Shown here: in pieces, positions 1 to 64,000 of the stretch
Layout of the letters: every line of letters starts with the position of its first letter
Position numbering within the stretch: position 1 is the stretch's first letter
Assembly (NCBI RefSeq): GCF_964213995.1
Contig: NC_135808.1
Coordinates: forward strand, 14,384,001 to 14,448,000
Length of the DNA stretch: 64,000 nt
Direction of reading: 5' to 3'
From: Mustelus asterias
Lineage: Eukaryota
Made by a program: the position numbers and the translations under genes
The notes under the pieces: generated by a model
The model's input: only the letters and a program-made list of their open reading frames with translations
Database searches by the model: none
Told to the model about the DNA's origin: nothing

Positions 1-312
1 CATCTGTTTCTTACTCCCCCCCCCCCCCCCCCCCCCACCCCCTCTCTCTCTCTCTGCATTATCTGCTGCAACGCCTCTAGTAATGTCTCCAATGAGCTCG
101 GTGATGTTCGCATCGGTCGCCCTCTGTCTCTCTCCCTCACTCTCTTCTGTTCTCGACAGCGAATGGCTGTATTTCCGCTCACGCATCTGAAGTGTAAGTT
201 GGTGCTACAATGAACATTATGTATGTTGCCTAAAGGAAGAAAAAAATCGATTGTTCCAGTTTTTCCTGCCATTCATACCGAATTTCCCACCCTGGGACAT
301 TTTACATTTCAG

Positions 313-348
313 AATCAGGATCATTAAAAGAAACAGTAAAAGATATGG
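313..348 (+). CDS. Microexon A1 (36 nt), phase 1: (E)[11 protein letters not shown]
   Basis: tacatttcag|AATCAG...ATATGG|gtgagt. Confidence 0.8.
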
Positions 349-3300
349 GTGAGTAAACTGGAGACTGAATAATAAAGATGTATAAAATGGGACAGGAAAT
401 AGAGGAAAAACAGCAAGAATGGAATATATACATTCATAGGAAATGATCTCCGAATATAACAACTTCGGTTTGTACTTGGTCTGCTGAAGAAGTTCTAAAA
501 GCTACAGGCATAGATCAACAAATATCTATTTAAGGAAGATTGCCATGTGTTTTGTTGTACTCAGAGACAATAGATTTCTAATGACATGGTAATACTGCAA
601 TACACAAAGTGAATTGCATATTTTTACGAAAGTACATAAAACTTCTGCGAATTAGAAAAGTAACATTACAATCACTCTGTGCTCTATTCAAAAAATGAAT
701 TCAACAGAGGTTCTATGAGACTCACATGCAGACTGGAGATGGAGGATTCACCGTCGCGACTTCTTTTTACCGTTTTAGGAACAGCAAGGCGGCTGGAAGA
801 AATGTACAAAGGTATGCACATGTGAATTTATATTCCACAGAAATATGTCACTTATTAATAATGTAATATTATTTTAAAACATTTAACGGAAATGGGCATT
901 TGTGCGTTTCGTGATATCCAACTTCTGTGGGGTAATAATGAATGATCATTTTTAATATCTTTGCTTCCAATATATGATTGGTGGAGTGACATTTTTTTTT
1001 GTTAATTTCGTTTGTGTGAATGAAACGCTAATTTACCTTCTTTAAAGAATCTCCAAGCATTTCGATACTAGGCATGCGCAGGGGCAATTTGACTTATTAT
1101 TGTTAGGTATCAACATACCTAACTGTTGAAAGCTTTTGTTTCTTGCGCTGTCTCGTATCTCTGAACAAATGGAACTGTTCCTTGACATATCTATCATGTT
1201 CCATCTACAGTATTGTTGTGTGTTGTGCTTACTTTTGAGCCCAGTCTACGTTTTCAGTGTGACTTAATATTCCCACATCGATATCTTCTTGTAACTTCAG
1301 ACTTCCTTCACTCTTAACAAATCTCCCAATCTTCGTGTAGAAAATCAATGAAGCTTTATACAGGCGGCATATTGCACCACATCTCAGGAAGTACTTAATG
1401 AAAACCATACGTTTGCTGCAATCATCCGGAATAGGTTGACATCTGCTCTTCTCTCTCTCTCTCTATCAATCAATCTCCCTGCCTATCTACCNNNNNNNNN
1501 NNNNNNNNNNNNNNNNNNNNNNNNNNNNNNNNNNNNNNNNNNNNNNNNNNNNNNNNNNNNNNNNNNNNNNNNNNNNNNNNNNNNNNNNNNNNNNNNNNNN
1601 NNNNNNNNNNNNNNNNNNNNNNNNNNNNNNNNNNNNNNNNNNNNNNNNNNNNNNNNNNNNNNNNNNNNNNNNNNNNNNNNNNNNNNNNNNNNNNNNNNNN
1701 NNNNNNNNNNNNNNNNNNNNNNNNNNNNNNNNNNNNNNNNNNNNNNNNNNNNNNNNNNNNNNNNNNNNNNNNNNNNNNNNNNNNNNNNNNNNNNNNNNNN
1801 NNNNNNNNNNNNNNNNNNNNNNNNNNNNNNNNNNNNNNNNNNNNNNNNNNNNNNNNNNNNNNNNNNNNNNNNNNNNNNNNNNNNNNNNNNNNNNNNNNNN
1901 NNTATCGCACTGCCTGCTGTCTATCTGTCTGACTATCGAGCTGATTATCTGGCTGCCTATACTTCTGTCTGTTTCTCTCGAGACCGAGCTCTATGCAACT
2001 GTTGCTGCTTCCAGCTGATGACCTTCTCACCACAAAAAAAAACAACTTCCAAACAAGAATGATAAAAAGCAAGAATGAAGTTTAGCAAATGGAAAACAGA
2101 ACGGAGAAAAATGATCCACGGGATACATTAGTTACGTGAAACAGGAAGAGATTGACAGTCAGTTGACGAGCTGTCATTCGACTGACTGAAAATTGCAGCT
2201 GCAACAAACCGTTACTGGGCTATTCTGTGATGGACAGGCAACAATTCAAAATCGAAGTGGACGCCAGAAAAGCAATTTCGTTGATATGAAAATGTGTTTA
2301 CCTAGAGAAACCATGACATATTGCCTTTTTTCCTAAAATCTAACAGCAAAACATACACTGGGGAAGCGTTGCATTGTGGGGCCATATTGATGCACATGTG
2401 CACCAAATGATCAGGCTGCAGACATTCCCCTGCACATAATTAAAGGTAACTATCCAGCCCTCATGAGGAGAATCTGCTGGAGAGAATTATGCTAAACTGG
2501 GACAAGGTGAATCCCGTGTCAGTGCCAGAAGCAGGTTTACTGAAGACTTGAAAGAAACATGCCATTTTTAATGAGAACTGGGATGCATAAAAATAATATC
2601 AGTCAAGATAGAAATTAAGGAAGAACGTCATACAAAACACATAAAGGATCGGTGAGTGTCGTAGGCCATCCGGCTGAAGGTCGTGGCTGCTCAATGTATG
2701 GGTCATGAGCCACGTTAATGGCACAGTGACGAAGAAAAATGTTTCAGTAAGCATTTGTGACAAATTTAAAGTCACTTACAATCGGAACTGTTTGTAGAGC
2801 AGCACCCTCTGCCATTAATTGGTGATTTGTTTGCTGGCTTGGCTGGGCGCCAGCATTTCAGCAAAGCTGACCTTAGTCAAGCTTCACTCAAGGGAAATAT
2901 GGATCCAGATTTACAATAATATTTGACCATCTTGACGCACGAAGTATGACTCGGATATGAAAGACTTCTATTTTGTAATATGCCTGGAGTTGTGTGGTTC
3001 CACCGTGTCATGCATAGACCAAATTCGAAGGAGACTAGAAGGCGTCCAGTTCTGCTTAGACAATATCTTGGTTACTGGAAAGAATGAAGAAGAACATCAT
3101 CAAAGTTTAGAGATTAGAAGATGGCATAATGTCAGTATTCCGTTGGACAGCTGGGGCAGATTATAGATGCAGAGGAACTGCAAAATTCGCCTTCAATCTT
3201 GAAAGCCATAACTGAGGCACCTGTACCTCAAAACGTGAATCAACTGCGTTCTTTCTTGGACTGACTAAGCTTTCTAGAAAGTTTGTCTCTGATCTTGCAA

Positions 3301-6300
3301 CTAACCTCAAGCCTTTACGCAATATATTGCGTGAAAACAAGAAATGAAAATGGCTGAATCAGTGCGATTAAGTTTTTAATACAAGCCAATAAGCTATCAT
3401 TAAAGTCAGAAATACTGGCACAGATGGATCCGAAGTTACCCTTGCAACTGGCTTGCAACGCATCACCTTATGGGATGGGGGCGGTGGTTTTTCACATAAT
3501 GACCAATGGTGAAGTGAAGGCTTTGCATTCAAATCCTTGAACAATGCAGGAAGAGCTATGCAGCGATTAAGAAGGATGATCTGAGCATCATTTTCTGGAT
3601 CAAACTTTTTTTATATGGGGAGGAAAATGTTCTGTATTCCTGTTTGTTCGAAGTTGGAACAATGTCACTTTAAGAGTTAATTCACGTGTCGTGTCGAGAC
3701 GTCATCGGTCATTTGCTCGGGCAAACACCTTTCGAATAAAGCTTGCATTTCAAACAAAGAACAAAGAACAGTACAGCACAGGAAACAGGCCCTTCGGCCC
3801 GCCAAGCCGGCGCCGCTCCTTGGTCCAACCAGACCAATCGTTTGTATCCCTCCATTCCCAGGCTGCTCATGTGACTATCCAGGTAAGTCCTAAACGATGT
3901 CAGCGTGCCTGCCTCCACCACCCTACTTGGCAGCGCATTCCAGGCCCCCACCACCCTCTGGGTAAAAAACGTCCCTCTGATATCTGAGTTATACTTTGCC
4001 CCGCTCACCTTGAGCCCGTGACCACTCGTGATCGCCACCTCCGACCTGGGAAAAAGCTTCCCACTGTTCACCCTATCTATCCCGTTCATAATCTTGTACA
4101 CCTCTATTAGATCTCCCCTCATTCTCCGTCTTTCCAGGGAGAACAACCCCAGTTTACCCAATCTCTCCTCATAGCTAAGGCCCTCCATACCAGGCAACAT
4201 CCTGGTAATCCTTCTCTGCACTCTCTCTAACGCCTCCACGTCCTTGTGGTAGTGCGGCGACCAGAACTGGACGCAGTACTCCAAATGTGGCCTAACCAGC
4301 GTTCTATACAGCTGCATCATCAGACTCCAGCTTTTATACTCTATACCCCGTCCTATAAAGGCAAGCATACCATATGCCTTCTTCACAACCTTCTCCACCT
4401 GTGTTGCCACCTTCAAGGATTTGTGGACTTGCACACCTAGGTCCCTCTGTGTTTCTATACTCCTGATGACTCTGCCATTTATTGTATAACTCCTCCCTAC
4501 ATTATTTCTTCCAAAATGCCTTACTTCACATTTATCCGGATTAAACTCCATCTGCCACCTCTCCGCCCAATTTTCCAGCCTATCTATATCCTGCTGTATT
4601 GCCCGACAATGCTATTCGCGATCCGCAAGTCCAGCCATCTTCGTGTCATCCGCAAACTTGCTGATTACACCAGTTACACCTTCTTCCAAATCATTTATAT
4701 ATATCACAAATAGCAGAGGTCCCAGTACAGAGCCCTGCGGAACACCACTGGTCACAGACCTCCAGCCGGAAAAAGACCCTTCGACTGCTACCCTCTGTCT
4801 CCTGTGGCGAAGCCAGTTCTCCACCCATCTAGCCTCTTCTCCTTGTATCCCATGAGCCTTAACCTTCTTAACCAACTTGCCATGTGGGACTTTGTCAAAT
4901 GCCTTACTGAAATCCATATAGACGACATCCACGGCCCTTCCTTCATCAACCGTTTTTGTCACTTCCTCAAAAAACTCCACCAAATTTGTAAGGCACGACC
5001 TCCCTCTTACAAAACCATGCTGTCTGTCACTAATGAGATTGTTCCGTTCTAAATGGACATACATCCTGTCTCTAAGAATCCTCTCCAACAACTTCCCTAC
5101 CATGGACGTCAAGCTCACCGACCTATAATTTCCTGGGTTATCCCTGCTACCCTTCTTAAACAATGGGACCACATTCGCTATCCTCCAACCCCCAGGGATC
5201 TCACCCGTGTCCAAAGAAGCGACAAAGATTTCCGTCAGAGGCCCAGCAATTTCATCTCTCGTCTCCCTGAGCAGTCGAGGATAGATGCCATCAGGCCCTG
5301 GGGCTTTGTCAGTTTTAATGTTCCCTAAAAAAACTAACAATTCCTCTCTTGTAATGGAGATTTTCGCTAACGGGTCAACACCTCCCTCCGAGACACTCCC
5401 GGTTAACACGCCCCTCTCCTTCGTGAATACCGATGCAAAGTATTCATTTAGGATCTCCCCTATTCCCTTGGGTTCTAAGCATAATTCCCCTCCTTTGTCC
5501 CTGAGAGGTCCGATTTTCTCCCTGACAACTCTTTTGTTCCTAACGTATGAATAGAATGCCTTAGGATTCTCCTTAATCCTGCCTGCCATGAACATCTCGT
5601 GACCTCTTTTTGCCCTTCTAACTCCCCGTTTGAGTTCTTTCCTACTCTCTCTGTATTCCTCCAGAGCTCCATCTGTTTTCTGTTGCCTGGACTTAATGTA
5701 CGCCTCCCTTTTCATTTTAATCAGATCCTCAATTTCCCTGGTTATCCACGGCTCTCGAATCCTACCTTTCCTATCTTTCATTTTTACAGGTACATGCCTA
5801 TCCTGCAGCCTTATCAATAGTTCCTTAAAAGACTCCCACATGCCAGACGCGGACTTACCCTCGAACATCCTCTCCCAATCAACATCCACTAATTCCTGCC
5901 TAATCCGGCTATAGTTAGCCTTCCCCCAATTTAGCACCCTGCCCGTAGGACAGCATTCATCGTTGTCCATTACTATCCTAAAGTTAATAGAGTTGTGGTC
6001 ACTATTTGCCACATGTTCCCCAACCGAAACTTTGACGACCTGACCGGGCTCATTTCCCAGAACTAGGTCCAGTATAGCCCCCTCTCTAGTCGGGCTATCT
6101 ACATACTGTTCCAAAGAACCTTCCAGTACGCATTTTACAAATTCCTCCCCGTCCGGACCCCCAGCTCTAAGCACTTTCCAGTCTGTGCCAGGGAAATTAA
6201 AGTCCCCCACTACAACAACCCTATTTTTTCTGCACCTATCCAGAATCTCCTGACATATCCTTTCCTCCACTTCCCGTGGGCTGTTGGGTGGTCTGTAGTA

Positions 6301-9300
6301 CACCCCCAGCATAGTGACTGCACCCTTCCTGTTTCTGAGTTCCACCCACAGCGACTCAGTACATGACCCCTCTAAGTTGTCTACCCTCTGCACCGCGGTA
6401 ATATGCTCCTTAACTAATATCGCTACTCCCCCACCTTTTTTAGCCCCTCCTCTGTCTCGCCTAAAACGCTTATACCCCGGAATATTCAGCTGCCAGTCCT
6501 GTCCTTTTAACCAAGTTTCCGTCACCGCAACCACATCCAAATTCCGCATAAGCATTAAGGCCCTAAGTTCGTCTGTTTTACCCGTTACACTCCTCGCATT
6601 GAAGCAGATGCACTCCAGACCTCCAGGCCCACTCAGATCATCCTCCTCCAGAGTGCTCCTCTTCTTAGCTAGCCTTGCCCTGGCCCGCAGCTCAACCCCA
6701 GCCTCAGTATTTACTGACCTACTGTTTTGTTCCCTACCCCCCTGCCACACTAGTTTAAATCCTGCCGAAATACTCTAGCAAAACTCCCAGCCAGGATATT
6801 TGCTCCCTTCCAGTTGAGGTGTAACCCATCCTTTCTGTACAGTTGCCATCCTGACTTGAAGATTTCCCAGTTATCTATGAATTTAAAACCCTCCCTCTTG
6901 CACCAGTCCTTTAGCCACGCGTTCAACTGTAGAATCTCCCTGTTCCGAGCCTCACTTGCACTAGACACCGGGAGCAGTCCAGAGATTGCTACCCTGGAGG
7001 CCTTACTTTTTAGCCGAGCACCCAACTCCCTGAATTTCTGTCGCATGACCCCCCTGCTCTTCCTACCTACATCATTTTCACCAATGTGTATAATCACATC
7101 CGTTTGACTACCTTCCTTTTTAAATATTTCCTTGTCATTTTGTGCTCTGCAAGCATATCCTTTAAACAGACCACAGCTTCCCATCCATGAAATAAGTAAA
7201 ACAGACGTAACGTCATTCGAAACCTAGTTACTAGCTGGTACAAACTATGAATATGAATCATCATCCCTAGACGTGCTCTGTGCTGTTACAATTATAAAGT
7301 CCCTTATTAACGGAACTGAACTGTGTCTAATTTGTTTGACTAGTTTAGCGACGAATTTAATAAAGACTTCATTATTTCGTGACAATTGTTTTAAAACCAT
7401 TACTGTTTTGACAATTAGTTACTTAACTAATATCTCCCGACTTCAATACTTGCTTTTCGAAAATACAATTATCATGCTGACTCCCTTCCCCCTCACATCA
7501 GTTTCTTGCACTCTCTCTCTGCCTTTTCTTCTGGAACGCCTCTGTCACTATTTCTAATGAGGTCGATGGTGTTCCCACCGCTCTCACGCTGTCTCTCTCC
7601 CACTGTCTTTTGGTCTCGACTGCGAATGCGGCATTGCCGTTCAGATTCGTGAAGTACAAGTCGTTGCCAGAAGGAACATTGTACATGTCGCATAAAGGAA
7701 GAAAATTTCGATTGTTTCGGTTATTTTCCTATCAGTCATATCGGATTTTCTATCCTTGGGCGATTTATCATTTCAGGAATCGGATCAATAAAAGATGCAG
7801 TGAAAGATATGGGTGAATAAACGGAAAAATGAATAATATATTTGATTGAATTGGGACAGCAATTAGAGGAGAAACAGCATAAATTGAATATCTGCCTTCA
7901 TGGGCAGTTCAATTAATCAGTGGTCTCCGAATATAAGAACTACCGTTTGTACTTGGTCTACGTAACATGTTCCAAAGCCCCAGGTCAACGAATATCCATT
8001 TAAGTAAGATTGCCATCTACTTTATTGTATTCTCGATACAATCGATTTCGAGGGAAATGGTATGACATCAATATAGAAAGCGAAGGTACAAAACCATTCG
8101 GCAAACTAGAAGGGCAGCTTTACACTCAGAACTCCTGTGCCCTATTCAAAATATGAATTCTATGACACTCCCATGCAGACTGGAAATAAAAGATTCACGG
8201 TCGCGACTTTTCTGTCACCTTTTTAGAAACAGTAAGGAAGCTGGGCGGAAAATACAGCGGTAGGCACATTTTAATTTATGTTTCACAGAATGATGCCAAT
8301 TATTAATGTTGTCATATTATTTTGGAACATTTAACGGACATTGGATATTGGTCCGTTTCATGATACCAACCTTGTGTGGGGTGATAATGAATGATCGTTC
8401 TTCATATGATTGCTTTCTGTATATAATTGGAAGAGTAACATTATTTTTAATTAATTTCTTTTGTGTGAATGAAGTGCTTAATTTGCTTTACCGAAGGAAC
8501 TACAACAACTTTGATATTGGACATGCGTGGCAACAAAAATGTTCTGATGGTACAAGAGTTATGAACACAAATTTAAGGTTTTGTAGAGGACTATTATGAA
8601 ATGTGAAGAGGAAGATTTCTATGCATAGAGTGGGTGTGACCTGAAATATGATGCGTTCTGGGTGGTGGAAGCAGAGAAGATAAATATTTCCAATGGGAAT
8701 TGGATGTGCAGTTGAGAGGGAAGCATTTGTATGGCCTTGGGAAACAAAGTGTGATTGGCACATACTAGATTCCTCTACATAGAGCTGGCATGGACAAGGT
8801 GGGCCGATAGTTCTTCTTCTGTGACGTTATGAGCTAGAGTCCAATAGAAAAAAATGTTTTATTTTTACTGATTCTTTCACAAGATGTGTCGCTGGCTGGG
8901 CCAGAATTCATTGCCCATCCATTACTGCCATTGAGAAGGCAATGCCAAGCAATCTTTGTGAACGTCTGCAGTGTCTCCCAGAAGATGGTATCGCATAGAA
9001 CATACCAATTATTGTATTGTGCCTCCATTTTAGTAGCTGTAACGAAATGGATGAGTTCTTTGACACCTTTATGATATTCCATCTCCGGTAGTGTCATATT
9101 ATCCAAAGTATGTTGTGCCTTCTTTTGAGCCCACTCTGCGTTTTCACTATGACATGATATTTCCACATGGATTGCCGTGCCCATTGCGCACCAAATTTAT
9201 TTGCCACATAACTCTATGTTCAGGTGCATGAACAATAAATTAAAATTGTGTTATTTCTTCGCCTGAACTTGAAACAATCTGGGATCTTGCCATCCCTTGC

Positions 9301-12300
9301 TGCAGTGCTGAACCCTGTTCTTCCTGCCTACTGTAACATTCCATTTCCCGCTCCCCTGCCAATTTAGTTTTCATTTCCTGAACAGCAGTAACAACCCACC
9401 CTGAAAAGGGACTATACTCAGATCTGTTGAACGGAAACTACTCCAGCCTGGAATTGTTCCAGTTCCCTTTGTGTCTACATCAAGATCCCTCTCTTCTGAT
9501 CAGCCAAACCGTCATTCTTTTTATACACCTATGATTATTGTCTTTGCATCTTTTTAGCCAATTTCCTGCCGAGATACTTAAAATCTTCCTGCAGTATCTC
9601 ATTTTCCTTTCGATGTCATTTCGATGGCTGGCGTAACTGTTCTGCACGCAGGAGGAACAAACAGATTTGCACAGCATGGTTAGGGAGGTGATCATAATTC
9701 ACGTTAACAGCATGCTGGATCAGAGCGAATGGGCGACTGAGAGGTAGGTGCACATCTCCAAGCAGTTTGTGCAGGGGCCTCGAGAGTCCACCCTGCTCGC
9801 CAATCAGTTTTCCACTTCTGATATTCGTGAGGGCGATTTTTCCCCAGTAGCGAGCAGCCAAACTCAATTCTGTGCCACCATGGTGTCTTTGCTGCACAGA
9901 CGTGGAGGCAGAACAACAGATATAGAACATACCATATCCAAGGCCGATTTTGCACAAACGTGGCATCAAGAAACTTTCGCAAAACAGGAGTCAAGGGAAC
10001 TAGAGGCAGAATTGTCTGCTGGTTTGAGTCATACTTGCCACAAAATAAGATGTTTGTGCTTGTTCGAAGTCTATCATCTCAGCTCCAGGGCATCACTACA
10101 GATGTTTCTTAGGATTGTGCCCTTAGCCAAACGACCTTCAGCTCTTCCATCAATGACGTTCCTTCCATCATAAGGTCGGAGGTTGAGGTGTTTCTCTGAT
10201 GATTGCTCTGTTCTTCAGTCCCATTCTCAACTTCTCAGACACTGAAGCAGTCCATGTCCAAACGCAGCAGGACAATTTCCAGACATGCACTGACAAGTGG
10301 CAAGTAACGTCCATGTCTTTCAAATACCATACAATGACCATTTCCAGCAGGAGAGTATCCAAACATTGCCACTTGACGCTCAATGACTTTACCACCGCTG
10401 AGTCTCATACTATCAATGCGGGTGGGTCAGCATTAACCAGAAACTTAACTGTCAGAGCCATATAATGCTGTGGCTATAAGAGGCAGTTAGCAGGCCAGGA
10501 TCTCTGTGGCGAATAACACCGAAACCTGCCCACCATCGATAAAGCGCAAGTTAGGACTGTGATGGAGTACTCGCCACTTGCTTGGATGAGTGGAGCTCGA
10601 ACAACAGTCAGCTTGATACCATCCAGGAAAAGGCAGCCCACTTGATTGGTATCCCGCCCACAAATATTCACTCTCTTCACCACTGGCGATCAGTGGCAAC
10701 CTTGTGTACTAACTGCAACAGTCACTGTAGGAGCACATGCAGGTTTCTTGGGTCCTTTTTTTTCGAAATAACACTTCATATTCAAACGAGCTACCCACCT
10801 AATATCACCCTACCGCACAACTTGCTTTTCAATAATGCAGTCATGTCGGCTCTGTTCCCTCTGACATCTGTTTCTCACTCCCCCCGCCCCCTCTCTCTGC
10901 ATTATCTGCTGCAACGCCTCTCGTAATGTCTCCAATGAGGCCGGTGATGTTCGCATCGGTCGCCCTCTGCCTCTCTCCCTCACTCTCTTCTGTTCCCGAT
11001 AGCGAATGCCTGTATTTCCGCTCAGGCATCTGAAGTGTAAGTTGTTGCTACAATGAACATTTTGTATGTTGCCTAAAGGAAGAAGAAAATCGTCTGTTTT
11101 AGTTTTTTCTACCATTCATATGGAATTTTCCACCCTAAGACGTTTTACATTTCAGAATTAGGATCATTAAAAGAAACAGTAAAAGATATGGGTGAGTAAA
11201 CTGGAGACTGAATAATAACGATGTACAAAATGGAACAGGATAAAGAGGAAAAACAGCAAGAATGGAATATGTACTTTCACAGGAAATGATCTCCAAATAT
11301 AACAACTTGGGTTTGTACTTGGTCTGCTGAAGAAGTTCTAAAAGCTTCAGGCACAGGTCAACAAATATTTATTGAAGTCAGATTGCCATGTGTTTTATTG
11401 TACGTACTCTCGAGACAATAGATTTCTAACAAAATGGTAATACTACAATACAGAAAGTGAATTGCATAATTTTATGAAAGCACATAAAACTTCTGCCAAT
11501 TAGAAGAGTAGCATTATAATCACTATTGTCCTCTATTCGAAATATGAATTCGACAGAGACCATAAGACCATAAGACCATAAGACATAGGAGCGGAAGTAA
11601 GGCCATTCGGCCCATCGAGTCCACTCCACCATTCAATCATGGTTGATTTCAACTCCATTTACCCGCTCTCTCCCCATAGCCCTTAATTCCTCGAGAAATC
11701 AAGAATTTATCAATTTCTGTCTTGAAGACGCTCAACGTCTCGGCCTCCACAGCCCTCTGTGGCAATGAATTCCACAGACCCACCACTCTCTGGCTGAAGA
11801 AATTTCTCCTCATCTCTGTTCTAAAGTGACTCCCTTTTATTCTAAGGCTGTGCCCCCGCGTCCTAGTCTCCCCTGTTAATGGAAACAACTTCCCTACGTC
11901 GATCCTATCTAAGCCGTTCATTATCTTGTAAGTTTCTATCAGATCTCCCCTCAACCTCCTAAACTCCAATGAATATAATCCCACGATCCTCAGACGTTCA
12001 TCGTATGTCAGGCCTACCATTCCTGGGATCATCCGTGTGAATCTCCGCTGGACCCGCTCCAGTGCCAGTATGTCCTTCCTGAGGTGTGGGGCCCAAAATT
12101 GCTCACAGTACTCCAAATGGGGCCTAACCAGTGCTTTATAAAGCCTCAGAAGTACATCCCTGCTTTTGTATTCCAAGCCTCTTGAGATAAATGACAACAT
12201 TACATTTGCTTTCTTAATTACGGACTCAACCTGCAAGTTTACCTTTAGAGAATCCTGGACTAGGACTCCCAAGTCCCTTTGCACTTTAGCATTATGAATT

Positions 12301-15300
12301 TTGTCACCGTTTAGAAAATAGTCCATGCCTCTATTCTTTTTTCCAAAGTGTACGACCTCGCACTTGCCCACGTTGAATTTCATCAGCCACTTCTTGGACC
12401 ACTCTCCTAAACTGTCTAAATCTTTCTGCAGCCTCCCCACCTCCTCAATACTACCTGCCCCTCCACCTATCTTTGTATCATCGGCAAACTTGGCCAGAAT
12501 GCTCCCAGTCAGAGGTTCTATGAGACTCACATGCACACTGGAGATGCAGGATTCACCGTCGCGACTTATTTTTACCGTTTTAGGAACAGCAAGGCAGCTG
12601 GAAGAAACGTACAAAGGTACACATATGTGAATTTATATTCCACAGAATTATGTCACTTATTAATATTGTAATATTATTTTAAAACATTTAACGGAAATGG
12701 GCATTTGTCCGTTTCGTGATATCCATCTTCTGTGGGGAATAATGAATTATCATTTTTAGTACATTTGCTTCCAATATATGATCGGTGGAGTGACTTTTTT
12801 TTAGTTAATTTCGTTTGCGTGAATGGAACGCTCATTTACCTTCTTTAAAGAATCTCCAAGAATTTAGATACTGGGCATGCGCAGAGGCAATAAAAATCAC
12901 ATGTTACATGAGCTGGAAAGATAAATTCTTGATTTGAATTATTATTGTTAGGTATCACGATACCTAACTGTTGAAAGCTGTTGTTTTTTGCGCTGTTTTG
13001 TATCTCTGAACAAATGGAACCGTTCCTTGACATACATATAGAACATAGAACATAGAAAAACTACAGCACAAACAGGCCCTTCGGCCCACAAGTTGCGCCG
13101 GTCATGTCCCTACCTACCGAGGCCGATAGAGAGGCTTACCTATAACCTTCAATCCTATTAAGTCCCATGTACTCACCCAGAAGTCTCTTAAAAGACCTAT
13201 CCAGTTTGCCTCCACCACCATAGCCGGCAGCCGATTCCACTCACCCACCACCCTCTGAGTGAAAAACTTACCCCTGACATCTCCTCTGTACCTACTCCCC
13301 AGCACCTTAAACCTGTGTCCTCTCTTAGCAGCCATTTCAACCCTGGGAAAAAGCCTCTGAGAATCCACCCGATCTATACCTCTCAACATCTTGTGCACCT
13401 CTATCAGGTCACCTCTCATCCTTCGTCTCTCCAAGGAGAAAAGACCGAGCTCCCTCAACCTATCCTCATAAGGCATGCCACGCAATCCAGGCAACGTCAT
13501 TGTTAATCTTCTCTGCACCCTTTCAATAATTTCTACATCCTCCCTGTAATGGGGCGACCAGAACTGAGCACAGTACTCGAAGTGGGGTCTGACGAGGGTC
13601 TTATAAATCTGCATCATTATCTCCCGACTCCAAAACTCAATCCCTCGATTGATGAAGGCCAGCACACCATATGACTTCTTAACCACCTCCTCTAACTGCG
13701 AGGCCGATTTAAGAGTCCTATGAACCCGGGCCCCAAGTCCTTCTGATCCTCTACACTGCTCAGAGTCTTACCTTTGATATCATACTCCTTCATCCCATTT
13801 GACCCGCCAAAATGTACCACTACACATTTATCCGGGTTGAAGTCCATCTGCCACTTCTCCCCCCAGTCTTGCATCCTATCTATGTCACGCTGCAGCTTCT
13901 GACATCCCTTCAAACTATCCACAACACCACCAACCTTCGTGTCGTCGGCAAACCTACCAACCCATCCCTCCACTTCCTCATCCAGGTCATTTATGAAAAT
14001 GACAAACAGCAAGGGTCCCAGAACAGATCCGTGGGGCACTCCACTGGTGACCGACCTCCATTCAGAAAAAGACCCATCTACAAGACCTATCGACAACCAC
14101 TACAACCTTCTGCAGGCAAGCCAGTTCCGGATATATATGTATATAGATATAGATATATATATATATATATATGATATTCCATCTACAGTATTGTAATTAT
14201 TCACAGTATGTTGTGCTTACTTTTGAGCCCAGTATACGTTTTCACTATGACTTAATATTCCCACATCTATTTCTTCCTGTAACTTCAGACCTTCTTCACT
14301 ATTAACCAATCTACCAATCTCCATGTATAAGATCAATGAAGATTTACTCGGGCGGCATTTGGAAAATATCTCAGGAAGAACTCAATGAAAACCATAAGGC
14401 TGCTGCAATAATCTGGAAAAAGTTGACGTCTGCCCTTCTCTCTCTCTCTCTCTGTATCNNNNNNNNNNNNNNNNNNNNNNNNNNNNNNNNNNNNNNNNNN
14501 NNNNNNNNNNNNNNNNNNNNNNNNNNNNNNNNNNNNNNNNNNNNNNNNNNNNNNNNNNNNNNNNNNNNNNNNNNNNNNNNNNNNNNNNNNNNNNNNNNNN
14601 NNNNNNNNNNNNNNNNNNNNNNNNNNNNNNNNNNNNNNNNNNNNNNNNNNNNNNNNNNNNNNNNNNNNNNNNNNNNNNNNNNNNNNNNNNNNNNNNNNNN
14701 NNNNNNNNNNNNNNNNNNNNNNNNNNNNNNNNNNNNNNNNNNNNNNNNNNNNNNNNNNNNNNNNNNNNNNNNNNNNNNNNNNNNNNNNNNNNNNNNNNNN
14801 NNNNNNNNNNNNNNNNNNNNNNNNNNNNNNNNNNNNNNNNNNNNNNNNNNNNNNNNNNNNNNNNNNNNNNNNNNNNNNNNNNNNNNNNNNNNNNNNNNNN
14901 NNNNNNNNNNNNCTCTATCGCACTGTCTGCTGTCTATCTCTCTGACTATCGAACTGTTTATCCGGCTGCCTATCCTTCTGTCTCTTTCTCTCGAGACCTA
15001 GCTCTAAGCAACTGTTGCTGCTTCTAGCTGATGACCTTCTTACCACAAAAAAAAACAACTTTGAAACAAGAATGATAAAAAGCAAGAACCAAGTTTAGCA
15101 AATGGAAAACCGAATAGAGAAAAATGACCCACGGGATACATGAATGACGTGAAACAGGAAGAGATTGACAGTCAGTGGATGACCTGTCACAGGACATACT
15201 GAAAATTGCAGCAGCAACAAACCACTGCCTGGTGCATCCAGAACTGGCTTGCCCAAAGGACAGTAAGAAGTTTAACAACACTAGTTTAAAGTCCAACAGG

Positions 15301-18300
15301 TTTATTTGGTAGCAAAAGCCACACAAGCTTTCGGAGCTCGAAGCCCCTTCTTCAGGTCCACTCAGCTGAAGAAGGGGCTTGGAGCTCCGAAAGCTTGTGT
15401 GGCTTTTGCTACCAAATAAACCTGTTGGACTTTAACTTGGTGTTGTTAAACTTCTTACTCTGTTTACCCCAGTCCAATTCCGGCATCTCCACATCATGAT
15501 TGCCCAAAGGAGGCAGAGAGTGGGTATAGATGGGTCTTTTTCTAAATGGATGTCGGTCACCAGGGGTGTGCCCCAGGGATCTGTTCTGGGACCCTTGCTG
15601 TTTGTCATTTTCATAAATGACCTGGATGAGGAAGCGGAGGGATGGGTTGGTAAGTGTGCCGACGACACGAAGGTTGGTGGCGTTGTGGATAGTCTGGAGG
15701 GATGTCAGGAGTTACAGAGGGACATAGATAGGATGCAAGACTGGGCGGACAAGTGGCAGATGGACTTCAACCCAGCTAAATGCGTCGTGGTCCATTTTGG
15801 TAGGACAAATGGGATGAAGGAATACAATATAAAGGGAAAGACTCTTAGTACGGTAGAGGATCAGAAGGACCTTGGGGTCCGGGTCCATAGGACTCTGAAA
15901 TCGGCCGCGCAGGTGGAGGAGGTGGTTAAGAAGGTGTATGTTGTGCTGCCATTTATAAATCGAGGGATTGAGTTTAGGAGTCCGGGGATAATGATGCAGC
16001 TATATAAGACCCTCTTCAGACCCCACTTGGAGTACTGTGCTCAGTTCTGGTCGCCTCACTATAGGAAGGATGTGGAAAAGATTGGAAGGGTGTAGAGGAT
16101 ATTTACAAGGATGTTGCCTGGATTGAGTGGCATGCCTTATGAGGATAGGCTGAGGGAGCTCGGTCTTTTCTCCTTGGAGAGACGAAGGATGAGAGGAGAC
16201 CTAATAGAGGTGTATAAGATGTTGAGTGGCATAGATCGGGTGGACTCTCAGAGGCTTTTTCCCAGGGTGCAAATGCCTGCTACGAGAGGACACAGGTTTA
16301 AGGTGCTAGGGGGTAGGTACAGGGGAGATGTTAGGGGTACGTTTTTCACTCAGAGGGTGGTGGGCGAGTGGAATCGGCTGCCGTCAGTTGTGGTGGAGGC
16401 GAACTCAATAGGGTCTTTTAAGAGACTCCTGGATGAGTACATGGAGCTTAATAGGATGGAGGGTTATAGGTAGGTCTAGAAGGTAGGGATGTGTTCGGCA
16501 CAACTTATGGGCCGAAGGGCCTGTTTGTGCTGTAGTTTTTCTATGTTCTATGTTCTGTGTTACTGGGCTATTCTGTGATGGACAGGCAACAAGTGAAAAC
16601 CGAAGTGGACACCAGAAAAGCAATTGCGTTGATATGAAAATGTCTTTACCAAGAGAAAACGTGACATATTGCCTTAAAGCCCTAAAATATTTTAGCAAAA
16701 CCTACATTGAGGAGGCGGTCGCATTGTGGGACCATATTGATGTAAATGTGCACCAAATGATCAGGCTGCAGACTTTTCCCTGCACATAATTTAAGGTAAC
16801 TGTCCAGCCCTAATGAGGAGAACCTGCTGGAGAGAATTATGCTAAACTGGGACAAGGTAAATCTCGTGTCAGTGTCCGAAGCAAGTCTGCTGAAGATTTG
16901 AAAGAAATGTGCCATTTTTTTAAATGAGAACTAGGATGCATAAGAAAAATATGAGTCAAGATAAAAATTGAGGAAGAACGTCATACAAGATGCGTAAAGG
17001 CTCAGCGAGTGCCATAGGCCATCAGGCCGAAGGTCGAGGCTGCTCAATGCATGGGTCATGAGCCACATTAATGGCACAGTGACGAAGAAAAATGTTTCAG
17101 TAAGCACATGTGACAACTTTCCTGTCACTTACAATCGGAACTGTTTGTAGAACAGTACCCTCCGCCATTAATTGGTGATTTGTTTGCTGGCTTGGCTGGA
17201 CGCCAGCATTTCAGCAAAGCTGACCTCAGTCAAGCTTCACTCCAGGAAAATTTGGATCCAGATTTACAATAATATTTGACCATCGTGACGTACAAAGTAT
17301 GACTCGGATATGAAAGACTTCCATTTTGCATTATGTCTGTAGTTGTGTGGTTCCAACGTGATATGCATAGGTTAAACTCGAAGGAGACTAGACGGCATCC
17401 AGTTCTGCTTAGACAATATCTTGGTTACTGGAAAGAATGAAGATGAACAAATTCAAAACTTAGAGATTAGAAAATGGCAAAATGCCAGAATTCCGTTGGA
17501 CAGCTGGGGCAGAATATAGATGCAGAGGAACTGCAAAATTCGCCTTCAATCTTAAAAGCCATAACTGAGGCACCTCCATCTCAAAACGTCAATCAACTTC
17601 GTTCTTTCTTGGACCGACTGAGCGTTCTTGAAAGTTTGTCTCTGATCTTGCAACTAATCTCAAGCCTTTACGCAATATATTGCGTGAAAACAAGAAATGA
17701 AAATGGCTGAATCAGTGCGATTAAGTCTTTATACAAGCCAATAAGGTATCATTAAAGTGCGAAATACTGGCACACTTCGATCCGAAGTTACTCTTGCAAC
17801 TGGCTTGCAACGCATTACCTTATGGGATGGGGGCGGTGGATTTCACATAATGACCAACAGTGAAGAGAAGGCTTTGCATTAAGATCCTTGAAAAATGCTA
17901 GAATGAACTGTGCAGAGATTGAGAAGGAAGTTCTGGGAATCATTTTCTGGATTCAACTTTTTTTATATAGGGAGGAAAATGTTCTGAATTCCTGTTAGTT
18001 CGAAGTTGGAACAATGTCACTTTAAGAGTTAATTCACGTGTCGTGTCGAGACGTCATCGGTCATTTGCTCGGGCAAACACCTTTCGAATAAAGCTAGCAT
18101 TTCCTTGTCATTTTGTGCTCTGCAAGCCTATCCTTTAAACAGACCACAGCTTCCCATCCATGAAATAAGTAAAACAGACGTAACGTCATTCGAAACCTAG
18201 TTACTAGCTGGTACAAACTATGAATATTAATCATCATCCCGAGACGTCCTCTGTGCGGTTACATTTGTAAAGTCCCTTATTAGCGGAACTGAAATGTGTC

Positions 18301-21300
18301 TAATTTGTTTGACTAGTTTAGCGACGAATTTAATAAAGACTTCATTATTTCGTGACCATTGTTTTAAAACCATTCCTGTTTTAAATAACAAAATCACATT
18401 GACAATTAGTTACTCAACTAATATCTCCCGACTTCAATGCTTGCTTTTCGAAAATACAATTATCATGCTGACTCTCTTCCCCCTCATATCAGTTTCTTGC
18501 ACTCTCTCTCTGCCTTTTCTTCTGGAACGCCTCTGTCACTATTTCCAATGAGGTCGATAGTGTTCCCACCGCTCCCACTCTGTCTCTCTCCCACTCTCTT
18601 TTGGTCTCGAATGCGAACGCGAGCATTGCCGTTCAGATTCGTGAAGTGCAAGTCGTTGCCAGAAGGAACATTGTGCATGTTGCATAAAGGAAGAAAAATT
18701 CGACTGTTTCGGTTATTTTCCCATCAGTCATATCGGATTTTCTATCCTGGGGCGATTTATCATTTCAGGAATCGGATCAATAAAAGATGCAGTGAAAGAC
18801 ACGGGTGAGTAAACGGAAAAATGAATAATATATTTGATTGAATTGGGACAGCAATTAGAGGAGAAACAGCATGAATTGAATATCTGCCTTCATGGGCAGT
18901 TCAATTAATCAATGGTTTCCGAATATGACAACTTCCGTTTGTACTTGGTCTGCTTAACATGTTCCAAAACCCCAAGCACAGGTCAACGAATATCCATTTC
19001 AGGAAGATGCCATCATAAGAACAGGACATGACGCTCGACTCATCGATCGACATTTCCGACACGCCACAGCGAAAAACCGCACCAACCTCCTCAGAAGACA
19101 AACATGGGGCACGGTGGACAGAGTACCCTTCGTCGTCCAGTGCTTCCCCGGAGCAGAAAAGCTACGACATCTCCTCCGGAGTCTTCAACATGTCATTGAT
19201 GAAGACGAACATCTCGCCAAGGCCATCCCCACACCCCCACTTCTTGCCTTCAAACAACCGCACAACCTCAAACAGACCATCGTCCACACCAAACAATCCA
19301 GCCTTCAGGAGAACAGTGACCACGACACCACACAACCCTACCACAGCAACCTCTGCAAGATGTGCCGGATGATCGACACGGATGCCATCATCTTACATGA
19401 GAACACCATCCACCAGGTACACGGTACATACTCTTGCAACTCGGCCAACTTTGTCTACCTGATATGCTGCAGGAAATGATGTCCCGAGGCATGGTACATT
19501 GGAGAAACCATGCAGACGCTACGACAACGGATGAATGAACACCACTCGACAATCACCAGGAAAGACTGTTCTCTTCCTGTTGGGGAGCACTTCAGTGGTC
19601 ACGGGCATTCGGCCTCTGGTATTCGGGTAAGTGTTCTCCAAGGCCGCCTTCACGACGCACGACAGCGCAGAGTCACTGAGCAAAAACTGATAGCCACGTT
19701 CCGCACACATGAGGACGGCCTCAACCGGGATCTTGGGTTCATGTCACACTATCAGTAACCCCCACAGCTTGCCTGGACTTTCAAAATCTCACTAGCTGTC
19801 CTGTCTGTAGACAATACACATCTCTTTAACCTGCGCTTAATGCTCTCTCCACTCGCATTGTCTGTACCTTTAAGACTTGATTAGCTTGATTAGCATTCCA
19901 ATCATTATTCTGTAAATTGAGTTTGTGTCTCTGTATGTCCTGTTTGTGAGCTCATCTCCCGCTCCACCTGATGAAGGAGCAGCACGCTTCGAAAGCTAGT
20001 GGCGTTTGCTATCAAATAAACCTGTTGGACTTTAACCTGGTGTTTTTCGACTTCTTACGGTTTACTTACATCACAGGGACTGCAGCCGTTCATGAATACG
20101 GATTATCAAGGCCTTCTCAAGGGCAGTTAAGAATTGCTAATGAATGTGTGCCATCCAACGACGCCCACATCCCCAGAATTAAGGAAGGAATCCGATGCTC
20201 AACCATGATCGACTTCGAATTTACAATAACGTATTGGAAATATGTTGGAGGAAATAATACAAACATACAATCACCTACTAATGGCCATCTTCATGTCAAA
20301 TATATATTCATTGGTAACAGACTAACTTATTTGCTTCTGGCTTAAGCAAAGTTGTACTCGTGACAACCACTATATTGTTTCTTCACAGAGGATGTTTCAT
20401 CTTCGGACACCTTGCTTTCAAAACTGTAATGTAATGCTCAGTGTTCTGTTGATTTCTTTACTCAAACCATGTAATTAGGGACTGATTTGATATTACCAAT
20501 CATTCCGAATCTTTCATCGGTAGATTCAAACTTGCGACCTAATATTACCATGCTGATTTAGCAGTCGAGCAGATCAGTTGGTTGGTCTGTTAAGTTGACA
20601 CATTTCCACAATAGAAAATTTTCAACCTTATATTTTCAGAGTTTCCAACGTATGTTTCCATTCATATCCAGACATATCATGTAGAACACATTGTTTTGTT
20701 TGACTAATGGATGCATTTCGATAGTTTCTTTCAAAAAATAAATAAAAGCGGGCTTAGAAACGTAGCCTTCCTTTGGAACCCCGACAATCACCGTTCCCCC
20801 TTACCGTAATGATTAGAGCCCTTTTCATGGAAGTATCTTTACTACATTCTTCCCTTAAACACTACACCGATATATTCAGCAACCAGCACTCTTCCAAGTT
20901 TCTCCAGACGTGCTAAAAATATTCATCAAGCACTTAATTGTATACGTTTGATATCACACCGATTTTCTTGCCATTTCTATCAGCTAAATTAGCAGACTGC
21001 TCCAGCACCATCCCTGGAAATTTCCTTCTAAAAGCTCCCCATAATTTTCTTGTCCAAAAAATAAACCGAAAATTACTGTGCAGGCAAAACTGAAGATTAC
21101 TGTACAGACAAAACTGAAAATTAGTGCGGAGACGTTACCCACTTCAAGATAATATGTGTATAAACCCACACCAGAACTATTACAAACTTAAATATGTGTG
21201 CAACAAGATATTTGTTGAAATGTGGTTAGTTTAACTCGTTTAGCCAGGAATTCAAGAGAGAACTTGATACTTTCATGACCATTGTATTTAAACGCGTCCT

Positions 21301-24300
21301 TTTTTAAAATAACAAAATCATATTCACAGCTAGTTACTAACCTAATATCAGCCTACTTCACAACTTGCTTTTCAAAAATATTTTTCGACTCTGTTCCCTC
21401 TGACATCTGTTTCTTGTTCTCTCTCTTTCGCTGCGTTTCCTTCTGCAGCGCCTCTGCTAATGTCTCCAATGACGTCGGTGATGTTGTAAGAAGTTTAACA
21501 CCAGGTTAAAGTCCAACAGGTTTATTTGGTAGCAAAAGCCACACAAGCTTTCGAGGCTCTAAGCCCCTTCTTCAGGTGAGTGGGAATTCTGTTCACAAAC
21601 AGAACTTATAAAGACACAGACGCAATTTACATGAATAATGGTTGGAATGCGAATACTTACAACTAATCCAGTCTTTAAGAAACAAAACAATGGGAGTGGA
21701 GAGAGCATCAAGACAGGCTAAAAAGATGTGTATTGTCTCCAGACAAGACAGCCAGTGAAACTCTGCAGGTCCACGCAACTGTGGGAGTTACAAATAGTGT
21801 GACATGAACCCAATATCCCGGTTGAGGCCGTCCTTGTGTGTGCGGAACTTGGCTATCAGTTTCTGCTCAGCGACTCTGCGCTGTCGTGTGTCGCGAAGGC
21901 CGCCTTGGAGAACGCTTACCCGAATATCAGAGGCCGAATGCCCGTGACCGCTGAAGTGCTCCCCAACAGGAAGAGAACAGTCTTGCCTGGTGATTGTCGA
22001 GCGGTGTTCATTCATCCATTGTCGCAACGTCTGCATAATTTCCCCAATGTACCATGCCTCGGGACATCCTTTCTTGCAGCGTATCAGGTAGACAACGTTG
22101 GCCGAGTTGCAAGAGTATGTACCGTGTACCTGGTGGATGGTGTTCTCACGTGAGATGATGGCATCTGTGTCGATGATCCGGCACGTCTTGCAGAGGTTGC
22201 TGTGGCAGGGTTGTGTGGTGTCTTGGTCACTGTTCTCCTGAAGGCTGGGTAGTTTGCTGCGGACAATGGTCTGTTTGAGGTTGTGCGGTTGTTTGAAGGC
22301 AAGAAGTGGGGGTGTGGGGATGGCCTTGGCGAGATGTTCGTCTTCATCAATGACATGTTGAAGGCTCCGGAGGAGATGCCGTAGCTTCTCCGCTCCGGGG
22401 AAGTACTGGACAACGAAGGGTACTCTGTCCACTGTGTCCCGTGTTTGTCTTCTGAGGAGGTCGGTGCGGTTTTTCGCTGTGGCGCGTTGGAACTGTTGAT
22501 CAATGAGTCTAGCGCCATATCCTGTTCTTATGAGGGCATCTTTCAGCGTCTGGAGGTGTCTGTTGCGATCCTCCTCATCCGAGTAGATCCTGTGTATTCG
22601 GAGGGCTTGTCCGTAGGGGATGGCTTCTTTAACGTGTTTAGGGTGGAAGCTGGAGAAGTGGAGCATCGTGAGGTTATCCGTGGGCTTGAGTACCCTTCGT
22701 TGTCCAGTACTTCCCCGGAGCGGAGAAGCTACGGCATCTCCTCCGGAGCCTTCAACATGTCATTGATGAAGACGAACATCTCGCCAAGGCCATCCCCACA
22801 CCGCCACTTCTTGCCTTCAAACAACCGCACAACCTCAAACAGACCATTGTCCGCAGCAAACTACCCAGCCTTCAGGAGAACAGTGACCAAGACACCACAC
22901 AACCCTGCCACAGCAACCTCTGCAAGACGTGCCGGATCATCGACACAGATGCCATCATCTCACGTGAGAACACCATCCACCAGGTACACGGTACATACTC
23001 TTGCAACTCGGCCAACGTTGTCTACCTGATACGCTGCAAGAAAGGATGTCCCGAGGCATGGTACATTGGGGAAATTATGCAGACGTTGCGACAATGGATG
23101 AATGAACACCGCTCGACAATCACCAGGCAAGACTGTTCTCTTCCTGTTGGGGAGCACTTCAGCGGTCACGGGCATTCGGCCTCTGATATTCGGGTAAGCG
23201 TTCTCCAAGGCGGCCTTCGCGACACACGACAGCGCAGAGTCGCTGAGCAGAAACTGATAGCCAAGTTCCGCACACACAAGGACGGCCTCAACCGGGATAT
23301 TGGGTTCATGTCACACTATTTGTAACTCCCACAGTTGCGTGGACCTGCAGAGTTTCACTGGCTGTCTTGTCTGGAGACAATACACATCTTTTTAGCCTGT
23401 CTTGATGCTCTCTCCACTCCCATTGTTTTGTTTCTTAAAGACTGGATTAGTTGTAAGTATTCGCATTCCAACCATTATTCATGTAAATTGCGTCTGTGTC
23501 TTTATAAGTTCTGTTTGTGAACAGAATTCCCACTCACCTGAAGAAGGGGCTTAGAGCCTCGAAAGCTTGTGTGGCTTTTGCTACCAAATAAACCTGTTGG
23601 ACTTTAACCTGGTGTTGTTAAACTTCTTACTGTGTTTACCCCAGTCCAACGCCGGCATCTCCACATCATGTCGGTGATGTTCCCATAGCTCCCACTCTGC
23701 GTCGCTCTCACTCTCTTCTGTTCTCGAACGCGAATGCGTGTATTTCCGATCAGGTATCTGAAGTGTCAGTTGTTGCTACAATGAACATTATCCATGTTTC
23801 TTAAAGGAAGAAAACAAAGCGATTATTTCAGTTTTTCCTGCCAGTCATATCGAATTTCCCACCCTGAGACGTTTTATCATTTCAGAATTAGGATAATTTA
23901 AAAAAAACAGTAAAATATATGGGTGAGCAAAAGGAAAACTGAATAATAAATTTGAATAAAATGGGACAGGAAATAGTGGAAAACTGCAGGAATGAAATAT
24001 GTACTGTTGTAGGTAAAAATAGCTCTGAGTCTATTCGTCGGTCAAAATACAGTGGTTTATTTGCACAATTGTGGGAGACCATCCGATGCCCAACATGGCC
24101 TCAGACTTCACAGCAAATACAGGTTAAAAACATATATTTATACCCCCCCTGTCACGTTCAGTTTCCCAGGCCGCACAGGTTCCCAGGCTGTGGCTTATCT
24201 TCCATCGTGTGAACGTTGCTGCCTTGGCGGTTTCTTCACGGTTGCCTCAAGGCCGTGACTGTTATTCTCTGAACACAGGTGGGATATCTTACAAATGTAC

Positions 24301-27300
24301 AAGGTTACAGTCTCGTACAAACAAGTTAACTGGCATACAACAATTTATATATGTTCGTAGGTACTTGTATAATGTATATCGGTGCAGGTTATGCTGAATA
24401 TATATATGAATGTATCATTATACAATCACAGAAGGCCTACATGTAGGCTTCTACTGTTACACAGCGGTACATGTTAAAGAATACAAAATGGTGGGGTTCG
24501 CCACATTCCGGAACAGATTAGCCGGTCACAACATATTCTTCTATATCACAGCTGCTACCCTTATTTGTTCTAGGATACATGAGCATGAAAATACCCTAAC
24601 GTAAACATGAGTTCTACAGTGTTTCTCACACAATCTCTAAATAGCACAGAATTCACTTCGACACTTTGAGTATTAGAATTCATTAACCCATTCCCGTCTT
24701 CAGTACCTTCAGAGGAAATTGTCCCCAAATATAACAACTTCCATTTATACTTGGTCTGCTTAAGAAGTTCCAAAAGCTCCAGATACAGGTCAACAAATAC
24801 CTATTTAAGTAAGATTTCCATTTTCTTTATTGTACTCTCGAGACAATAGATTTCTAACGAAATGGTAATATAGCAATACAGAAAGTGAATTGCATATTTT
24901 TACGAAACACATAAACATTCTGCCAATTAGAAGAGCTGCATTATAATCACTGCTGTGCTCTATTCAAAACATGATTTCAATTAGGTTTTTTGACACTCAC
25001 ATGCAGACTGGAGATAGAGGATTCACCGTCGCGACTTATTTTTACCGTTTTAGGAACAGCAAGGCAGCTGGAAGAAAAGTCCAAAGGTACGCAGAAGTGA
25101 ATTTATATTCCACAGAATGATATCACTTATTAACATTGTAATATTATTTCAAAATATTTAACAGAAATGGATATTTGTCCTTTTCCTGATACCCACCTTC
25201 TGTGGGGCAATAATGAATTATCATTTTTGTATGTTTGCTTCCAATATACGATCGGTGGAGTGACCTTTTTTGGTTAATCTCTTAATTAATATCTTCCTGT
25301 AACTTCAGATATTCTACACTATTAACTGTTCCGCCAATCTTGGTGTATAAAATCAGTGAACCTTGNNNNNNNNNNNNNNNNNNNNNNNNNNNNNNNNNNN
25401 NNNNNNNNNNNNNNNNNNNNNNNNNNNNNNNNNNNNNNNNNNNNNNNNNNNNNNNNNNNNNNNNNNNNNNNNNNNNNNNNNNNNNNNNNNNNNTTTCTTT
25501 CTATCTGTCCACCTGTCTATTTATCTGACTGCCTTTCTATCTGTCTATCTGTCTGACTATCCAGCTGTATATTCAACTGTCTATTTCTCTGTTGAAATTT
25601 CGCTCAATGCAACTGTTGCTGCTTCTAGCTGATGACCTTGTCACCAGAAAGGAAAAACAACTTCCAAACATGAATGATAAAATGCAAGTACATTGTTCAG
25701 CAAATGGAAAACCGAATTGAGAAAAATGATCCGTGGCTTACATTAATTACGTGAAACAGGATGAGATTGGTGACGAGCTGTCACTGGACATCGTGAAAAT
25801 TGCAGGTGCAACACACCGTTACTGGTTATGGACAGACAACTAGTTAAAATCGAAGTGGGCACCAGAACAGCAATTTCGTTGGTAGGAGAAAGTGTTCTCC
25901 AAGAGAAACCATGACATATGCCATTAAAAGCCTAAAATATAATAGGAAAACCTACACTGGGGAAGCAGTTGCATTGAGGGGCCATATTGATGTAAATGTG
26001 CACCAAATGATCGGACTGCACACTTTCCCCTGCACATAATTAAAGTTAACTATCCAGCCCTATTGAGGAGAACATGCTAGAGAGAATCATGCTAAACTGG
26101 GACAAAGTGAATGTCCTGTCAGTATCTGAAGCAGGTCTATGGAAGATTTGAAAGAAACATGCTATTGTTTTTAATGGGAACTGCGAAGCATCAGTCAGAC
26201 ATCAGTCAAGATAACGATTAAGGAAGAACGTCATGCAAGATGCGTAAAGGGTAGGTTAATGCCATTGGACAACAGATCTAAGATCAAGGCTGCTCAATGC
26301 ATGGGTCGTGTGTTTGAGCCATGATAATGATACCCGTGATGAAGAAAAATGTTTCAGTCAGCATATGAGGCAACTTTGAAGTTACCAAAAATTCGGTACG
26401 GTTTGTAGAGCAGTACCCTCTGCCATTAATTGGTGATTTGTTTGCTGACTTGGCTGGACGCCAGCATTTCAGCAAAACTGAACTTAGCCAAGCTGAACTC
26501 CAGAGAAATATGAATCCAGATTCACAATAATGTTGATCGTCGTGACTGTCGTGACTATTCGGATATGAAAGACTTCCATTTTGCATAATGTCTGTAATTG
26601 AGTGGTTCCAACGTGCCATCCATGGGTCAAACTCGAAGCAGACGAGAAGGCGCCAAGTTCTCCTTAGGCGATATCTAAGTTTCATGGCCATTGTTTTTTC
26701 ACTCGTCTTTTTTTAAAATAACAAATTTCATATTCAGTATTAATTAATATCACCCTACTTCACAACTTGCTTTTCAAAAATACAAAGTCATTTCGACTCT
26801 CTTCCCCCTGACACCTGTTTCTTGCTCACTCTGCGTTTTCTTCTGCAACGCATCTGCTAATGTCGCCAATGAGGTCGGTGATGTTCCCATCGCTCCCTCT
26901 CTGTCTCTGTCTGTCTCTCACTCTATCGCTCTTTTGTGTTCCCGACAGCGAATGCGTGTATTTCCGATCAGGTATCTGAAGTGCAAGTTGTTGCTACAGT
27001 GAACCCAACGTATGTTGCTTAAAGGAAGAAAAAATCGATTGTTTCAGATTTTCCTACCAGTCATATCGAAGGTCCCACCCTGAGACGTTTTATCATTTCA
27101 GAATTCGGATCATTAAAAGAAGCAGTGAAAGATATGGGTGAGTAAACAAAAAACTGAACAATGAATTTGAATAAATGGGACAGGGAATAGAGGAAAATCA
27201 GCAAGAATGGAATATGTACATTCATAGGGAATGGTCTCCAAATATAACAACTTCCGTTTGTACTTGGTCTGCTTAAGAAATTCCAAAAGCTCCAGACATA

Positions 27301-30300
27301 GGTCAACAAGTATCTATTTGAGTAAGATTGCCATTTGCTTTATTGTACTCTCGAGACAATAGATTTCGAAGGAAAGGGTAATACAGCAATGTGGAAAGTG
27401 AATTCCATATTTTTGCTAAAGCACATAAGCCTTCTGCCAATTAGAAGAGCAGCATTACAATCACAACGTCTGTGCTCTGTTCAAAATATGAATTCAACAG
27501 AAGTTCAATGACACTCACATGCAGGCTGGAGATAGAGGATTCACGGTTGCGACCTATCTTTATGGTTTTAGGAACAGCAAGGCAGCTCGAAGAAAAGTAC
27601 AAAGGTACGCACATGCGAATTTATATTCCACAGAATTATGTCACTTATTAATATTGTAATATTACTTTAAACCATTTAAAGGAAATGGACATTTTTCCGT
27701 TTTGTGATACCCACCTTCTGTGGAATAATAATGAATTATAATTTTTAGCTTGCTATCCTTTAGTTTGCTTCCTATATATGATCGGTGGAGTGACTTTTTA
27801 GTTAAACGTTCAATTAATATCGTCTGGTAACTTCTGAACTTCTTCACTCGTAACCAACATCTTTCAATCTTGGTGCATAAAATCAATAAAGCTTTATTCA
27901 GGCGAAATGTTGCACCACATCACAGGAAGAACTCAGTTAAAACCATATCGTTGTTGCTGTCATCCGGAGNNNNNNNNNNNNNNNNNNNNNNNNNNNNNNN
28001 NNNNNNNNNNNNNNNNNNNNNNNNNNNNNNNNNNNNNNNNNNNNNNNNNNNNNNNNNNNNNNNNNNNNNNNNNNNNNNNNNNNNNNNNNNNNNNNNNNNN
28101 NNNNNNNNNNNNNNNNNNNNNNNNNNNNNNNNNNNNNNNNNNNNNNNNNNNNNNNNNNNNNNNNNNNNNNNNNNNNNNNNNNNNNNNNNNNNNNNNNNNN
28201 NNNNNNNNNNNNNNNNNNNNNNNNNNNNNNNNNNNNNNNNNNNNNNNNNNNNNNNNNNNNNNNNNNNNNNNNNNNNNNNNNNNNNNNNNNNNNNNNNNNN
28301 NNNNNNNNNNNNNNNNNNNNNNNNNNNNNNNNNNNNNNNNNNNNNNNNNNNNNNNNNNNNNNNNNNNNNNNNNNNNNNNNNNNNNNNNNNNNNNNNNNNN
28401 NNNNNNNNNNNNNNNNNNNNNNNNNNNNNNNNNNNNNNNNNNNNNNNNNNNNATGATGTTCTCACCAGAAAGTAAAAAAAACAACTTCCTAACAAGAATG
28501 ATAAAAAGCAAAAACCAAGTTTAGCAAATGGAAAGCCGAATAGAGAAAAATGATCCACGGGATACATTAATTACGTGAAACAGGATGAGATTGACAGTCA
28601 GGTGACGCGCTGTCACTGGACATACTGAACATTGCAGGTGAAACAAACCGTTATTGGGCTGTTCCGTGATGGACAGGCAACAAGTTAAAATCGATGTGGA
28701 CACCAAAACAGTAAATCGTTGGTATGATAAAGTGTTTACCAAGAGAAACCATGACATATTCCATTAAAACCCTAAAATATAATAGAAAACTTACACTGGG
28801 GAAGCGACTGCATTGTGGGGCCGTATTGCAAGTGCACCAAATGATCAGACTGCAGACTTTCCCCTGCACATAATTAAAGGTAACTATCCAGCCCTAATGA
28901 GGAGGACCTGCTGAAGAGAATCATGCTAAGTTGGGACAAGGTGAATGTCCTGTCAGTGTCTGAAGCAGGTCGACGGAAGATTTGAAAGAATCATGCCATT
29001 GTTTATAATGGGAACTGGAAAGCGTGAGACTGATCTCAGTCAAGGTAAATATTCAGGAAGAACGTGATGCAATATGCTTAAAGGGTAGGTGAGTGCCATC
29101 GGGCATCAGGCCAAATGTTGCTGCTGAATGCATAGGTCATGCGTTTGAGCCACGTTAATGGTACCCTGATGAAGAACAATGTCTCAGGAAGCATATGTGG
29201 GAACTTTTAAGCCACTTAGAATTCGGTACTGTTTGTGGAGCAGCGCCCCCTGCCTTTAATTGGTGATTTGTTTGCTGTCTTGGTTGGATGCCAGCATTTC
29301 AGCAAAGCTGACCTTAGTCAAGCTTAACTCCAGAGAAATATGGAGCCAGATTCACAATAATATTTGACAATCGTGACGCACAAAAGAATATTCACATATG
29401 AAAGACTTCCATTTTGCATTATGTCTGTAGTTGAGTGGTTCCAACATGCCATGCATAGGTCAAATTCAAAGCAGACTAGAAGGCGTCAAGTTCTGCTTAG
29501 ACAATATCTAACTTTCATGGGCATTGCTTTTACATTGGTCTTTTTTGGAATAACAAAATCATAATCACAATTACCTAATATCCCCCTACTTCACAACTTG
29601 GTTTTCAAAAATACAAAGTCATATCGACTCTCTGTCCCTGACATCTGTTTCTTGCTCTCTCTCTCTCTCTGCGTTTTCTTCTGGAACGCATCTGCTCATG
29701 TCTCCAATGAGGTCGGTGATGTTCCCATCGCTCCCTCGCTATCTCCCTGCCTCACTCTGCTGTGTTCTTTACAGGGAATGCGTGTATTTCCGATCAGGTA
29801 CATGAAGTGTAAGTTGTTGCAAGAATGAACATTATGCACGTTACCTAAAGGAAGAAGAAATTATTGTTTCAGTTAGTCATTTCGAATTTCCCACCCTGGG
29901 ACGTTTTGTTATTTCAGAATTAGGATCATTAAAAGAAGCAGTGAAAGAAATGGGTGAGTAAACGGAAAACTGAATAATCAATTTGAATAAAATGGGACAG
30001 GAAATAGAGGAAAAACAGCAAGAATGGAATATGTGCCATCATCGGAAATGGTCTCCGAATATAACAACTTCCATTTGTACTTGGTCTGATTAATGAGTTC
30101 CGAACGCTCCAGGCACAGGTCAGCGAATACCTATTAAGTAAGATTGCCATTTGCTTTATTGTACTCTCAAGGCAATAGATTTCTCAGGAAATGGTAATAC
30201 AGCAATAGGGAAAGTGAATTCCACATTTTTACGAAAGCACATAAACCTTCTGCCAATCAGAAGAGCAGCATTACGATCACAACTCCTGTGCTCTATTCAA

Positions 30301-33300
30301 AATATGAATTCAACAGATGTTCTATGAAACATGTAGAATGGAGATAGAGGATTCACGGTCGCGACTCATTTAACCGTTTTAGGAACAGCAAGGCACCTGG
30401 AAGAAAAGTACAAAGGTACGCCCATCTGAATTTATATTCCACAGAATGATGTCACGTATTAATTTTGTAATATTATTTTGACAATTTTAACGGAATTCGA
30501 AATCTGTCCGTTTTGTGATACCCACTTTCAGTGGGGTAATAATGAATAATCATTTTTAATATGCTTGCTTTCAATGTATGATCGGTGGAGTGACTATTTG
30601 TTGCTTAATTTCGTTTGTGTGAATGAAACGCTTATTTAACTTCGTTGAAAAAAGCTACAAGAATTTCGATAGTAGACATGTGTGGGCAATAAAAATCACA
30701 CTGATGGTAGAAGAGCTCGGAACACAACTATTTGATTTGGTTTGATTTATTATTGTCACATGTATCAATATACAGTAAAAGTTATTGTTTCTTGCGCTAT
30801 ACTGATAAAGCATACCGTTCATAGCGAAAGAAAGGAGAGATTGCAGAATGTAGTATTACAATCATAGGTAGGATGTAGAGAAAGATCAAATTAAAACAAG
30901 GTACGTCCATTCTGAAGTCTGATGACAGCAGGGAAAAAATGTTCTCCAGTCGGTTGGGACGTGTCCTCAGACTTTTGTACCTTTTTCCTGACGGAAGAAA
31001 GTGGAAGAGAGTTTGTCCAGGGTGCGTGGAGTCCTTGCTTATGCTGGCCGCTTTTCCGAGGCAGCAGGAAGTGCAGACAAAGTGAATGGATGGGAGGCTG
31101 GTTTGCGTGATGTACTGGGCTTCTTTCACGATCCTTTGTAGCTTTTTGGCAGTCTTGGGCTGAGCAGGAGCCATACCAAGGTGTGATATCACCAGAGACA
31201 ATGCTTTCTATGGCGCATCTGTAAAAGTCGGCGAGATTCTTAGAGGACATGCCACACTTCCGTAGGCCCCTGAGAAACTAGAGGCATTGGTGGGCTTTCT
31301 TAACTATTTCCTCAGCTTGTAGGAACCAGGACAGGTTGTTGGTGATCTGGCACCTAGAAACCTGAAGCTCTTGACCATTTCTGCTTCGCCCCCGTTGATG
31401 TAGACTGGCGCATGTCCCTTCTTCGTTTTGTTGATTTCGTTTTTCCTCCTTCGTTTTGTTAACATTGAGTGAGAATTTATTGTCGTCGCACCAGTTCACC
31501 AGATTCTCTTTCCTGTCCGCTGTCTCATCATTGTTTGAGTTTTGCTGAGGACTACTGTGAAATGTGAAGAAGAAAATTTCTGTGCAGAGTGGCAGTGAAC
31601 TGCAACATGGTTCCTGCAAAGGTGGCGGAAGTAGAGAAGACCAATACTTTCAATCGGATGGGCAGTTCTGAAGGAAACATTTGCATGGCTATTGGGATGC
31701 AATGCGTGGTTGGCAGACTGAATTCCTCAACCGCTTGCCAGTATGGGCAAGATGGCCTGAAAGGCCTTCTTCTGTAATGTTATGAGTTAGAGTCCAATGC
31801 AATGAAATGTTTTATTGTTGCTGATTATTTCACAGGACGTGGGCGTCGCTGGCTAGGCCATAGTTCATTGCCTATTCACAACTGCCACTGAGAAGGCAAC
31901 GCTGAGCCACCTCCTTGAGCGCCTGCAGTATCTCCCAGAAGTTGGTATCTCATAGAACACACCCAGGACCGTAATACTGCCTCAATTTTTGTAGCTCTAA
32001 ACAAATGGTTCCGTTCCTTGACACTAACATTCCATCTTCAGTATTGTAATTATCCACAATATGTTATGCCTTCTTTTCAGCCAGGACTACGTTTTCACCA
32101 TGATATAATATCCCCGCATCTCTATCTTCTTGTAATTTCTGACCTTCACTATTAACCAATCTACCAATCTTGGTGTATAATATCAATGAAACTTCATACA
32201 GGCGAAATGTTGCACCACATCTCAGGAAGAATTCAATTAAAACCATAATGTGGCAATCATCCGGAAAAAAGTTGGTGTCTGGCAAGTGAACGGATATTCA
32301 AGAGGCAGATAATTAGCAGGACTGGCCGCTCGAGAACTGGCCGCTGCCCACAGGTGCAACAGAGAACAAAGAACAAAGAAAATTACAGCACAGGACCAGG
32401 CCCTTCGGCCCTCCAAGCCTGCACCGACCATGCTGCCCGACTTAACTAAAGCCCCCTACCCTTCCGGGGACCATATCCCTCCATCCCTATCTCATTCATG
32501 TACTTGTTCAAGACGCCCCTTAAAAGTCACTACCGCACCCGCTTCCACTACTTCCCCTGGTAGCGAGTTTCAGGCACTCACCACCCTCGGTGTAAAAAAC
32601 TTGCCTCGTACATCTCTTTTAAACCTTACCCCTCGCATCGTAAATCTATGCCCCCTAGTAATGCACACTTCCGTCCTGGGAAACAGCTTCTGACTATCCA
32701 CTCTGTCCATGCCCCTCATAGTCATGTAGACTTCTATCAGGTCGCCCCTCAATCTCGTCGTTCCAGTGAGAACAAACCAAGTTTCTCCAACCTCTCCTCA
32801 TAGCTAATGCCCTCCATATCAGGCAACATCCTGGTAAATCTTTTCTGTACCCTCTCCAAAGCCTCCACATCCTTTTGATAGTGTGGCGACCAGAATTGAA
32901 CACTATATTCCAAAAGTGCTCTAACTAAAGTTCTATAGAGTTGTAACATGTCTTGCCAATTTTTAAACTCAATGCCCTGGCCGATAAAGGGAAGCATGCC
33001 GTATGCCTTCTTGACTACCTTCTCCACCTGCACTGCCACTTTCAGTCATCTGTGTACCTGTACACCCAGATCCCTTTGCCTATCAATAGTCCTAAGGGTT
33101 CTGCCATTGACTGTATATTTCCTATCTGTATTAGACCTTCCAAAATGCATTACCTCACATTTGTCCGTACTAAACTCCATCTGCCATCTCTCTGCCCAAG
33201 TCTCCAACTGATCTATATCCTGCTGTATCCCCTGATGGTCCTCATCGCTGTCCGCAATTCCACCAACCTTTGTGTCGTCTGCAAACATACTAATCAATCC

Positions 33301-36300
33301 AGTTACATTTTCCTTCAAATCATTTCTATATATTGCAAACAGGAAGAAATGTTTTACACAGGAAGGATATTCTCAAGATTAGCTCCCCGTGCATGTGTCT
33401 GCTGAGAGGATAAGTATGATACGAGAGAAAAACATCCCTGTGATATCGAAATTATGCTTTATTGATTACTCTGTCGTTCATTGTGTGTTCTTTGCAGGAG
33501 TGTTGAATACGGACTGTGCTGGTATGAACTCTGAATTGGAGCACTTTAATTGAAAGAAAAATATTAGTTTAGTAATGATTTAGTGAGACTAAGAGAAAAC
33601 ACAGCTTTATTAAACTGCACATGTGATTTTGGATGTAATAATTTCGCTGGTATATTGCAGTTGCTACTTAATTTAAATGTATTTTCATTGACCACGATTT
33701 TCAGTTGCTCCATTTTCCCAGCACATACGTTTTCTGCTCCTCTTTATATCCTTGGATTAAAGATACAGCTTCTCGACCGATTGCCTGATGCAGAAAATCA
33801 GAGAAAGGTAGTGGGTAGCGAGGGGACGACATTGCACTCAAACACTGCTGAAGTATGTAGTGCCAGTCATCAAATTGCCAGCACATGAATGGAAAGGAAA
33901 CTGGGACGTGAAATATAATGCGCGGATAAATCATTTGATTTTCAGCATGTTTATTCTAAATAGTCTCCGCTTTTTCAGGATAAATTTAAACTAATATAAT
34001 CATAAATACAACTCATATTTTCTTTGATTGCTCATTAATGAGTGACTTTCTTACTTACTATCCCGAAATTTCTGTTTATTAACCGTGGTGATCAGTTGGA
34101 ATTTCTTATTAGGATTTGCCTGTTGCTTTGAAAGTGCTTTACGACTCGAGTCTATTTACATTATCTCATTTTTAGATTGCAAAAAATTGGTTCTAATGAG
34201 CAGTAAGTAGTTTTTTGCAATTTCTGGTTAATTTAGTGTTCATTACTGGAAATCGATGGCTTCGCATGTAATTTATTTAACACTATTTTCGGAAGAAGGC
34301 AATCCGCTTTTACAATGATTTAAGTCATTTGATTTTTTTCAGTAATGTAATTTAGATCTTCTGCATTAAATCGTGCATCGACTGTTACGTTATTTAAGAT
34401 TCTTTCTTGTTTACTGCTCCATTGATTCGCCACAACTGTAGAACCAATTTCGCTTCGATTTCAATTTAACATACGAACGGGACGTGAGTCGATACATTGA
34501 GATTGATTTAAATAAACAGTGGAGGATGAATGTCAAATTATATAGAAGTACAAAGAATGATTGGACAGGCACGGGCCATTAGATTTACCACTCCATTTCC
34601 AGTGTTTGTGTTCCACATTAGGTTCCTCAAACCCTTTTTTGTCTGCATTCTTTCTATTAATTCCTCCTTCCTGTACATAAAGGTTTCCGTGATATTTGCC
34701 TCACGTACTTCATGTGTTGGCCAGCTCTAAATTTTAATTGCGCTCTGGATGAAGATGTTCCTGCTGAATATGTGATTGGATTTTATTTTGACTATTATAG
34801 TTTTGGACTTCCAAAGCGCGAGATATATTCTTTAGTCTGCATTATTAATCCACCTCATAGGGTTAGGGACCTCTACTAATATACCCCAGGATGCCTCCTG
34901 CTTATAGAGAATGAAATAAAAAGTTACATGTAACTTAAAATGGAATGTTAACTCTCGATTAGTTATTTTTACGATGCAAATACTACCGACATGCCTTACC
35001 ATGATCATACAGCACATATTCGAACTCTGTGAAGCATGAAGAAAAGTATCAGAACATATTTGTGCACTGCACTGAATGATTGGTAAATTAGACAAATTCT
35101 ACTCTACTTCTGTCTCGCGGACTGGAACCCTCTTAGATCAGTTGTAAACGCTGTGAATCGGCAAACAAGGGGACATGCAAATATTAATGAAAATGAGAAG
35201 TGCAGAATTTCTTTTGGACAGCTGCCCACTGAGGCCTAGTTGTCTTTCAACATGTTTCGAACAGTATTGCTGTCGTGTACCATAGCGCCTTGAAGCGCTG
35301 TTCTGTTAACACATGTCTATAAAGTTATAGTTCAAAGACGAAAAGCAGAGAACAGGCCATGAGCATTTGCAATGTTAGAATTTACATGTATTTTTCTTGT
35401 AGTGAGACAACTACTCCGCAAAGACGCAGGTGAGCAAGCATATAGGACTTATTGGCCGATCCTATAAGATTATCCGTACTTCGAAATCGACCCTTGTTAG
35501 TCGGCTTCCGCATATTTTCCAGTAAAGTAAAGTTTATTTATTAGTCACAAGTGGGCTTTCATTAACACTGCAATGAAGTCCCCTCGTCGCCACACTCCGG
35601 CGCCTGTTTGGTTTCACTGATGGAGAATTTACCATGGCCAATGCACCAAACTAGCACATCTTTCGGAATGTGGGAGGAAACCCGAGCACCCGGAGGAAAC
35701 CCACGCAGACGCACGGAGAACGTGCAGACTCCGCACAGACAGTGACACAAGCCGGGATTCGAATCCGGGTCACTAGTGACGTGAGGCAGCTGTGCTAACA
35801 ACTGCGCCAGCGCGCCGCCCCTTAGGTCAGTAGCAAAATCTTACAACTACTTTTTAAAAAATCATTCCTGAAATCTGGGAACCGCTGGCTGTGCTTGCAT
35901 TTATTGCCCATCGCCAATTGCCCCTCAACTGAGCTTGGTGCATTCAACCATATTGCTATGCGTCTAGAGTCAGCCAGATGAGGTAAGAACAGCAGATCTC
36001 TTAAAGGGCGCCATGTGTTTTAAAAATGCATATGATAATTGCTTCACTGTCATCATTAGGTTTTCAACTCCAGATTCTTGTTTAATTACAATACCTGTTG
36101 TGGTGGGATTAGAATCGAAGCCCCCACAGAATTGCATTCCATCTCTAAATTACGAGGCCCGTGACAATACCACTAAGCCACGACCTCCTGTTAGCTTGCA
36201 ATATCCCTGCTCCGCCTTTCTGATGAAAATGCGAAAGTATTCTGAAGCACGTGGGACGGTCCTGTTAATAATATGAGGACATTTTTGACTTTCTAGTTCT

Positions 36301-39300
36301 TACGAATTGCATCGGTGAACAGCAATAATTCGAGTCGTCAAGGAGGGGTTTTAATGCAATGCAGAGGGAAAGCAAGTGGAAAATCTGCCCTATAAAAAAG
36401 AACAACTTAATTTATATGACACTCTTACGGAGTAAAACATTCCAAGGTGCGCTGCAGTAGTGTTGCAAAAGTAATTATTACACAGAGCTACAACAGTGGA
36501 TACTCTGTCAGTCGACCAAAAAAAATGGTTTTCAGGCGTCTCCTAAAACGAAGTGAGCAACTTTAAATGGTGGAAAGGTGTGGGGAGGGGACTCCAGAGC
36601 TCAGGCCCTCGACAGTTGAAGGTAAGACAACGAATGTTGGAGGAATTGATATATAAAATGTTCAGGACAAAGAATTAGACAAACAGAGAGGGTATTATAC
36701 ATATGGAGGAGCATGGGTAGCCATGGAGTGAATGACAGCAACAATAAAAGCCTAAGCCAAAACGGTGCTTCACTGCGAGCTACAGTTTGACAGATGAAAT
36801 TGAATTGTTGTGAGTTAGAGGCTTGAATGAACTCACCTTTATACAAGGTAGAATGTAAGAGACCAGCAGTGCCTAGAATAGTCAAGTCGAGAGGTAACAA
36901 ATGTTTCGGCTCTGTGCACCTCACTACGCAATTTTTGCAGCAGTGGCCAGGCAGTTAGAGGATCTGACAAAAGAACAACGCCATATTCATCTGAGTTACA
37001 GAGGACTCTAGCCAGTGGCGAGCTTTCCCATGATCATACTGATCTCAACTACTCCTTGACACAGCGCTGCTTCAAGTTCTACCTTGATGTCAAAAGCAGT
37101 AAATCTCTCTTCAATTCTGCAATTTAACTCTTTAGCGCACATATGCACCAAGGCTGATGTAACGTTTGGAGTTGAATGATCCATGTTGATTTGTAGACGA
37201 TTGTCACTTTGCAGTCCTGTCAACTACACCTCTCATCACTTTCTTAGTGACATAGAATAGATTGCTGTGGTAATTGGTCGGATTGAAGTTATCGTCCCTG
37301 CTGTAGCTATGACGTCTCTGAAAATAAATTATCCACTTTCTTGGGTAGATACAAGTGTGCCTGCTGTTCTACAGTACTTTGAGTAGAGGTATAGGTAATT
37401 CTGGAACATAATTCTTCATCAATACAGCCAGAATATTGACACGACTCATCGTTTTCATCGTACCCAGTGAGATCAACAGTTGCTTGTTGTTGTGAATAAA
37501 ATTGTCTGTACGCTGTCGTCTGTGATGGTGAGCCCTCAGTAGAAAGCTGAGATGGATGATGCACTCGGAAATTCTCACTGAAAATTGTTGTAAATGCTTC
37601 AGCCTTGCATGTGGCACTCACATGCTATGCTCAACCATCGCTGAGAGTTGGAGTGTTCATGGTGCTTCTTCCACCGGTTTGTACAGCTTAATTGTACAGA
37701 ACGGGAGAAGTATTGTAGGTATGGATGTCGGGTTGTTTCTCTTTTCAACGCATGAATCCAGTCCCGTGTTATAGCGTCGCAAGACTGGCAAATATCATTA
37801 GGTTTCGCAAATGCTGCTCCAGGCATGCGTTTCGAAATTTCTCGGGCAATCAGTGTTTGTCTTCTGGCTTGATGGCACTTGCCGAGTGTCGGACAATGAG
37901 AATGAAAACTGAACTTTTATTTAACTCTTACTGCTGATGATATACCTGTCTATTGGATGTTCAGTTTTGAATTGATCAGTATGTCCAATTAACATGTTGG
38001 TGCCAACAGCACAATGGAGATTATTCAAGTGTGAAATGAGGACATTATCACTATATGGAGAGGCAATTGGGCGCAAGCAAAGTGGGACGATAGCTAGAGT
38101 GGTTTTCCTGCGTGTTGTTTCTCTCACAATCCACTTCAAACTCAATGTAGCAGCTCCGTAGTTAAGATTCAGAATAGTCGGTCCTAAGTGATTGTACGGA
38201 GAAATCATTCTGTGTCAAACGCCCACCAGGCTAGAAGGTGTAATAATTGGTATGAAAAATTGTTGAGCTCTCACCAGTCATAGCTGAGAATGCTGTTGGA
38301 TTATTGTAAAAAAAGAACTAATTTGTTCATAAATCATCTTTCAGGGAAAGACACCCATCACCCTGAACCTAGTCGCCCATATGCTGTACCCAATGCATAT
38401 TAGAATTAGAACCGTATTAGAATTCACAACAAAAACGCTTGTCGGGATGCTTGTTGTGGGTTGTAGTTAAAGACCTGGCAGGGTTACCACCAACCAGAAG
38501 ATATCTAAGAACATCAGTCAAACCGTAATCCAGTATTTTATGTGATTTAAAAATGTATTGTAACTTACTTTGTACATTATTTAAACTAAGTTGGAATTCA
38601 CGACATATTTCTTTCCATTTGCGTTGATTTAAATAGCACAACATTTCGTGGTATAATATATGTATATATTTATATAAATAAAATTTTATATGATATATAG
38701 ACTTATAAATAAACTTATAACTTATTTATTTTTGTTAGCTCTAGATTTCGGTTTCGTGGTATAATATGCATACAGACAAAATGTTTATAGTTCGATTTCT
38801 CTGACTTTAAAATATTGAGCATAACCCAGTGCCTGAAAATTAAACTGCTTTTCATTCATCCGTGATTCCAGAAATTAGCAACCTGAAGGCAAAGCTACGC
38901 GCTTGTGGTGGTTTAACAGGTAAGTAGCTATTTGCCACTTTTGGGCCATATGTATGCGCAGCGAACGAACAGACTATCACATAAGCTAGTTCCAAAACTG
39001 GGTTTAAAATCGCTAATCAAAGAATGATCACAGCACAATGATATGCACTTGGATCATGCCGCCAAAAAACCTTTTAGACCGACTTAATGAATATTTGCAT
39101 CTACTTGTACGCGCATACGTACCATAACGAAAACATAACATATACTCACTTGTACAGAGCGATTTTATATTACCATTCCCGTCAACATTTGATGTCAACC
39201 ATCATTGCGTGGATCTACTTATTTCGCCGTGCAAACAGAGAAGATGGCGATATAACAGCTTTTATTTGGAGGGAGGACCGTATTAGAATTCACAACAAGA

Positions 39301-42300
39301 ACGCAGAACCGTTTGATCATCTACACGGTGCCTACGTTATATTGGTGCATTTTACAACTTATTTGTTTAATGTGGATTGTATCTTCAAAATTTCCTTCTT
39401 CAGCTTTTTGTACCCGACACTGGATTTCTCCCTGCTGCTCTTCACGCACAGCATGCATCACCAGCATTGATTTATACACATAATTAGTTGCATGTTTAAC
39501 TTCCAACAGTGTCGGCATAAAAATAACGGAGCCTTACGAGCGGATTTTTTCATACATTTTATACTCCCTAAATTGCAATGTTGACTTTTGCAATATTGTC
39601 AAACTGTCAAGATATCGAGTTGTGCATTCATTGAAGATCGTACCCGATTGTAATTCCAGTTGACAGCAATTGCATTGAAAACTGGGGGAAGAGTCCAGTG
39701 GTCCTGGAATTATATTTTGCCCATTCGGCATCGGATAATGTTAAAACTACTCCTTTTTGAAATACGGGTTTTCCATTTTCCGCATCTACTGACGAAACCG
39801 CAAAAGAGTTGCACTTTTCATTACATTTTTCAATGTTGATTTAGTACTTTACACTGATAAATGACCTGAGATCCAGCTGAATGAGGGCTGAACAAATTTC
39901 ACCTGCCCGAGCTGAGTACAAAACGGCGCTTGGTTGCTGTGTACCAAGAAAAATAAGGTGAAGATAACAGGCCTGATTCAACTTCTAATTTAACGAGCGG
40001 CAAAACAAAAATATTCGGACACTGTTTACTATTCGGATTTCCATTATGTTGCACCCAATTTTTTTTGAGGAGATAGAAATTTGTCTCCTGAGATGGCAGT
40101 ATTAGATCGGTTTCCCGTTCCCACTGACCCTTGAGAAAAGTGCAATATTTCAGTCCGGAGTTTTAGAGGTTTACGGGATATTTAAACGAAGTCAAGGGCG
40201 TAATCATCAAAATCGGTGGGACAAAAATAAAAAAACAAGGGACAGATGGGTTTTTAATTGGTAGGGTGATGAAGGTCTATGAGAAGCGGGCAGGACGTTG
40301 GGAATGAGGCCGAGATCATGGAATGCGATAGTGCACAAGGAGGCCATTCGGTCCTTTGAGTCTGCAGTGACCACAATCCCATCCAGCCCTATCCCCATGC
40401 ATTTATCCTAGCTAGTCCCCCTGACACTAAGTGGCAATTTAGCATGGCCAATCCATCGAACCCACACATCTTTGGACTGTGAGAGGAAACCGGAGCACCC
40501 GTAGGAAACCCACGCAGACACGGGGAGAATATGCAAACTCCACATAAACAATGATTCAAGTCTGGAATCGAATCCGGGTACCTGAGGCAGCAGTGCTAAC
40601 CACTGTGCCAACGTGCCGCCATGATCGTATTCAAAGGCGGAACATGGTCGAGGGGCTGAATTGCCGATTCCTGCTCCTAGTTCTTCCTTTTTTTTGCACC
40701 CGGCGGCAGAGAATTGGACTTAATGTGCATCAGCCAAGATGACCAAGTAGAGATAGGGGACCGTGTCAGACCAGTACAACTTTTTAAAAAGAAAGGTATG
40801 GGACCGGATAAGATCACAGGCACAAGGACCATAGACGCCGCTACCATTTGCAATCTCCCAGAATCTATTTTTTGTTTCATTTTGATCTTTCATCCACATA
40901 TTGTCCTTTCATGAAATTACCCGAAAACGCAGCGTTAATTTTCACAAATATGCTGACGATATGTAGCTCTAACTCACCACTGTCTCAATGGGCAATTGTA
41001 TTCTTGCTAAATTGTCAGACTGCATGCCCAGCATCAATTGGTGAAGGGCAGAATTTATTTTCCCGAATGGTCATTGGAAAGATCCATGCCATTAAATTCA
41101 GTCTCCCTTTCAAACGTAGCTCCCGATTAGCAACTCAAACCAAATATCTGACAGCCTGCCTATTCAAATACACGCTGTCATATTTCACAGCGGGTTGAGC
41201 GTTTGAGCATATATCTGATCCATCTCTGGGAGTACTTATTTATGGTTCTGCAACATCATCATACTCCGTGCGTGCCTCGGGTAATCTGATATTTAAACCA
41301 TCATTCCTGCCTTTGCTAAATGTAGATTTGGAGACTCTAATTCACCCTTGGATGATCTTTAACATTCTACCCTTCGTAAGCTTCAGGTTGTCAAAAAAAC
41401 CTGGTCTTTGTAGCCGCCAAATACTACATATTTTAAAAATTCATTGTGCGTAAGTAGGCGTCGCTGGCTGGGCCAATAGTCTTTGCCCATCTCTTTGTTC
41501 TATGTGGCTCAACGACGCGACTATTTTGATACAATCGTTGTTGATTCGAAGTCACTCGGCGACCTAGTCCTCCCTATATCTATTCTGCAACTCAACCGGT
41601 CGCATCATTCTCTGAGATATACATGTTCATATAACACGGCATCTTCCACATTCCAGATTTTAATTGCAGCACTGTGGTCAGACGCGCATTCAATTGCTCC
41701 ACAGTGAGGTCTGGAGTTCCTCGTTAATCCCACGTTCCTCCATTTTAGAATATTCCTTTAAAATATTCATAATAATCTATTCTCTCATGCAAAATGTTGA
41801 CGTTCTGCGCCAAATATCGTCTCAAGGGTCTTGGCGTCTTGTCCTCCTTTATAAATCCACTTTGAAGCGCTTTGGAACATACTATTGCGTATCAATTGTT
41901 GTATCGTCAAGCGGTTTGGCAGAAAATTTGAAAACTAAACTTAAGGCTTTCCCAAGGTCAGGGGAGGCGAGAATGAACAAATGTTTGGTCAAGAATAATG
42001 TGGCTGTGGGTATAAGCCACCGTCCAATTTACATCTGTATCCAGATTTAACGGTACGTTGAATATAAACACGCCGACATTAACAGCCACATATGTTACTG
42101 TCCATGACGCAGTTGCATATCGATGCACTTTTCAACAACGTGTTTAGTGAGGTACCGGACGCTGAGAGTTTTGCAATGGCTTATATGTAATCAAAAATAA
42201 GGATAATTCTATCATCCAAGTTGGCATTAGGACTGTGATCCACTGTTCATCCTCTCCATGCGGCTGCGCCAACTAATTTATTTTCCATCGCTGCATGAGA

Positions 42301-45300
42301 AAAACTTGATCCATTTTGTTTAATTTTCAATGTTTGATTCACATTTTTTCTGGAATACATTAGTGTGGTATTCAGGTACTTGGATAGTCCTTATTGAGAA
42401 CTTGATACATTTATATCTGTGGAACATTGTTTGTATTATATTTTGATTCTTCCAGACGATCAGTCGCAAGAAACTGCAGCAGGTAAATCATTCCATTATC
42501 CTCTGTTTTTATTTGTGTTTCCTAGTAATTACCATTCAGAAAGGGTGGGGGGGGGAGATATTTTCCAAATATGTATTTTATGGTCATATGGCAATATAAT
42601 TGCTCTGAAACATCAAGATAATTAATGTATGGACACAATTTTTCTCAACGTAGATTCACCAATTAGATTCATACAACCAGGGCCGTAGAGAGGACTTCAA
42701 TCGAACTGCGATGCATACATTTGCAAGGAGATTTAGAACGTTGACGAGGGAGGACAAGACAATATCGTAGGGAGTATTATGTGTAATGACAACCAGAGTG
42801 TAACCAGAAGGGACAGAGTATATAGAGATAGTAATGACAAGAAAATATGGCAAGTACAGAGAAAAATGGTTAAAAAGGCAGCTAAAGTCTCTAACTGAAT
42901 GCACACAACTATTGGAACACGACGATGAAGTAATATCACAAATACATGTAAATCAATCCGATTTGACATCCATAGCAGAAGCATTGCAAAGTAAGCACGA
43001 CTAGGACCTGGATACTGAGGAGACTTTGCATTTTGGGAGCATAGAATGAATGGAAAATAGATGCTAGCGCCTGTATGAGCGAGAGGCAACATGGTTTTGT
43101 GAAGGGCAGGTCGTGTCTCAGTAACTTCATCGTGTTTTTCGAGGAAGTGACGAAGATGATTGATGAGGGTAGGGCAGTGGATGTTGTCTACATGGACTTC
43201 AGTAAGGCCGTTGACAAGATCCCTCATGGCAGAAGATGAAGTCGCATGGGATCAGACGCGAGCTGGCAATGTGGGTACAGAACTGGCTTGGTCATAGAAG
43301 ACAGAGGACAGCAGTGGAAGGGTGCGTTTCTGAATGGAGGGTTGTGACAAGTGGCACTTCTCAGGGATCAGTGCTGGGAATTTTGTAATATATATAAATG
43401 ATTTGGAGGAAAATGTAACTGGTTTTATTAGTAAGTTTGCAGACAACACAAAGGTTGGTAGATTTGCGAATAGTGATGAGGACCATTAAAGGAAACAGCA
43501 AGATATAGATCGGTTGGAGACTTGGGCGGATAGATGGGATATAACCCAGACAAATGTGAAGCAATGCATTTTGGAAGGTCTAATACAGATAGGAAATATA
43601 CAGTAAATGGCAGAATCCTTAAGCTTATAGATAGGCAGAGGGATCTGGGTGTACAGGTACACAGGTGACTGAAAGTGGCAATGCAGGTGGAGAAGATATT
43701 CAAGAAGGCATACGGCATGCTTGCCTTCATCGGCTGGGGCATTGGCAAGACATGTTGCAGATTTATAGAACCTTAGTTAGAGCTCACTTGGAATATAGTG
43801 TTCAATTCTGGTCACCACACTATCAAAAGAATGTGGAGGCTTTGGAGAGGGTACAGAAAAGATTTACCAGTTTGTTGCCTGATATGGAGGGCATTAGCTA
43901 TGAGGAGAGGTTGCAGAAACTTGGTTTGTTCTCACTGGATCGACGAGATTGAGGGGCGACCTGATAGAAGTCTACAAGATTATGAGGGGCATGGACAGAG
44001 TGGATAGTCAGAAGCTGTTTCCCAGGATGGAAGAGTGCATCACTAGGGGCATAGATTTACAGTGCGAAGGGTAAGGTTTAAAGGAGATGTACGATGCAAG
44101 TTTTTTTACACCGAGCGTGGTGAGTGCCTGAAACTCGCTGCCGGGGGAAGTAGTGGAAACAGATACGATGCTGACTTTTAGGGGGCGCCTGACAAATACA
44201 TGCGAATGGAGGGATATGGTCCCCGGAAGGGTAGGGGTTTTTAGTTCAGTCGGGTAGCATGGTAGGTGTAGGCTTGGAGGGCCGAAGGGTCTGTTCCTGT
44301 GCTGTAATTTTCTTTGTTCTTTGTTTTTGTTTTTTGTTCTTTTAATAAATTATGAAATTGGTGCAACAATCAGAAATTACTTTCCTTCCAAAAATGAGGT
44401 GGTAAAATGAGATTGGGTTTAGATAATAAACAAAAAAAAGGAAGAGGTCACAGCTTGGAATATTCTAATGGCTTTCGCACAGTAGCTGCACTCTGGTACA
44501 GGCTATAAATCAATCACCAGCGAGCTGAGAAGAATCGTAGAGTAGAATCATAGAATTCCACGGCTGCAGAAGAAGGCCATTCGATCCATCAATTCTGCTC
44601 TGACTCTCCGACAGAGCATTTTACCCAAGCACACCCCCTGCCCTATTCCCGTAATCCCACACATTAATCCCATTACTGCCCCCAACCTGCACATCTTTGG
44701 AGGAACCCAGAGCACCGGGAGGAAACCCACGCAGACATGAGGACAATGCGCAAACTCCACACAGGCAGTCATCCAAGGCTAGAATCGAACCTGTGAGGCA
44801 GCAGTACTACTTACGCCGCCACCATGTCGCCCAAGCAGGCAGGTTCTGATGACTTCATCCTTCATCCTCCTGAGAAAGTTGATGCATTGGTGTTAATTTT
44901 CCCAAACTCCCTGGATTCGGGTAAAGTCTGACTAAGTTGGAAGATAGCAAATATGGTTCATTATTCAAAAAGGGAGATGGAAAGCGGGAAATCACAATCC
45001 ACATAACTTCACACATGTCATTGGGCTATATGTTAGAAGTGATTATTAAAGAAGTGACGGCAGGGTACTTGGTTCAGTTCAATCAGGCAGAGTCAACATT
45101 GGTTTGTGAAAGGCAAATACTGCTTAAACGAATTATTTGAGTTCTTTGAAGAAGTAATATGTGCCGTAGGTGAAGGCGAGCTGGTAGATATGCTATAGGT
45201 AGATTCCGAAAGCATTCTCAAACGAGCCACATCACGGCTTGTGGTGGGAAATAAAAGTTATCGTATGGAGGTAAAATATTGGCACAGATAGGATTTACTG

Positions 45301-47196
45301 GTTAACAGAAAGCAGAGAATTGGCTTTGATGAGTTTTTTTCAGGTTGGCAAGATGCAACGGGTCGTGTGTCACAAGGATCAGTGCTGGTACTTCAACTGT
45401 TTACAAATTATATGAATGGTTTGAATGGACTGAGGGTTTTTTAAAATTAAAATTGGTGATATCACAAATACGTAGTGAAGTAATTTGTGAGGAGGGCATA
45501 AGGGGACTAAGAAAAATCTGAGGTTAATATCAAATCATCCATGATCTTATTTCATGGGTCGAAGGACTGAATGACCTACTCCCGATTTTTTGCATGCAAA
45601 TAATGTGGGATTGTGAGAGGGGTACTTTTGTAACCAAGGGAATTTTTAATCTTCAGATAGATTGGTCACACAGCTTTGCAAAACGTTATCCATAGCATGT
45701 CTTCAGAGTTTATTCGGACAATCTTTTCCAGCAATACATCTGGAAACAGATCAGGGACAGGATATTTCAGGCCTGTTGATATAAGATGATAAGCAATTAA
45801 TTAGTTAATTAGCTATATATTTGTGCTGTATCCTCCGAATAAGTGCGCTCATAAAATTCTAGGAATTTCAAGTTCAGTTTAAGTATCAGACAAATTGGCC
45901 TGAAACTAGCATCTTAAAATTGAAGAGAGAAAATTTCAGATGTGTGAAGACACAGTTGACTAAAGTGTATATGAAAATAATTTGAACATTAAGATTGGCA
46001 AAAGAAGTGGTATATACATGGCGTTATTTCACAGCTCTCAATTACAGTGCAAACATTTGAAAAATAAAGGTAATCTATACCATATGTTGTGAGCGACTGA
46101 TGTTAAGGGTAGAATCAAATAAAAAAATTACAGGTGCAATGCTGCAAAGATTAGTGGTGGCCAACAAGACTGGGTGTGGGGGTGGGGGTGGAGGACACAT
46201 AACCCAGCAAAATATTACAATAACAAACATAGTTGAAGAAATTGGTCCATGAGAGAAAACAAACAAGCTATGTAAAACAGGCAGGAATGTTTTAAAAGGG
46301 ATATAGAAAGGAAATAAAAGACAAAACGCTCATTGATTCCTTACAGGATGAGACTGAGGATTAATAAACGTTGAAATTACAAAGACGTTGAATAAGCACT
46401 TTGCAAATCATAGAAATCATAGAAACCCTACAGTGCAGAAGGAGGCCATTCGGCCCATCGAGTCTGCACCGATCACAATCCCACCCAGGCCCTACCCCCA
46501 CATATTTACCCACTAATCCCGCTAACCTACGCATCTCAGGACTCTAAGGGGCAATTTTTTTAACCTGGCCAATCAACCTAACCCGCACATCTTTGGACAG
46601 AGAACAAAAGTCTCAAGTTGTAAAACTAAGGGGCTAAAGGGATAGATGAAGTCAAAACTATAAAGATCAGTAGCGAAAAAGAATGCTGGGAAAACTCAAA
46701 GCTGGAAAGTCCAATGCAGTCGACGTCCCGCCTCAAGCTTCCAAATATAATGGCTGCAGCGATTGTCGACGCATTGGTTGTAACCTTCGAAAATCCCCCA
46801 GATTCTCTGGTAAGTTCCTAAAAGGCGGGAAAACTGCAAATGCAACAGGCCTATACAAGAAAAGAAAATGCAGGAAAGAACGAGAAAACTATCGACTGGT
46901 TAGCCTGTCATCTCTGTCAGGAAAATATGTTCAGTATTTCTTGCGAGGGTGATGCCATCAGTTAACTGAACTGAATTCAATTTACGCGTCTAAACAGTGT
47001 GGCTACATAACCCGTCTGACTTTTGTTTGGAACTTCGCCTTTATCGGTCTTTCCTCTCGCAGTGCAACGAGAAAATCTTATTCTAATATCCTTTCCAGGA
47101 GAGAAGAAATCGGACGCAATTGACGCCCTTGCTAAGAGCGTAGGACAGATGAACTGTTTCTTTGACCACTGTATATTAAGTTTCAGTCGTGAATAA
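313..47196 (+). CDS. Candidate multi-microexon gene (5' end outside window) encoding a 23-aa-repeat, probably coiled-coil protein
   Basis: 17 intact AG..GT-bounded exons, all multiples of 3 nt, splice into one open phase-1 frame that ends in a candidate last exon with TAA overlapping AATAAA. Inferred; no transcript data. Confidence 0.7.
779..811 (+). CDS. Microexon B1 (33 nt): [11 protein letters not shown]
   Basis: tttttaccgttttag|GAACAG...TACAAAG|gtatgc. Confidence 0.8.
1420..1990. repeat. (CT)n/(CTAT/CTGT)n low-complexity tract with assembly gap (N 1492-1902)
   Basis: ctctctct/ctatctgtct flanks. Homologous gaps occur at 14459-14912, 25366-25493 and 27970-28452. Confidence 0.8.
2000..3610 (+). 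mobile_element. Degenerate Gypsy/Ty3 LTR-retrotransposon pol remnant (protease-RT-RNase H)
   Basis: Decayed motifs readable across stops and frameshifts: EVD(T)..[59 protein letters not shown] (YLDD), [15 protein letters not shown]. Confidence 0.85.
3752..7125 (-). mobile_element. CR1-clade (HER1-like) LINE: 3' part of SGNH-esterase ORF1 plus complete APE-RT ORF2 with one nonsense codon
   Basis: ORF1 6750-7125 has HIGEND and DGLHLN motifs. ORF2 4612-6750 and in-frame 3709-4551 have [10 protein letters not shown] and FADD. Tail is (tgttctt)n. ATTTC is duplicated at 3747-3751 and 7126-7130; the empty site is at ~18100. Confidence 0.97.
7777..7812 (+). CDS. Microexon A2 (36 nt): [12 protein letters not shown]
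   Basis: tatcatttcag|GAATCG...ATATGG|gtgaat. Confidence 0.75.
8227..8259 (+). CDS. Microexon B2 (33 nt, most diverged copy): [11 protein letters not shown]
   Basis: tcacctttttag|AAACAG...TACAGCG|gtaggc; length and splice sites are kept despite 9 substitutions from the B consensus. Confidence 0.75.
10170..10705 (+). mobile_element. Ancient non-LTR retrotransposon RT 3' fragment (RTE-X-like)
   Basis: Decayed [16 protein letters not shown] and [22 protein letters not shown] motifs. Clade assignment is from recollection. Confidence 0.65.
11156..11191 (+). CDS. Microexon A3 (36 nt): [12 protein letters not shown]
   Basis: tacatttcag|AATTAG...ATATGG|gtgagt. Confidence 0.8.
11559..12509 (-). mobile_element. 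5'-truncated CR1 LINE (second subfamily) in the A3-B3 intron
   Basis: RT C-terminus (FADDTK, RPHLEYC) and (cttatggt)n tail. CAGAG is duplicated at 11554-11558 and 12510-12514; the empty site is at ~705. Confidence 0.95.
12584..12616 (+). CDS. Microexon B3 (33 nt): [11 protein letters not shown]
   Basis: ccgttttag|GAACAG...TACAAAG|gtacac (weaker donor). Confidence 0.7.
13038..14132 (-). mobile_element. 5'-truncated, frameshifted CR1 LINE (third subfamily)
   Basis: ORF pieces 13692-14096 and 13114-13686 ([14 protein letters not shown]), (ctatgtt)n tail, followed by (AT)n. Confidence 0.93.
15224..16556 (+). mobile_element. 5'-truncated CR1 LINE, same subfamily as 13038-14132 in opposite orientation
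   Basis: ORFs 15496-16095 and 16111-16473 (RT, one stop); (ctatgtt)n tail. Confidence 0.93.
15261..15499. mobile_element. Miniature Penelope-derived palindromic insertion nested in CR1
   Basis: ~96-bp inverted arms (15262-15357 and 15364-15459) match the Penelope 3' end at 23530-23669. 12-bp TSD TTGCCCAAAGGA at 15249-15260 and 15500-15511. Confidence 0.92.
18769..18804 (+). CDS. Microexon A4 (36 nt): [12 protein letters not shown]
   Basis: tatcatttcag|GAATCG...GACACGG|gtgagt. The partner exon B4 is absent. Confidence 0.75.
19004..20068 (+). mobile_element. Degenerate Penelope-like element 3' fragment (GIY-YIG endonuclease region plus pLTR)
   Basis: [26 protein letters not shown] and GLNRDLG motifs; homologous to 21788-22666. 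Confidence 0.93.
19964..20002 (+). ncRNA. Minimal type I hammerhead ribozyme motif in Penelope pLTR
   Basis: CCAC-CTGATGA-a-GGAGC(agcac)GCTTC-GAAA-GC-TA-GTGG: stem I, conserved core, stem II and palindromic AGCT stem III. Confidence 0.75.
21542..21578 (-). ncRNA. Minimal hammerhead ribozyme motif (minus-strand arm)
   Basis: Exact reverse complement of 23535-23571. Confidence 0.7.
23535..23571 (+). ncRNA. Minimal hammerhead ribozyme motif (plus-strand arm)
   Basis: CAC-CTGAAGA-a-GGGGCT(tag)AGCCTC-GAAA-GC-TT-GTG. Confidence 0.7.
23886..23922 (+). pseudogene. Dead microexon A5 (37 nt, +1 insertion, TAA in phase 1 and phase 2)
   Basis: ttcag|AATTAGGATAATTTAAAAAAAACAGTAAAATATATGG|gtgagc. Confidence 0.8.
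24005..24702 (-). mobile_element. Solo LTR (698 bp)
   Basis: TG...CA ends and 4-bp TSD GTAC (24001-24004, 24703-24706); absent from other units. Minus-strand TATAAA at 24137-24142 and AATAAA at 24056-24061. Confidence 0.85.
25054..25086 (+). CDS. Microexon B5 (33 nt): [11 protein letters not shown]
   Basis: ccgttttag|GAACAG...TCCAAAG|gtacgc. Confidence 0.7.
25620..26675 (+). mobile_element. Third Gypsy pol remnant copy, 3'-truncated
   Basis: Colinear with 2000-3068; stops at cttaggcgatatct. Confidence 0.8.
27102..27137 (+). CDS. Microexon A6 (36 nt): [12 protein letters not shown]
   Basis: tatcatttcag|AATTCG...ATATGG|gtgagt. Confidence 0.8.
27572..27604 (+). CDS. Microexon B6 (33 nt): [11 protein letters not shown]
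   Basis: ggttttag|GAACAG...TACAAAG|gtacgc. Confidence 0.72.
28453..29508 (+). mobile_element. Fourth Gypsy pol remnant copy, truncated at the same point as the third
   Basis: LTIVTHK..YERLPF motif; ends at cttagacaatatct. Confidence 0.8.
29918..29953 (+). CDS. Microexon A7 (36 nt): [12 protein letters not shown]
   Basis: tgttatttcag|AATTAG...AAATGG|gtgagt. Confidence 0.8.
30383..30415 (+). CDS. Microexon B7 (33 nt): [11 protein letters not shown]
   Basis: ccgttttag|GAACAG...TACAAAG|gtacgc. Confidence 0.72.
30730..31535 (-). mobile_element. Rex1/Babar-like LINE 3' fragment
   Basis: [35 protein letters not shown] and LPSGKRY motifs. Confidence 0.8.
32360..33335 (-). mobile_element. Truncated, decayed CR1 LINE
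   Basis: FADDTK, QFWSPHY and RGDLIEVY pieces; (agaacaa)n tail at 32362-32380. Confidence 0.9.
33498..33521 (+). CDS. Unique microexon (24 nt): GVLNTDCA
   Basis: gtgttctttgcag|GAGTGT...GTGCTG|gtatga. Confidence 0.65.
34176..34202 (+). CDS. Unique microexon (27 nt): DCKKLVLMS
   Basis: ttatctcatttttag|ATTGCA...TGAGCA|gtaagt. Confidence 0.65.
35403..35429 (+). CDS. Unique microexon (27 nt): MRQLLRKDA
   Basis: tatttttcttgtag|TGAGAC...ACGCAG|gtgagc. Confidence 0.7.
35525..35821 (-). mobile_element. tRNA-derived V-SINE (HE1-like)
   Basis: Minus-strand A box TGGCGCAGTTG, B box GATTCGAATCC and V-domain (ctgcgtgggtttcctccgggtgctc). Confidence 0.9.
36960..38200 (-). mobile_element. Ancient non-LTR (RTE-X-like) fragment
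   Basis: Decayed [10 protein letters not shown] and [10 protein letters not shown] motifs; boundaries approximate. Confidence 0.5.
38872..38919 (+). CDS. Unique microexon (48 nt): [16 protein letters not shown]
   Basis: gattccag|AAATTA...TAACAG|gtaagt; open only in phase 1. Confidence 0.7.
40315..40622 (-). mobile_element. HE1-like V-SINE with CR1-derived tail
   Basis: V-domain, tRNA-like head and ggaggccattcgg tail. Confidence 0.88.
42456..42482 (+). CDS. Unique microexon (27 nt): DDQSQETAA
   Basis: ttttgattcttccag|ACGATC...CAGCAG|gtaaat. Confidence 0.65.
43065..44342 (+). mobile_element. Decayed CR1 LINE, same subfamily as 32360-33335
   Basis: [22 protein letters not shown] and FADN motifs; (ttgttct)n tail. 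Confidence 0.9.
44545..44832 (-). mobile_element. HE1-like V-SINE
   Basis: V-domain and (catagaat) tail. Confidence 0.85.
44850..45530 (+). mobile_element. Old CR1 RT fragment
   Basis: Decayed LFKKG, HG(F)VKG and QGSVL motifs. Confidence 0.6.
46260..46950 (+). mobile_element. Old CR1 fragment with a nested partial HE1 SINE (46407-46600, minus)
   Basis: [14 protein letters not shown] motif; SINE tail catagaaatcatagaa. Confidence 0.6.
47099..47196 (+). CDS. Candidate terminal exon: [32 protein letters not shown]
   Basis: ctaatatcctttccag acceptor, open in phase 1, TAA overlapping AATAAA (47192-47197), no strong donor. Confidence 0.4.
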
Positions 47197-48004
47197 ACTC
47201 AGGCGATGGGATCAATTTCCGACTTAGAAAGAAAAAAGTTAAAGATATAAATGTAATGCGAAACTGCACAGTGCTTTAAAGAATATAATTTTACGAATAT
47301 TCTTGTTCATATACGATTAAAATATACTTCCACTTTGTTCAGATGTTTAGAAATCTGTTGTTGGAAGTCGTCGAGCGGTGGGGGGCTGGGGGGTGGTGGG
47401 GGGGGGGCGGTAGTGGAGGAGGAGGGTGAGCTCGGAAGACGGTGCTGTGGAGGGTGTCTGAGGCCGGAGGTGTGTGTGTCAGGCGTCGGGAGATGGGGCG
47501 GTGGGGGGAGCCGGTGTCAGATTGGAGGTTTCGAGTTGGGGGCTCGTTGCCTAGGTGTGTCTAGCCGTGTCGTGGGGCCTGTTTAGGTTGGGACGGGAGT
47601 CGGGCCCGCGGCCCGTGGGTTGGGCTGAAGGGCCTGGATTGGGGTGTGGTGAGGGGGCGGGGGGATCCCTGCTACTTTTGTGGTCAGGTAGAGGAACACT
47701 ACGGGAGTTGTAGGGTGGAGAATAGCATGGAGGATGTTATGGCCTCGCGTCACTTCGTGCTTGGTCGGGGTGTGTAAAATAATTGCGCCGAAGTTAGAAA
47801 ATATTTCATTACTTCTAATTTTTTCTCATTAACCATTAGTAACTCGCTGGCGGAAATATCCGCAGTTAACGATTTAAATCTTTTTTTCTCATGATTGTTC
47901 CGATCGTGCAATTGTCGAGTGGAAGTTTCCACTTCTCTCAACCAATAGCGGGGGAAATCCATGAAGGAGAGAATGCCCTGTACAGATGCAGCAAGACATC
48001 TCTG

Positions 48005-48270
48005 CTTTTATATTCTATCCCCCTTGCGATATAGGCCAACATCCATTTGCCTTCTTGATCACCTGTTGCACCTGCAGACTGGAATTTTGCGTCTCATGCA
48101 CAAGAACCCCCATGTCCCTTTGCACAGTAGCATGTTGTAATTTTTTTCCATTTAGATAATAATCCAATTTGCTATTATTTTCTCCAAAGTGAATAACCTC
48201 GCATTTGTTAACGTTATACTCCATCTGCCAGATCCTCGCCCACTCACTCAGCCTGTCCAAATCTCTCTGC
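48005..48270 (-). mobile_element. CR1 RT fragment
   Basis: MQRDLDRLSEWARIWQMEYNVNKCEVIHFG. Confidence 0.85.
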
Positions 48271-49285
48271 ATAGGTATCTCTCAGAATCGGTATTTAAAA
48301 GTCGCAACCTGGCCTGGCAGCCTTGAACTGGCGTGAGGAGGTACGTGCTGCGAGAGGAGCGTGGGGGATGTTGCAAGCTGGCCCTAGAGATGCCTGGTGG
48401 CCTTCCTGCCGCTACCTTCCGGTTTTGGCACATGGACCAGTGATAGCTGTGGGGGGAGGGGTGGGGGTGGCGGGTCTTCTATTTCCTCACAGTTCCCTGG
48501 GTGAGCTTCCATCAGGGAGGCCCACTCTCGCCCCCGCCCCCCCTCCCCACTGCCCCCTTAGGGAACTCTGTTACGCAGTGTGGGAAGCAGCCTCGAGGGC
48601 TTCTGCGTCCCCTAATACTCCCCCCCTTCCTGGGCAGAGCTGAAGCTCACTATGAGAGACAACGTCGAGTGCTCCCATTACACTCTTGCCCCACCCTCCT
48701 CCAAGCAGCACTGAAGCACACTGTGGGTAGCAACCTCGAGGGCTCCCACTTCCCCTTCACCCTCCACAGCACTTTGAAGTGGCATTGTCTTGCTGCGGGG
48801 TGTGGTCAGGGACTCTACTAATTGCTGGTGTTCCGGGGTCGGGGACGAGTGTACCATGTGCTGACTGAGGCCTAACCAGATGAAGCAGCTGCTGCTCCAG
48901 GCAGGGGTGCAGAGGTTAAGACATGGACTGCATGGAATCTGCTTTCACTGGGCACACATCTGGTGCTGATTTGCAGTCTGTCCCCATCCTGTGACAAGGA
49001 CCAGCACATGCCTGTAACAGATGCTGCAGTTGCACACATAGCAATGGCTCAAGGGTGTGCAGTGCCCAGGTCTGCACACCGACCTGCATAATCTGTGCCA
49101 GCATTTGTCATGATGGGAATCTCACAAAACCCTAATTGCGCCAAGCATGGCACCATCAATTGTGTGGGGTTGCCAGCTCCCACTAGTGGGAGCTGGCCCA
49201 AGTGAGGGATTGAGGTGGTGCTGGGTCTATGCAGCCAATGACAGTAACCCGTCGTTCTATGCTCTTTCCAAGCCCCACTGTGCAG

Positions 49286-52200
49286 ATGGATCCCGGTTTG
49301 CTCGATTTGGAGCTGGCCATGTTGGTGGCCACAGGGCGGGGGAGGAGGAGGAGGATGCGGCAGCTCAGGAGGTGGCGGGCATGGAGAGACCAACGCAAGA
49401 GCAGCCACCACCAGACCCTCAGGAAGAAGGGCAAGGGGCTGCCGCTGAGGGCCAGGAGATGGGCGAGTAGCCTCCCGAGATGGTGCACAGAAGGTGGAGG
49501 GTACCGAGGCTGAGGAGGTACAGGACCCAGACTTCCTTGGAGATCCTCTCGGAGGAGATGTGCCGCCACTGGCTGTGCCTGTCCAAGACTAAGGTGCATC
49601 ACATTTGTGAGGTGCTCTCACACCTGGCACCTCTGGGCAGTGGCAGCCAATCGCTCCCTATGGACGTGAAGGTGATGGCTGCCCTCAATTTCTCTGCCTC
49701 TCAGTCATTCAAGGCTCCCAGTGGCGACCTAGCTGGAATCTCCCAGGCCTCCATGCACAGATGTGTGCGGAAGGTCACAGATTGGATATGTCAGGAGATT
49801 CTGGATAGGTGCAGAAAAAATAGGGTTGTTGTAGTGGGGGACTTTAATTTCCCTGGCACAGACTGGAAAGTGCTTAGAGCTGGGGGACCGGACGGGGAGG
49901 AATTTGTAAAATGCGTACTGGAAGGTTCTTTGGAACAGTATGTAGATAGCCCGACTAGAGAGGGGGCTATACTGGACCTTGTTCTGGGAAATGAGCCCGG
50001 TCAGGTCGTCAAAGTTTCGGTAGGGGAACATGTGGCAAATAGTGACCACAACTCTGTTAACTTTAGGATAGTAATGGACAAGGATGAGTGCTGTCCTACG
50101 GGCAGGGTGCTAAATTGGGGGAAGGCTGACTATAGCCGGATTAGGCAGGAATTGGTGGATGTTGATTGGGAGAGGATGTTCGAGGGTAAGTCCGCGTCTG
50201 GCATGTGGGAGTCTTTTAAGGAACTATTGATAAGGCTGCAGGATAGGCATGTGCCTGTAAAAATGAAAGATAGGAAAGGTAGGATTCGAGAGCCGTGGAT
50301 AACCAGGGAAATTGAGGATCTGATTAAAATGAAAAGGGAGGCGTACGTTAAGTCCAGGCAACTGAAAACAGATGGAGCTCTGGAGGAATACAGAGAGAGT
50401 AGGAAAGATCTCAAACGGGGAGTTAGAAGGGCAAAAAGAGGGCACGAGATGTTCTTGGCAGGCAGGATTAAGGAGAATCCTAAGGCATTCTATTCATACG
50501 TTAGGAACAAAAGAGTTGTCAGGGAGAAAATCGGACCTCTCAGGGACAAAGGAGGGGAATTATGCTTAGAACCCAAGGGAATAGGGGAGATCCTAAATGA
50601 ATACTTTGCATCGGTATTCACGAAGGAGAGGGGCGTGTTAACCGGGAGTGTCTCGGAGGGAGGTGTTGACCCGTTAGAGAAAATCTCCATTACGAGAGAG
50701 GAAGTGTTAGGTTTTTTAGGGAACATTAAAACTGACAAAGCCCCAGGGCCTGATGGCATCTATCCTCGACTGCTCAGGGAGACGAGAGAGGAAATTGCTG
50801 GGCCTCTGACGGAAATCTTTGTCGCTTCTTTGGACACGGGTGAGGTCCCTGAGGATTGGAGGATAGCGAATGTGGTCCCGTTGTTTAAGAAGGGTAGCAG
50901 GGATAACCCAGGAAATTATAGGCCGGTGAGCTTGACGTCCGTGGTAGGGAAGTTGTTGGAGAGGATTCTTAGAGACAGGATGTATGTGCATTTAGAACGG
51001 AACAATCTCATGAGTGACAGACAGCATGGTTTTGTAAGAGGGAGGTCGTGCCTTACAAATTTGGTGGAGTTTTTTGAGGAAGTGACAAAAACGGTTGATG
51101 AAGGAAGGGCCGTGGATGTCGTCTATATGGATTTCAGTAAGGCATTTGACAAAGTCCCACATGGCAAGTTGGTTAAGAAGGTTAAGGCTCATGGGATACA
51201 AGGAGAAGAGGCTAGATGGGTGGAGAACTGGCTTCGCCACAGGAGACAGAGGGTAGCAGTCGAAGGGTCTTTTTCCGGCTGGAGGTCTGTGACCAGTGGT
51301 GTTCCGCAGGGCTCTGTACTGGGACCTCTGCTATTTGTGATATATATAAATGATTTGGAAGAAGGTGTAACTGGTGTAATCAGCAAGTTTGCGGATGACA
51401 CAAAGATGGCTGGAATTGCGGATAGCGAAGAGCATTGTCGGGCAATACAGCAGGATATAGATAGGCTGGAAAATTGGGCGGAGAGGTGGCAGATGGAATT
51501 TAATCCGGATGAATGCGAAGTGATGCATTTTGGAAGAAATAATGTAGGGAGGAGTTATGCAATAAATGGCAGAGTCATCAGGAGTATAGAAACACAGAGG
51601 GACCTAGGTGTGCAAGTCCACAAATCCTTGAAGGTGGCAACACAGGTGGAGAAGGTGGTGAAGAAGGCATATGGTATGCTTGCCTTTATAGGACGGGGTA
51701 TAGAGTATAAAAGCTGGAGTCTGATGATGCAGCTGTATAGAACGCTGGTTAGGCCGCATTTGGAGTACTGCGTCCAGTTCTGGTCGCCGCACTACCAGAA
51801 GGACGTGGAGGCATTGGAGAGAGTGCAGAGAAGGTTTACCAGGACGTTGCCTGGTATGGAGGGTCTTAGCTATGAGGAGAGATTGGGTAGACTGGGGTTG
51901 TTCTCCTTGGAAAGACGGAGAATGAGGGGAGATCTAATAGAGGTATACAAGATTATGAAGGGTATAGATAGGGTGAACAGTGGGAAGCTTTTTCCCAGGT
52001 CGGAGGTGACGATCACGAGGGGTCACGGGCTCAAGCTGAGAGGGGCGAAGTATAACTCAGACATCAGAGGGACGTTTTTTACCCAGAGGGTGGTGGGGGC
52101 CTGGAATGCGCTGCCAAGTAGGGTGGTGGAGGCAGGCACGCTGACATCGTTTAAGACTTACCTGGATAGTCACATGAGCAGCCTGGGAATGGAGGGATAC

Positions 52201-52880
52201 AAACGATTTGTCTAGTTGGACCAAGGAGCGGCACAGGCTTGGAGGGCCGAAGGGCCTGTTTCCTGTGCTGTACTGTTCTTTGTTCTTTGTTCTTATGCCC
52301 TGTGTGCCCGGGCAGGGCAGTTCATTAATTTCGATGTGGGCCATGCACAGCAGCAGGCCCGGGCTCATGGCTTTGCATCCATCGCCGGGATTCTGAATGT
52401 GCAGGGCGCAGTGGATGGCACACACGTCACCTTGCAGGGCCGCAGCAATTTTTTTACTGGAAGGGGTTCCACTCCCTGAACGTCTGAATTGCCTGCGACC
52501 ATCTGTTCAAGATCATGCAGCTCGATGCATGCAACCCAGGGAGTGTCCGTGACAGCTTTGTGACCCAGCAGTTGGACATCCCTGGGCTATTTGAAGACGA
52601 GCTCAGGCTCCCAGTATGGCTACAGGGTGACAAGGGTTACCCACTAAGGTCATAGCTGATGATGCTTGTGCAGAGGCTCCAGACCAAGGTGATAAACCAC
52701 GACAACAAGGCCCAAGCAGCCACCTGGTCCATCGTTGCGCAGTGCACCGGCCTGCTGAAGGTGCAGTTCCGCTGCTTGGACCGCTCTGCGGAGGCCCTCC
52801 ATTATGACATTGTGCATGCTTCATGCATCGTTTCCATTTACTGTGCTCTGCACAACATGGCCCTCATCCCGGAGGCCAGC
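49286..52880 (+). pseudogene. Harbinger (HARBI1-like, DDE_Tnp_4) transposase pseudogene split by CR1
   Basis: VKVMAALNFSASQSF..GDLAGISQASMHRCVRKVTD, then after the LINE ALCAR..VQGAVDGTH, GDKGYP, FRCLDRS and CALHN; frameshifts and stops. Confidence 0.9.
49784..52294 (+). mobile_element. 5'-truncated CR1 LINE with an uninterrupted RT frame, nearly identical to 3752-6260
   Basis: Forms the C-terminal ~810 aa of ORF 49480-52215; (tgttctt)n tail; AT duplicated at the junctions. Confidence 0.97.
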
Positions 52881-53848
52881 TGGAGCAGGAGGAGGAGGAG
52901 GAGGAGGGGGAGGAGGAGGGGGAGTGAGGGGGCGAGGTGGGGGGCGAGGTGGGGGGCGAGGTGGGTGCCCCACCACATGAAGAGCCGGAGGAAAGATGGC
53001 GGGCGGCAATGGCCGTTGTCTGACATGGAAGGGCAGTGAGGGATATCTTGATTGCAGCCCGCTTCACCTCGCTAGTGCTGTGCAGCGAGGGGGTTGCAAC
53101 GAACGCACGTCCACCACATCCCAGGAGAAGGTGCAGCTACTCTTCCCCTTCCAAATCAACCTGGGTCCTCAAACCATTACATCACCATTCCCCTGCTCCT
53201 GTCATCTGACCACCCTTTCCCCCAGAAACATCCGACCCTATTAATGTGCCTGGGGTGACAATGGTTGCGAGTCTTGGTTGAAGGTTGGAGGATGATGATG
53301 AATTCCTGTTATGCATACTAGGATCCTGCCCTGGTGCAGAAGAGAATCGGAGACACGTTAATCATAGCTTGATGTGCAATTAACAGTTTATTGTGCTCTT
53401 AACATAAATGATTATCAAACCCCGACTAATGCTGATCTTCACCCATACCTCCAGTGAACTGCAACTTTCTAACTTTGTGCTGTCTGCTGCTTCTTCTAGG
53501 CGCTACGTAGGATGCACATCAGAGGTGGAGGTGCCCAGCTATGATCCATGCCCCGTTGCCTGTGGTACCCTTGGCGGAGATCCCCTGGGTGGCCGGGACC
53601 TGGAGGGCCCCGGCTGACTTGCTGTTTTGGTGCCACCCTGTTCATCTTGCTGGCCTTGAGAAGCCCCGGTGTGAGGAAGGGGTGAGTTCGAAGGTCTCTG
53701 TACATTCCGAGATCTCCTGGATGGAAGACACTGGCATGGCCTCAAGCCCTTCTTCCTCCCTTGGGGTGCCCAGGGGCCCTAGAGGCACTCCGTGCGTAGC
53801 CAGTGTAGCTGGACTGAGTTGCCGAACCTCCGGCGTCACCTGGCTCTG

Positions 53849-55519
53849 TCAGTCCTGGAGGCCTAGATGCGTCTGCCCCTTGATGTGTGATCCCTCAGCC
53901 CTGGCCCTCGGAAGCTTAGCCAAGCTCCGGAGACCCTCCTCTGCAGCATTCTGTGAGCAAGCCAGGTTCTGGAGCCCTTCAGCTGGAGCCCTCTGAGCCT
54001 GGGCTATGTTGTTGAAGCTCACAGCCATGGCCTGCTGTGTCGCCAGAATGCCAGCGAAATTCCCAGCCATGACCAGCAGTGTGTCCCACATGCGCCTGAC
54101 ACCCACGTCCATTGAATGCTGTGCCTCCTGGTTGCCGGAAACGCACTCGCCCGTGGCTCGTAGTGTCTCCAGGATGGCCTGGACCCTGTCACCCACGAGG
54201 AGAGACCCCCTGAGCTAGACCTTCCATTGCGGTTGCCACCCTTGAAATGTTGGCCTGGGTCTCACGCTGTGTCGGCACCACCTTCTGCAACAGCACTCTG
54301 TTTGACTTGCCTGAACAGCCTTGCAGTCACAGCATGTTTGCTGACAGCCCTTCCACAATTCCCTGGGTTTCCTGATGCATCTCCACCAGCCTTGAGAGGA
54401 ACAAACCCAGAGGCCCAACTGCTGGCTTGGGGACAGCTAAATCCTGGCCTCTGGCAGACCTCCGTGTGCCCAAGCCCACGGGTGTGCCCACCTCCACCGG
54501 ATGTGCATCAGCAGCTGTGATATGCTCACCAGATCATGACCCAGAAGCCTCAACACTAAAGGTACCCACCATGGTGATCGTGTCTCTGTTGGTAGGTTGT
54601 GTGGAACATGCCGGTGATGCTTCAGTGGTGTTGCCCTTGGAGCATTCCTCAGTGCCTACCTCCAAGGTGTCATCCAGGAGGTCGTGTGCAATTTGCTCCA
54701 GGGCAGCGGGGGTGGTGGAAACACCCAAATGGCCGGGAACGTCTGGATCCAGAGCTGGAAAAAATAACACACATTAGGGGGAACGAGGCAGAACATTCCA
54801 TGCAGCATCACACTTATTTAGAGGAGGACCAAGGTTGAGGGTGCGTTTCTGCTCTCTTGAATGCTGTACACCGACCTGGCTGTCGTTGACTATTCGGTAT
54901 GACCCATCACCCCCTGCCAGCACCATGGCACGCTTCTCTATGCTAGTCAGCTGCCACAGGTCAGGCACACCACCACCAGACTGTGTCCTCTCCAGTGCAT
55001 TGCGGATTTTCTTTTCCTGTGGGAACTTGGGGTGATAGCAAGCATTAACATATTGCAGTGCTTGGTGCGCAATGTATGCCTGTGCTCGGGTATTGTTCTG
55101 CCAGCTTCGGGGAAAGCAGTCACCACTGAAGGGTGCTCCTTGAAGGGTGAGGGAAACGGGTTAGATTCTGTTCCTGGGGGAAGGGTACCTTGTTGCATGC
55201 CCTTCAGGTGTCTAAGCAGAGTTGGAGATCCGTGCCAAGCGTGTGCCCGTTTCCAAGGATGCTCACTCATCCTTGCAGCTCGCAGAAGGTCGTACACTTT
55301 TTTGCGGCACTGCCCGCCAGAGCACGGTGTGAGGCTCCTGGCATTCATCACTTCTGCCACCTCCTCCCACAATGCAGTGGTAGATGCACTCCTTCGGTTA
55401 GGGCCCTGGCCATGGAACAGACGATCACACCTCTCCTGCACGGAAGCTAGCAGGTGCTCCTGGTCTGCCTCCGAAAATCCGAGCAGCCTTCTTTGTGGCG
55501 TGACTGTTTGTGTGTCCAT
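53849..55519 (-). pseudogene. Harbinger Myb/SANT-like DNA-binding gene, multi-exon, decayed
   Basis: Exon 1 55271-55519 (FSEADQEHLL..LWEEVAEVMNA..QCRKKVYDL) has its donor mutated to atgagt. Exon 2 starts at 55016 (EKKIRNALERTQSGGG). Confidence 0.82.
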
Positions 55520-55689
55520 TCCTGCAGCTTATATACAGCTGTGGCTTGTTAGGAGAGTGCAGGTGCATTGAGTGTGGGCAGTCAAGGGCACGTTGCAACA
55601 AATAATTGTGAGAGATTTTGAAGGCTGCATTCAGTTGAGTGCCATTCACCCCTCAGTGTGCTGACTGGCTGCCATTCAATAGGCTGCTG

Positions 55690-57085
55690 TGTCCGGGGGG
55701 GGGGGGGGGGGGACGGGAGGGGGGAGGGGAGGGGGCGATGGGTGTGCAATACTCGGGGCTCCTAATCGATTAGCTGCTGTGTCCACAGGGGTGTCTGGGG
55801 AGAGGGCGGGGGGTGGGGGGGGAGGGGGCGCGGTTGGTGGTGGCGGGGATGGTGCAATACGCAAGGCTCTCATTCAAGAGAGGGAATGATCACAAGCTGG
55901 GGTTGGGCATATCAGCACAACGCTAGGTCTCTGCAGGGCAGGAATGAGGACAGTAAGTTCATGAGATGGAGAGATTGCATACCCGCATTATTCGGATCCA
56001 AGGGACAAGCGGTGAGCGCGCACCAGGTCTGTGTGTGGGGGGCGACGAGAGGGGGCGGGGGGTGAGGTGGGTGGTGTCAGCAATGAGGCCAGCAATGTCT
56101 CTGTGGAGGGGTTGTGGGGCCAGCACTGAGGCCAGCGATGTGTGTGGGCGGGGCGGGGGGGGTGGGGGGAGGGGGGGGGGGGGAGGGGGGAGGGTAGGGC
56201 TTGTGGGGGGCCAGTGCTGGGGGCTTGTGGGGGGCAGTGCTGAGGCCACCGATGCCTCTGTGGGGTGGGGGGGGGGGCGGGGTTGTGGGGGCCAGCAATG
56301 AGGCCAGTGATATATGTGTGTGTGTGTGGGGGGGGGGGGGGGGGGTTGTTGGGGCCAGTCCTGAGGCCAGAGGTGACTCGGTGGGGGGGCGGGGGGCGGG
56401 GGGGAATGGGGGTCCAACTATGAAGGCAGCGATGTCTCTGTGGGGGGTGGGGGGGGGCGGGATTGTGGGGGCCAGCATTGAGGCCAGCGATGTCTCTGTG
56501 AGAGGGTTGAGGGGCTCAGCAATGAGCCAGAGATGTCTCAGTGGGGGCATTGTGGGGCCAGCATTCAGTCAACATTAAGAGCATTCAAATGGCTATTGGA
56601 TAAACATATGTATGATATTGGAATAGTGTAGATTAGAGGGGCTTTAGATTGGTTCCACTGGTCGGCGCAACATGGAGGGCCGAAGGGCCTGTACTGCGCT
56701 GTAATGTTCTATGTTCTGTGTAGCACTGAGGCCAGCGATGTGTGTGTGTGCGTGTGTGTGTGTGGGTGGGGGGGGGAGAGCTTGTGGGGGCCAGCGCTGG
56801 GGGCTTGTGGGGGCCAGTGCTGAGGCCACCGATGCCTTTGTGGGGTTGGGGCGGGGGGGGGGGGGGGGGAGGGGGGGCGGGGTTGTGGTGGCCAGCGATG
56901 AGGCCAGTAATGTGTGTGGGAGGGTTGTGGGGGCCAGTTCTGAGGCGAGCGATGTCTCTGTGGGGAGGTTTTTGGGGCCACCGATGAGGCCAACGATGTG
57001 TGTAGGGGGGTATGGGAGACAGCGATCAGGCCAGCGATGTGTGTGAGGTGTTTGTGGGGGCCAGCGATGAGGCCAGCAATGGCTG
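55690..57085. repeat. G-rich imperfect minisatellite inside Harbinger, with a short CR1 3' tail at ~56567-56717
   Basis: Recurrent gtgggggccagc(g/a)atgaggccagcgatg motif and long G runs. Confidence 0.85.
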
Positions 57086-57419
57086 AGCTTTCGGATGGCA
57101 TGATCTGGATGCTGGGAGGTCTTTTCCGCGATCTCCCAGCAATATGTGCATGCCGGGTTCTCGCTCATCACGCCGATTTCAGGTGCTTTGGCGCGAATAA
57201 GCCCCGCTCCCCGAGGGTTTAAAAATATTCACGACTGGGCCCTCTGCAGTGCACAGAGTGCGGAGATTCGGGTGAGAAGCTGAACTGTCAGAACTGTTCT
57301 CCCACCAATTCAGCACTTTTAGGAGAATCGTGGCCGTGATTTTCCAAGGAGACCAGTCAAAACCTCTTCAATCTATCGTCATGATTGAACAATTCTTGGA
57401 AAACTTCACAAGTCGAGTT

Positions 57420-57720
57420 TTTTTATTTATTGATTAGCGTCATAAGTGGGCTTATATTAACACTGCAATGAAGTTACTGCGGAAATTCCCTAGTCGCCAC
57501 ACTCCGGCGTCTATTCGTATATATAAAGGGAGAATTTAGAATGGCCTATCCACATAACCAGCATATGTTTCGGACTGTTGGAGGAAACTGGAGCACAAGG
57601 AGGACACCCACTCAGACATAGGGACAAGATGCGGACTCAAGTCACCCAAGCCAGGAATCGAACCGGGGTCCTTGTCGCTGTGAGGGAGCAGTGCTATCCA
57701 TTGTGCCACCATGCGGCCCC
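57420..57720 (-). mobile_element. V-SINE, same family as 35525-35821
   Basis: Shared tail ttatt..acactgcaatgaagtt..gtcgccacactccggcg and tRNA-like head. Confidence 0.85.
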
Positions 57721-57729
57721 TACAATGTA

Positions 57730-59000
57730 TCGTCTTCAATGTTTTTGTCACTTTCCTATAATGCAACGCTCAGACATGTACACACTGCTCCAGCTGTGAT
57801 CTCACGATTGTATTTTATACGTTCATCATAACATCGTTGCTCTTGTATTCTATGGCACTATTTTTAAAGTCCGGGAAGCGGCATGCTTTATTAACTCCAC
57901 TCTCCAGTGTCCCATTACTTTCAATGAACTATGCAAGTATATACCCTGGTTTCTCTAATTTTGCACCCCGATAAGTATTTCCCCCCTTATTGTATATTGT
58001 CTGTCCATATTCTTCCTAGAAAAATGCATCACGTCACATTTCCTCACAGTAAATTTCATCTGCCACGTTTCTGCTTCTTTCACCTTTTCACTCTAGCAAC
58101 TTGTCCATGCCCTTTAGAAGGTCTAAGCTGTCGTCGCAATTTACAATGCTTCCAAATTTTATCTGCAAACTTTGAAATGGTATCCTGCACACTTATTTCT
58201 GGATCTTTGATATGTAAAAGGAAAAGCAGCAGCTGATACAAACTCCTGGAGAACTATACTACAATGCTTCCTGCAGACACAAAAATGTCCATTGATAGTT
58301 ACTCTCTGTTTCCAATTACTCCACTAATTCGGTATCTACGTTTCAAGTGTTTCTTATATTCCATGTATTATAACATTTCTTATAAGTCTGTTGTGTGGCA
58401 TTGTATCAAATGCCTTCTCAAAATCCATGTACACCACACCAATCACATTACACTCATCGATCCTTACCACTTAACTAACTCCATAAAGGTTTTTAAACAT
58501 TATTGACCCTTTACATATCCATATTGTCTCACTCTAATTATCCCACATTATATATGTGACTACCAAATATATCCTGTCGAATAATTTCTTGAAACTGTGA
58601 AACAACTGATATCAAAAGGGTTGGTCTGTAATTGCTGGGCTCATTTTTACATTTTTTTAAAAGAACGGCATAAGGTCTGCAATTCCCTAATATTTTGGCA
58701 GCACCCCTGAGGCGAGGGAAGTTTCAAAGATTAAGGCCAGTGCCCTTTTAATTTTCGATCCCATTTTCTTCAGTATCCTTGGATGCATCCTATCTGGTCT
58801 GATGCCCTGTCAACTTTATGTACTGACAGCATACCCAACGTTCCTCCTAATCAAGTTTGAATCCTTCTACTAACAGAGTTTCTTCCCTATCAGTATGACT
58901 TGTGTAGCATTTCTCTCATTGTTAAAGTCAGATCGAAGTGTTCACTTAACATCTCAGCTATCTCCTTGTCTCCATGTAGAAGCATTATTTTCGGACACTA
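57730..59000 (-). mobile_element. Old decayed CR1 ORF2 fragments
   Basis: Reverse complements of KFAD, DF.KAFD and NYRP motifs. Confidence 0.6.
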
Positions 59001-59939
59001 ATAAGCACGACAACTCACATTACGATTTAATATTCATATGCCTACAGAAAACGTTGGGATTGCCCTTCATTTTGGCTGTCCTTTGGTTTTCAGCCCTTCC
59101 AATGATTTTAGCGGCTTCCCCGGGTCTACTCTTCCCTGAATTCTCGTAGTTTTGAAAAACCACGTCAACTTTTTTCCTTGCCTTTACTTCTCTAAGGATA
59201 ACTGCCCCAAATTCTTCAATATTTTCTCGTATGTCATTTTAGTTCAGCACCATCTTGAATTAATTTACATAATCTCTAAAGCAGATGGCAGAAGTCGGAT
59301 TGGGTACTCCTGTATTTTATAAGGATTCACCATAAACTCCTTGCTTCTGTGCGTCATGCCACGATTTATAAAGCCCAGGAATCCTTATGCTTTACCAATT
59401 ATTTTAATAATCTGCCTGCAATCATCAACAATTTATACATCTGATTTGTTCATCTCCTCCAGTGCTCTTTTCAGAACTGTATCTTATGTGTGACACCATA
59501 TTTCCATCTTTTTAAAAATATTGCATCAATTTAGACTTCTAAAACTTATTTTCAATTCTCCAAATATCCGCCATTCCATCATTCTGTGAAGTTTGGAAAT
59601 CTATCTTCAGCTTTCTCCCAGCTCAAAACACATTCACGTTCATATGTCGTCTTCTCGTACAAAAAAAACAATGAAAACATATTTTGTGTTTCTGTCTCTG
59701 AGCCAACTTTCTTTCGATGTTGGGACTATGCCTTTTATTCCACGGTCCCCAGATTTGCTGGCCAGCCTGTTATGTGGTACTTTATCAAATGCCTTTTGAA
59801 AGTCACGTGGGCATTATAAATCACTTTACTCTCATTAGGTTCGTGTTTTACCTCCAAGAAGCCTACATAAAATTAGTGAAATCCCATTGATCCTGAACAG
59901 GTTTTTGCTGTCGGTAATTCACATTTATCTGAGTATAGG

Positions 59940-60045
59940 TTAAAGTAAAGTTTATTTATTAGTCACAAGTAGGCTTACATTAACACTGCATGACGTTAGT
60001 GCGAAATCTCCTAGTCGCCACATTCCGGCGCCTGTTTGGGTACAG
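59940..60045 (-). mobile_element. SINE 3' fragment
   Basis: Matches 35525-35610. Confidence 0.75.
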
Positions 60046-61048
60046 TGAATTCTGTCCCGGAATATGATTTTTGATAGTCTTCTCATGACTCTCGTTAAAA
60101 TGTGTGTTACAGGGTTTATTTTTGCACTATTTTGAACCACGTGTGTATTATCTGAATTTCCCTAGTCCGCTGGTACCACCGCCGTACTTGAGAAAAAGTG
60201 AATTAGTGTGGTCAGTGCCTCTGCAATTTCTAGCACTAGTTCGCTCAGTATCCTTAAATGAGTCTGTTCTGGTTCTGGTGACTTGTCAGTTTTAGTTAAT
60301 GCTCGCCATTACGGTAAATCCCCTTTATACTTTTCAAACAATTATTTTTTTTAAAGCTTCTCTTTCATTATGACTTTGAAAGCGTCTTTTTTCGTGCTGA
60401 AGAAAGATGCAAGGTACTGATAAAATACGCCAGACAAGTTCTCTCCCGACAATTGTGACGCCCCTTTTAGATAAATCCATTCTTCTTCCCCCTATTAGAA
60501 CTTTTAAAAATTATGTATATGCAATAGAATATTTTATTTGATGTAAGTTGCCATACTCGGGTAATAATCTCCACGCTGTTCACATTTCTTGTTTAACATC
60601 CCCTCTGAACTTCCATATATCGTCTGGTTTTCATTTGAATTGTCAAGTTGGCATTTGCCATAAGTATCATTTTTTTGTTCCATCTTACGCTGTTTCCTTC
60701 TTTATTCAGGAATTGCTGGCTTTCTTTGCCCCAACTTTCCCTGAGGAGATGTTGGATTTAAATTGTATCCACAGTGCCTCCTCTTTAAAAACAGCCCATT
60801 TCTAAATTACTGTTTAGCCTGCCAACCTGATATTTAATTTACTGGCGCCAACATAATTCTCACCCCATTGAAATTCACACAAATGCCCAATTATTCATCC
60901 GTATGATATTTACCTTTTTCTCCTTGACGGTTTCCATAGCTAACATAAACTGTTATAATATTATGAGCCCGAAATTATCTCCAAATGATCCATTTGTTCC
61001 ACTTCTCTGCCCAGATGCAAATTCAACAAAACTCTTCTTTTGTTTCAG

Positions 61049-61075
61049 ACTTCGAGATAGTAAAATGGATGAAAG
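61049..61075 (+). CDS. Candidate microexon (27 nt)
   Basis: cttcttttgtttcag|ACTTCG...TGAAAG|gtaaat; DFEIVKWMK in phase 1 or LRDSKMDE in phase 2. Confidence 0.4.
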
Positions 61076-61140
61076 GTAAATATTTTGAAACATTATACGT
61101 AACTTAGCAATTGCAACGTACTTGTTTTTTTCTCTTGTAG

Positions 61141-61184
61141 CTGCATGGAATTAGAATATAACATACAACGAAACCAGTCATTAG
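61141..61184 (+). CDS. Candidate exon (44 nt)
   Basis: ttttttctcttgtag|CTGCAT...CATTAG|gtgagg; AAWN* in phase 1 or SCMELEYNIQRNQSL in phase 2. Confidence 0.4.
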
Positions 61185-62604
61185 GTGAGGAATCTTAAGA
61201 AGATGGTGGGTCAAAATGAGTCTCAGATTCCATATCTGATATCTTAAATATAATTCAATATCTTAACTATCACTCCATGCTCGCCCAGCTTCAACCCAGA
61301 TCCGTCTTGATCACTTCTAGGAGTTGTCTCATGCGTGGACGATTGCTTGAATTGTTTGTTCACGCTCAAAATCTATGCCGAATCTGCTTCGTTCGGCTCG
61401 ATTGAATGCAAAATTATCACAACCTTGCTTCACCTTCGTATACACTACTCAACTGCAGTGCTGGCTGCTCGCCCAGAAATGGTATATACTGCGAAGATAT
61501 TTATCGTCTATGTTGCCTTCACTTCGTCACACTCTTGCAGTCCTACTTTACATATCCCTTCGTCATCTTATCCAGTCAACAAGCCAGGGATATGCTCCTC
61601 ACCCGTACATAGCCATCCTTATAATTGTTTGCCTTGCCACGTCACTCTGCAAAAAGTAACTGAAGTTTACCATTTTCAAACTCAATATTCAGACTGCATA
61701 AATTTTTCCTTTTCACTGTAATGATATTCCCACATCTGGAAAACATTAGACCACTTCCTGCTCCTGATTTTATTCCTCTTCTTATTTTGCAAGTGAAAAT
61801 GATTGTGTTCTTTCTCGTCTTTAGTTTTTTTTACTGAACTTAATCTCTCGATGTTTAGATTGCGTACTGCACGTGAATTAAATCAAAGACATTAAAATGC
61901 GAAAACCATGAAACAAAGAATGTACATTGACTTAAATAATTGAAATTTAGAGCGAGATGTGTTTCTATTGCATGTATTTAAATACTATTCTATGCATTTT
62001 CGACATACGGAAAATTGCATTTAGTCAGCAGAACCTGCGTAAAAGATAAAAAGGTATATTTTAGGAATTCACTGGATATAGAAAATAATACGCCACTTAA
62101 TGAATCCATCATTCTTCTATTTCCTTTGTATCATCATTGAAAGAACGATTCCACCAATTGCATGTCCTGATTTTCCAAATCTGCTGCAAAATGTTCAATT
62201 TAAAAATGATTATCCCCTACGAAGTTAATGAATAAGCTCCATGCCTTTCAGTCAGTGCATACCAAAATACAATAAATCACGAGACAGATTTATTCGCCCG
62301 CATGGCTCTTATTTAACAGTTGCCAAAATAATGTCTCTTCGCATTTCCAACGCATCTGGCATTGGAATTCGTTTCTTATATACTGTGTCCAAAACATTCA
62401 TGATTTTAAACATCACTATTAAAACGTTTCCTAAACTTGTGAATTTAAAAAAAGAACGATCACAGGTTTTCTATTTTCTTTGTGCAACTAAAATGTTTCA
62501 TTCTTGTTAGTATTTTATCAATTTCTTCTGCATTAGCTCTAAGAACCGCTATAATTGCTAAAGCTTGATGGCAATCCAGCCTTTTAAAATGTTTTGTATA
62601 ATTC

Positions 62605-62810
62605 CAATGTGGCACAATGTTTAACACTACTGCCTCACATCGCCAGGGACCCAGGTTTGATTCCTGGCTTGGGTCATTCTCTGTGCACGGTGTTTACATT
62701 CTCCCCATGTCCGTGTGGGTATCCTCCCCCAGTCCGAAAGACGTACTGGTTAGGTGCTTTGGCCATGCCCGAAGAGGCGCTGGAGTGTGACGATTCGGGG
62801 ATTTTCTGCA
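62605..62810 (+). mobile_element. Decayed V-SINE
   Basis: gtggcacaatgtttaacactactgcctcac head and partial V-domain. Confidence 0.75.
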
Positions 62811-62959
62811 AACTGTGGCCTCAAAGCTCCACCCACTAGGATATTCTGAAGACAGGTAGTGCGAGAACCAACAAGAGGGCAGAACCTAATTGATATTGTG
62901 CCCCCAATTTATCTGCTGCAAATGCATGTTTGCATGACTAAACGACTGATGCATGTAAA

Positions 62960-64000
62960 AATAATACAGCACTTATCACGAGGGATTTAAATCACATATC
63001 AATTGGTCAAACCAGGTCGGTCAAGGCAGCCTTGAGGAGGAGTTCTTAGAATGTATCTGCGATAGCTTCCTTGAACAGTATGTAATATAATCTACGAGGA
63101 AGCAAGCTATCCTAGATCTGGTCCTGTGTAGTGAGACAGGAATAATTAATGATCTTGCAGTCAGGACTCCTCTCGAAAGAAGCGATCACAGTATGGTTGA
63201 ATTTAAAATACAGATGGAGCGTGAGAAGGTAAAATCCAATACCAGTGTATTGGATTTTACCAATACATTTAAACAAAGTGCTTAAACAAAGGAGACTACA
63301 AAGGGATGAGCGAGGCGTTGGCTAAGGTAGACTGGGAGCAAAAACTTTATGGTGGGACATTTGAGGAACAGTGGAGGACTTTCAAAGCGATCTTTCACAG
63401 TGCTCAGCAAACTTATATGCCAGCTATAAGGAAGGACTGTAGAACAATAGATAATCAGCCATGTATATCTAAGGAAATGAAAGAGGGTATCAAATTCAAA
63501 GAAAATGCATACAAAGTGGCAAAGATTAGTGGGAACCTAGAGGATTGGGAAATCTTCAAAGGTCAACAGAAAGCCACGAAAAAAGCTATAAAGAAAGGTA
63601 AGATGGATTATGAGAGTAAACTAGCTCAGAATATAAAAATAAGATAGCAAAGGTTTCTACACATATCTAAAACGAAAAAAGAGTGGCTAAAGTAAACATT
63701 GGTCCTTTAGAGGATGAAGAGGGGAATGTAATAACTGGAAATGAGAAAGTGGCTGAGGCATTGAACAGGTATTTTGTGTTGGCCTTCACAATGGAAGACA
63801 CAAATCACATGCCAAAAATTGATGACAGGAAGGCTATGGCAGGTGAGGACCTAGAAACCACCATTATCACGAAATAGATAGTGTTGGGCAAGTTAATGGG
63901 GCTAAAGGTAGACAAGTCTCTTGGTCTTGATGGAATACATCCCAGGGTACTAAAAGAGATGGCGGGAGAAATAGCAAATGCACAAATGGTAATTTACCAA
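62960..64000 (+). mobile_element. Decayed CR1 ORF2 (endonuclease end and linker), runs off the window
   Basis: ILDLVL, SDHSMVEF, LNRYF and DGIHPRVLKE motifs. Confidence 0.88.

Follow-up and report, generated by a model that had tools for sequence, protein, structure and literature searches.

The A and B microexon copies in the analysed window of 64,000 nucleotides of Mustelus asterias DNA are best explained as symmetric phase-1 microexons of a gene in the shark MHC region (gene 1), predicted to encode a coiled-coil rod followed by a B30.2 domain. Tandem duplication of the A/B pair would have lengthened the rod, which is likely a soluble, self-pairing intracellular scaffold that holds and spaces B30.2 binding heads. 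We are highly confident that gene 1 is a real coding gene of the rod-plus-B30.2 architecture, and the account as a whole, including A/B lengthening and the spacing of heads, is probable. With it, the butyrophilin, BG and TRIM group gains a design in which a head-less rod is joined to B30.2; the gene lies in the MHC of sharks, which serves as the model for the ancestral vertebrate MHC.

Microexon array and terminal B30.2 exon of gene 1

The seven A and six B copies reported by the first-pass annotation were all located in the window. In twelve of them the exact length claimed (36 nt for A, 33 nt for B) is kept and the phase-1 frame is open, and AG/GT ends are present in all 13.

313..348, plus strand: A microexon, 36 nt, phase 1-1
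779..811, plus strand: B microexon, 33 nt, phase 1-1
7777..7812, plus strand: A microexon, 36 nt
8227..8259, plus strand: B microexon, 33 nt, divergent type; 5/10 residues identical to the catshark segment
11156..11191, plus strand: A microexon, 36 nt
12584..12616, plus strand: B microexon, 33 nt; preceding intron enlarged to 1.39 kb
18769..18804, plus strand: A microexon, 36 nt, without B partner
23886..23922, plus strand: broken A copy of 37 nt with an in-frame stop; AG/GT ends present
25054..25086, plus strand: B microexon, 33 nt
27102..27137, plus strand: A microexon, 36 nt
27572..27604, plus strand: B microexon, 33 nt
29918..29953, plus strand: A microexon, 36 nt
30383..30415, plus strand: B microexon, 33 nt

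Three additional A copies (-14462, -9932 and -2478) and two additional B copies (-9462 and -2026) are located upstream of the window, giving a total of 10 A and 8 B copies, 17 of which are open. The A copies are spaced 2.8–7.6 kb apart, and the units starting at -14462 and 18769 lack a B copy. Gene 1 contains at least 34 exons between -60 kb and +72.6 kb: at least 33 phase-1 microexons and a terminal B30.2 (PRY/SPRY) exon. The first called exon is at window-equivalent position -60289, and the entire window (1..64000) is inside the gene, on the plus strand. The exons downstream of the A/B block align with the protein of the catshark orthologue.

33498..33521, plus strand: 24-nt microexon; catshark isoform X1 residues 229–236, 3/8 identical
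34176..34202, plus strand: 27-nt microexon; catshark 237–245, 5/9
35403..35429, plus strand: 27-nt microexon; catshark 246–254, 7/9
38872..38919, plus strand: 48-nt microexon; catshark 255–270, 13/16
42456..42482, plus strand: 27-nt microexon; catshark 271–277 by position only, 1/7
61049..61075, plus strand: 27-nt penultimate exon, preceding the B30.2 exon; catshark 278–286, 5/9
61141..61184, plus strand: 44-nt candidate for an alternative exon, containing an early stop; strong splice scores
72038–72561 (window-equivalent; contig 14,456,038–14,456,561), plus strand: B30.2 exon, phase-1 acceptor at 72038

If used, the candidate 44-nt exon would drop the B30.2 domain. The terminal exon is fully open, was identified with a phmmer E-value of 1.6e-20 and a Pfam SPRY score above the cut-off, and its best match among solved structures is the B30.2 domain of BTN3A1 (E 2e-25). 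It was recovered only by local phmmer and was missed by motif regular expressions; neither B30.2 exon of the locus is among the matches listed in genome-wide Pfam SPRY and PRY searches (150 of 298 and 150 of 266). No Pfam domain scored above the cut-off in 150 of 356 splice-acceptor open reading frames across the locus region. Exon-only profile searches of proteins gave no match among 7999 scored (alignment A2) or 728 scored (alignment A5). The single match from a search of representative proteins was discarded, as it aligned to an intron-derived part. Two degenerate exon patterns matched inside the gene locus only (one and two matches), with none in controls.

The computed product of 34 exons, which skips the A copy at 23886, is 521 residues long, 196 of them from the A/B block, and is free of internal stops. 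The broken copy has to be skipped for the frame to stay open, also in the product proposed by the first-pass annotation. Because its splice sites are kept, its inclusion would truncate the protein. Contigs of one DNA sample (two runs) list no difference or gap at this copy, a weak comparison in which differences were only partly counted.

The reading frame of the microexons is strongly biased. An untrained generic splice scan from -62 kb to +1,464 kb identified 52 candidates of 27 nt on the plus strand versus 6 on the minus strand, and 44 versus 3 candidates of 36 nt. All 52 and all 44 plus-strand candidates are stop-free in the phase-1 frame, whereas in the other two frames only 26 and 29 of the 52, and 6 and 19 of the 44, are. 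This bias, the exon array, the phase-matched B30.2 exon and the catshark orthology support the claim of a hidden coding gene, for which exact splice junctions are now predicted; the exons are presumably spliced in M. asterias.

The 18 A/B copies were compared with flanking intron, the refutation test named beforehand. Every one of the 18 copies retains both splice dinucleotides; of the intronic AG/GT pairs, only 2 of 32 in the A flanks and 6 of 30 in the B flanks are intact in all copies. Divergence is lower in A exons than in intron windows (0.155 versus 0.250; 6% of 79 windows are equally low) and barely so in B exons (0.169 versus 0.207; 30% of 91 windows). Length retention, which is equalled by 37% (A) and 20% (B) of intron windows, is not significant by itself. 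The pN/pS ratios among copies of 0.88 (A) and 1.43 (B) contain no signal of purifying selection at the amino-acid level.

Catshark orthologue and the predicted coiled-coil rod

The orthologue of gene 1 in catshark is represented by RefSeq XP_038672306-310, automatic models named 'E3 ubiquitin-protein ligase TRIM39-like'. Therefore, the claim that the gene is unannotated is only partly correct: a model of the orthologue exists, under a wrong name, since the RING and B-box are absent. Pfam identified no RING, B-box or Ig domain in isoforms X1 and X2, which also lack transmembrane segments. The catshark protein was the sole match among 289 candidates, is the sister of gene 1 in the tree at 98/98, and is about 70–71% identical over the B30.2 domain. 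The peptides match exon by exon and collinearly, and the non-SPRY part scores 308, compared with 120±21 for exon-order shuffles (maximum 203 of 500). Some segments within catshark residues 130–155 and 174–208 have no called counterpart in gene 1. Whereas M. asterias has 10 A and 8 B copies, the catshark protein contains a single A-like and a single B segment. This difference bears out the proposed growth by tandem duplication of A and B, which is caught in progress, from one unit to eight to ten. Exon skipping, also proposed, is supported by isoforms X1 and X2, which differ by one 9-residue segment; the isoforms further differ by 18 N-terminal residues. No paper on the orthologue was found.

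The claim of a coiled-coil type of helical product is supported by the scan. The 27- and 36-nt exons encode 9 and 12 residues, together three heptads, and the scanned microexons contain 0–0.8% proline. In the 36-nt exons, large hydrophobic residues occupy positions 2 (84%), 5 (80%) and 9 (59%). The heptad power is 12.3 in the genomic exon order and 8.2±0.7 in exon-order shuffles. The frame would survive free skipping from any exon to any other, but the heptad register, which depends on the order of the exons, would not. The 23-residue A/B unit is not a clean heptad repeat, as it has a period of 3.29 and a glycine at the A/B junction. A 23-residue repeat also occurs in the neck of DC-SIGN-type lectins, but this resemblance is unsupported; gene 1 ends in B30.2 and not in a C-terminal C-type lectin domain. 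An A-exon profile matched no lectin neck in the PDB, a weak test with 11 positions only. A single-sequence model of the catshark protein has a mean pLDDT of 48, exceeding 80 only in approximately residues 110–170 of one long helix, and is too weak for a fold search. A homodimer prediction for residues 28–451 scored 0.11 and allows no verdict; the rod likely dimerizes.

Relation to known proteins and possible function

Enterophilins are soluble proteins with a long leucine zipper and B30.2. They share the soluble heptad rod plus B30.2 predicted for gene 1, but are mammalian gut proteins. The TRIM39, TRIM21 and TRIM5 proteins also combine a coiled coil with B30.2, whereas gene 1 has no RING or B-box and builds its coil from dozens of microexons. 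The proposed likeness to butyrophilin tails is supported by the 27-nt exon followed by a phase-1 B30.2 exon. Butyrophilin and BG genes share with gene 1 short split-codon (phase-1) exons for heptads and MHC linkage, and BTN3A1 shares the B30.2 domain in its own C-terminal exon after the heptads. Unlike them, gene 1 lacks an Ig ectodomain, signal peptide and transmembrane segment, its exons and those of a second array behind it measure 27/36 nt rather than 21 nt, and gene 1 has at least 33 microexons and the second array hundreds, compared with few in butyrophilins and 13–36 in BG. According to PMC4046983 and PMC5938342, chicken BG tail exons expand, contract and splice alternatively, and BG genes are described there without B30.2. 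Schistosoma MEGs resemble gene 1 in their many short exons, mostly multiples of three, and in splice variation, but are secreted, have at most 189 residues and 10–20 exons, whereas gene 1 is a vertebrate gene with B30.2 and no signal peptide (bioRxiv 2023.06.21.545858). Aphid bicycle genes, like MEGs, have many short exons missed by automatic annotation, but encode salivary effectors (PMC9168663). The likeness of both to gene 1 is an analogy only.

By analogy with TRIM and butyrophilin proteins, the B30.2 head may recognize a ligand of cellular origin or from a pathogen. Copy number and exon skipping would set the length of the rod, which may tune reach or avidity; avidity through head spacing is a working model from TRIM-B30.2 proteins (PMC5667893). 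We give an immune-recognition role of gene 1 slightly less than an even chance. The same gene could instead encode a non-immune scaffold whose rod binds cytoskeletal or trafficking partners, as reported for the soluble chicken BG tail and enterophilin-1. A soluble BG tail displaces tropomyosin (PMC5938342), enterophilin-1 is reported to bind SNX1 and to reduce EGFR at the cell surface (PMC13749957), and gene 1 has no RING for ubiquitin signalling. Nevertheless, the position in the MHC on a contig with many B30.2 genes in large clusters, together with fast copy turnover, fits immune genes circumstantially, and we regard a non-immune scaffold as rather unlikely. The butyrophilin- or BG-type membrane protein implied by the word 'stalk' in the first-pass annotation is very improbable, despite the 27-nt penultimate exon before B30.2, BTN3 as the best solved matches, and the MHC linkage. 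No signal-peptide, Ig or transmembrane exon was found in the upstream stretches scanned: Ig, RING and B-box domains are absent from 150 of 169 non-repeat plus-strand open reading frames (at least 45 residues) between RBM4 and -26 kb, and no signal-type first exon (hydrophobic ATG-to-donor) occurs from -92 to -38 kb. The catshark models have no such segments and begin in a polar 9-residue repeat, polar from residue 1. An Ig-transmembrane gene lies at -166 kb but was discarded as a head for gene 1, since a stop closes it after the transmembrane segment. A genome-wide V-set search in which 150 of 2601 candidates were scored was uninformative.

Two further alternatives accept the gene and question its use of the A/B copies or its integrity. 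Most copies might be skipped or used singly, so that the expansion is neutral and the mature rod not much longer than in catshark. The pN/pS near 1, the broken A copy, the two units without B and the modest A acceptor scores (-0.1 to 3.0) are consistent with this. However, the splice dinucleotides are intact throughout, 17 of 18 copies are open, the hydrophobic positions are retained across seven complete units, and similar tandem units arose separately at three sites downstream, which makes mostly skipped copies unlikely. Alternatively, inclusion of the broken exon at 23886, with its stop, extra base and intact AG/GT, may have knocked out this gene copy and the remainder may be drifting, in line with the lack of purifying signal among copies. 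The open B30.2 exon, its similarity to catshark and the uninterrupted 34-exon product render such decay improbable.

Second microexon array in the MHC region

A second array of 27/36-nt heptad microexons begins at about +128 kb in window coordinates, behind gene 1 and on the same strand, and extends for about 2.8 Mb to a second B30.2 exon at contig position 17,297,773. In the first 1.34 Mb 187 exons were called; with 1.34 Mb covered contiguously and 242 kb sampled, the total extrapolates to about 390. The 2.8-Mb run of mini-exons beside gene 1 likely hides a far larger relative. More tentatively, the part of the elasmobranch MHC that separates RBM4B from nurim, a 'gene desert', may hide a single gene of ~2.8 Mb, with ~390 symmetric microexons encoding a coiled coil of ~4,000 residues plus B30.2. 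If so, its product would stand at the extreme of a so far undescribed family of immune proteins, head-less rods with B30.2, in which exon copy number determines length; the gene would come close to titin in its number of exons and span more DNA than dystrophin.

Downstream neighbours are phostensin, valyl-tRNA synthetase and DDR1, which establish the MHC linkage, and exons that we take to be RPS5-like and ABCF1-like. Five related B30.2 exons are located on another contig (C20). The same neighbourhood is present in other elasmobranchs, where published gene lists leave the syntenic interval beside nurim empty over 0.96 Mb in sawfish and 1.80 Mb in white shark (PMC10751288 supplement). In catshark it contains seven unnamed models, LOC119976524 to LOC119975530, over 3.94 Mb (same supplement), tied to the second array by position and strand only. 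The array in M. asterias offers a reason for the empty or fragmented gene lists: here the interval is filled with genes for microexon-built rods, which annotation fails to assemble. In the main text of PMC10751288 there is no occurrence of the words 'coiled', 'butyrophilin', 'RBM4' or 'PPP1R18', and no description of the gene or array was found in a literature search outside subscription journals and most supplements. The further tandem units with intact exons, which arose separately, are located at +235–262 kb, +531–599 kb and +889–940 kb.

Integrity of the A and B copies

Scanning for matches to the first A and B copies, phase-1 microexons of 36 and 33 nt, respectively, recovered the seven A and six B exons in the window, 14,384,001-14,448,000 of contig C8 (NC_135808.1), at the positions claimed by the first-pass annotation. 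Twelve of these 13 copies are 36 or 33 nt long and open in phase 1, and all 13 have AG/GT ends; the broken copy A-23886 has 37 nt and contains a stop codon, with its AG/GT ends kept. Three additional A and two additional B copies upstream of the window bring the totals to ten and eight. The splice-site dinucleotides are intact in all 18 copies, whereas 2 of 32 intronic AG/GT pairs in the A flanks and 6 of 30 in the B flanks survive in all copies. Compared with the introns that flank them in these units, the splice sites are thus conserved, a comparison that the first-pass annotation had itself set as a refutation test; retention of exon length by itself has no significance relative to the introns of the duplicated units. 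The divergence of A exons (0.155) is lower than that of introns (0.250), and that of B exons is slightly lower (0.169 versus 0.207), with pN/pS among copies of 0.88 for A and 1.43 for B. The frame and splice sites of the A/B copies are conserved, and their amino acids are drifting. The original observation is confirmed, and its interpretation is supported in part.

The window also contains inverted 2.5-kb LINE-like copies at 3753-6260 and 49784-52291, which are 97.5% identical, one of them within an A/B unit. Positions 49300-53100 hold what we take to be remnants of a Harbinger/PIF-like transposase, interrupted by a LINE-like insert and lying in a GC-rich stretch.

Extent and orthologue of gene 1

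An open B30.2 (PRY/SPRY) exon at +72,038 (signed positions are window coordinates extended along the contig) was identified among 51,591 ORFs searched locally with phmmer. The exon has a phase-1 acceptor, is located 11 kb downstream of a 27-nt exon at 61049, and matches Pfam SPRY above the cut-off, with BTN3A1 as its best solved match. The microexon gene that it terminates, gene 1, spans -60.3 to +72.6 kb, with a minimum of 34 exons and a predicted product of about 521 residues, 196 of them from A/B. An additional candidate exon begins 65 nt after the penultimate one:

Window 61141-61184: candidate 44-nt exon that has strong splice sites and soon reaches a stop codon

The use of this exon would, judging from the sequence, yield an isoform without B30.2.

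The B30.2 exon of gene 1 retrieved one protein from 289 candidates, the 451-residue catshark XP_038672308, named 'TRIM39-like', which is 70% identical and in which Pfam recognizes PRY and SPRY and nothing else. Its N-terminal part matches gene 1 exon by exon (for example, 13/16, 8/12, 8/9, and 7/9 identical residues), with an alignment score of 308 compared with 120 ± 21 for exon-order shuffles (maximum 203, n = 500), and the B30.2 domains of the two proteins are sisters with a support of 98/98. The catshark protein contains one A-like and one B segment, versus ten A and eight B in Mustelus asterias. Therefore, the A/B array is a lineage-specific expansion, in agreement with the proposed growth by tandem duplication of the pair.

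The stalk suggested previously was not borne out as part of a membrane protein, since the upstream check revealed no signal-type exon from -92 to -38 kb and no Ig, RING, or B-box in 150 of the 169 ORFs upstream of gene 1. A small CD2/SLAM-like gene (L016:3550-6390) is composed of a signal exon, one Ig C2-type exon, and a transmembrane exon with a stop six residues on; no V domain was seen in it. It was ruled out as the head of gene 1 by the stop right after the transmembrane segment. Between this gene and gene 1, from -120 kb to -92 kb on the minus strand, is presumably an RBM4-like gene, positioned head-to-head with gene 1.

The second microexon array and its surroundings

Microexons continue on the same strand downstream of gene 1:

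Contig C8 (NC_135808.1), 14,512,600-17,298,300, same strand as gene 1: second microexon array, about 2.8 Mb, with its own B30.2 end

A contiguous scan covered 1.66 Mb (-200 kb to +1,464 kb) of the 3.68-Gb genome. An untrained scan from -62 kb to +1,464 kb, using only generic splice weights (approximate values) and with high-copy-repeat candidates removed, found 52 plus-strand versus 6 minus-strand candidates of 27 nt, and 44 versus 3 of 36 nt. The phase-1 frame is stop-free in all 96 plus-strand candidates, compared with 26/52 and 29/52 (27 nt) and 6/44 and 19/44 (36 nt) for the other two frames; in the 36-nt class, positions 2, 5, and 9 are mostly occupied by large hydrophobic residues. A locus-trained model gave 27 plus-strand matches versus 0 on the minus strand, and 12 versus 0, in two held-out 200-kb blocks. 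At a score of at least 8 it called 217 exons versus 10 on the minus strand, and none upstream of -62 kb. The heptad power of the 194 best exons in genomic order is 12.3, versus 8.2 ± 0.7 with the exon order shuffled, which indicates that pairs of 9- and 12-residue exons hold register. The A/B unit has a period of 3.29, unlike the heptad of the wider array.

The second array has 187 called exons from +128.6 to +1,461 kb, about ten of which are expected to be false, with exon-poor gaps near +452-495, +756-825, and +1,229-1,303 kb. Sparse sampling found plus-strand matches, and no minus-strand ones, in 16 of the 20 ten-kb stretches reaching to +2,354 kb; four of six seven-kb stretches to +2,870 kb also had plus-strand matches, and the 12 stretches sampled beyond +2,966 kb contained none scoring at least 8. 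A second B30.2 exon, related to the first and also in phase 1 on the same strand, is located at +2,913.8 kb. No further B30.2 ORF was found in the contiguously scanned part, and none between the two exons among the best 150 of 258 candidates of a genome-wide search. Extrapolated to this end at the same density, the array would comprise about 390 exons coding for 3,900 residues. It is conceivable, if somewhat doubtful, that the second array is a single giant gene.

Exon units were tandemly duplicated independently at +235-262, +531-599, and +889-940 kb. An exon pair, the first ending in A and the second starting with TG, rebuilds a Met codon at window 34176-35429 and at +496/508, +623/634, and +1,063/1,072 kb; this recurrence points to ancient duplications of large modules between gene 1 and the second array. 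An intron at +394 to +405 kb contains an endogenous retrovirus-like element with long gag-, pol-, and env-like ORFs, the insertion of which is recent, as its LTRs are 99.6% identical.

Among the matches listed, the closest relatives of the gene 1 domain include the second B30.2 exon and five on another contig, C20, at 9.42, 12.40, 12.75, 13.57, and 14.30 Mb, which possibly mark a paralogous microexon cluster. More than 100 clustered PRY/SPRY exons occupy 1.1-12.1 Mb and 31.1-32.2 Mb of contig C8.

Downstream samples match phostensin, valyl-tRNA synthetase, and DDR1, together with exons that we take to be RPS5 and ABCF1. The neighbours of the locus are MHC framework genes. Phostensin precedes RPS5 here, contrary to published orders. 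According to the supplement to Verissimo et al. 2023 (PMC10751288), no gene is annotated in sawfish between nurim (end 7,515,761) and 8,477,394, adjoined by RBM4B-like and SLAM-like genes, or in white shark at 92,374,884-94,175,162. The same source gives seven unnamed plus-strand catshark models, each between 177 kb and 1.18 Mb long, at 22.216-26.155 Mb, the last ending 10 kb before nurim, and no comparable gap beside nurim in reedfish. The array may correspond to this nurim-side interval, to which it is linked by position and strand only.

Proposed working of the product

Gene 1 is predicted to encode a helical rod that carries a B30.2 head but neither a ligase nor a membrane anchor. By analogy with TRIM5 and butyrophilin tails, the rod would self-pair and present two or more heads; in TRIM5, the way in which the tethered SPRY domains are spaced accounts for part of the avidity (PMC5667893). 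Since the exons are symmetric, duplication and skipping would change the rod length with the frame unbroken. The proposed skippability agrees with stops arising at just 0.4% of any-to-any exon junctions and with the catshark isoforms, which differ in one internal 9-residue segment and 18 N-terminal residues. Isoform models of this type generally rest on RNA-seq.

The main rival to this reading is a cytoskeletal or trafficking role, as in enterophilin or the soluble BG tail (PMC5938342 for the latter). We also leave room for a neutral A/B expansion with heavy skipping, given the broken copy A-23886 and pN/pS near 1.

In working, a rod with a B30.2 head would resemble a TRIM lacking its RING or the cytoplasmic half of a butyrophilin; gene 1 nevertheless falls outside both families. 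The likeness to BG and butyrophilin tails noted previously extends to the BTN3A1 match and to exon design, for which chicken BG tails are the closest: their exons number 13-36 and measure 21 or 24 nt (PMC4046983), versus 27/36 nt here. The suggestion that the gene may be unannotated holds only in part, since the orthologue is present in databases as a misnamed automatic catshark model. Neither the gene nor the array was described in any paper that our search turned up. The new findings are that both arrays end in B30.2 exons, that gene 1 has an orthologue with a contrasting copy number, that the second array extends over 2.8 Mb, and that the locus is placed in the MHC. To judge from the misnamed orthologue and from chordate clusters of SPRY proteins in the ESM Atlas (1,277-1,802 residues, unrelated automatic names, scores of 0.81-0.91, leads only), public annotation probably contains a wider family that has gone unrecognised.

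Follow-up and report, generated by a model that had tools for sequence, protein, structure and literature searches.

The question raised by this locus in Mustelus asterias is one of descent. A 64,000-nucleotide stretch of contig NC_135808.1 (the window) carries microexons whose predicted product repeats every 23 residues, and the first-pass annotation noticed that the repeat resembles the neck of DC-SIGN/L-SIGN (CD209/CLEC4M). Do the two share an ancestor, or is the likeness convergence or coincidence? In our reading, the DC-SIGN link likely does not hold as homology. The array is very probably a tandemly duplicated two-microexon unit within a gene for a predicted cytosolic rod-B30.2 protein, in which the likeness would reflect chance or convergence and not descent.

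Coordinates are those of the window, extended past its ends, so that genome position equals 14,384,000 + coordinate. When the window and its upstream side are taken together, ten A exons of 36 nt alternate with nine B exons of 33 nt; the window itself holds six intact A exons, one broken A and six B exons, the B exons being flanked by AG..GT. The features are as follows.

-60289 to -17211, upstream of the window: ten unique microexons of the gene
-14462 to -1994, upstream of the window: three A+B units
313..348, + strand: A exon, 36 nt
779..811, + strand: B exon, 33 nt
7777..7812, + strand: A exon, second subtype
8227..8259, + strand: B exon, second subtype
11156..11191, + strand: A exon
12584..12616, + strand: B exon, with a LINE insertion between it and its A
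18769..18804, + strand: A exon of the second subtype; no B seen 3' of it
23886..23922, + strand: 37-nt A copy, broken by a frameshift and an in-frame stop, splice signals still strong
25054..25086, + strand: B exon
27102..27137, + strand: A exon
27572..27604, + strand: B exon
29918..29953, + strand: A exon
30383..30415, + strand: B exon, final repeat copy
33498..33521, + strand: unique 24-nt exon carrying the first Cys of CxxC
34176..34202, + strand: unique 27-nt exon, kept in catshark and ray
35403..35429, + strand: unique 27-nt exon, kept in catshark and ray
38872..38919, + strand: unique 48-nt exon; catshark shares 13 of its 16 residues
42456..42482, + strand: unique 27-nt exon, no clear ortholog match
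61049..61075, + strand: 27-nt exon before B30.2; the catshark counterpart joins B30.2 directly
61141..61184, + strand: 44-nt candidate exon, strong splice signals, phase-1 stop, absent from catshark models
72038-72561, 8 kb past the window end: terminal intact B30.2 (PRY-SPRY) exon

The proposed use of two microexons per repeat is real, and 36+33 nt gives the proposed period of 23, but the array has irregularities: no B follows the A at 18769, and the A at 23886 is broken. At 23886, no read difference is listed in two DNA runs; both look like DNA from a single sample, with low and even coverage of the repeat units. No RNA runs are listed over window positions 60800-62800, and we infer splicing, the first exon, expression and the 23-residue period (the last from splice signals) from the genomic sequence.

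In which phase are these exons read? Phase 0 meets stops in all nine A copies, whereas all 18 copies can be read through in phase 1 as well as in phase 2, so that stop codons within the repeat cannot by themselves pick the phase. Three things fix it as phase 1: the colinear match to an annotated catshark ortholog, the exon at 38872, where phase 2 is closed, and the acceptor of the B30.2 exon, which is in phase 1; the phase-2 reading, named at first pass as fatal to the DC-SIGN idea, is thus not borne out. A script-built model of 35 exons has an open reading over 532 residues and matches the catshark ortholog at 58% over 299 columns and 37% over 121, with no match in the repeat block. We suggest that about 35 exons would splice in phase 1 into a protein of about 530 residues, the broken A and the 44-nt stop exon being skipped; because the broken A carries a stop and a frameshift, it must be skipped for a full-length protein. 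Against this model, splice signals are strong in both of these exons, and either one, if included, would cut the protein before its B30.2 domain, the 44-nt exon yielding a putative form without it.

What kind of gene is this? The phase-1 exon chain leads to a B30.2/SPRY exon that is intact, scores E 7e-13 against Pfam SPRY and has BTN3A1 (E 2e-25) as its best match in the PDB. It is the one B30.2 match (E 1e-25) among 42,736 open reading frames in 1.66 Mb. The best C-type lectin score among the same frames was E 0.96, which is no match. When 170 query proteins (32 RING-like and 22 IgV-like) were run over -400 to +135 kb, only B30.2 matched, apart from scattered single-query matches that we read as LINE-derived. 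The first-pass statement that no C-type lectin exon lies nearby is thus confirmed, and the search of the flanks for lectin or transmembrane exons that it had proposed found neither, with B30.2 in their place. Open reading frame, hydropathy and protein-query searches of the flanks, the model and the orthologs revealed no lectin, Ig, RING or membrane segments. The best 19-residue hydropathy in the gene model is 1.34, versus 2.75 in a real type II lectin, and no membrane or signal segment was seen in the model, whose 5' end is itself a prediction, or in the two orthologs. A secreted-protein reading was dropped because there is no credible signal exon, and a PRY-like motif at +160 kb was set aside as chance. 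The chain of phase-1 27/36-nt exons leads to a B30.2 of the family's clade without an ectodomain, and the gene belongs, as a short and probably cytosolic member, to a shark/ray microexon-rod-B30.2 family, for which we found no publications in the literature searched.

The orthologs are XP_038672306-310 in the catshark Scyliorhinus canicula, named 'TRIM39-like', and XP_069775384-390 in the electric ray Narcine bancroftii, named 'zinc-binding protein A33-like'. Pfam finds only PRY/SPRY in them, and these automatic names, which imply RING and B-box parts, are misnomers. Their B30.2 domains are 70% (catshark) and 49% (Narcine) identical to that of Mustelus, and they share with it the CxxC-region exons and their order; unlike Mustelus, both lack the repeat expansion, and the catshark counterpart of A+B is a single copy of 21 residues. 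In a tree from which a motif filter left out one of 11 genomic B30.2 rows (C20:14.30 Mb), the Mustelus gene groups with the catshark and ray orthologs at 92/88, within a 100/100 clade that includes paralogs at C8:17.30 Mb and on C20. Microexon candidates (27 sense, 4 antisense) lie upstream of all four C20 paralogs checked. An AlphaFold model of the catshark ortholog (mean pLDDT 38.6) was not used. With about 130 kb and about 530 residues the gene is compact, and its annotated orthologs in shark and ray make it a tractable entry for work on expression and binding partners, unlike its megabase-scale neighbour.

How good, then, is the likeness to DC-SIGN? The rotated 23-residue consensus given at first pass equals the consensus of the nine intact A and nine B copies, and its count of nine identities in 23 holds against the DC-SIGNR neck, eight being seen by eye from PDB 1sl6 and the ninth being Leu6 (PMC2971551). 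None of 1243 windows from the neighbouring array reaches nine identities to DC-SIGN. Set against controls, the resemblance lies in their tail (0.2-0.9% per single comparison); among 161 unrelated proteins, four are no worse a match to the unit than the DC-SIGN neck. A pairwise coiled-coil control was discarded because it included homologous and overlapping windows. Searches started from aligned A and B exons, weak because A and B are mixed in the same profile columns, gave none of 5143 protein candidates at E <= 10 and two chance matches in the PDB, and the ESM Atlas gave no usable match.

It is conceivable that the unit shares an ancestral module with the CD209/CLEC4M neck, shuffled into a B30.2 gene. 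Exons of phase 1-1, as here, are compatible with shuffling, and the nine identities come with conservative pairs, an equal period and a Gly at the position of the DC-SIGNR kink proline. That proline, conserved at position 1 of the DC-SIGNR neck repeat (PMC2971551), is missing in all 18 exon copies, and in CLEC4M a single exon holds the neck as a 69-bp tandem repeat (PMC5794141). On another chromosome, C19, lies a genuine type II lectin gene; its product shows no period of 23 residues, and its neck shares no more than six identities with the unit. Moreover, the DC-SIGN neck is extracellular whereas the rod is predicted to be cytosolic, and the single 21-residue copy in catshark, the equal matches in unrelated proteins and the fit of the A exon to its own family (below) all count against common descent, which we consider extremely improbable and already largely refuted. 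The resemblance pointed out at first pass stands; the reading of it as remote homology is not supported, and what is left is chance, or convergence upon a heptad helix that has a break. Since the gene ends in B30.2 and no lectin or membrane part was found, the likeness is likely coincidence or convergence. Against this reading, a match of this quality is uncommon per comparison, and the period and the helix-break position agree too.

Could the unit, though of unrelated origin, fold as a DC-SIGNR-like segmented four-helix bundle that tetramerises B30.2? This is a sub-case of our preferred explanation, differing in the oligomer. Its hydrophobic positions match the neck core, a Met-Gly-Thr junction falls at the kink position, and the exons carry no gaps and surpass most intron windows in conservation. 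On the other side, the proline is absent, Gly-Gly falls in the middle of the helix in the second B subtype, amino-acid constraint is weak, and any three heptads plus two residues give an equal pattern; we therefore regard tetramerisation as unlikely. Under the preferred reading of a duplicated unit in a rod-B30.2 gene, the rod would form an oligomer, most likely a dimer of the sort suggested for the tails of butyrophilins and BG, and would hold B30.2 domains that may bind a putative cytoplasmic partner. The nine repeats would add about 200 residues to this spacer, which would span about 30 nm if wholly helical, and because there is no RING, the role would be that of an adaptor or sensor and not of a ligase.

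The DNA records how the array arose. Introns flanking the repeat copies are 63-94% identical and higher-order duplicates are present, which shows the array to be a lineage-specific DNA duplication. On a profile built from 51 exons of 36 nt in the neighbouring array, all nine A copies score above shuffles (p <= 0.005) and seven of nine exceed the leave-one-out median of that profile; A is an unexceptional representative of the family's 36-nt exon class. B does not exceed shuffles against the 27-nt profile (p 0.11-0.60). An AG lies 6 nt inside the exon in eight of eight B copies printed, a single inherited feature and not eight independent ones. The period of 23 likely came from the family's usual 21 (36+27 nt) by a gain of two codons, possibly a 6-nt acceptor shift in B. 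The gene would also record a rod's change of period (21 to 23) and of length through microexon duplication and loss.

Is the array instead decaying, as a by-product of local duplication, with most transcripts cut short or skipping the repeats? Such decay fits the broken A, the loss of a B, the weak splice sites of the first unit and the 44-nt exon with its stop, and it fits the single-change codons between copies, which are mostly nonsynonymous (97 of 127 in A and 94 of 114 in B, pairwise counts) and so indicate weak amino-acid constraint on the repeat. Yet 18 of 19 repeat exons are free of stops and gaps, whereas no more than 4 of 17 and 5 of 18 intron windows lack gaps across all copies; the B30.2 domain is intact and well conserved in catshark, and loss of one B plus the next A preserves the A-B alternation. 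Decay is decidedly improbable. Improbable too, though a little less so, is the bolder proposal that a segmented neck of the DC-SIGN type arose independently in this cytosolic shark protein with B30.2, with the two-codon gain, a glycine kink, ten units made by tandem duplication, tetramerisation and spacing of B30.2, and exon skipping that tunes the length.

Among known systems, the DC-SIGN/L-SIGN neck shares with the Mustelus unit a 23-residue period, nine identities, a heptad core and a break at the matching place. It differs in having Pro1, a lectin domain and a membrane anchor, and in keeping its repeats in one exon, whereas Mustelus uses two exons per repeat in a lineage-specific array; on the age of the CD209 neck expansion, the literature searched held nothing usable. 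TRIM E3 ligases have a RING and a B-box, neither of which was found in the Mustelus flanks or the orthologs. Chicken BG genes and a soluble zipper protein, in the portions of PMC4046983 cited here, likewise have a long coiled-coil tail of many tiny exons whose number varies between genes; the BG exons are of 21 or 24 nt and accompany an IgV domain and a membrane anchor, whereas those of Mustelus measure 27/33/36 nt and lead to a terminal B30.2, with neither IgV, anchor nor 21-nt exons seen. Closest in layout are the butyrophilins, which, in the cited portions of PMC6790196 and PMC4046983, likewise place a single large B30.2 exon after short heptad exons, and BTN3A1 (PDB 4n7i) is the best solved match to the Mustelus domain. 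Butyrophilins have IgV, IgC and transmembrane parts, none of which was found in the Mustelus gene or its orthologs, and a few short exons against about 34, and the Mustelus B30.2 groups apart from two fish BTNs in the tree. In other words, the gene resembles a butyrophilin tail without the receptor part, in a family of cartilaginous fishes.

We covered the whole window and 1.6 Mb of surrounding sequence in a genome of 3.68 Gb, and found exons of 36 nt (A) and 33 nt (B) alternating on the + strand between AG/GT borders. Six intact A copies, one broken A copy of 37 nt, and six B copies lie within the window, with three further A and three further B copies upstream of it. The 23-residue unit claimed in the first-pass annotation is the consensus of these A+B copies. 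Phase 0 is closed in all nine A copies, and phases 1 and 2 are both open in 18/18 A/B copies; phase 2, named in that annotation as the reading fatal to its proposal, is excluded because unique exons follow the order of the catshark (Scyliorhinus canicula) protein and match it in phase 1. No B partner stands behind the A copy at 18769, and the next A copy, the broken one, carries a stop and a frameshift, yet has strong splice signals; skipping it preserves the A-B alternation.

Splice scans revealed more microexons in phase 1, spread between -60 kb and +61 kb (window coordinates), and seven of the ten unique upstream microexons match the catshark ortholog in order (one by eye). The microexon chain was initially read as a secreted protein; this reading was given up for an array ending in B30.2, which was then tested. 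An HMM built from 12 B30.2 exons of the M. asterias genome matched one ORF out of 42,736 across 1.66 Mb (+71.8 kb, E 1e-25). This exon matches Pfam SPRY (E 7e-13), and its best solved-structure match is BTN3A1 (E 2e-25). The predicted 35-exon model, which omits the broken A copy (23886) and the candidate exon at 61141, retains a weakly spliced first unit and has an uncertain start, gives an open frame of 532 residues.

Exons at the 3' end of the gene
72038 (start; L021:8038 in the flanking stretch), + strand: B30.2 exon, phase-1 acceptor, intact
61141-61184, + strand: candidate exon of 44 nt preceded by a 65-nt intron; a stop closes phase 1

The candidate exon is open when entered in phase 2 and left in phase 1, and that frame would become accessible through an alternative acceptor at 61015; inclusion of the candidate exon would end the protein ahead of B30.2.

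Of 289 candidates searched with the B30.2 exon, one matched: XP_038672308 of the catshark (451 residues; B30.2 70% identical). A full HMMER search with the catshark protein added XP_069775385 of the electric ray Narcine bancroftii (B30.2 49% identical); the Pfam domains of both are PRY and SPRY only. Exon 61049 is the counterpart of the catshark piece joined directly to B30.2, and the model matches the catshark ortholog at 58% over 299 columns and 37% over 121 columns. For the repeat block of the model, the fetched proteins gave no match at E < 0.01. A+B is represented in catshark by one 21-residue stretch (P0004, residues 208-228), and no repeat array was seen in the ray. In a B30.2 tree of 16 rows, the M. 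asterias gene groups with the catshark and ray orthologs (support 92/88), and this group nests with paralogs at C8:17.30 Mb and on C20 in a 100/100 clade, which leaves out five C8 domains of TRIM type and two butyrophilins from fish. Microexon candidates lie upstream of each of the four C20 paralogs checked (27 sense versus 4 antisense, including a few repeat-derived false calls).

Five further B30.2 exons closest to the gene lie at C20:9.42, 12.40, 12.75, 13.57 and 14.30 Mb, the one at 13.57 Mb with an internal stop. On either side of the locus (C8:0.7-13.7 and 18.7-32.2 Mb) stand well over 100 PRY/SPRY exons; those examined are TRIM-type. Downstream of the gene, a far larger + strand array of 27/36-nt phase-1 exons extends from +128 kb as far as +1.23 Mb or beyond (C8:14.51-15.61 Mb); the part of it covered, together with samples at 16.50 Mb and at 17.26-17.30 Mb, gives at least 123 microexon candidates of 24-39 nt. 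A related B30.2 exon next occurs at C8:17,297,773, so array and exon possibly form a single gene of about 2.8 Mb.

The absence of C-type lectin exons downstream, as first reported, was borne out: an HMM built from eight lectin exons of the same genome gave no match near the locus (best E 0.96; 42,736 ORFs, 1.66 Mb). Genome-wide, there were at least 38 lectin matches with 150 of 201 candidates scored, the nearest among the matches listed being at C8:19.65 Mb. Beyond B30.2 itself, tblastn with 170 proteins against -400 to +135 kb returned just scattered single-query matches from three proteins, which we read as LINE-derived. The search for a membrane segment was negative: the best 19-residue hydropathy is 1.34 in the model, 1.34 in catshark and 0.59 in ray, versus 2.75 in a true type II lectin. 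An RRM gene, which we take to be RBM4-like, lies head-to-head at about -92 kb and therefore leaves little room for an overlooked ectodomain.

L010:7605-7865 (flanking stretch, about -92 kb), - strand: first coding exon of the RRM gene, Pfam RRM_1 E 4e-9

A real type II lectin encoded on C19 (P0168) combines an anchor in the membrane with a neck and a lectin domain, and langerin and DC-SIGNR are among its best PDB matches; its neck is without a 23-residue period and shares at most six identities with the A+B unit. P0168 is a langerin/DC-SIGN-like receptor with a neck repeat of its own, and C19:16.42-16.93 Mb holds three type II lectin-like exons, one of them part of P0168.

Eight of the nine claimed identities with the DC-SIGN neck are visible by eye in the DC-SIGNR neck (PDB 1sl6), and the ninth is Leu6 of the neck repeat in PMC2971551. 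At least nine identities, over all 23 rotations, are reached by 16/6242 coiled-coil-like windows, by 0.9% of shuffles, and by 0/1243 windows of the neighbouring downstream array (20 reach eight). The original alignment scores 36 by hand (BLOSUM62), its DC-SIGN string being verified only partly. Among 161 unrelated fetched proteins, mostly B30.2 proteins with isoforms included, nine reach nine identities, six reach score 36, and four reach both in one window. The resemblance is thus uncommon in any single comparison and expected across many proteins. The 36-nt class consensus (Glu, Ile/Leu, two residues, Leu, Lys) accounts for four of the nine identities. The common 23-residue period strengthens the coincidence, yet is lineage-specific in the shark.

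On a profile of 51 36-nt exons from the neighbouring array, 9/9 A copies beat shuffles (p <= 0.005), which places A among the normal members of the 36-nt class of this family. The usual pair of the microexon-rod-B30.2 family is 36+27 nt, or 21 residues. An AG lies 6 nt inside B in all eight copies printed, which only suggests that B is a 27-nt exon lengthened by two codons, because the 27-nt profile scores B no better than shuffles (p 0.11-0.60). Introns adjoining the copies are 63-94% identical, and in the unit tree -2478 falls together with 7777, and 313 with 11156, so duplication also took in larger blocks. All intact exon copies are gap-free, versus 4/17 (A) and 5/18 (B) overlapping intron windows, and main-subtype identity is 92-93% in exons versus 81-85% in introns. 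Over all B copies, 14/18 intron windows match the exon in conservation, and changes among copies are mostly nonsynonymous. It seems that the repeat exons keep their frame and hold their sequence loosely.

A pol fragment, decayed and LTR-retrotransposon-like by eye, occurs in several of the large repeat units and was duplicated along with the exons.

About 2050-3600, 15050-17950, 25600-26700 and 28450-29500: pol fragment (families D2, D7, D11, D12, D16)

Also by eye, a GC-rich insertion with Harbinger/PIF-like transposase remnants lies at about 48300-57100, interrupted by a long CR1-type LINE, and ORF fragments at about -182 to -176 kb (L019-L018, flanking stretches) look gag- and env-like and resemble an endogenous retrovirus that has been broken up.

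Search listings of the literature yielded no description of a microexon-rod-B30.2 family, and the gene is outside CD209, BTN, BG and TRIM, judged by the defining parts of each. In PMC2971551, Pro1 of the DC-SIGNR neck is the conserved kink separating the 18-residue helices that make up a four-helix bundle; 0/18 shark copies contain a proline, and most have glycine at the corresponding position. The CLEC4M neck, according to PMC5794141, is a 69-bp repeat within one exon, unlike the two exons of each shark unit. The product is predicted to be a cytosolic, oligomeric coiled-coil rod displaying B30.2 domains to a partner, and would act as the tail of a butyrophilin or BG protein might on its own (PMC4046983, PMC6790196). 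A form with the 61141 exon would end before B30.2, as BTN3A2 likewise does (PMC6790196).
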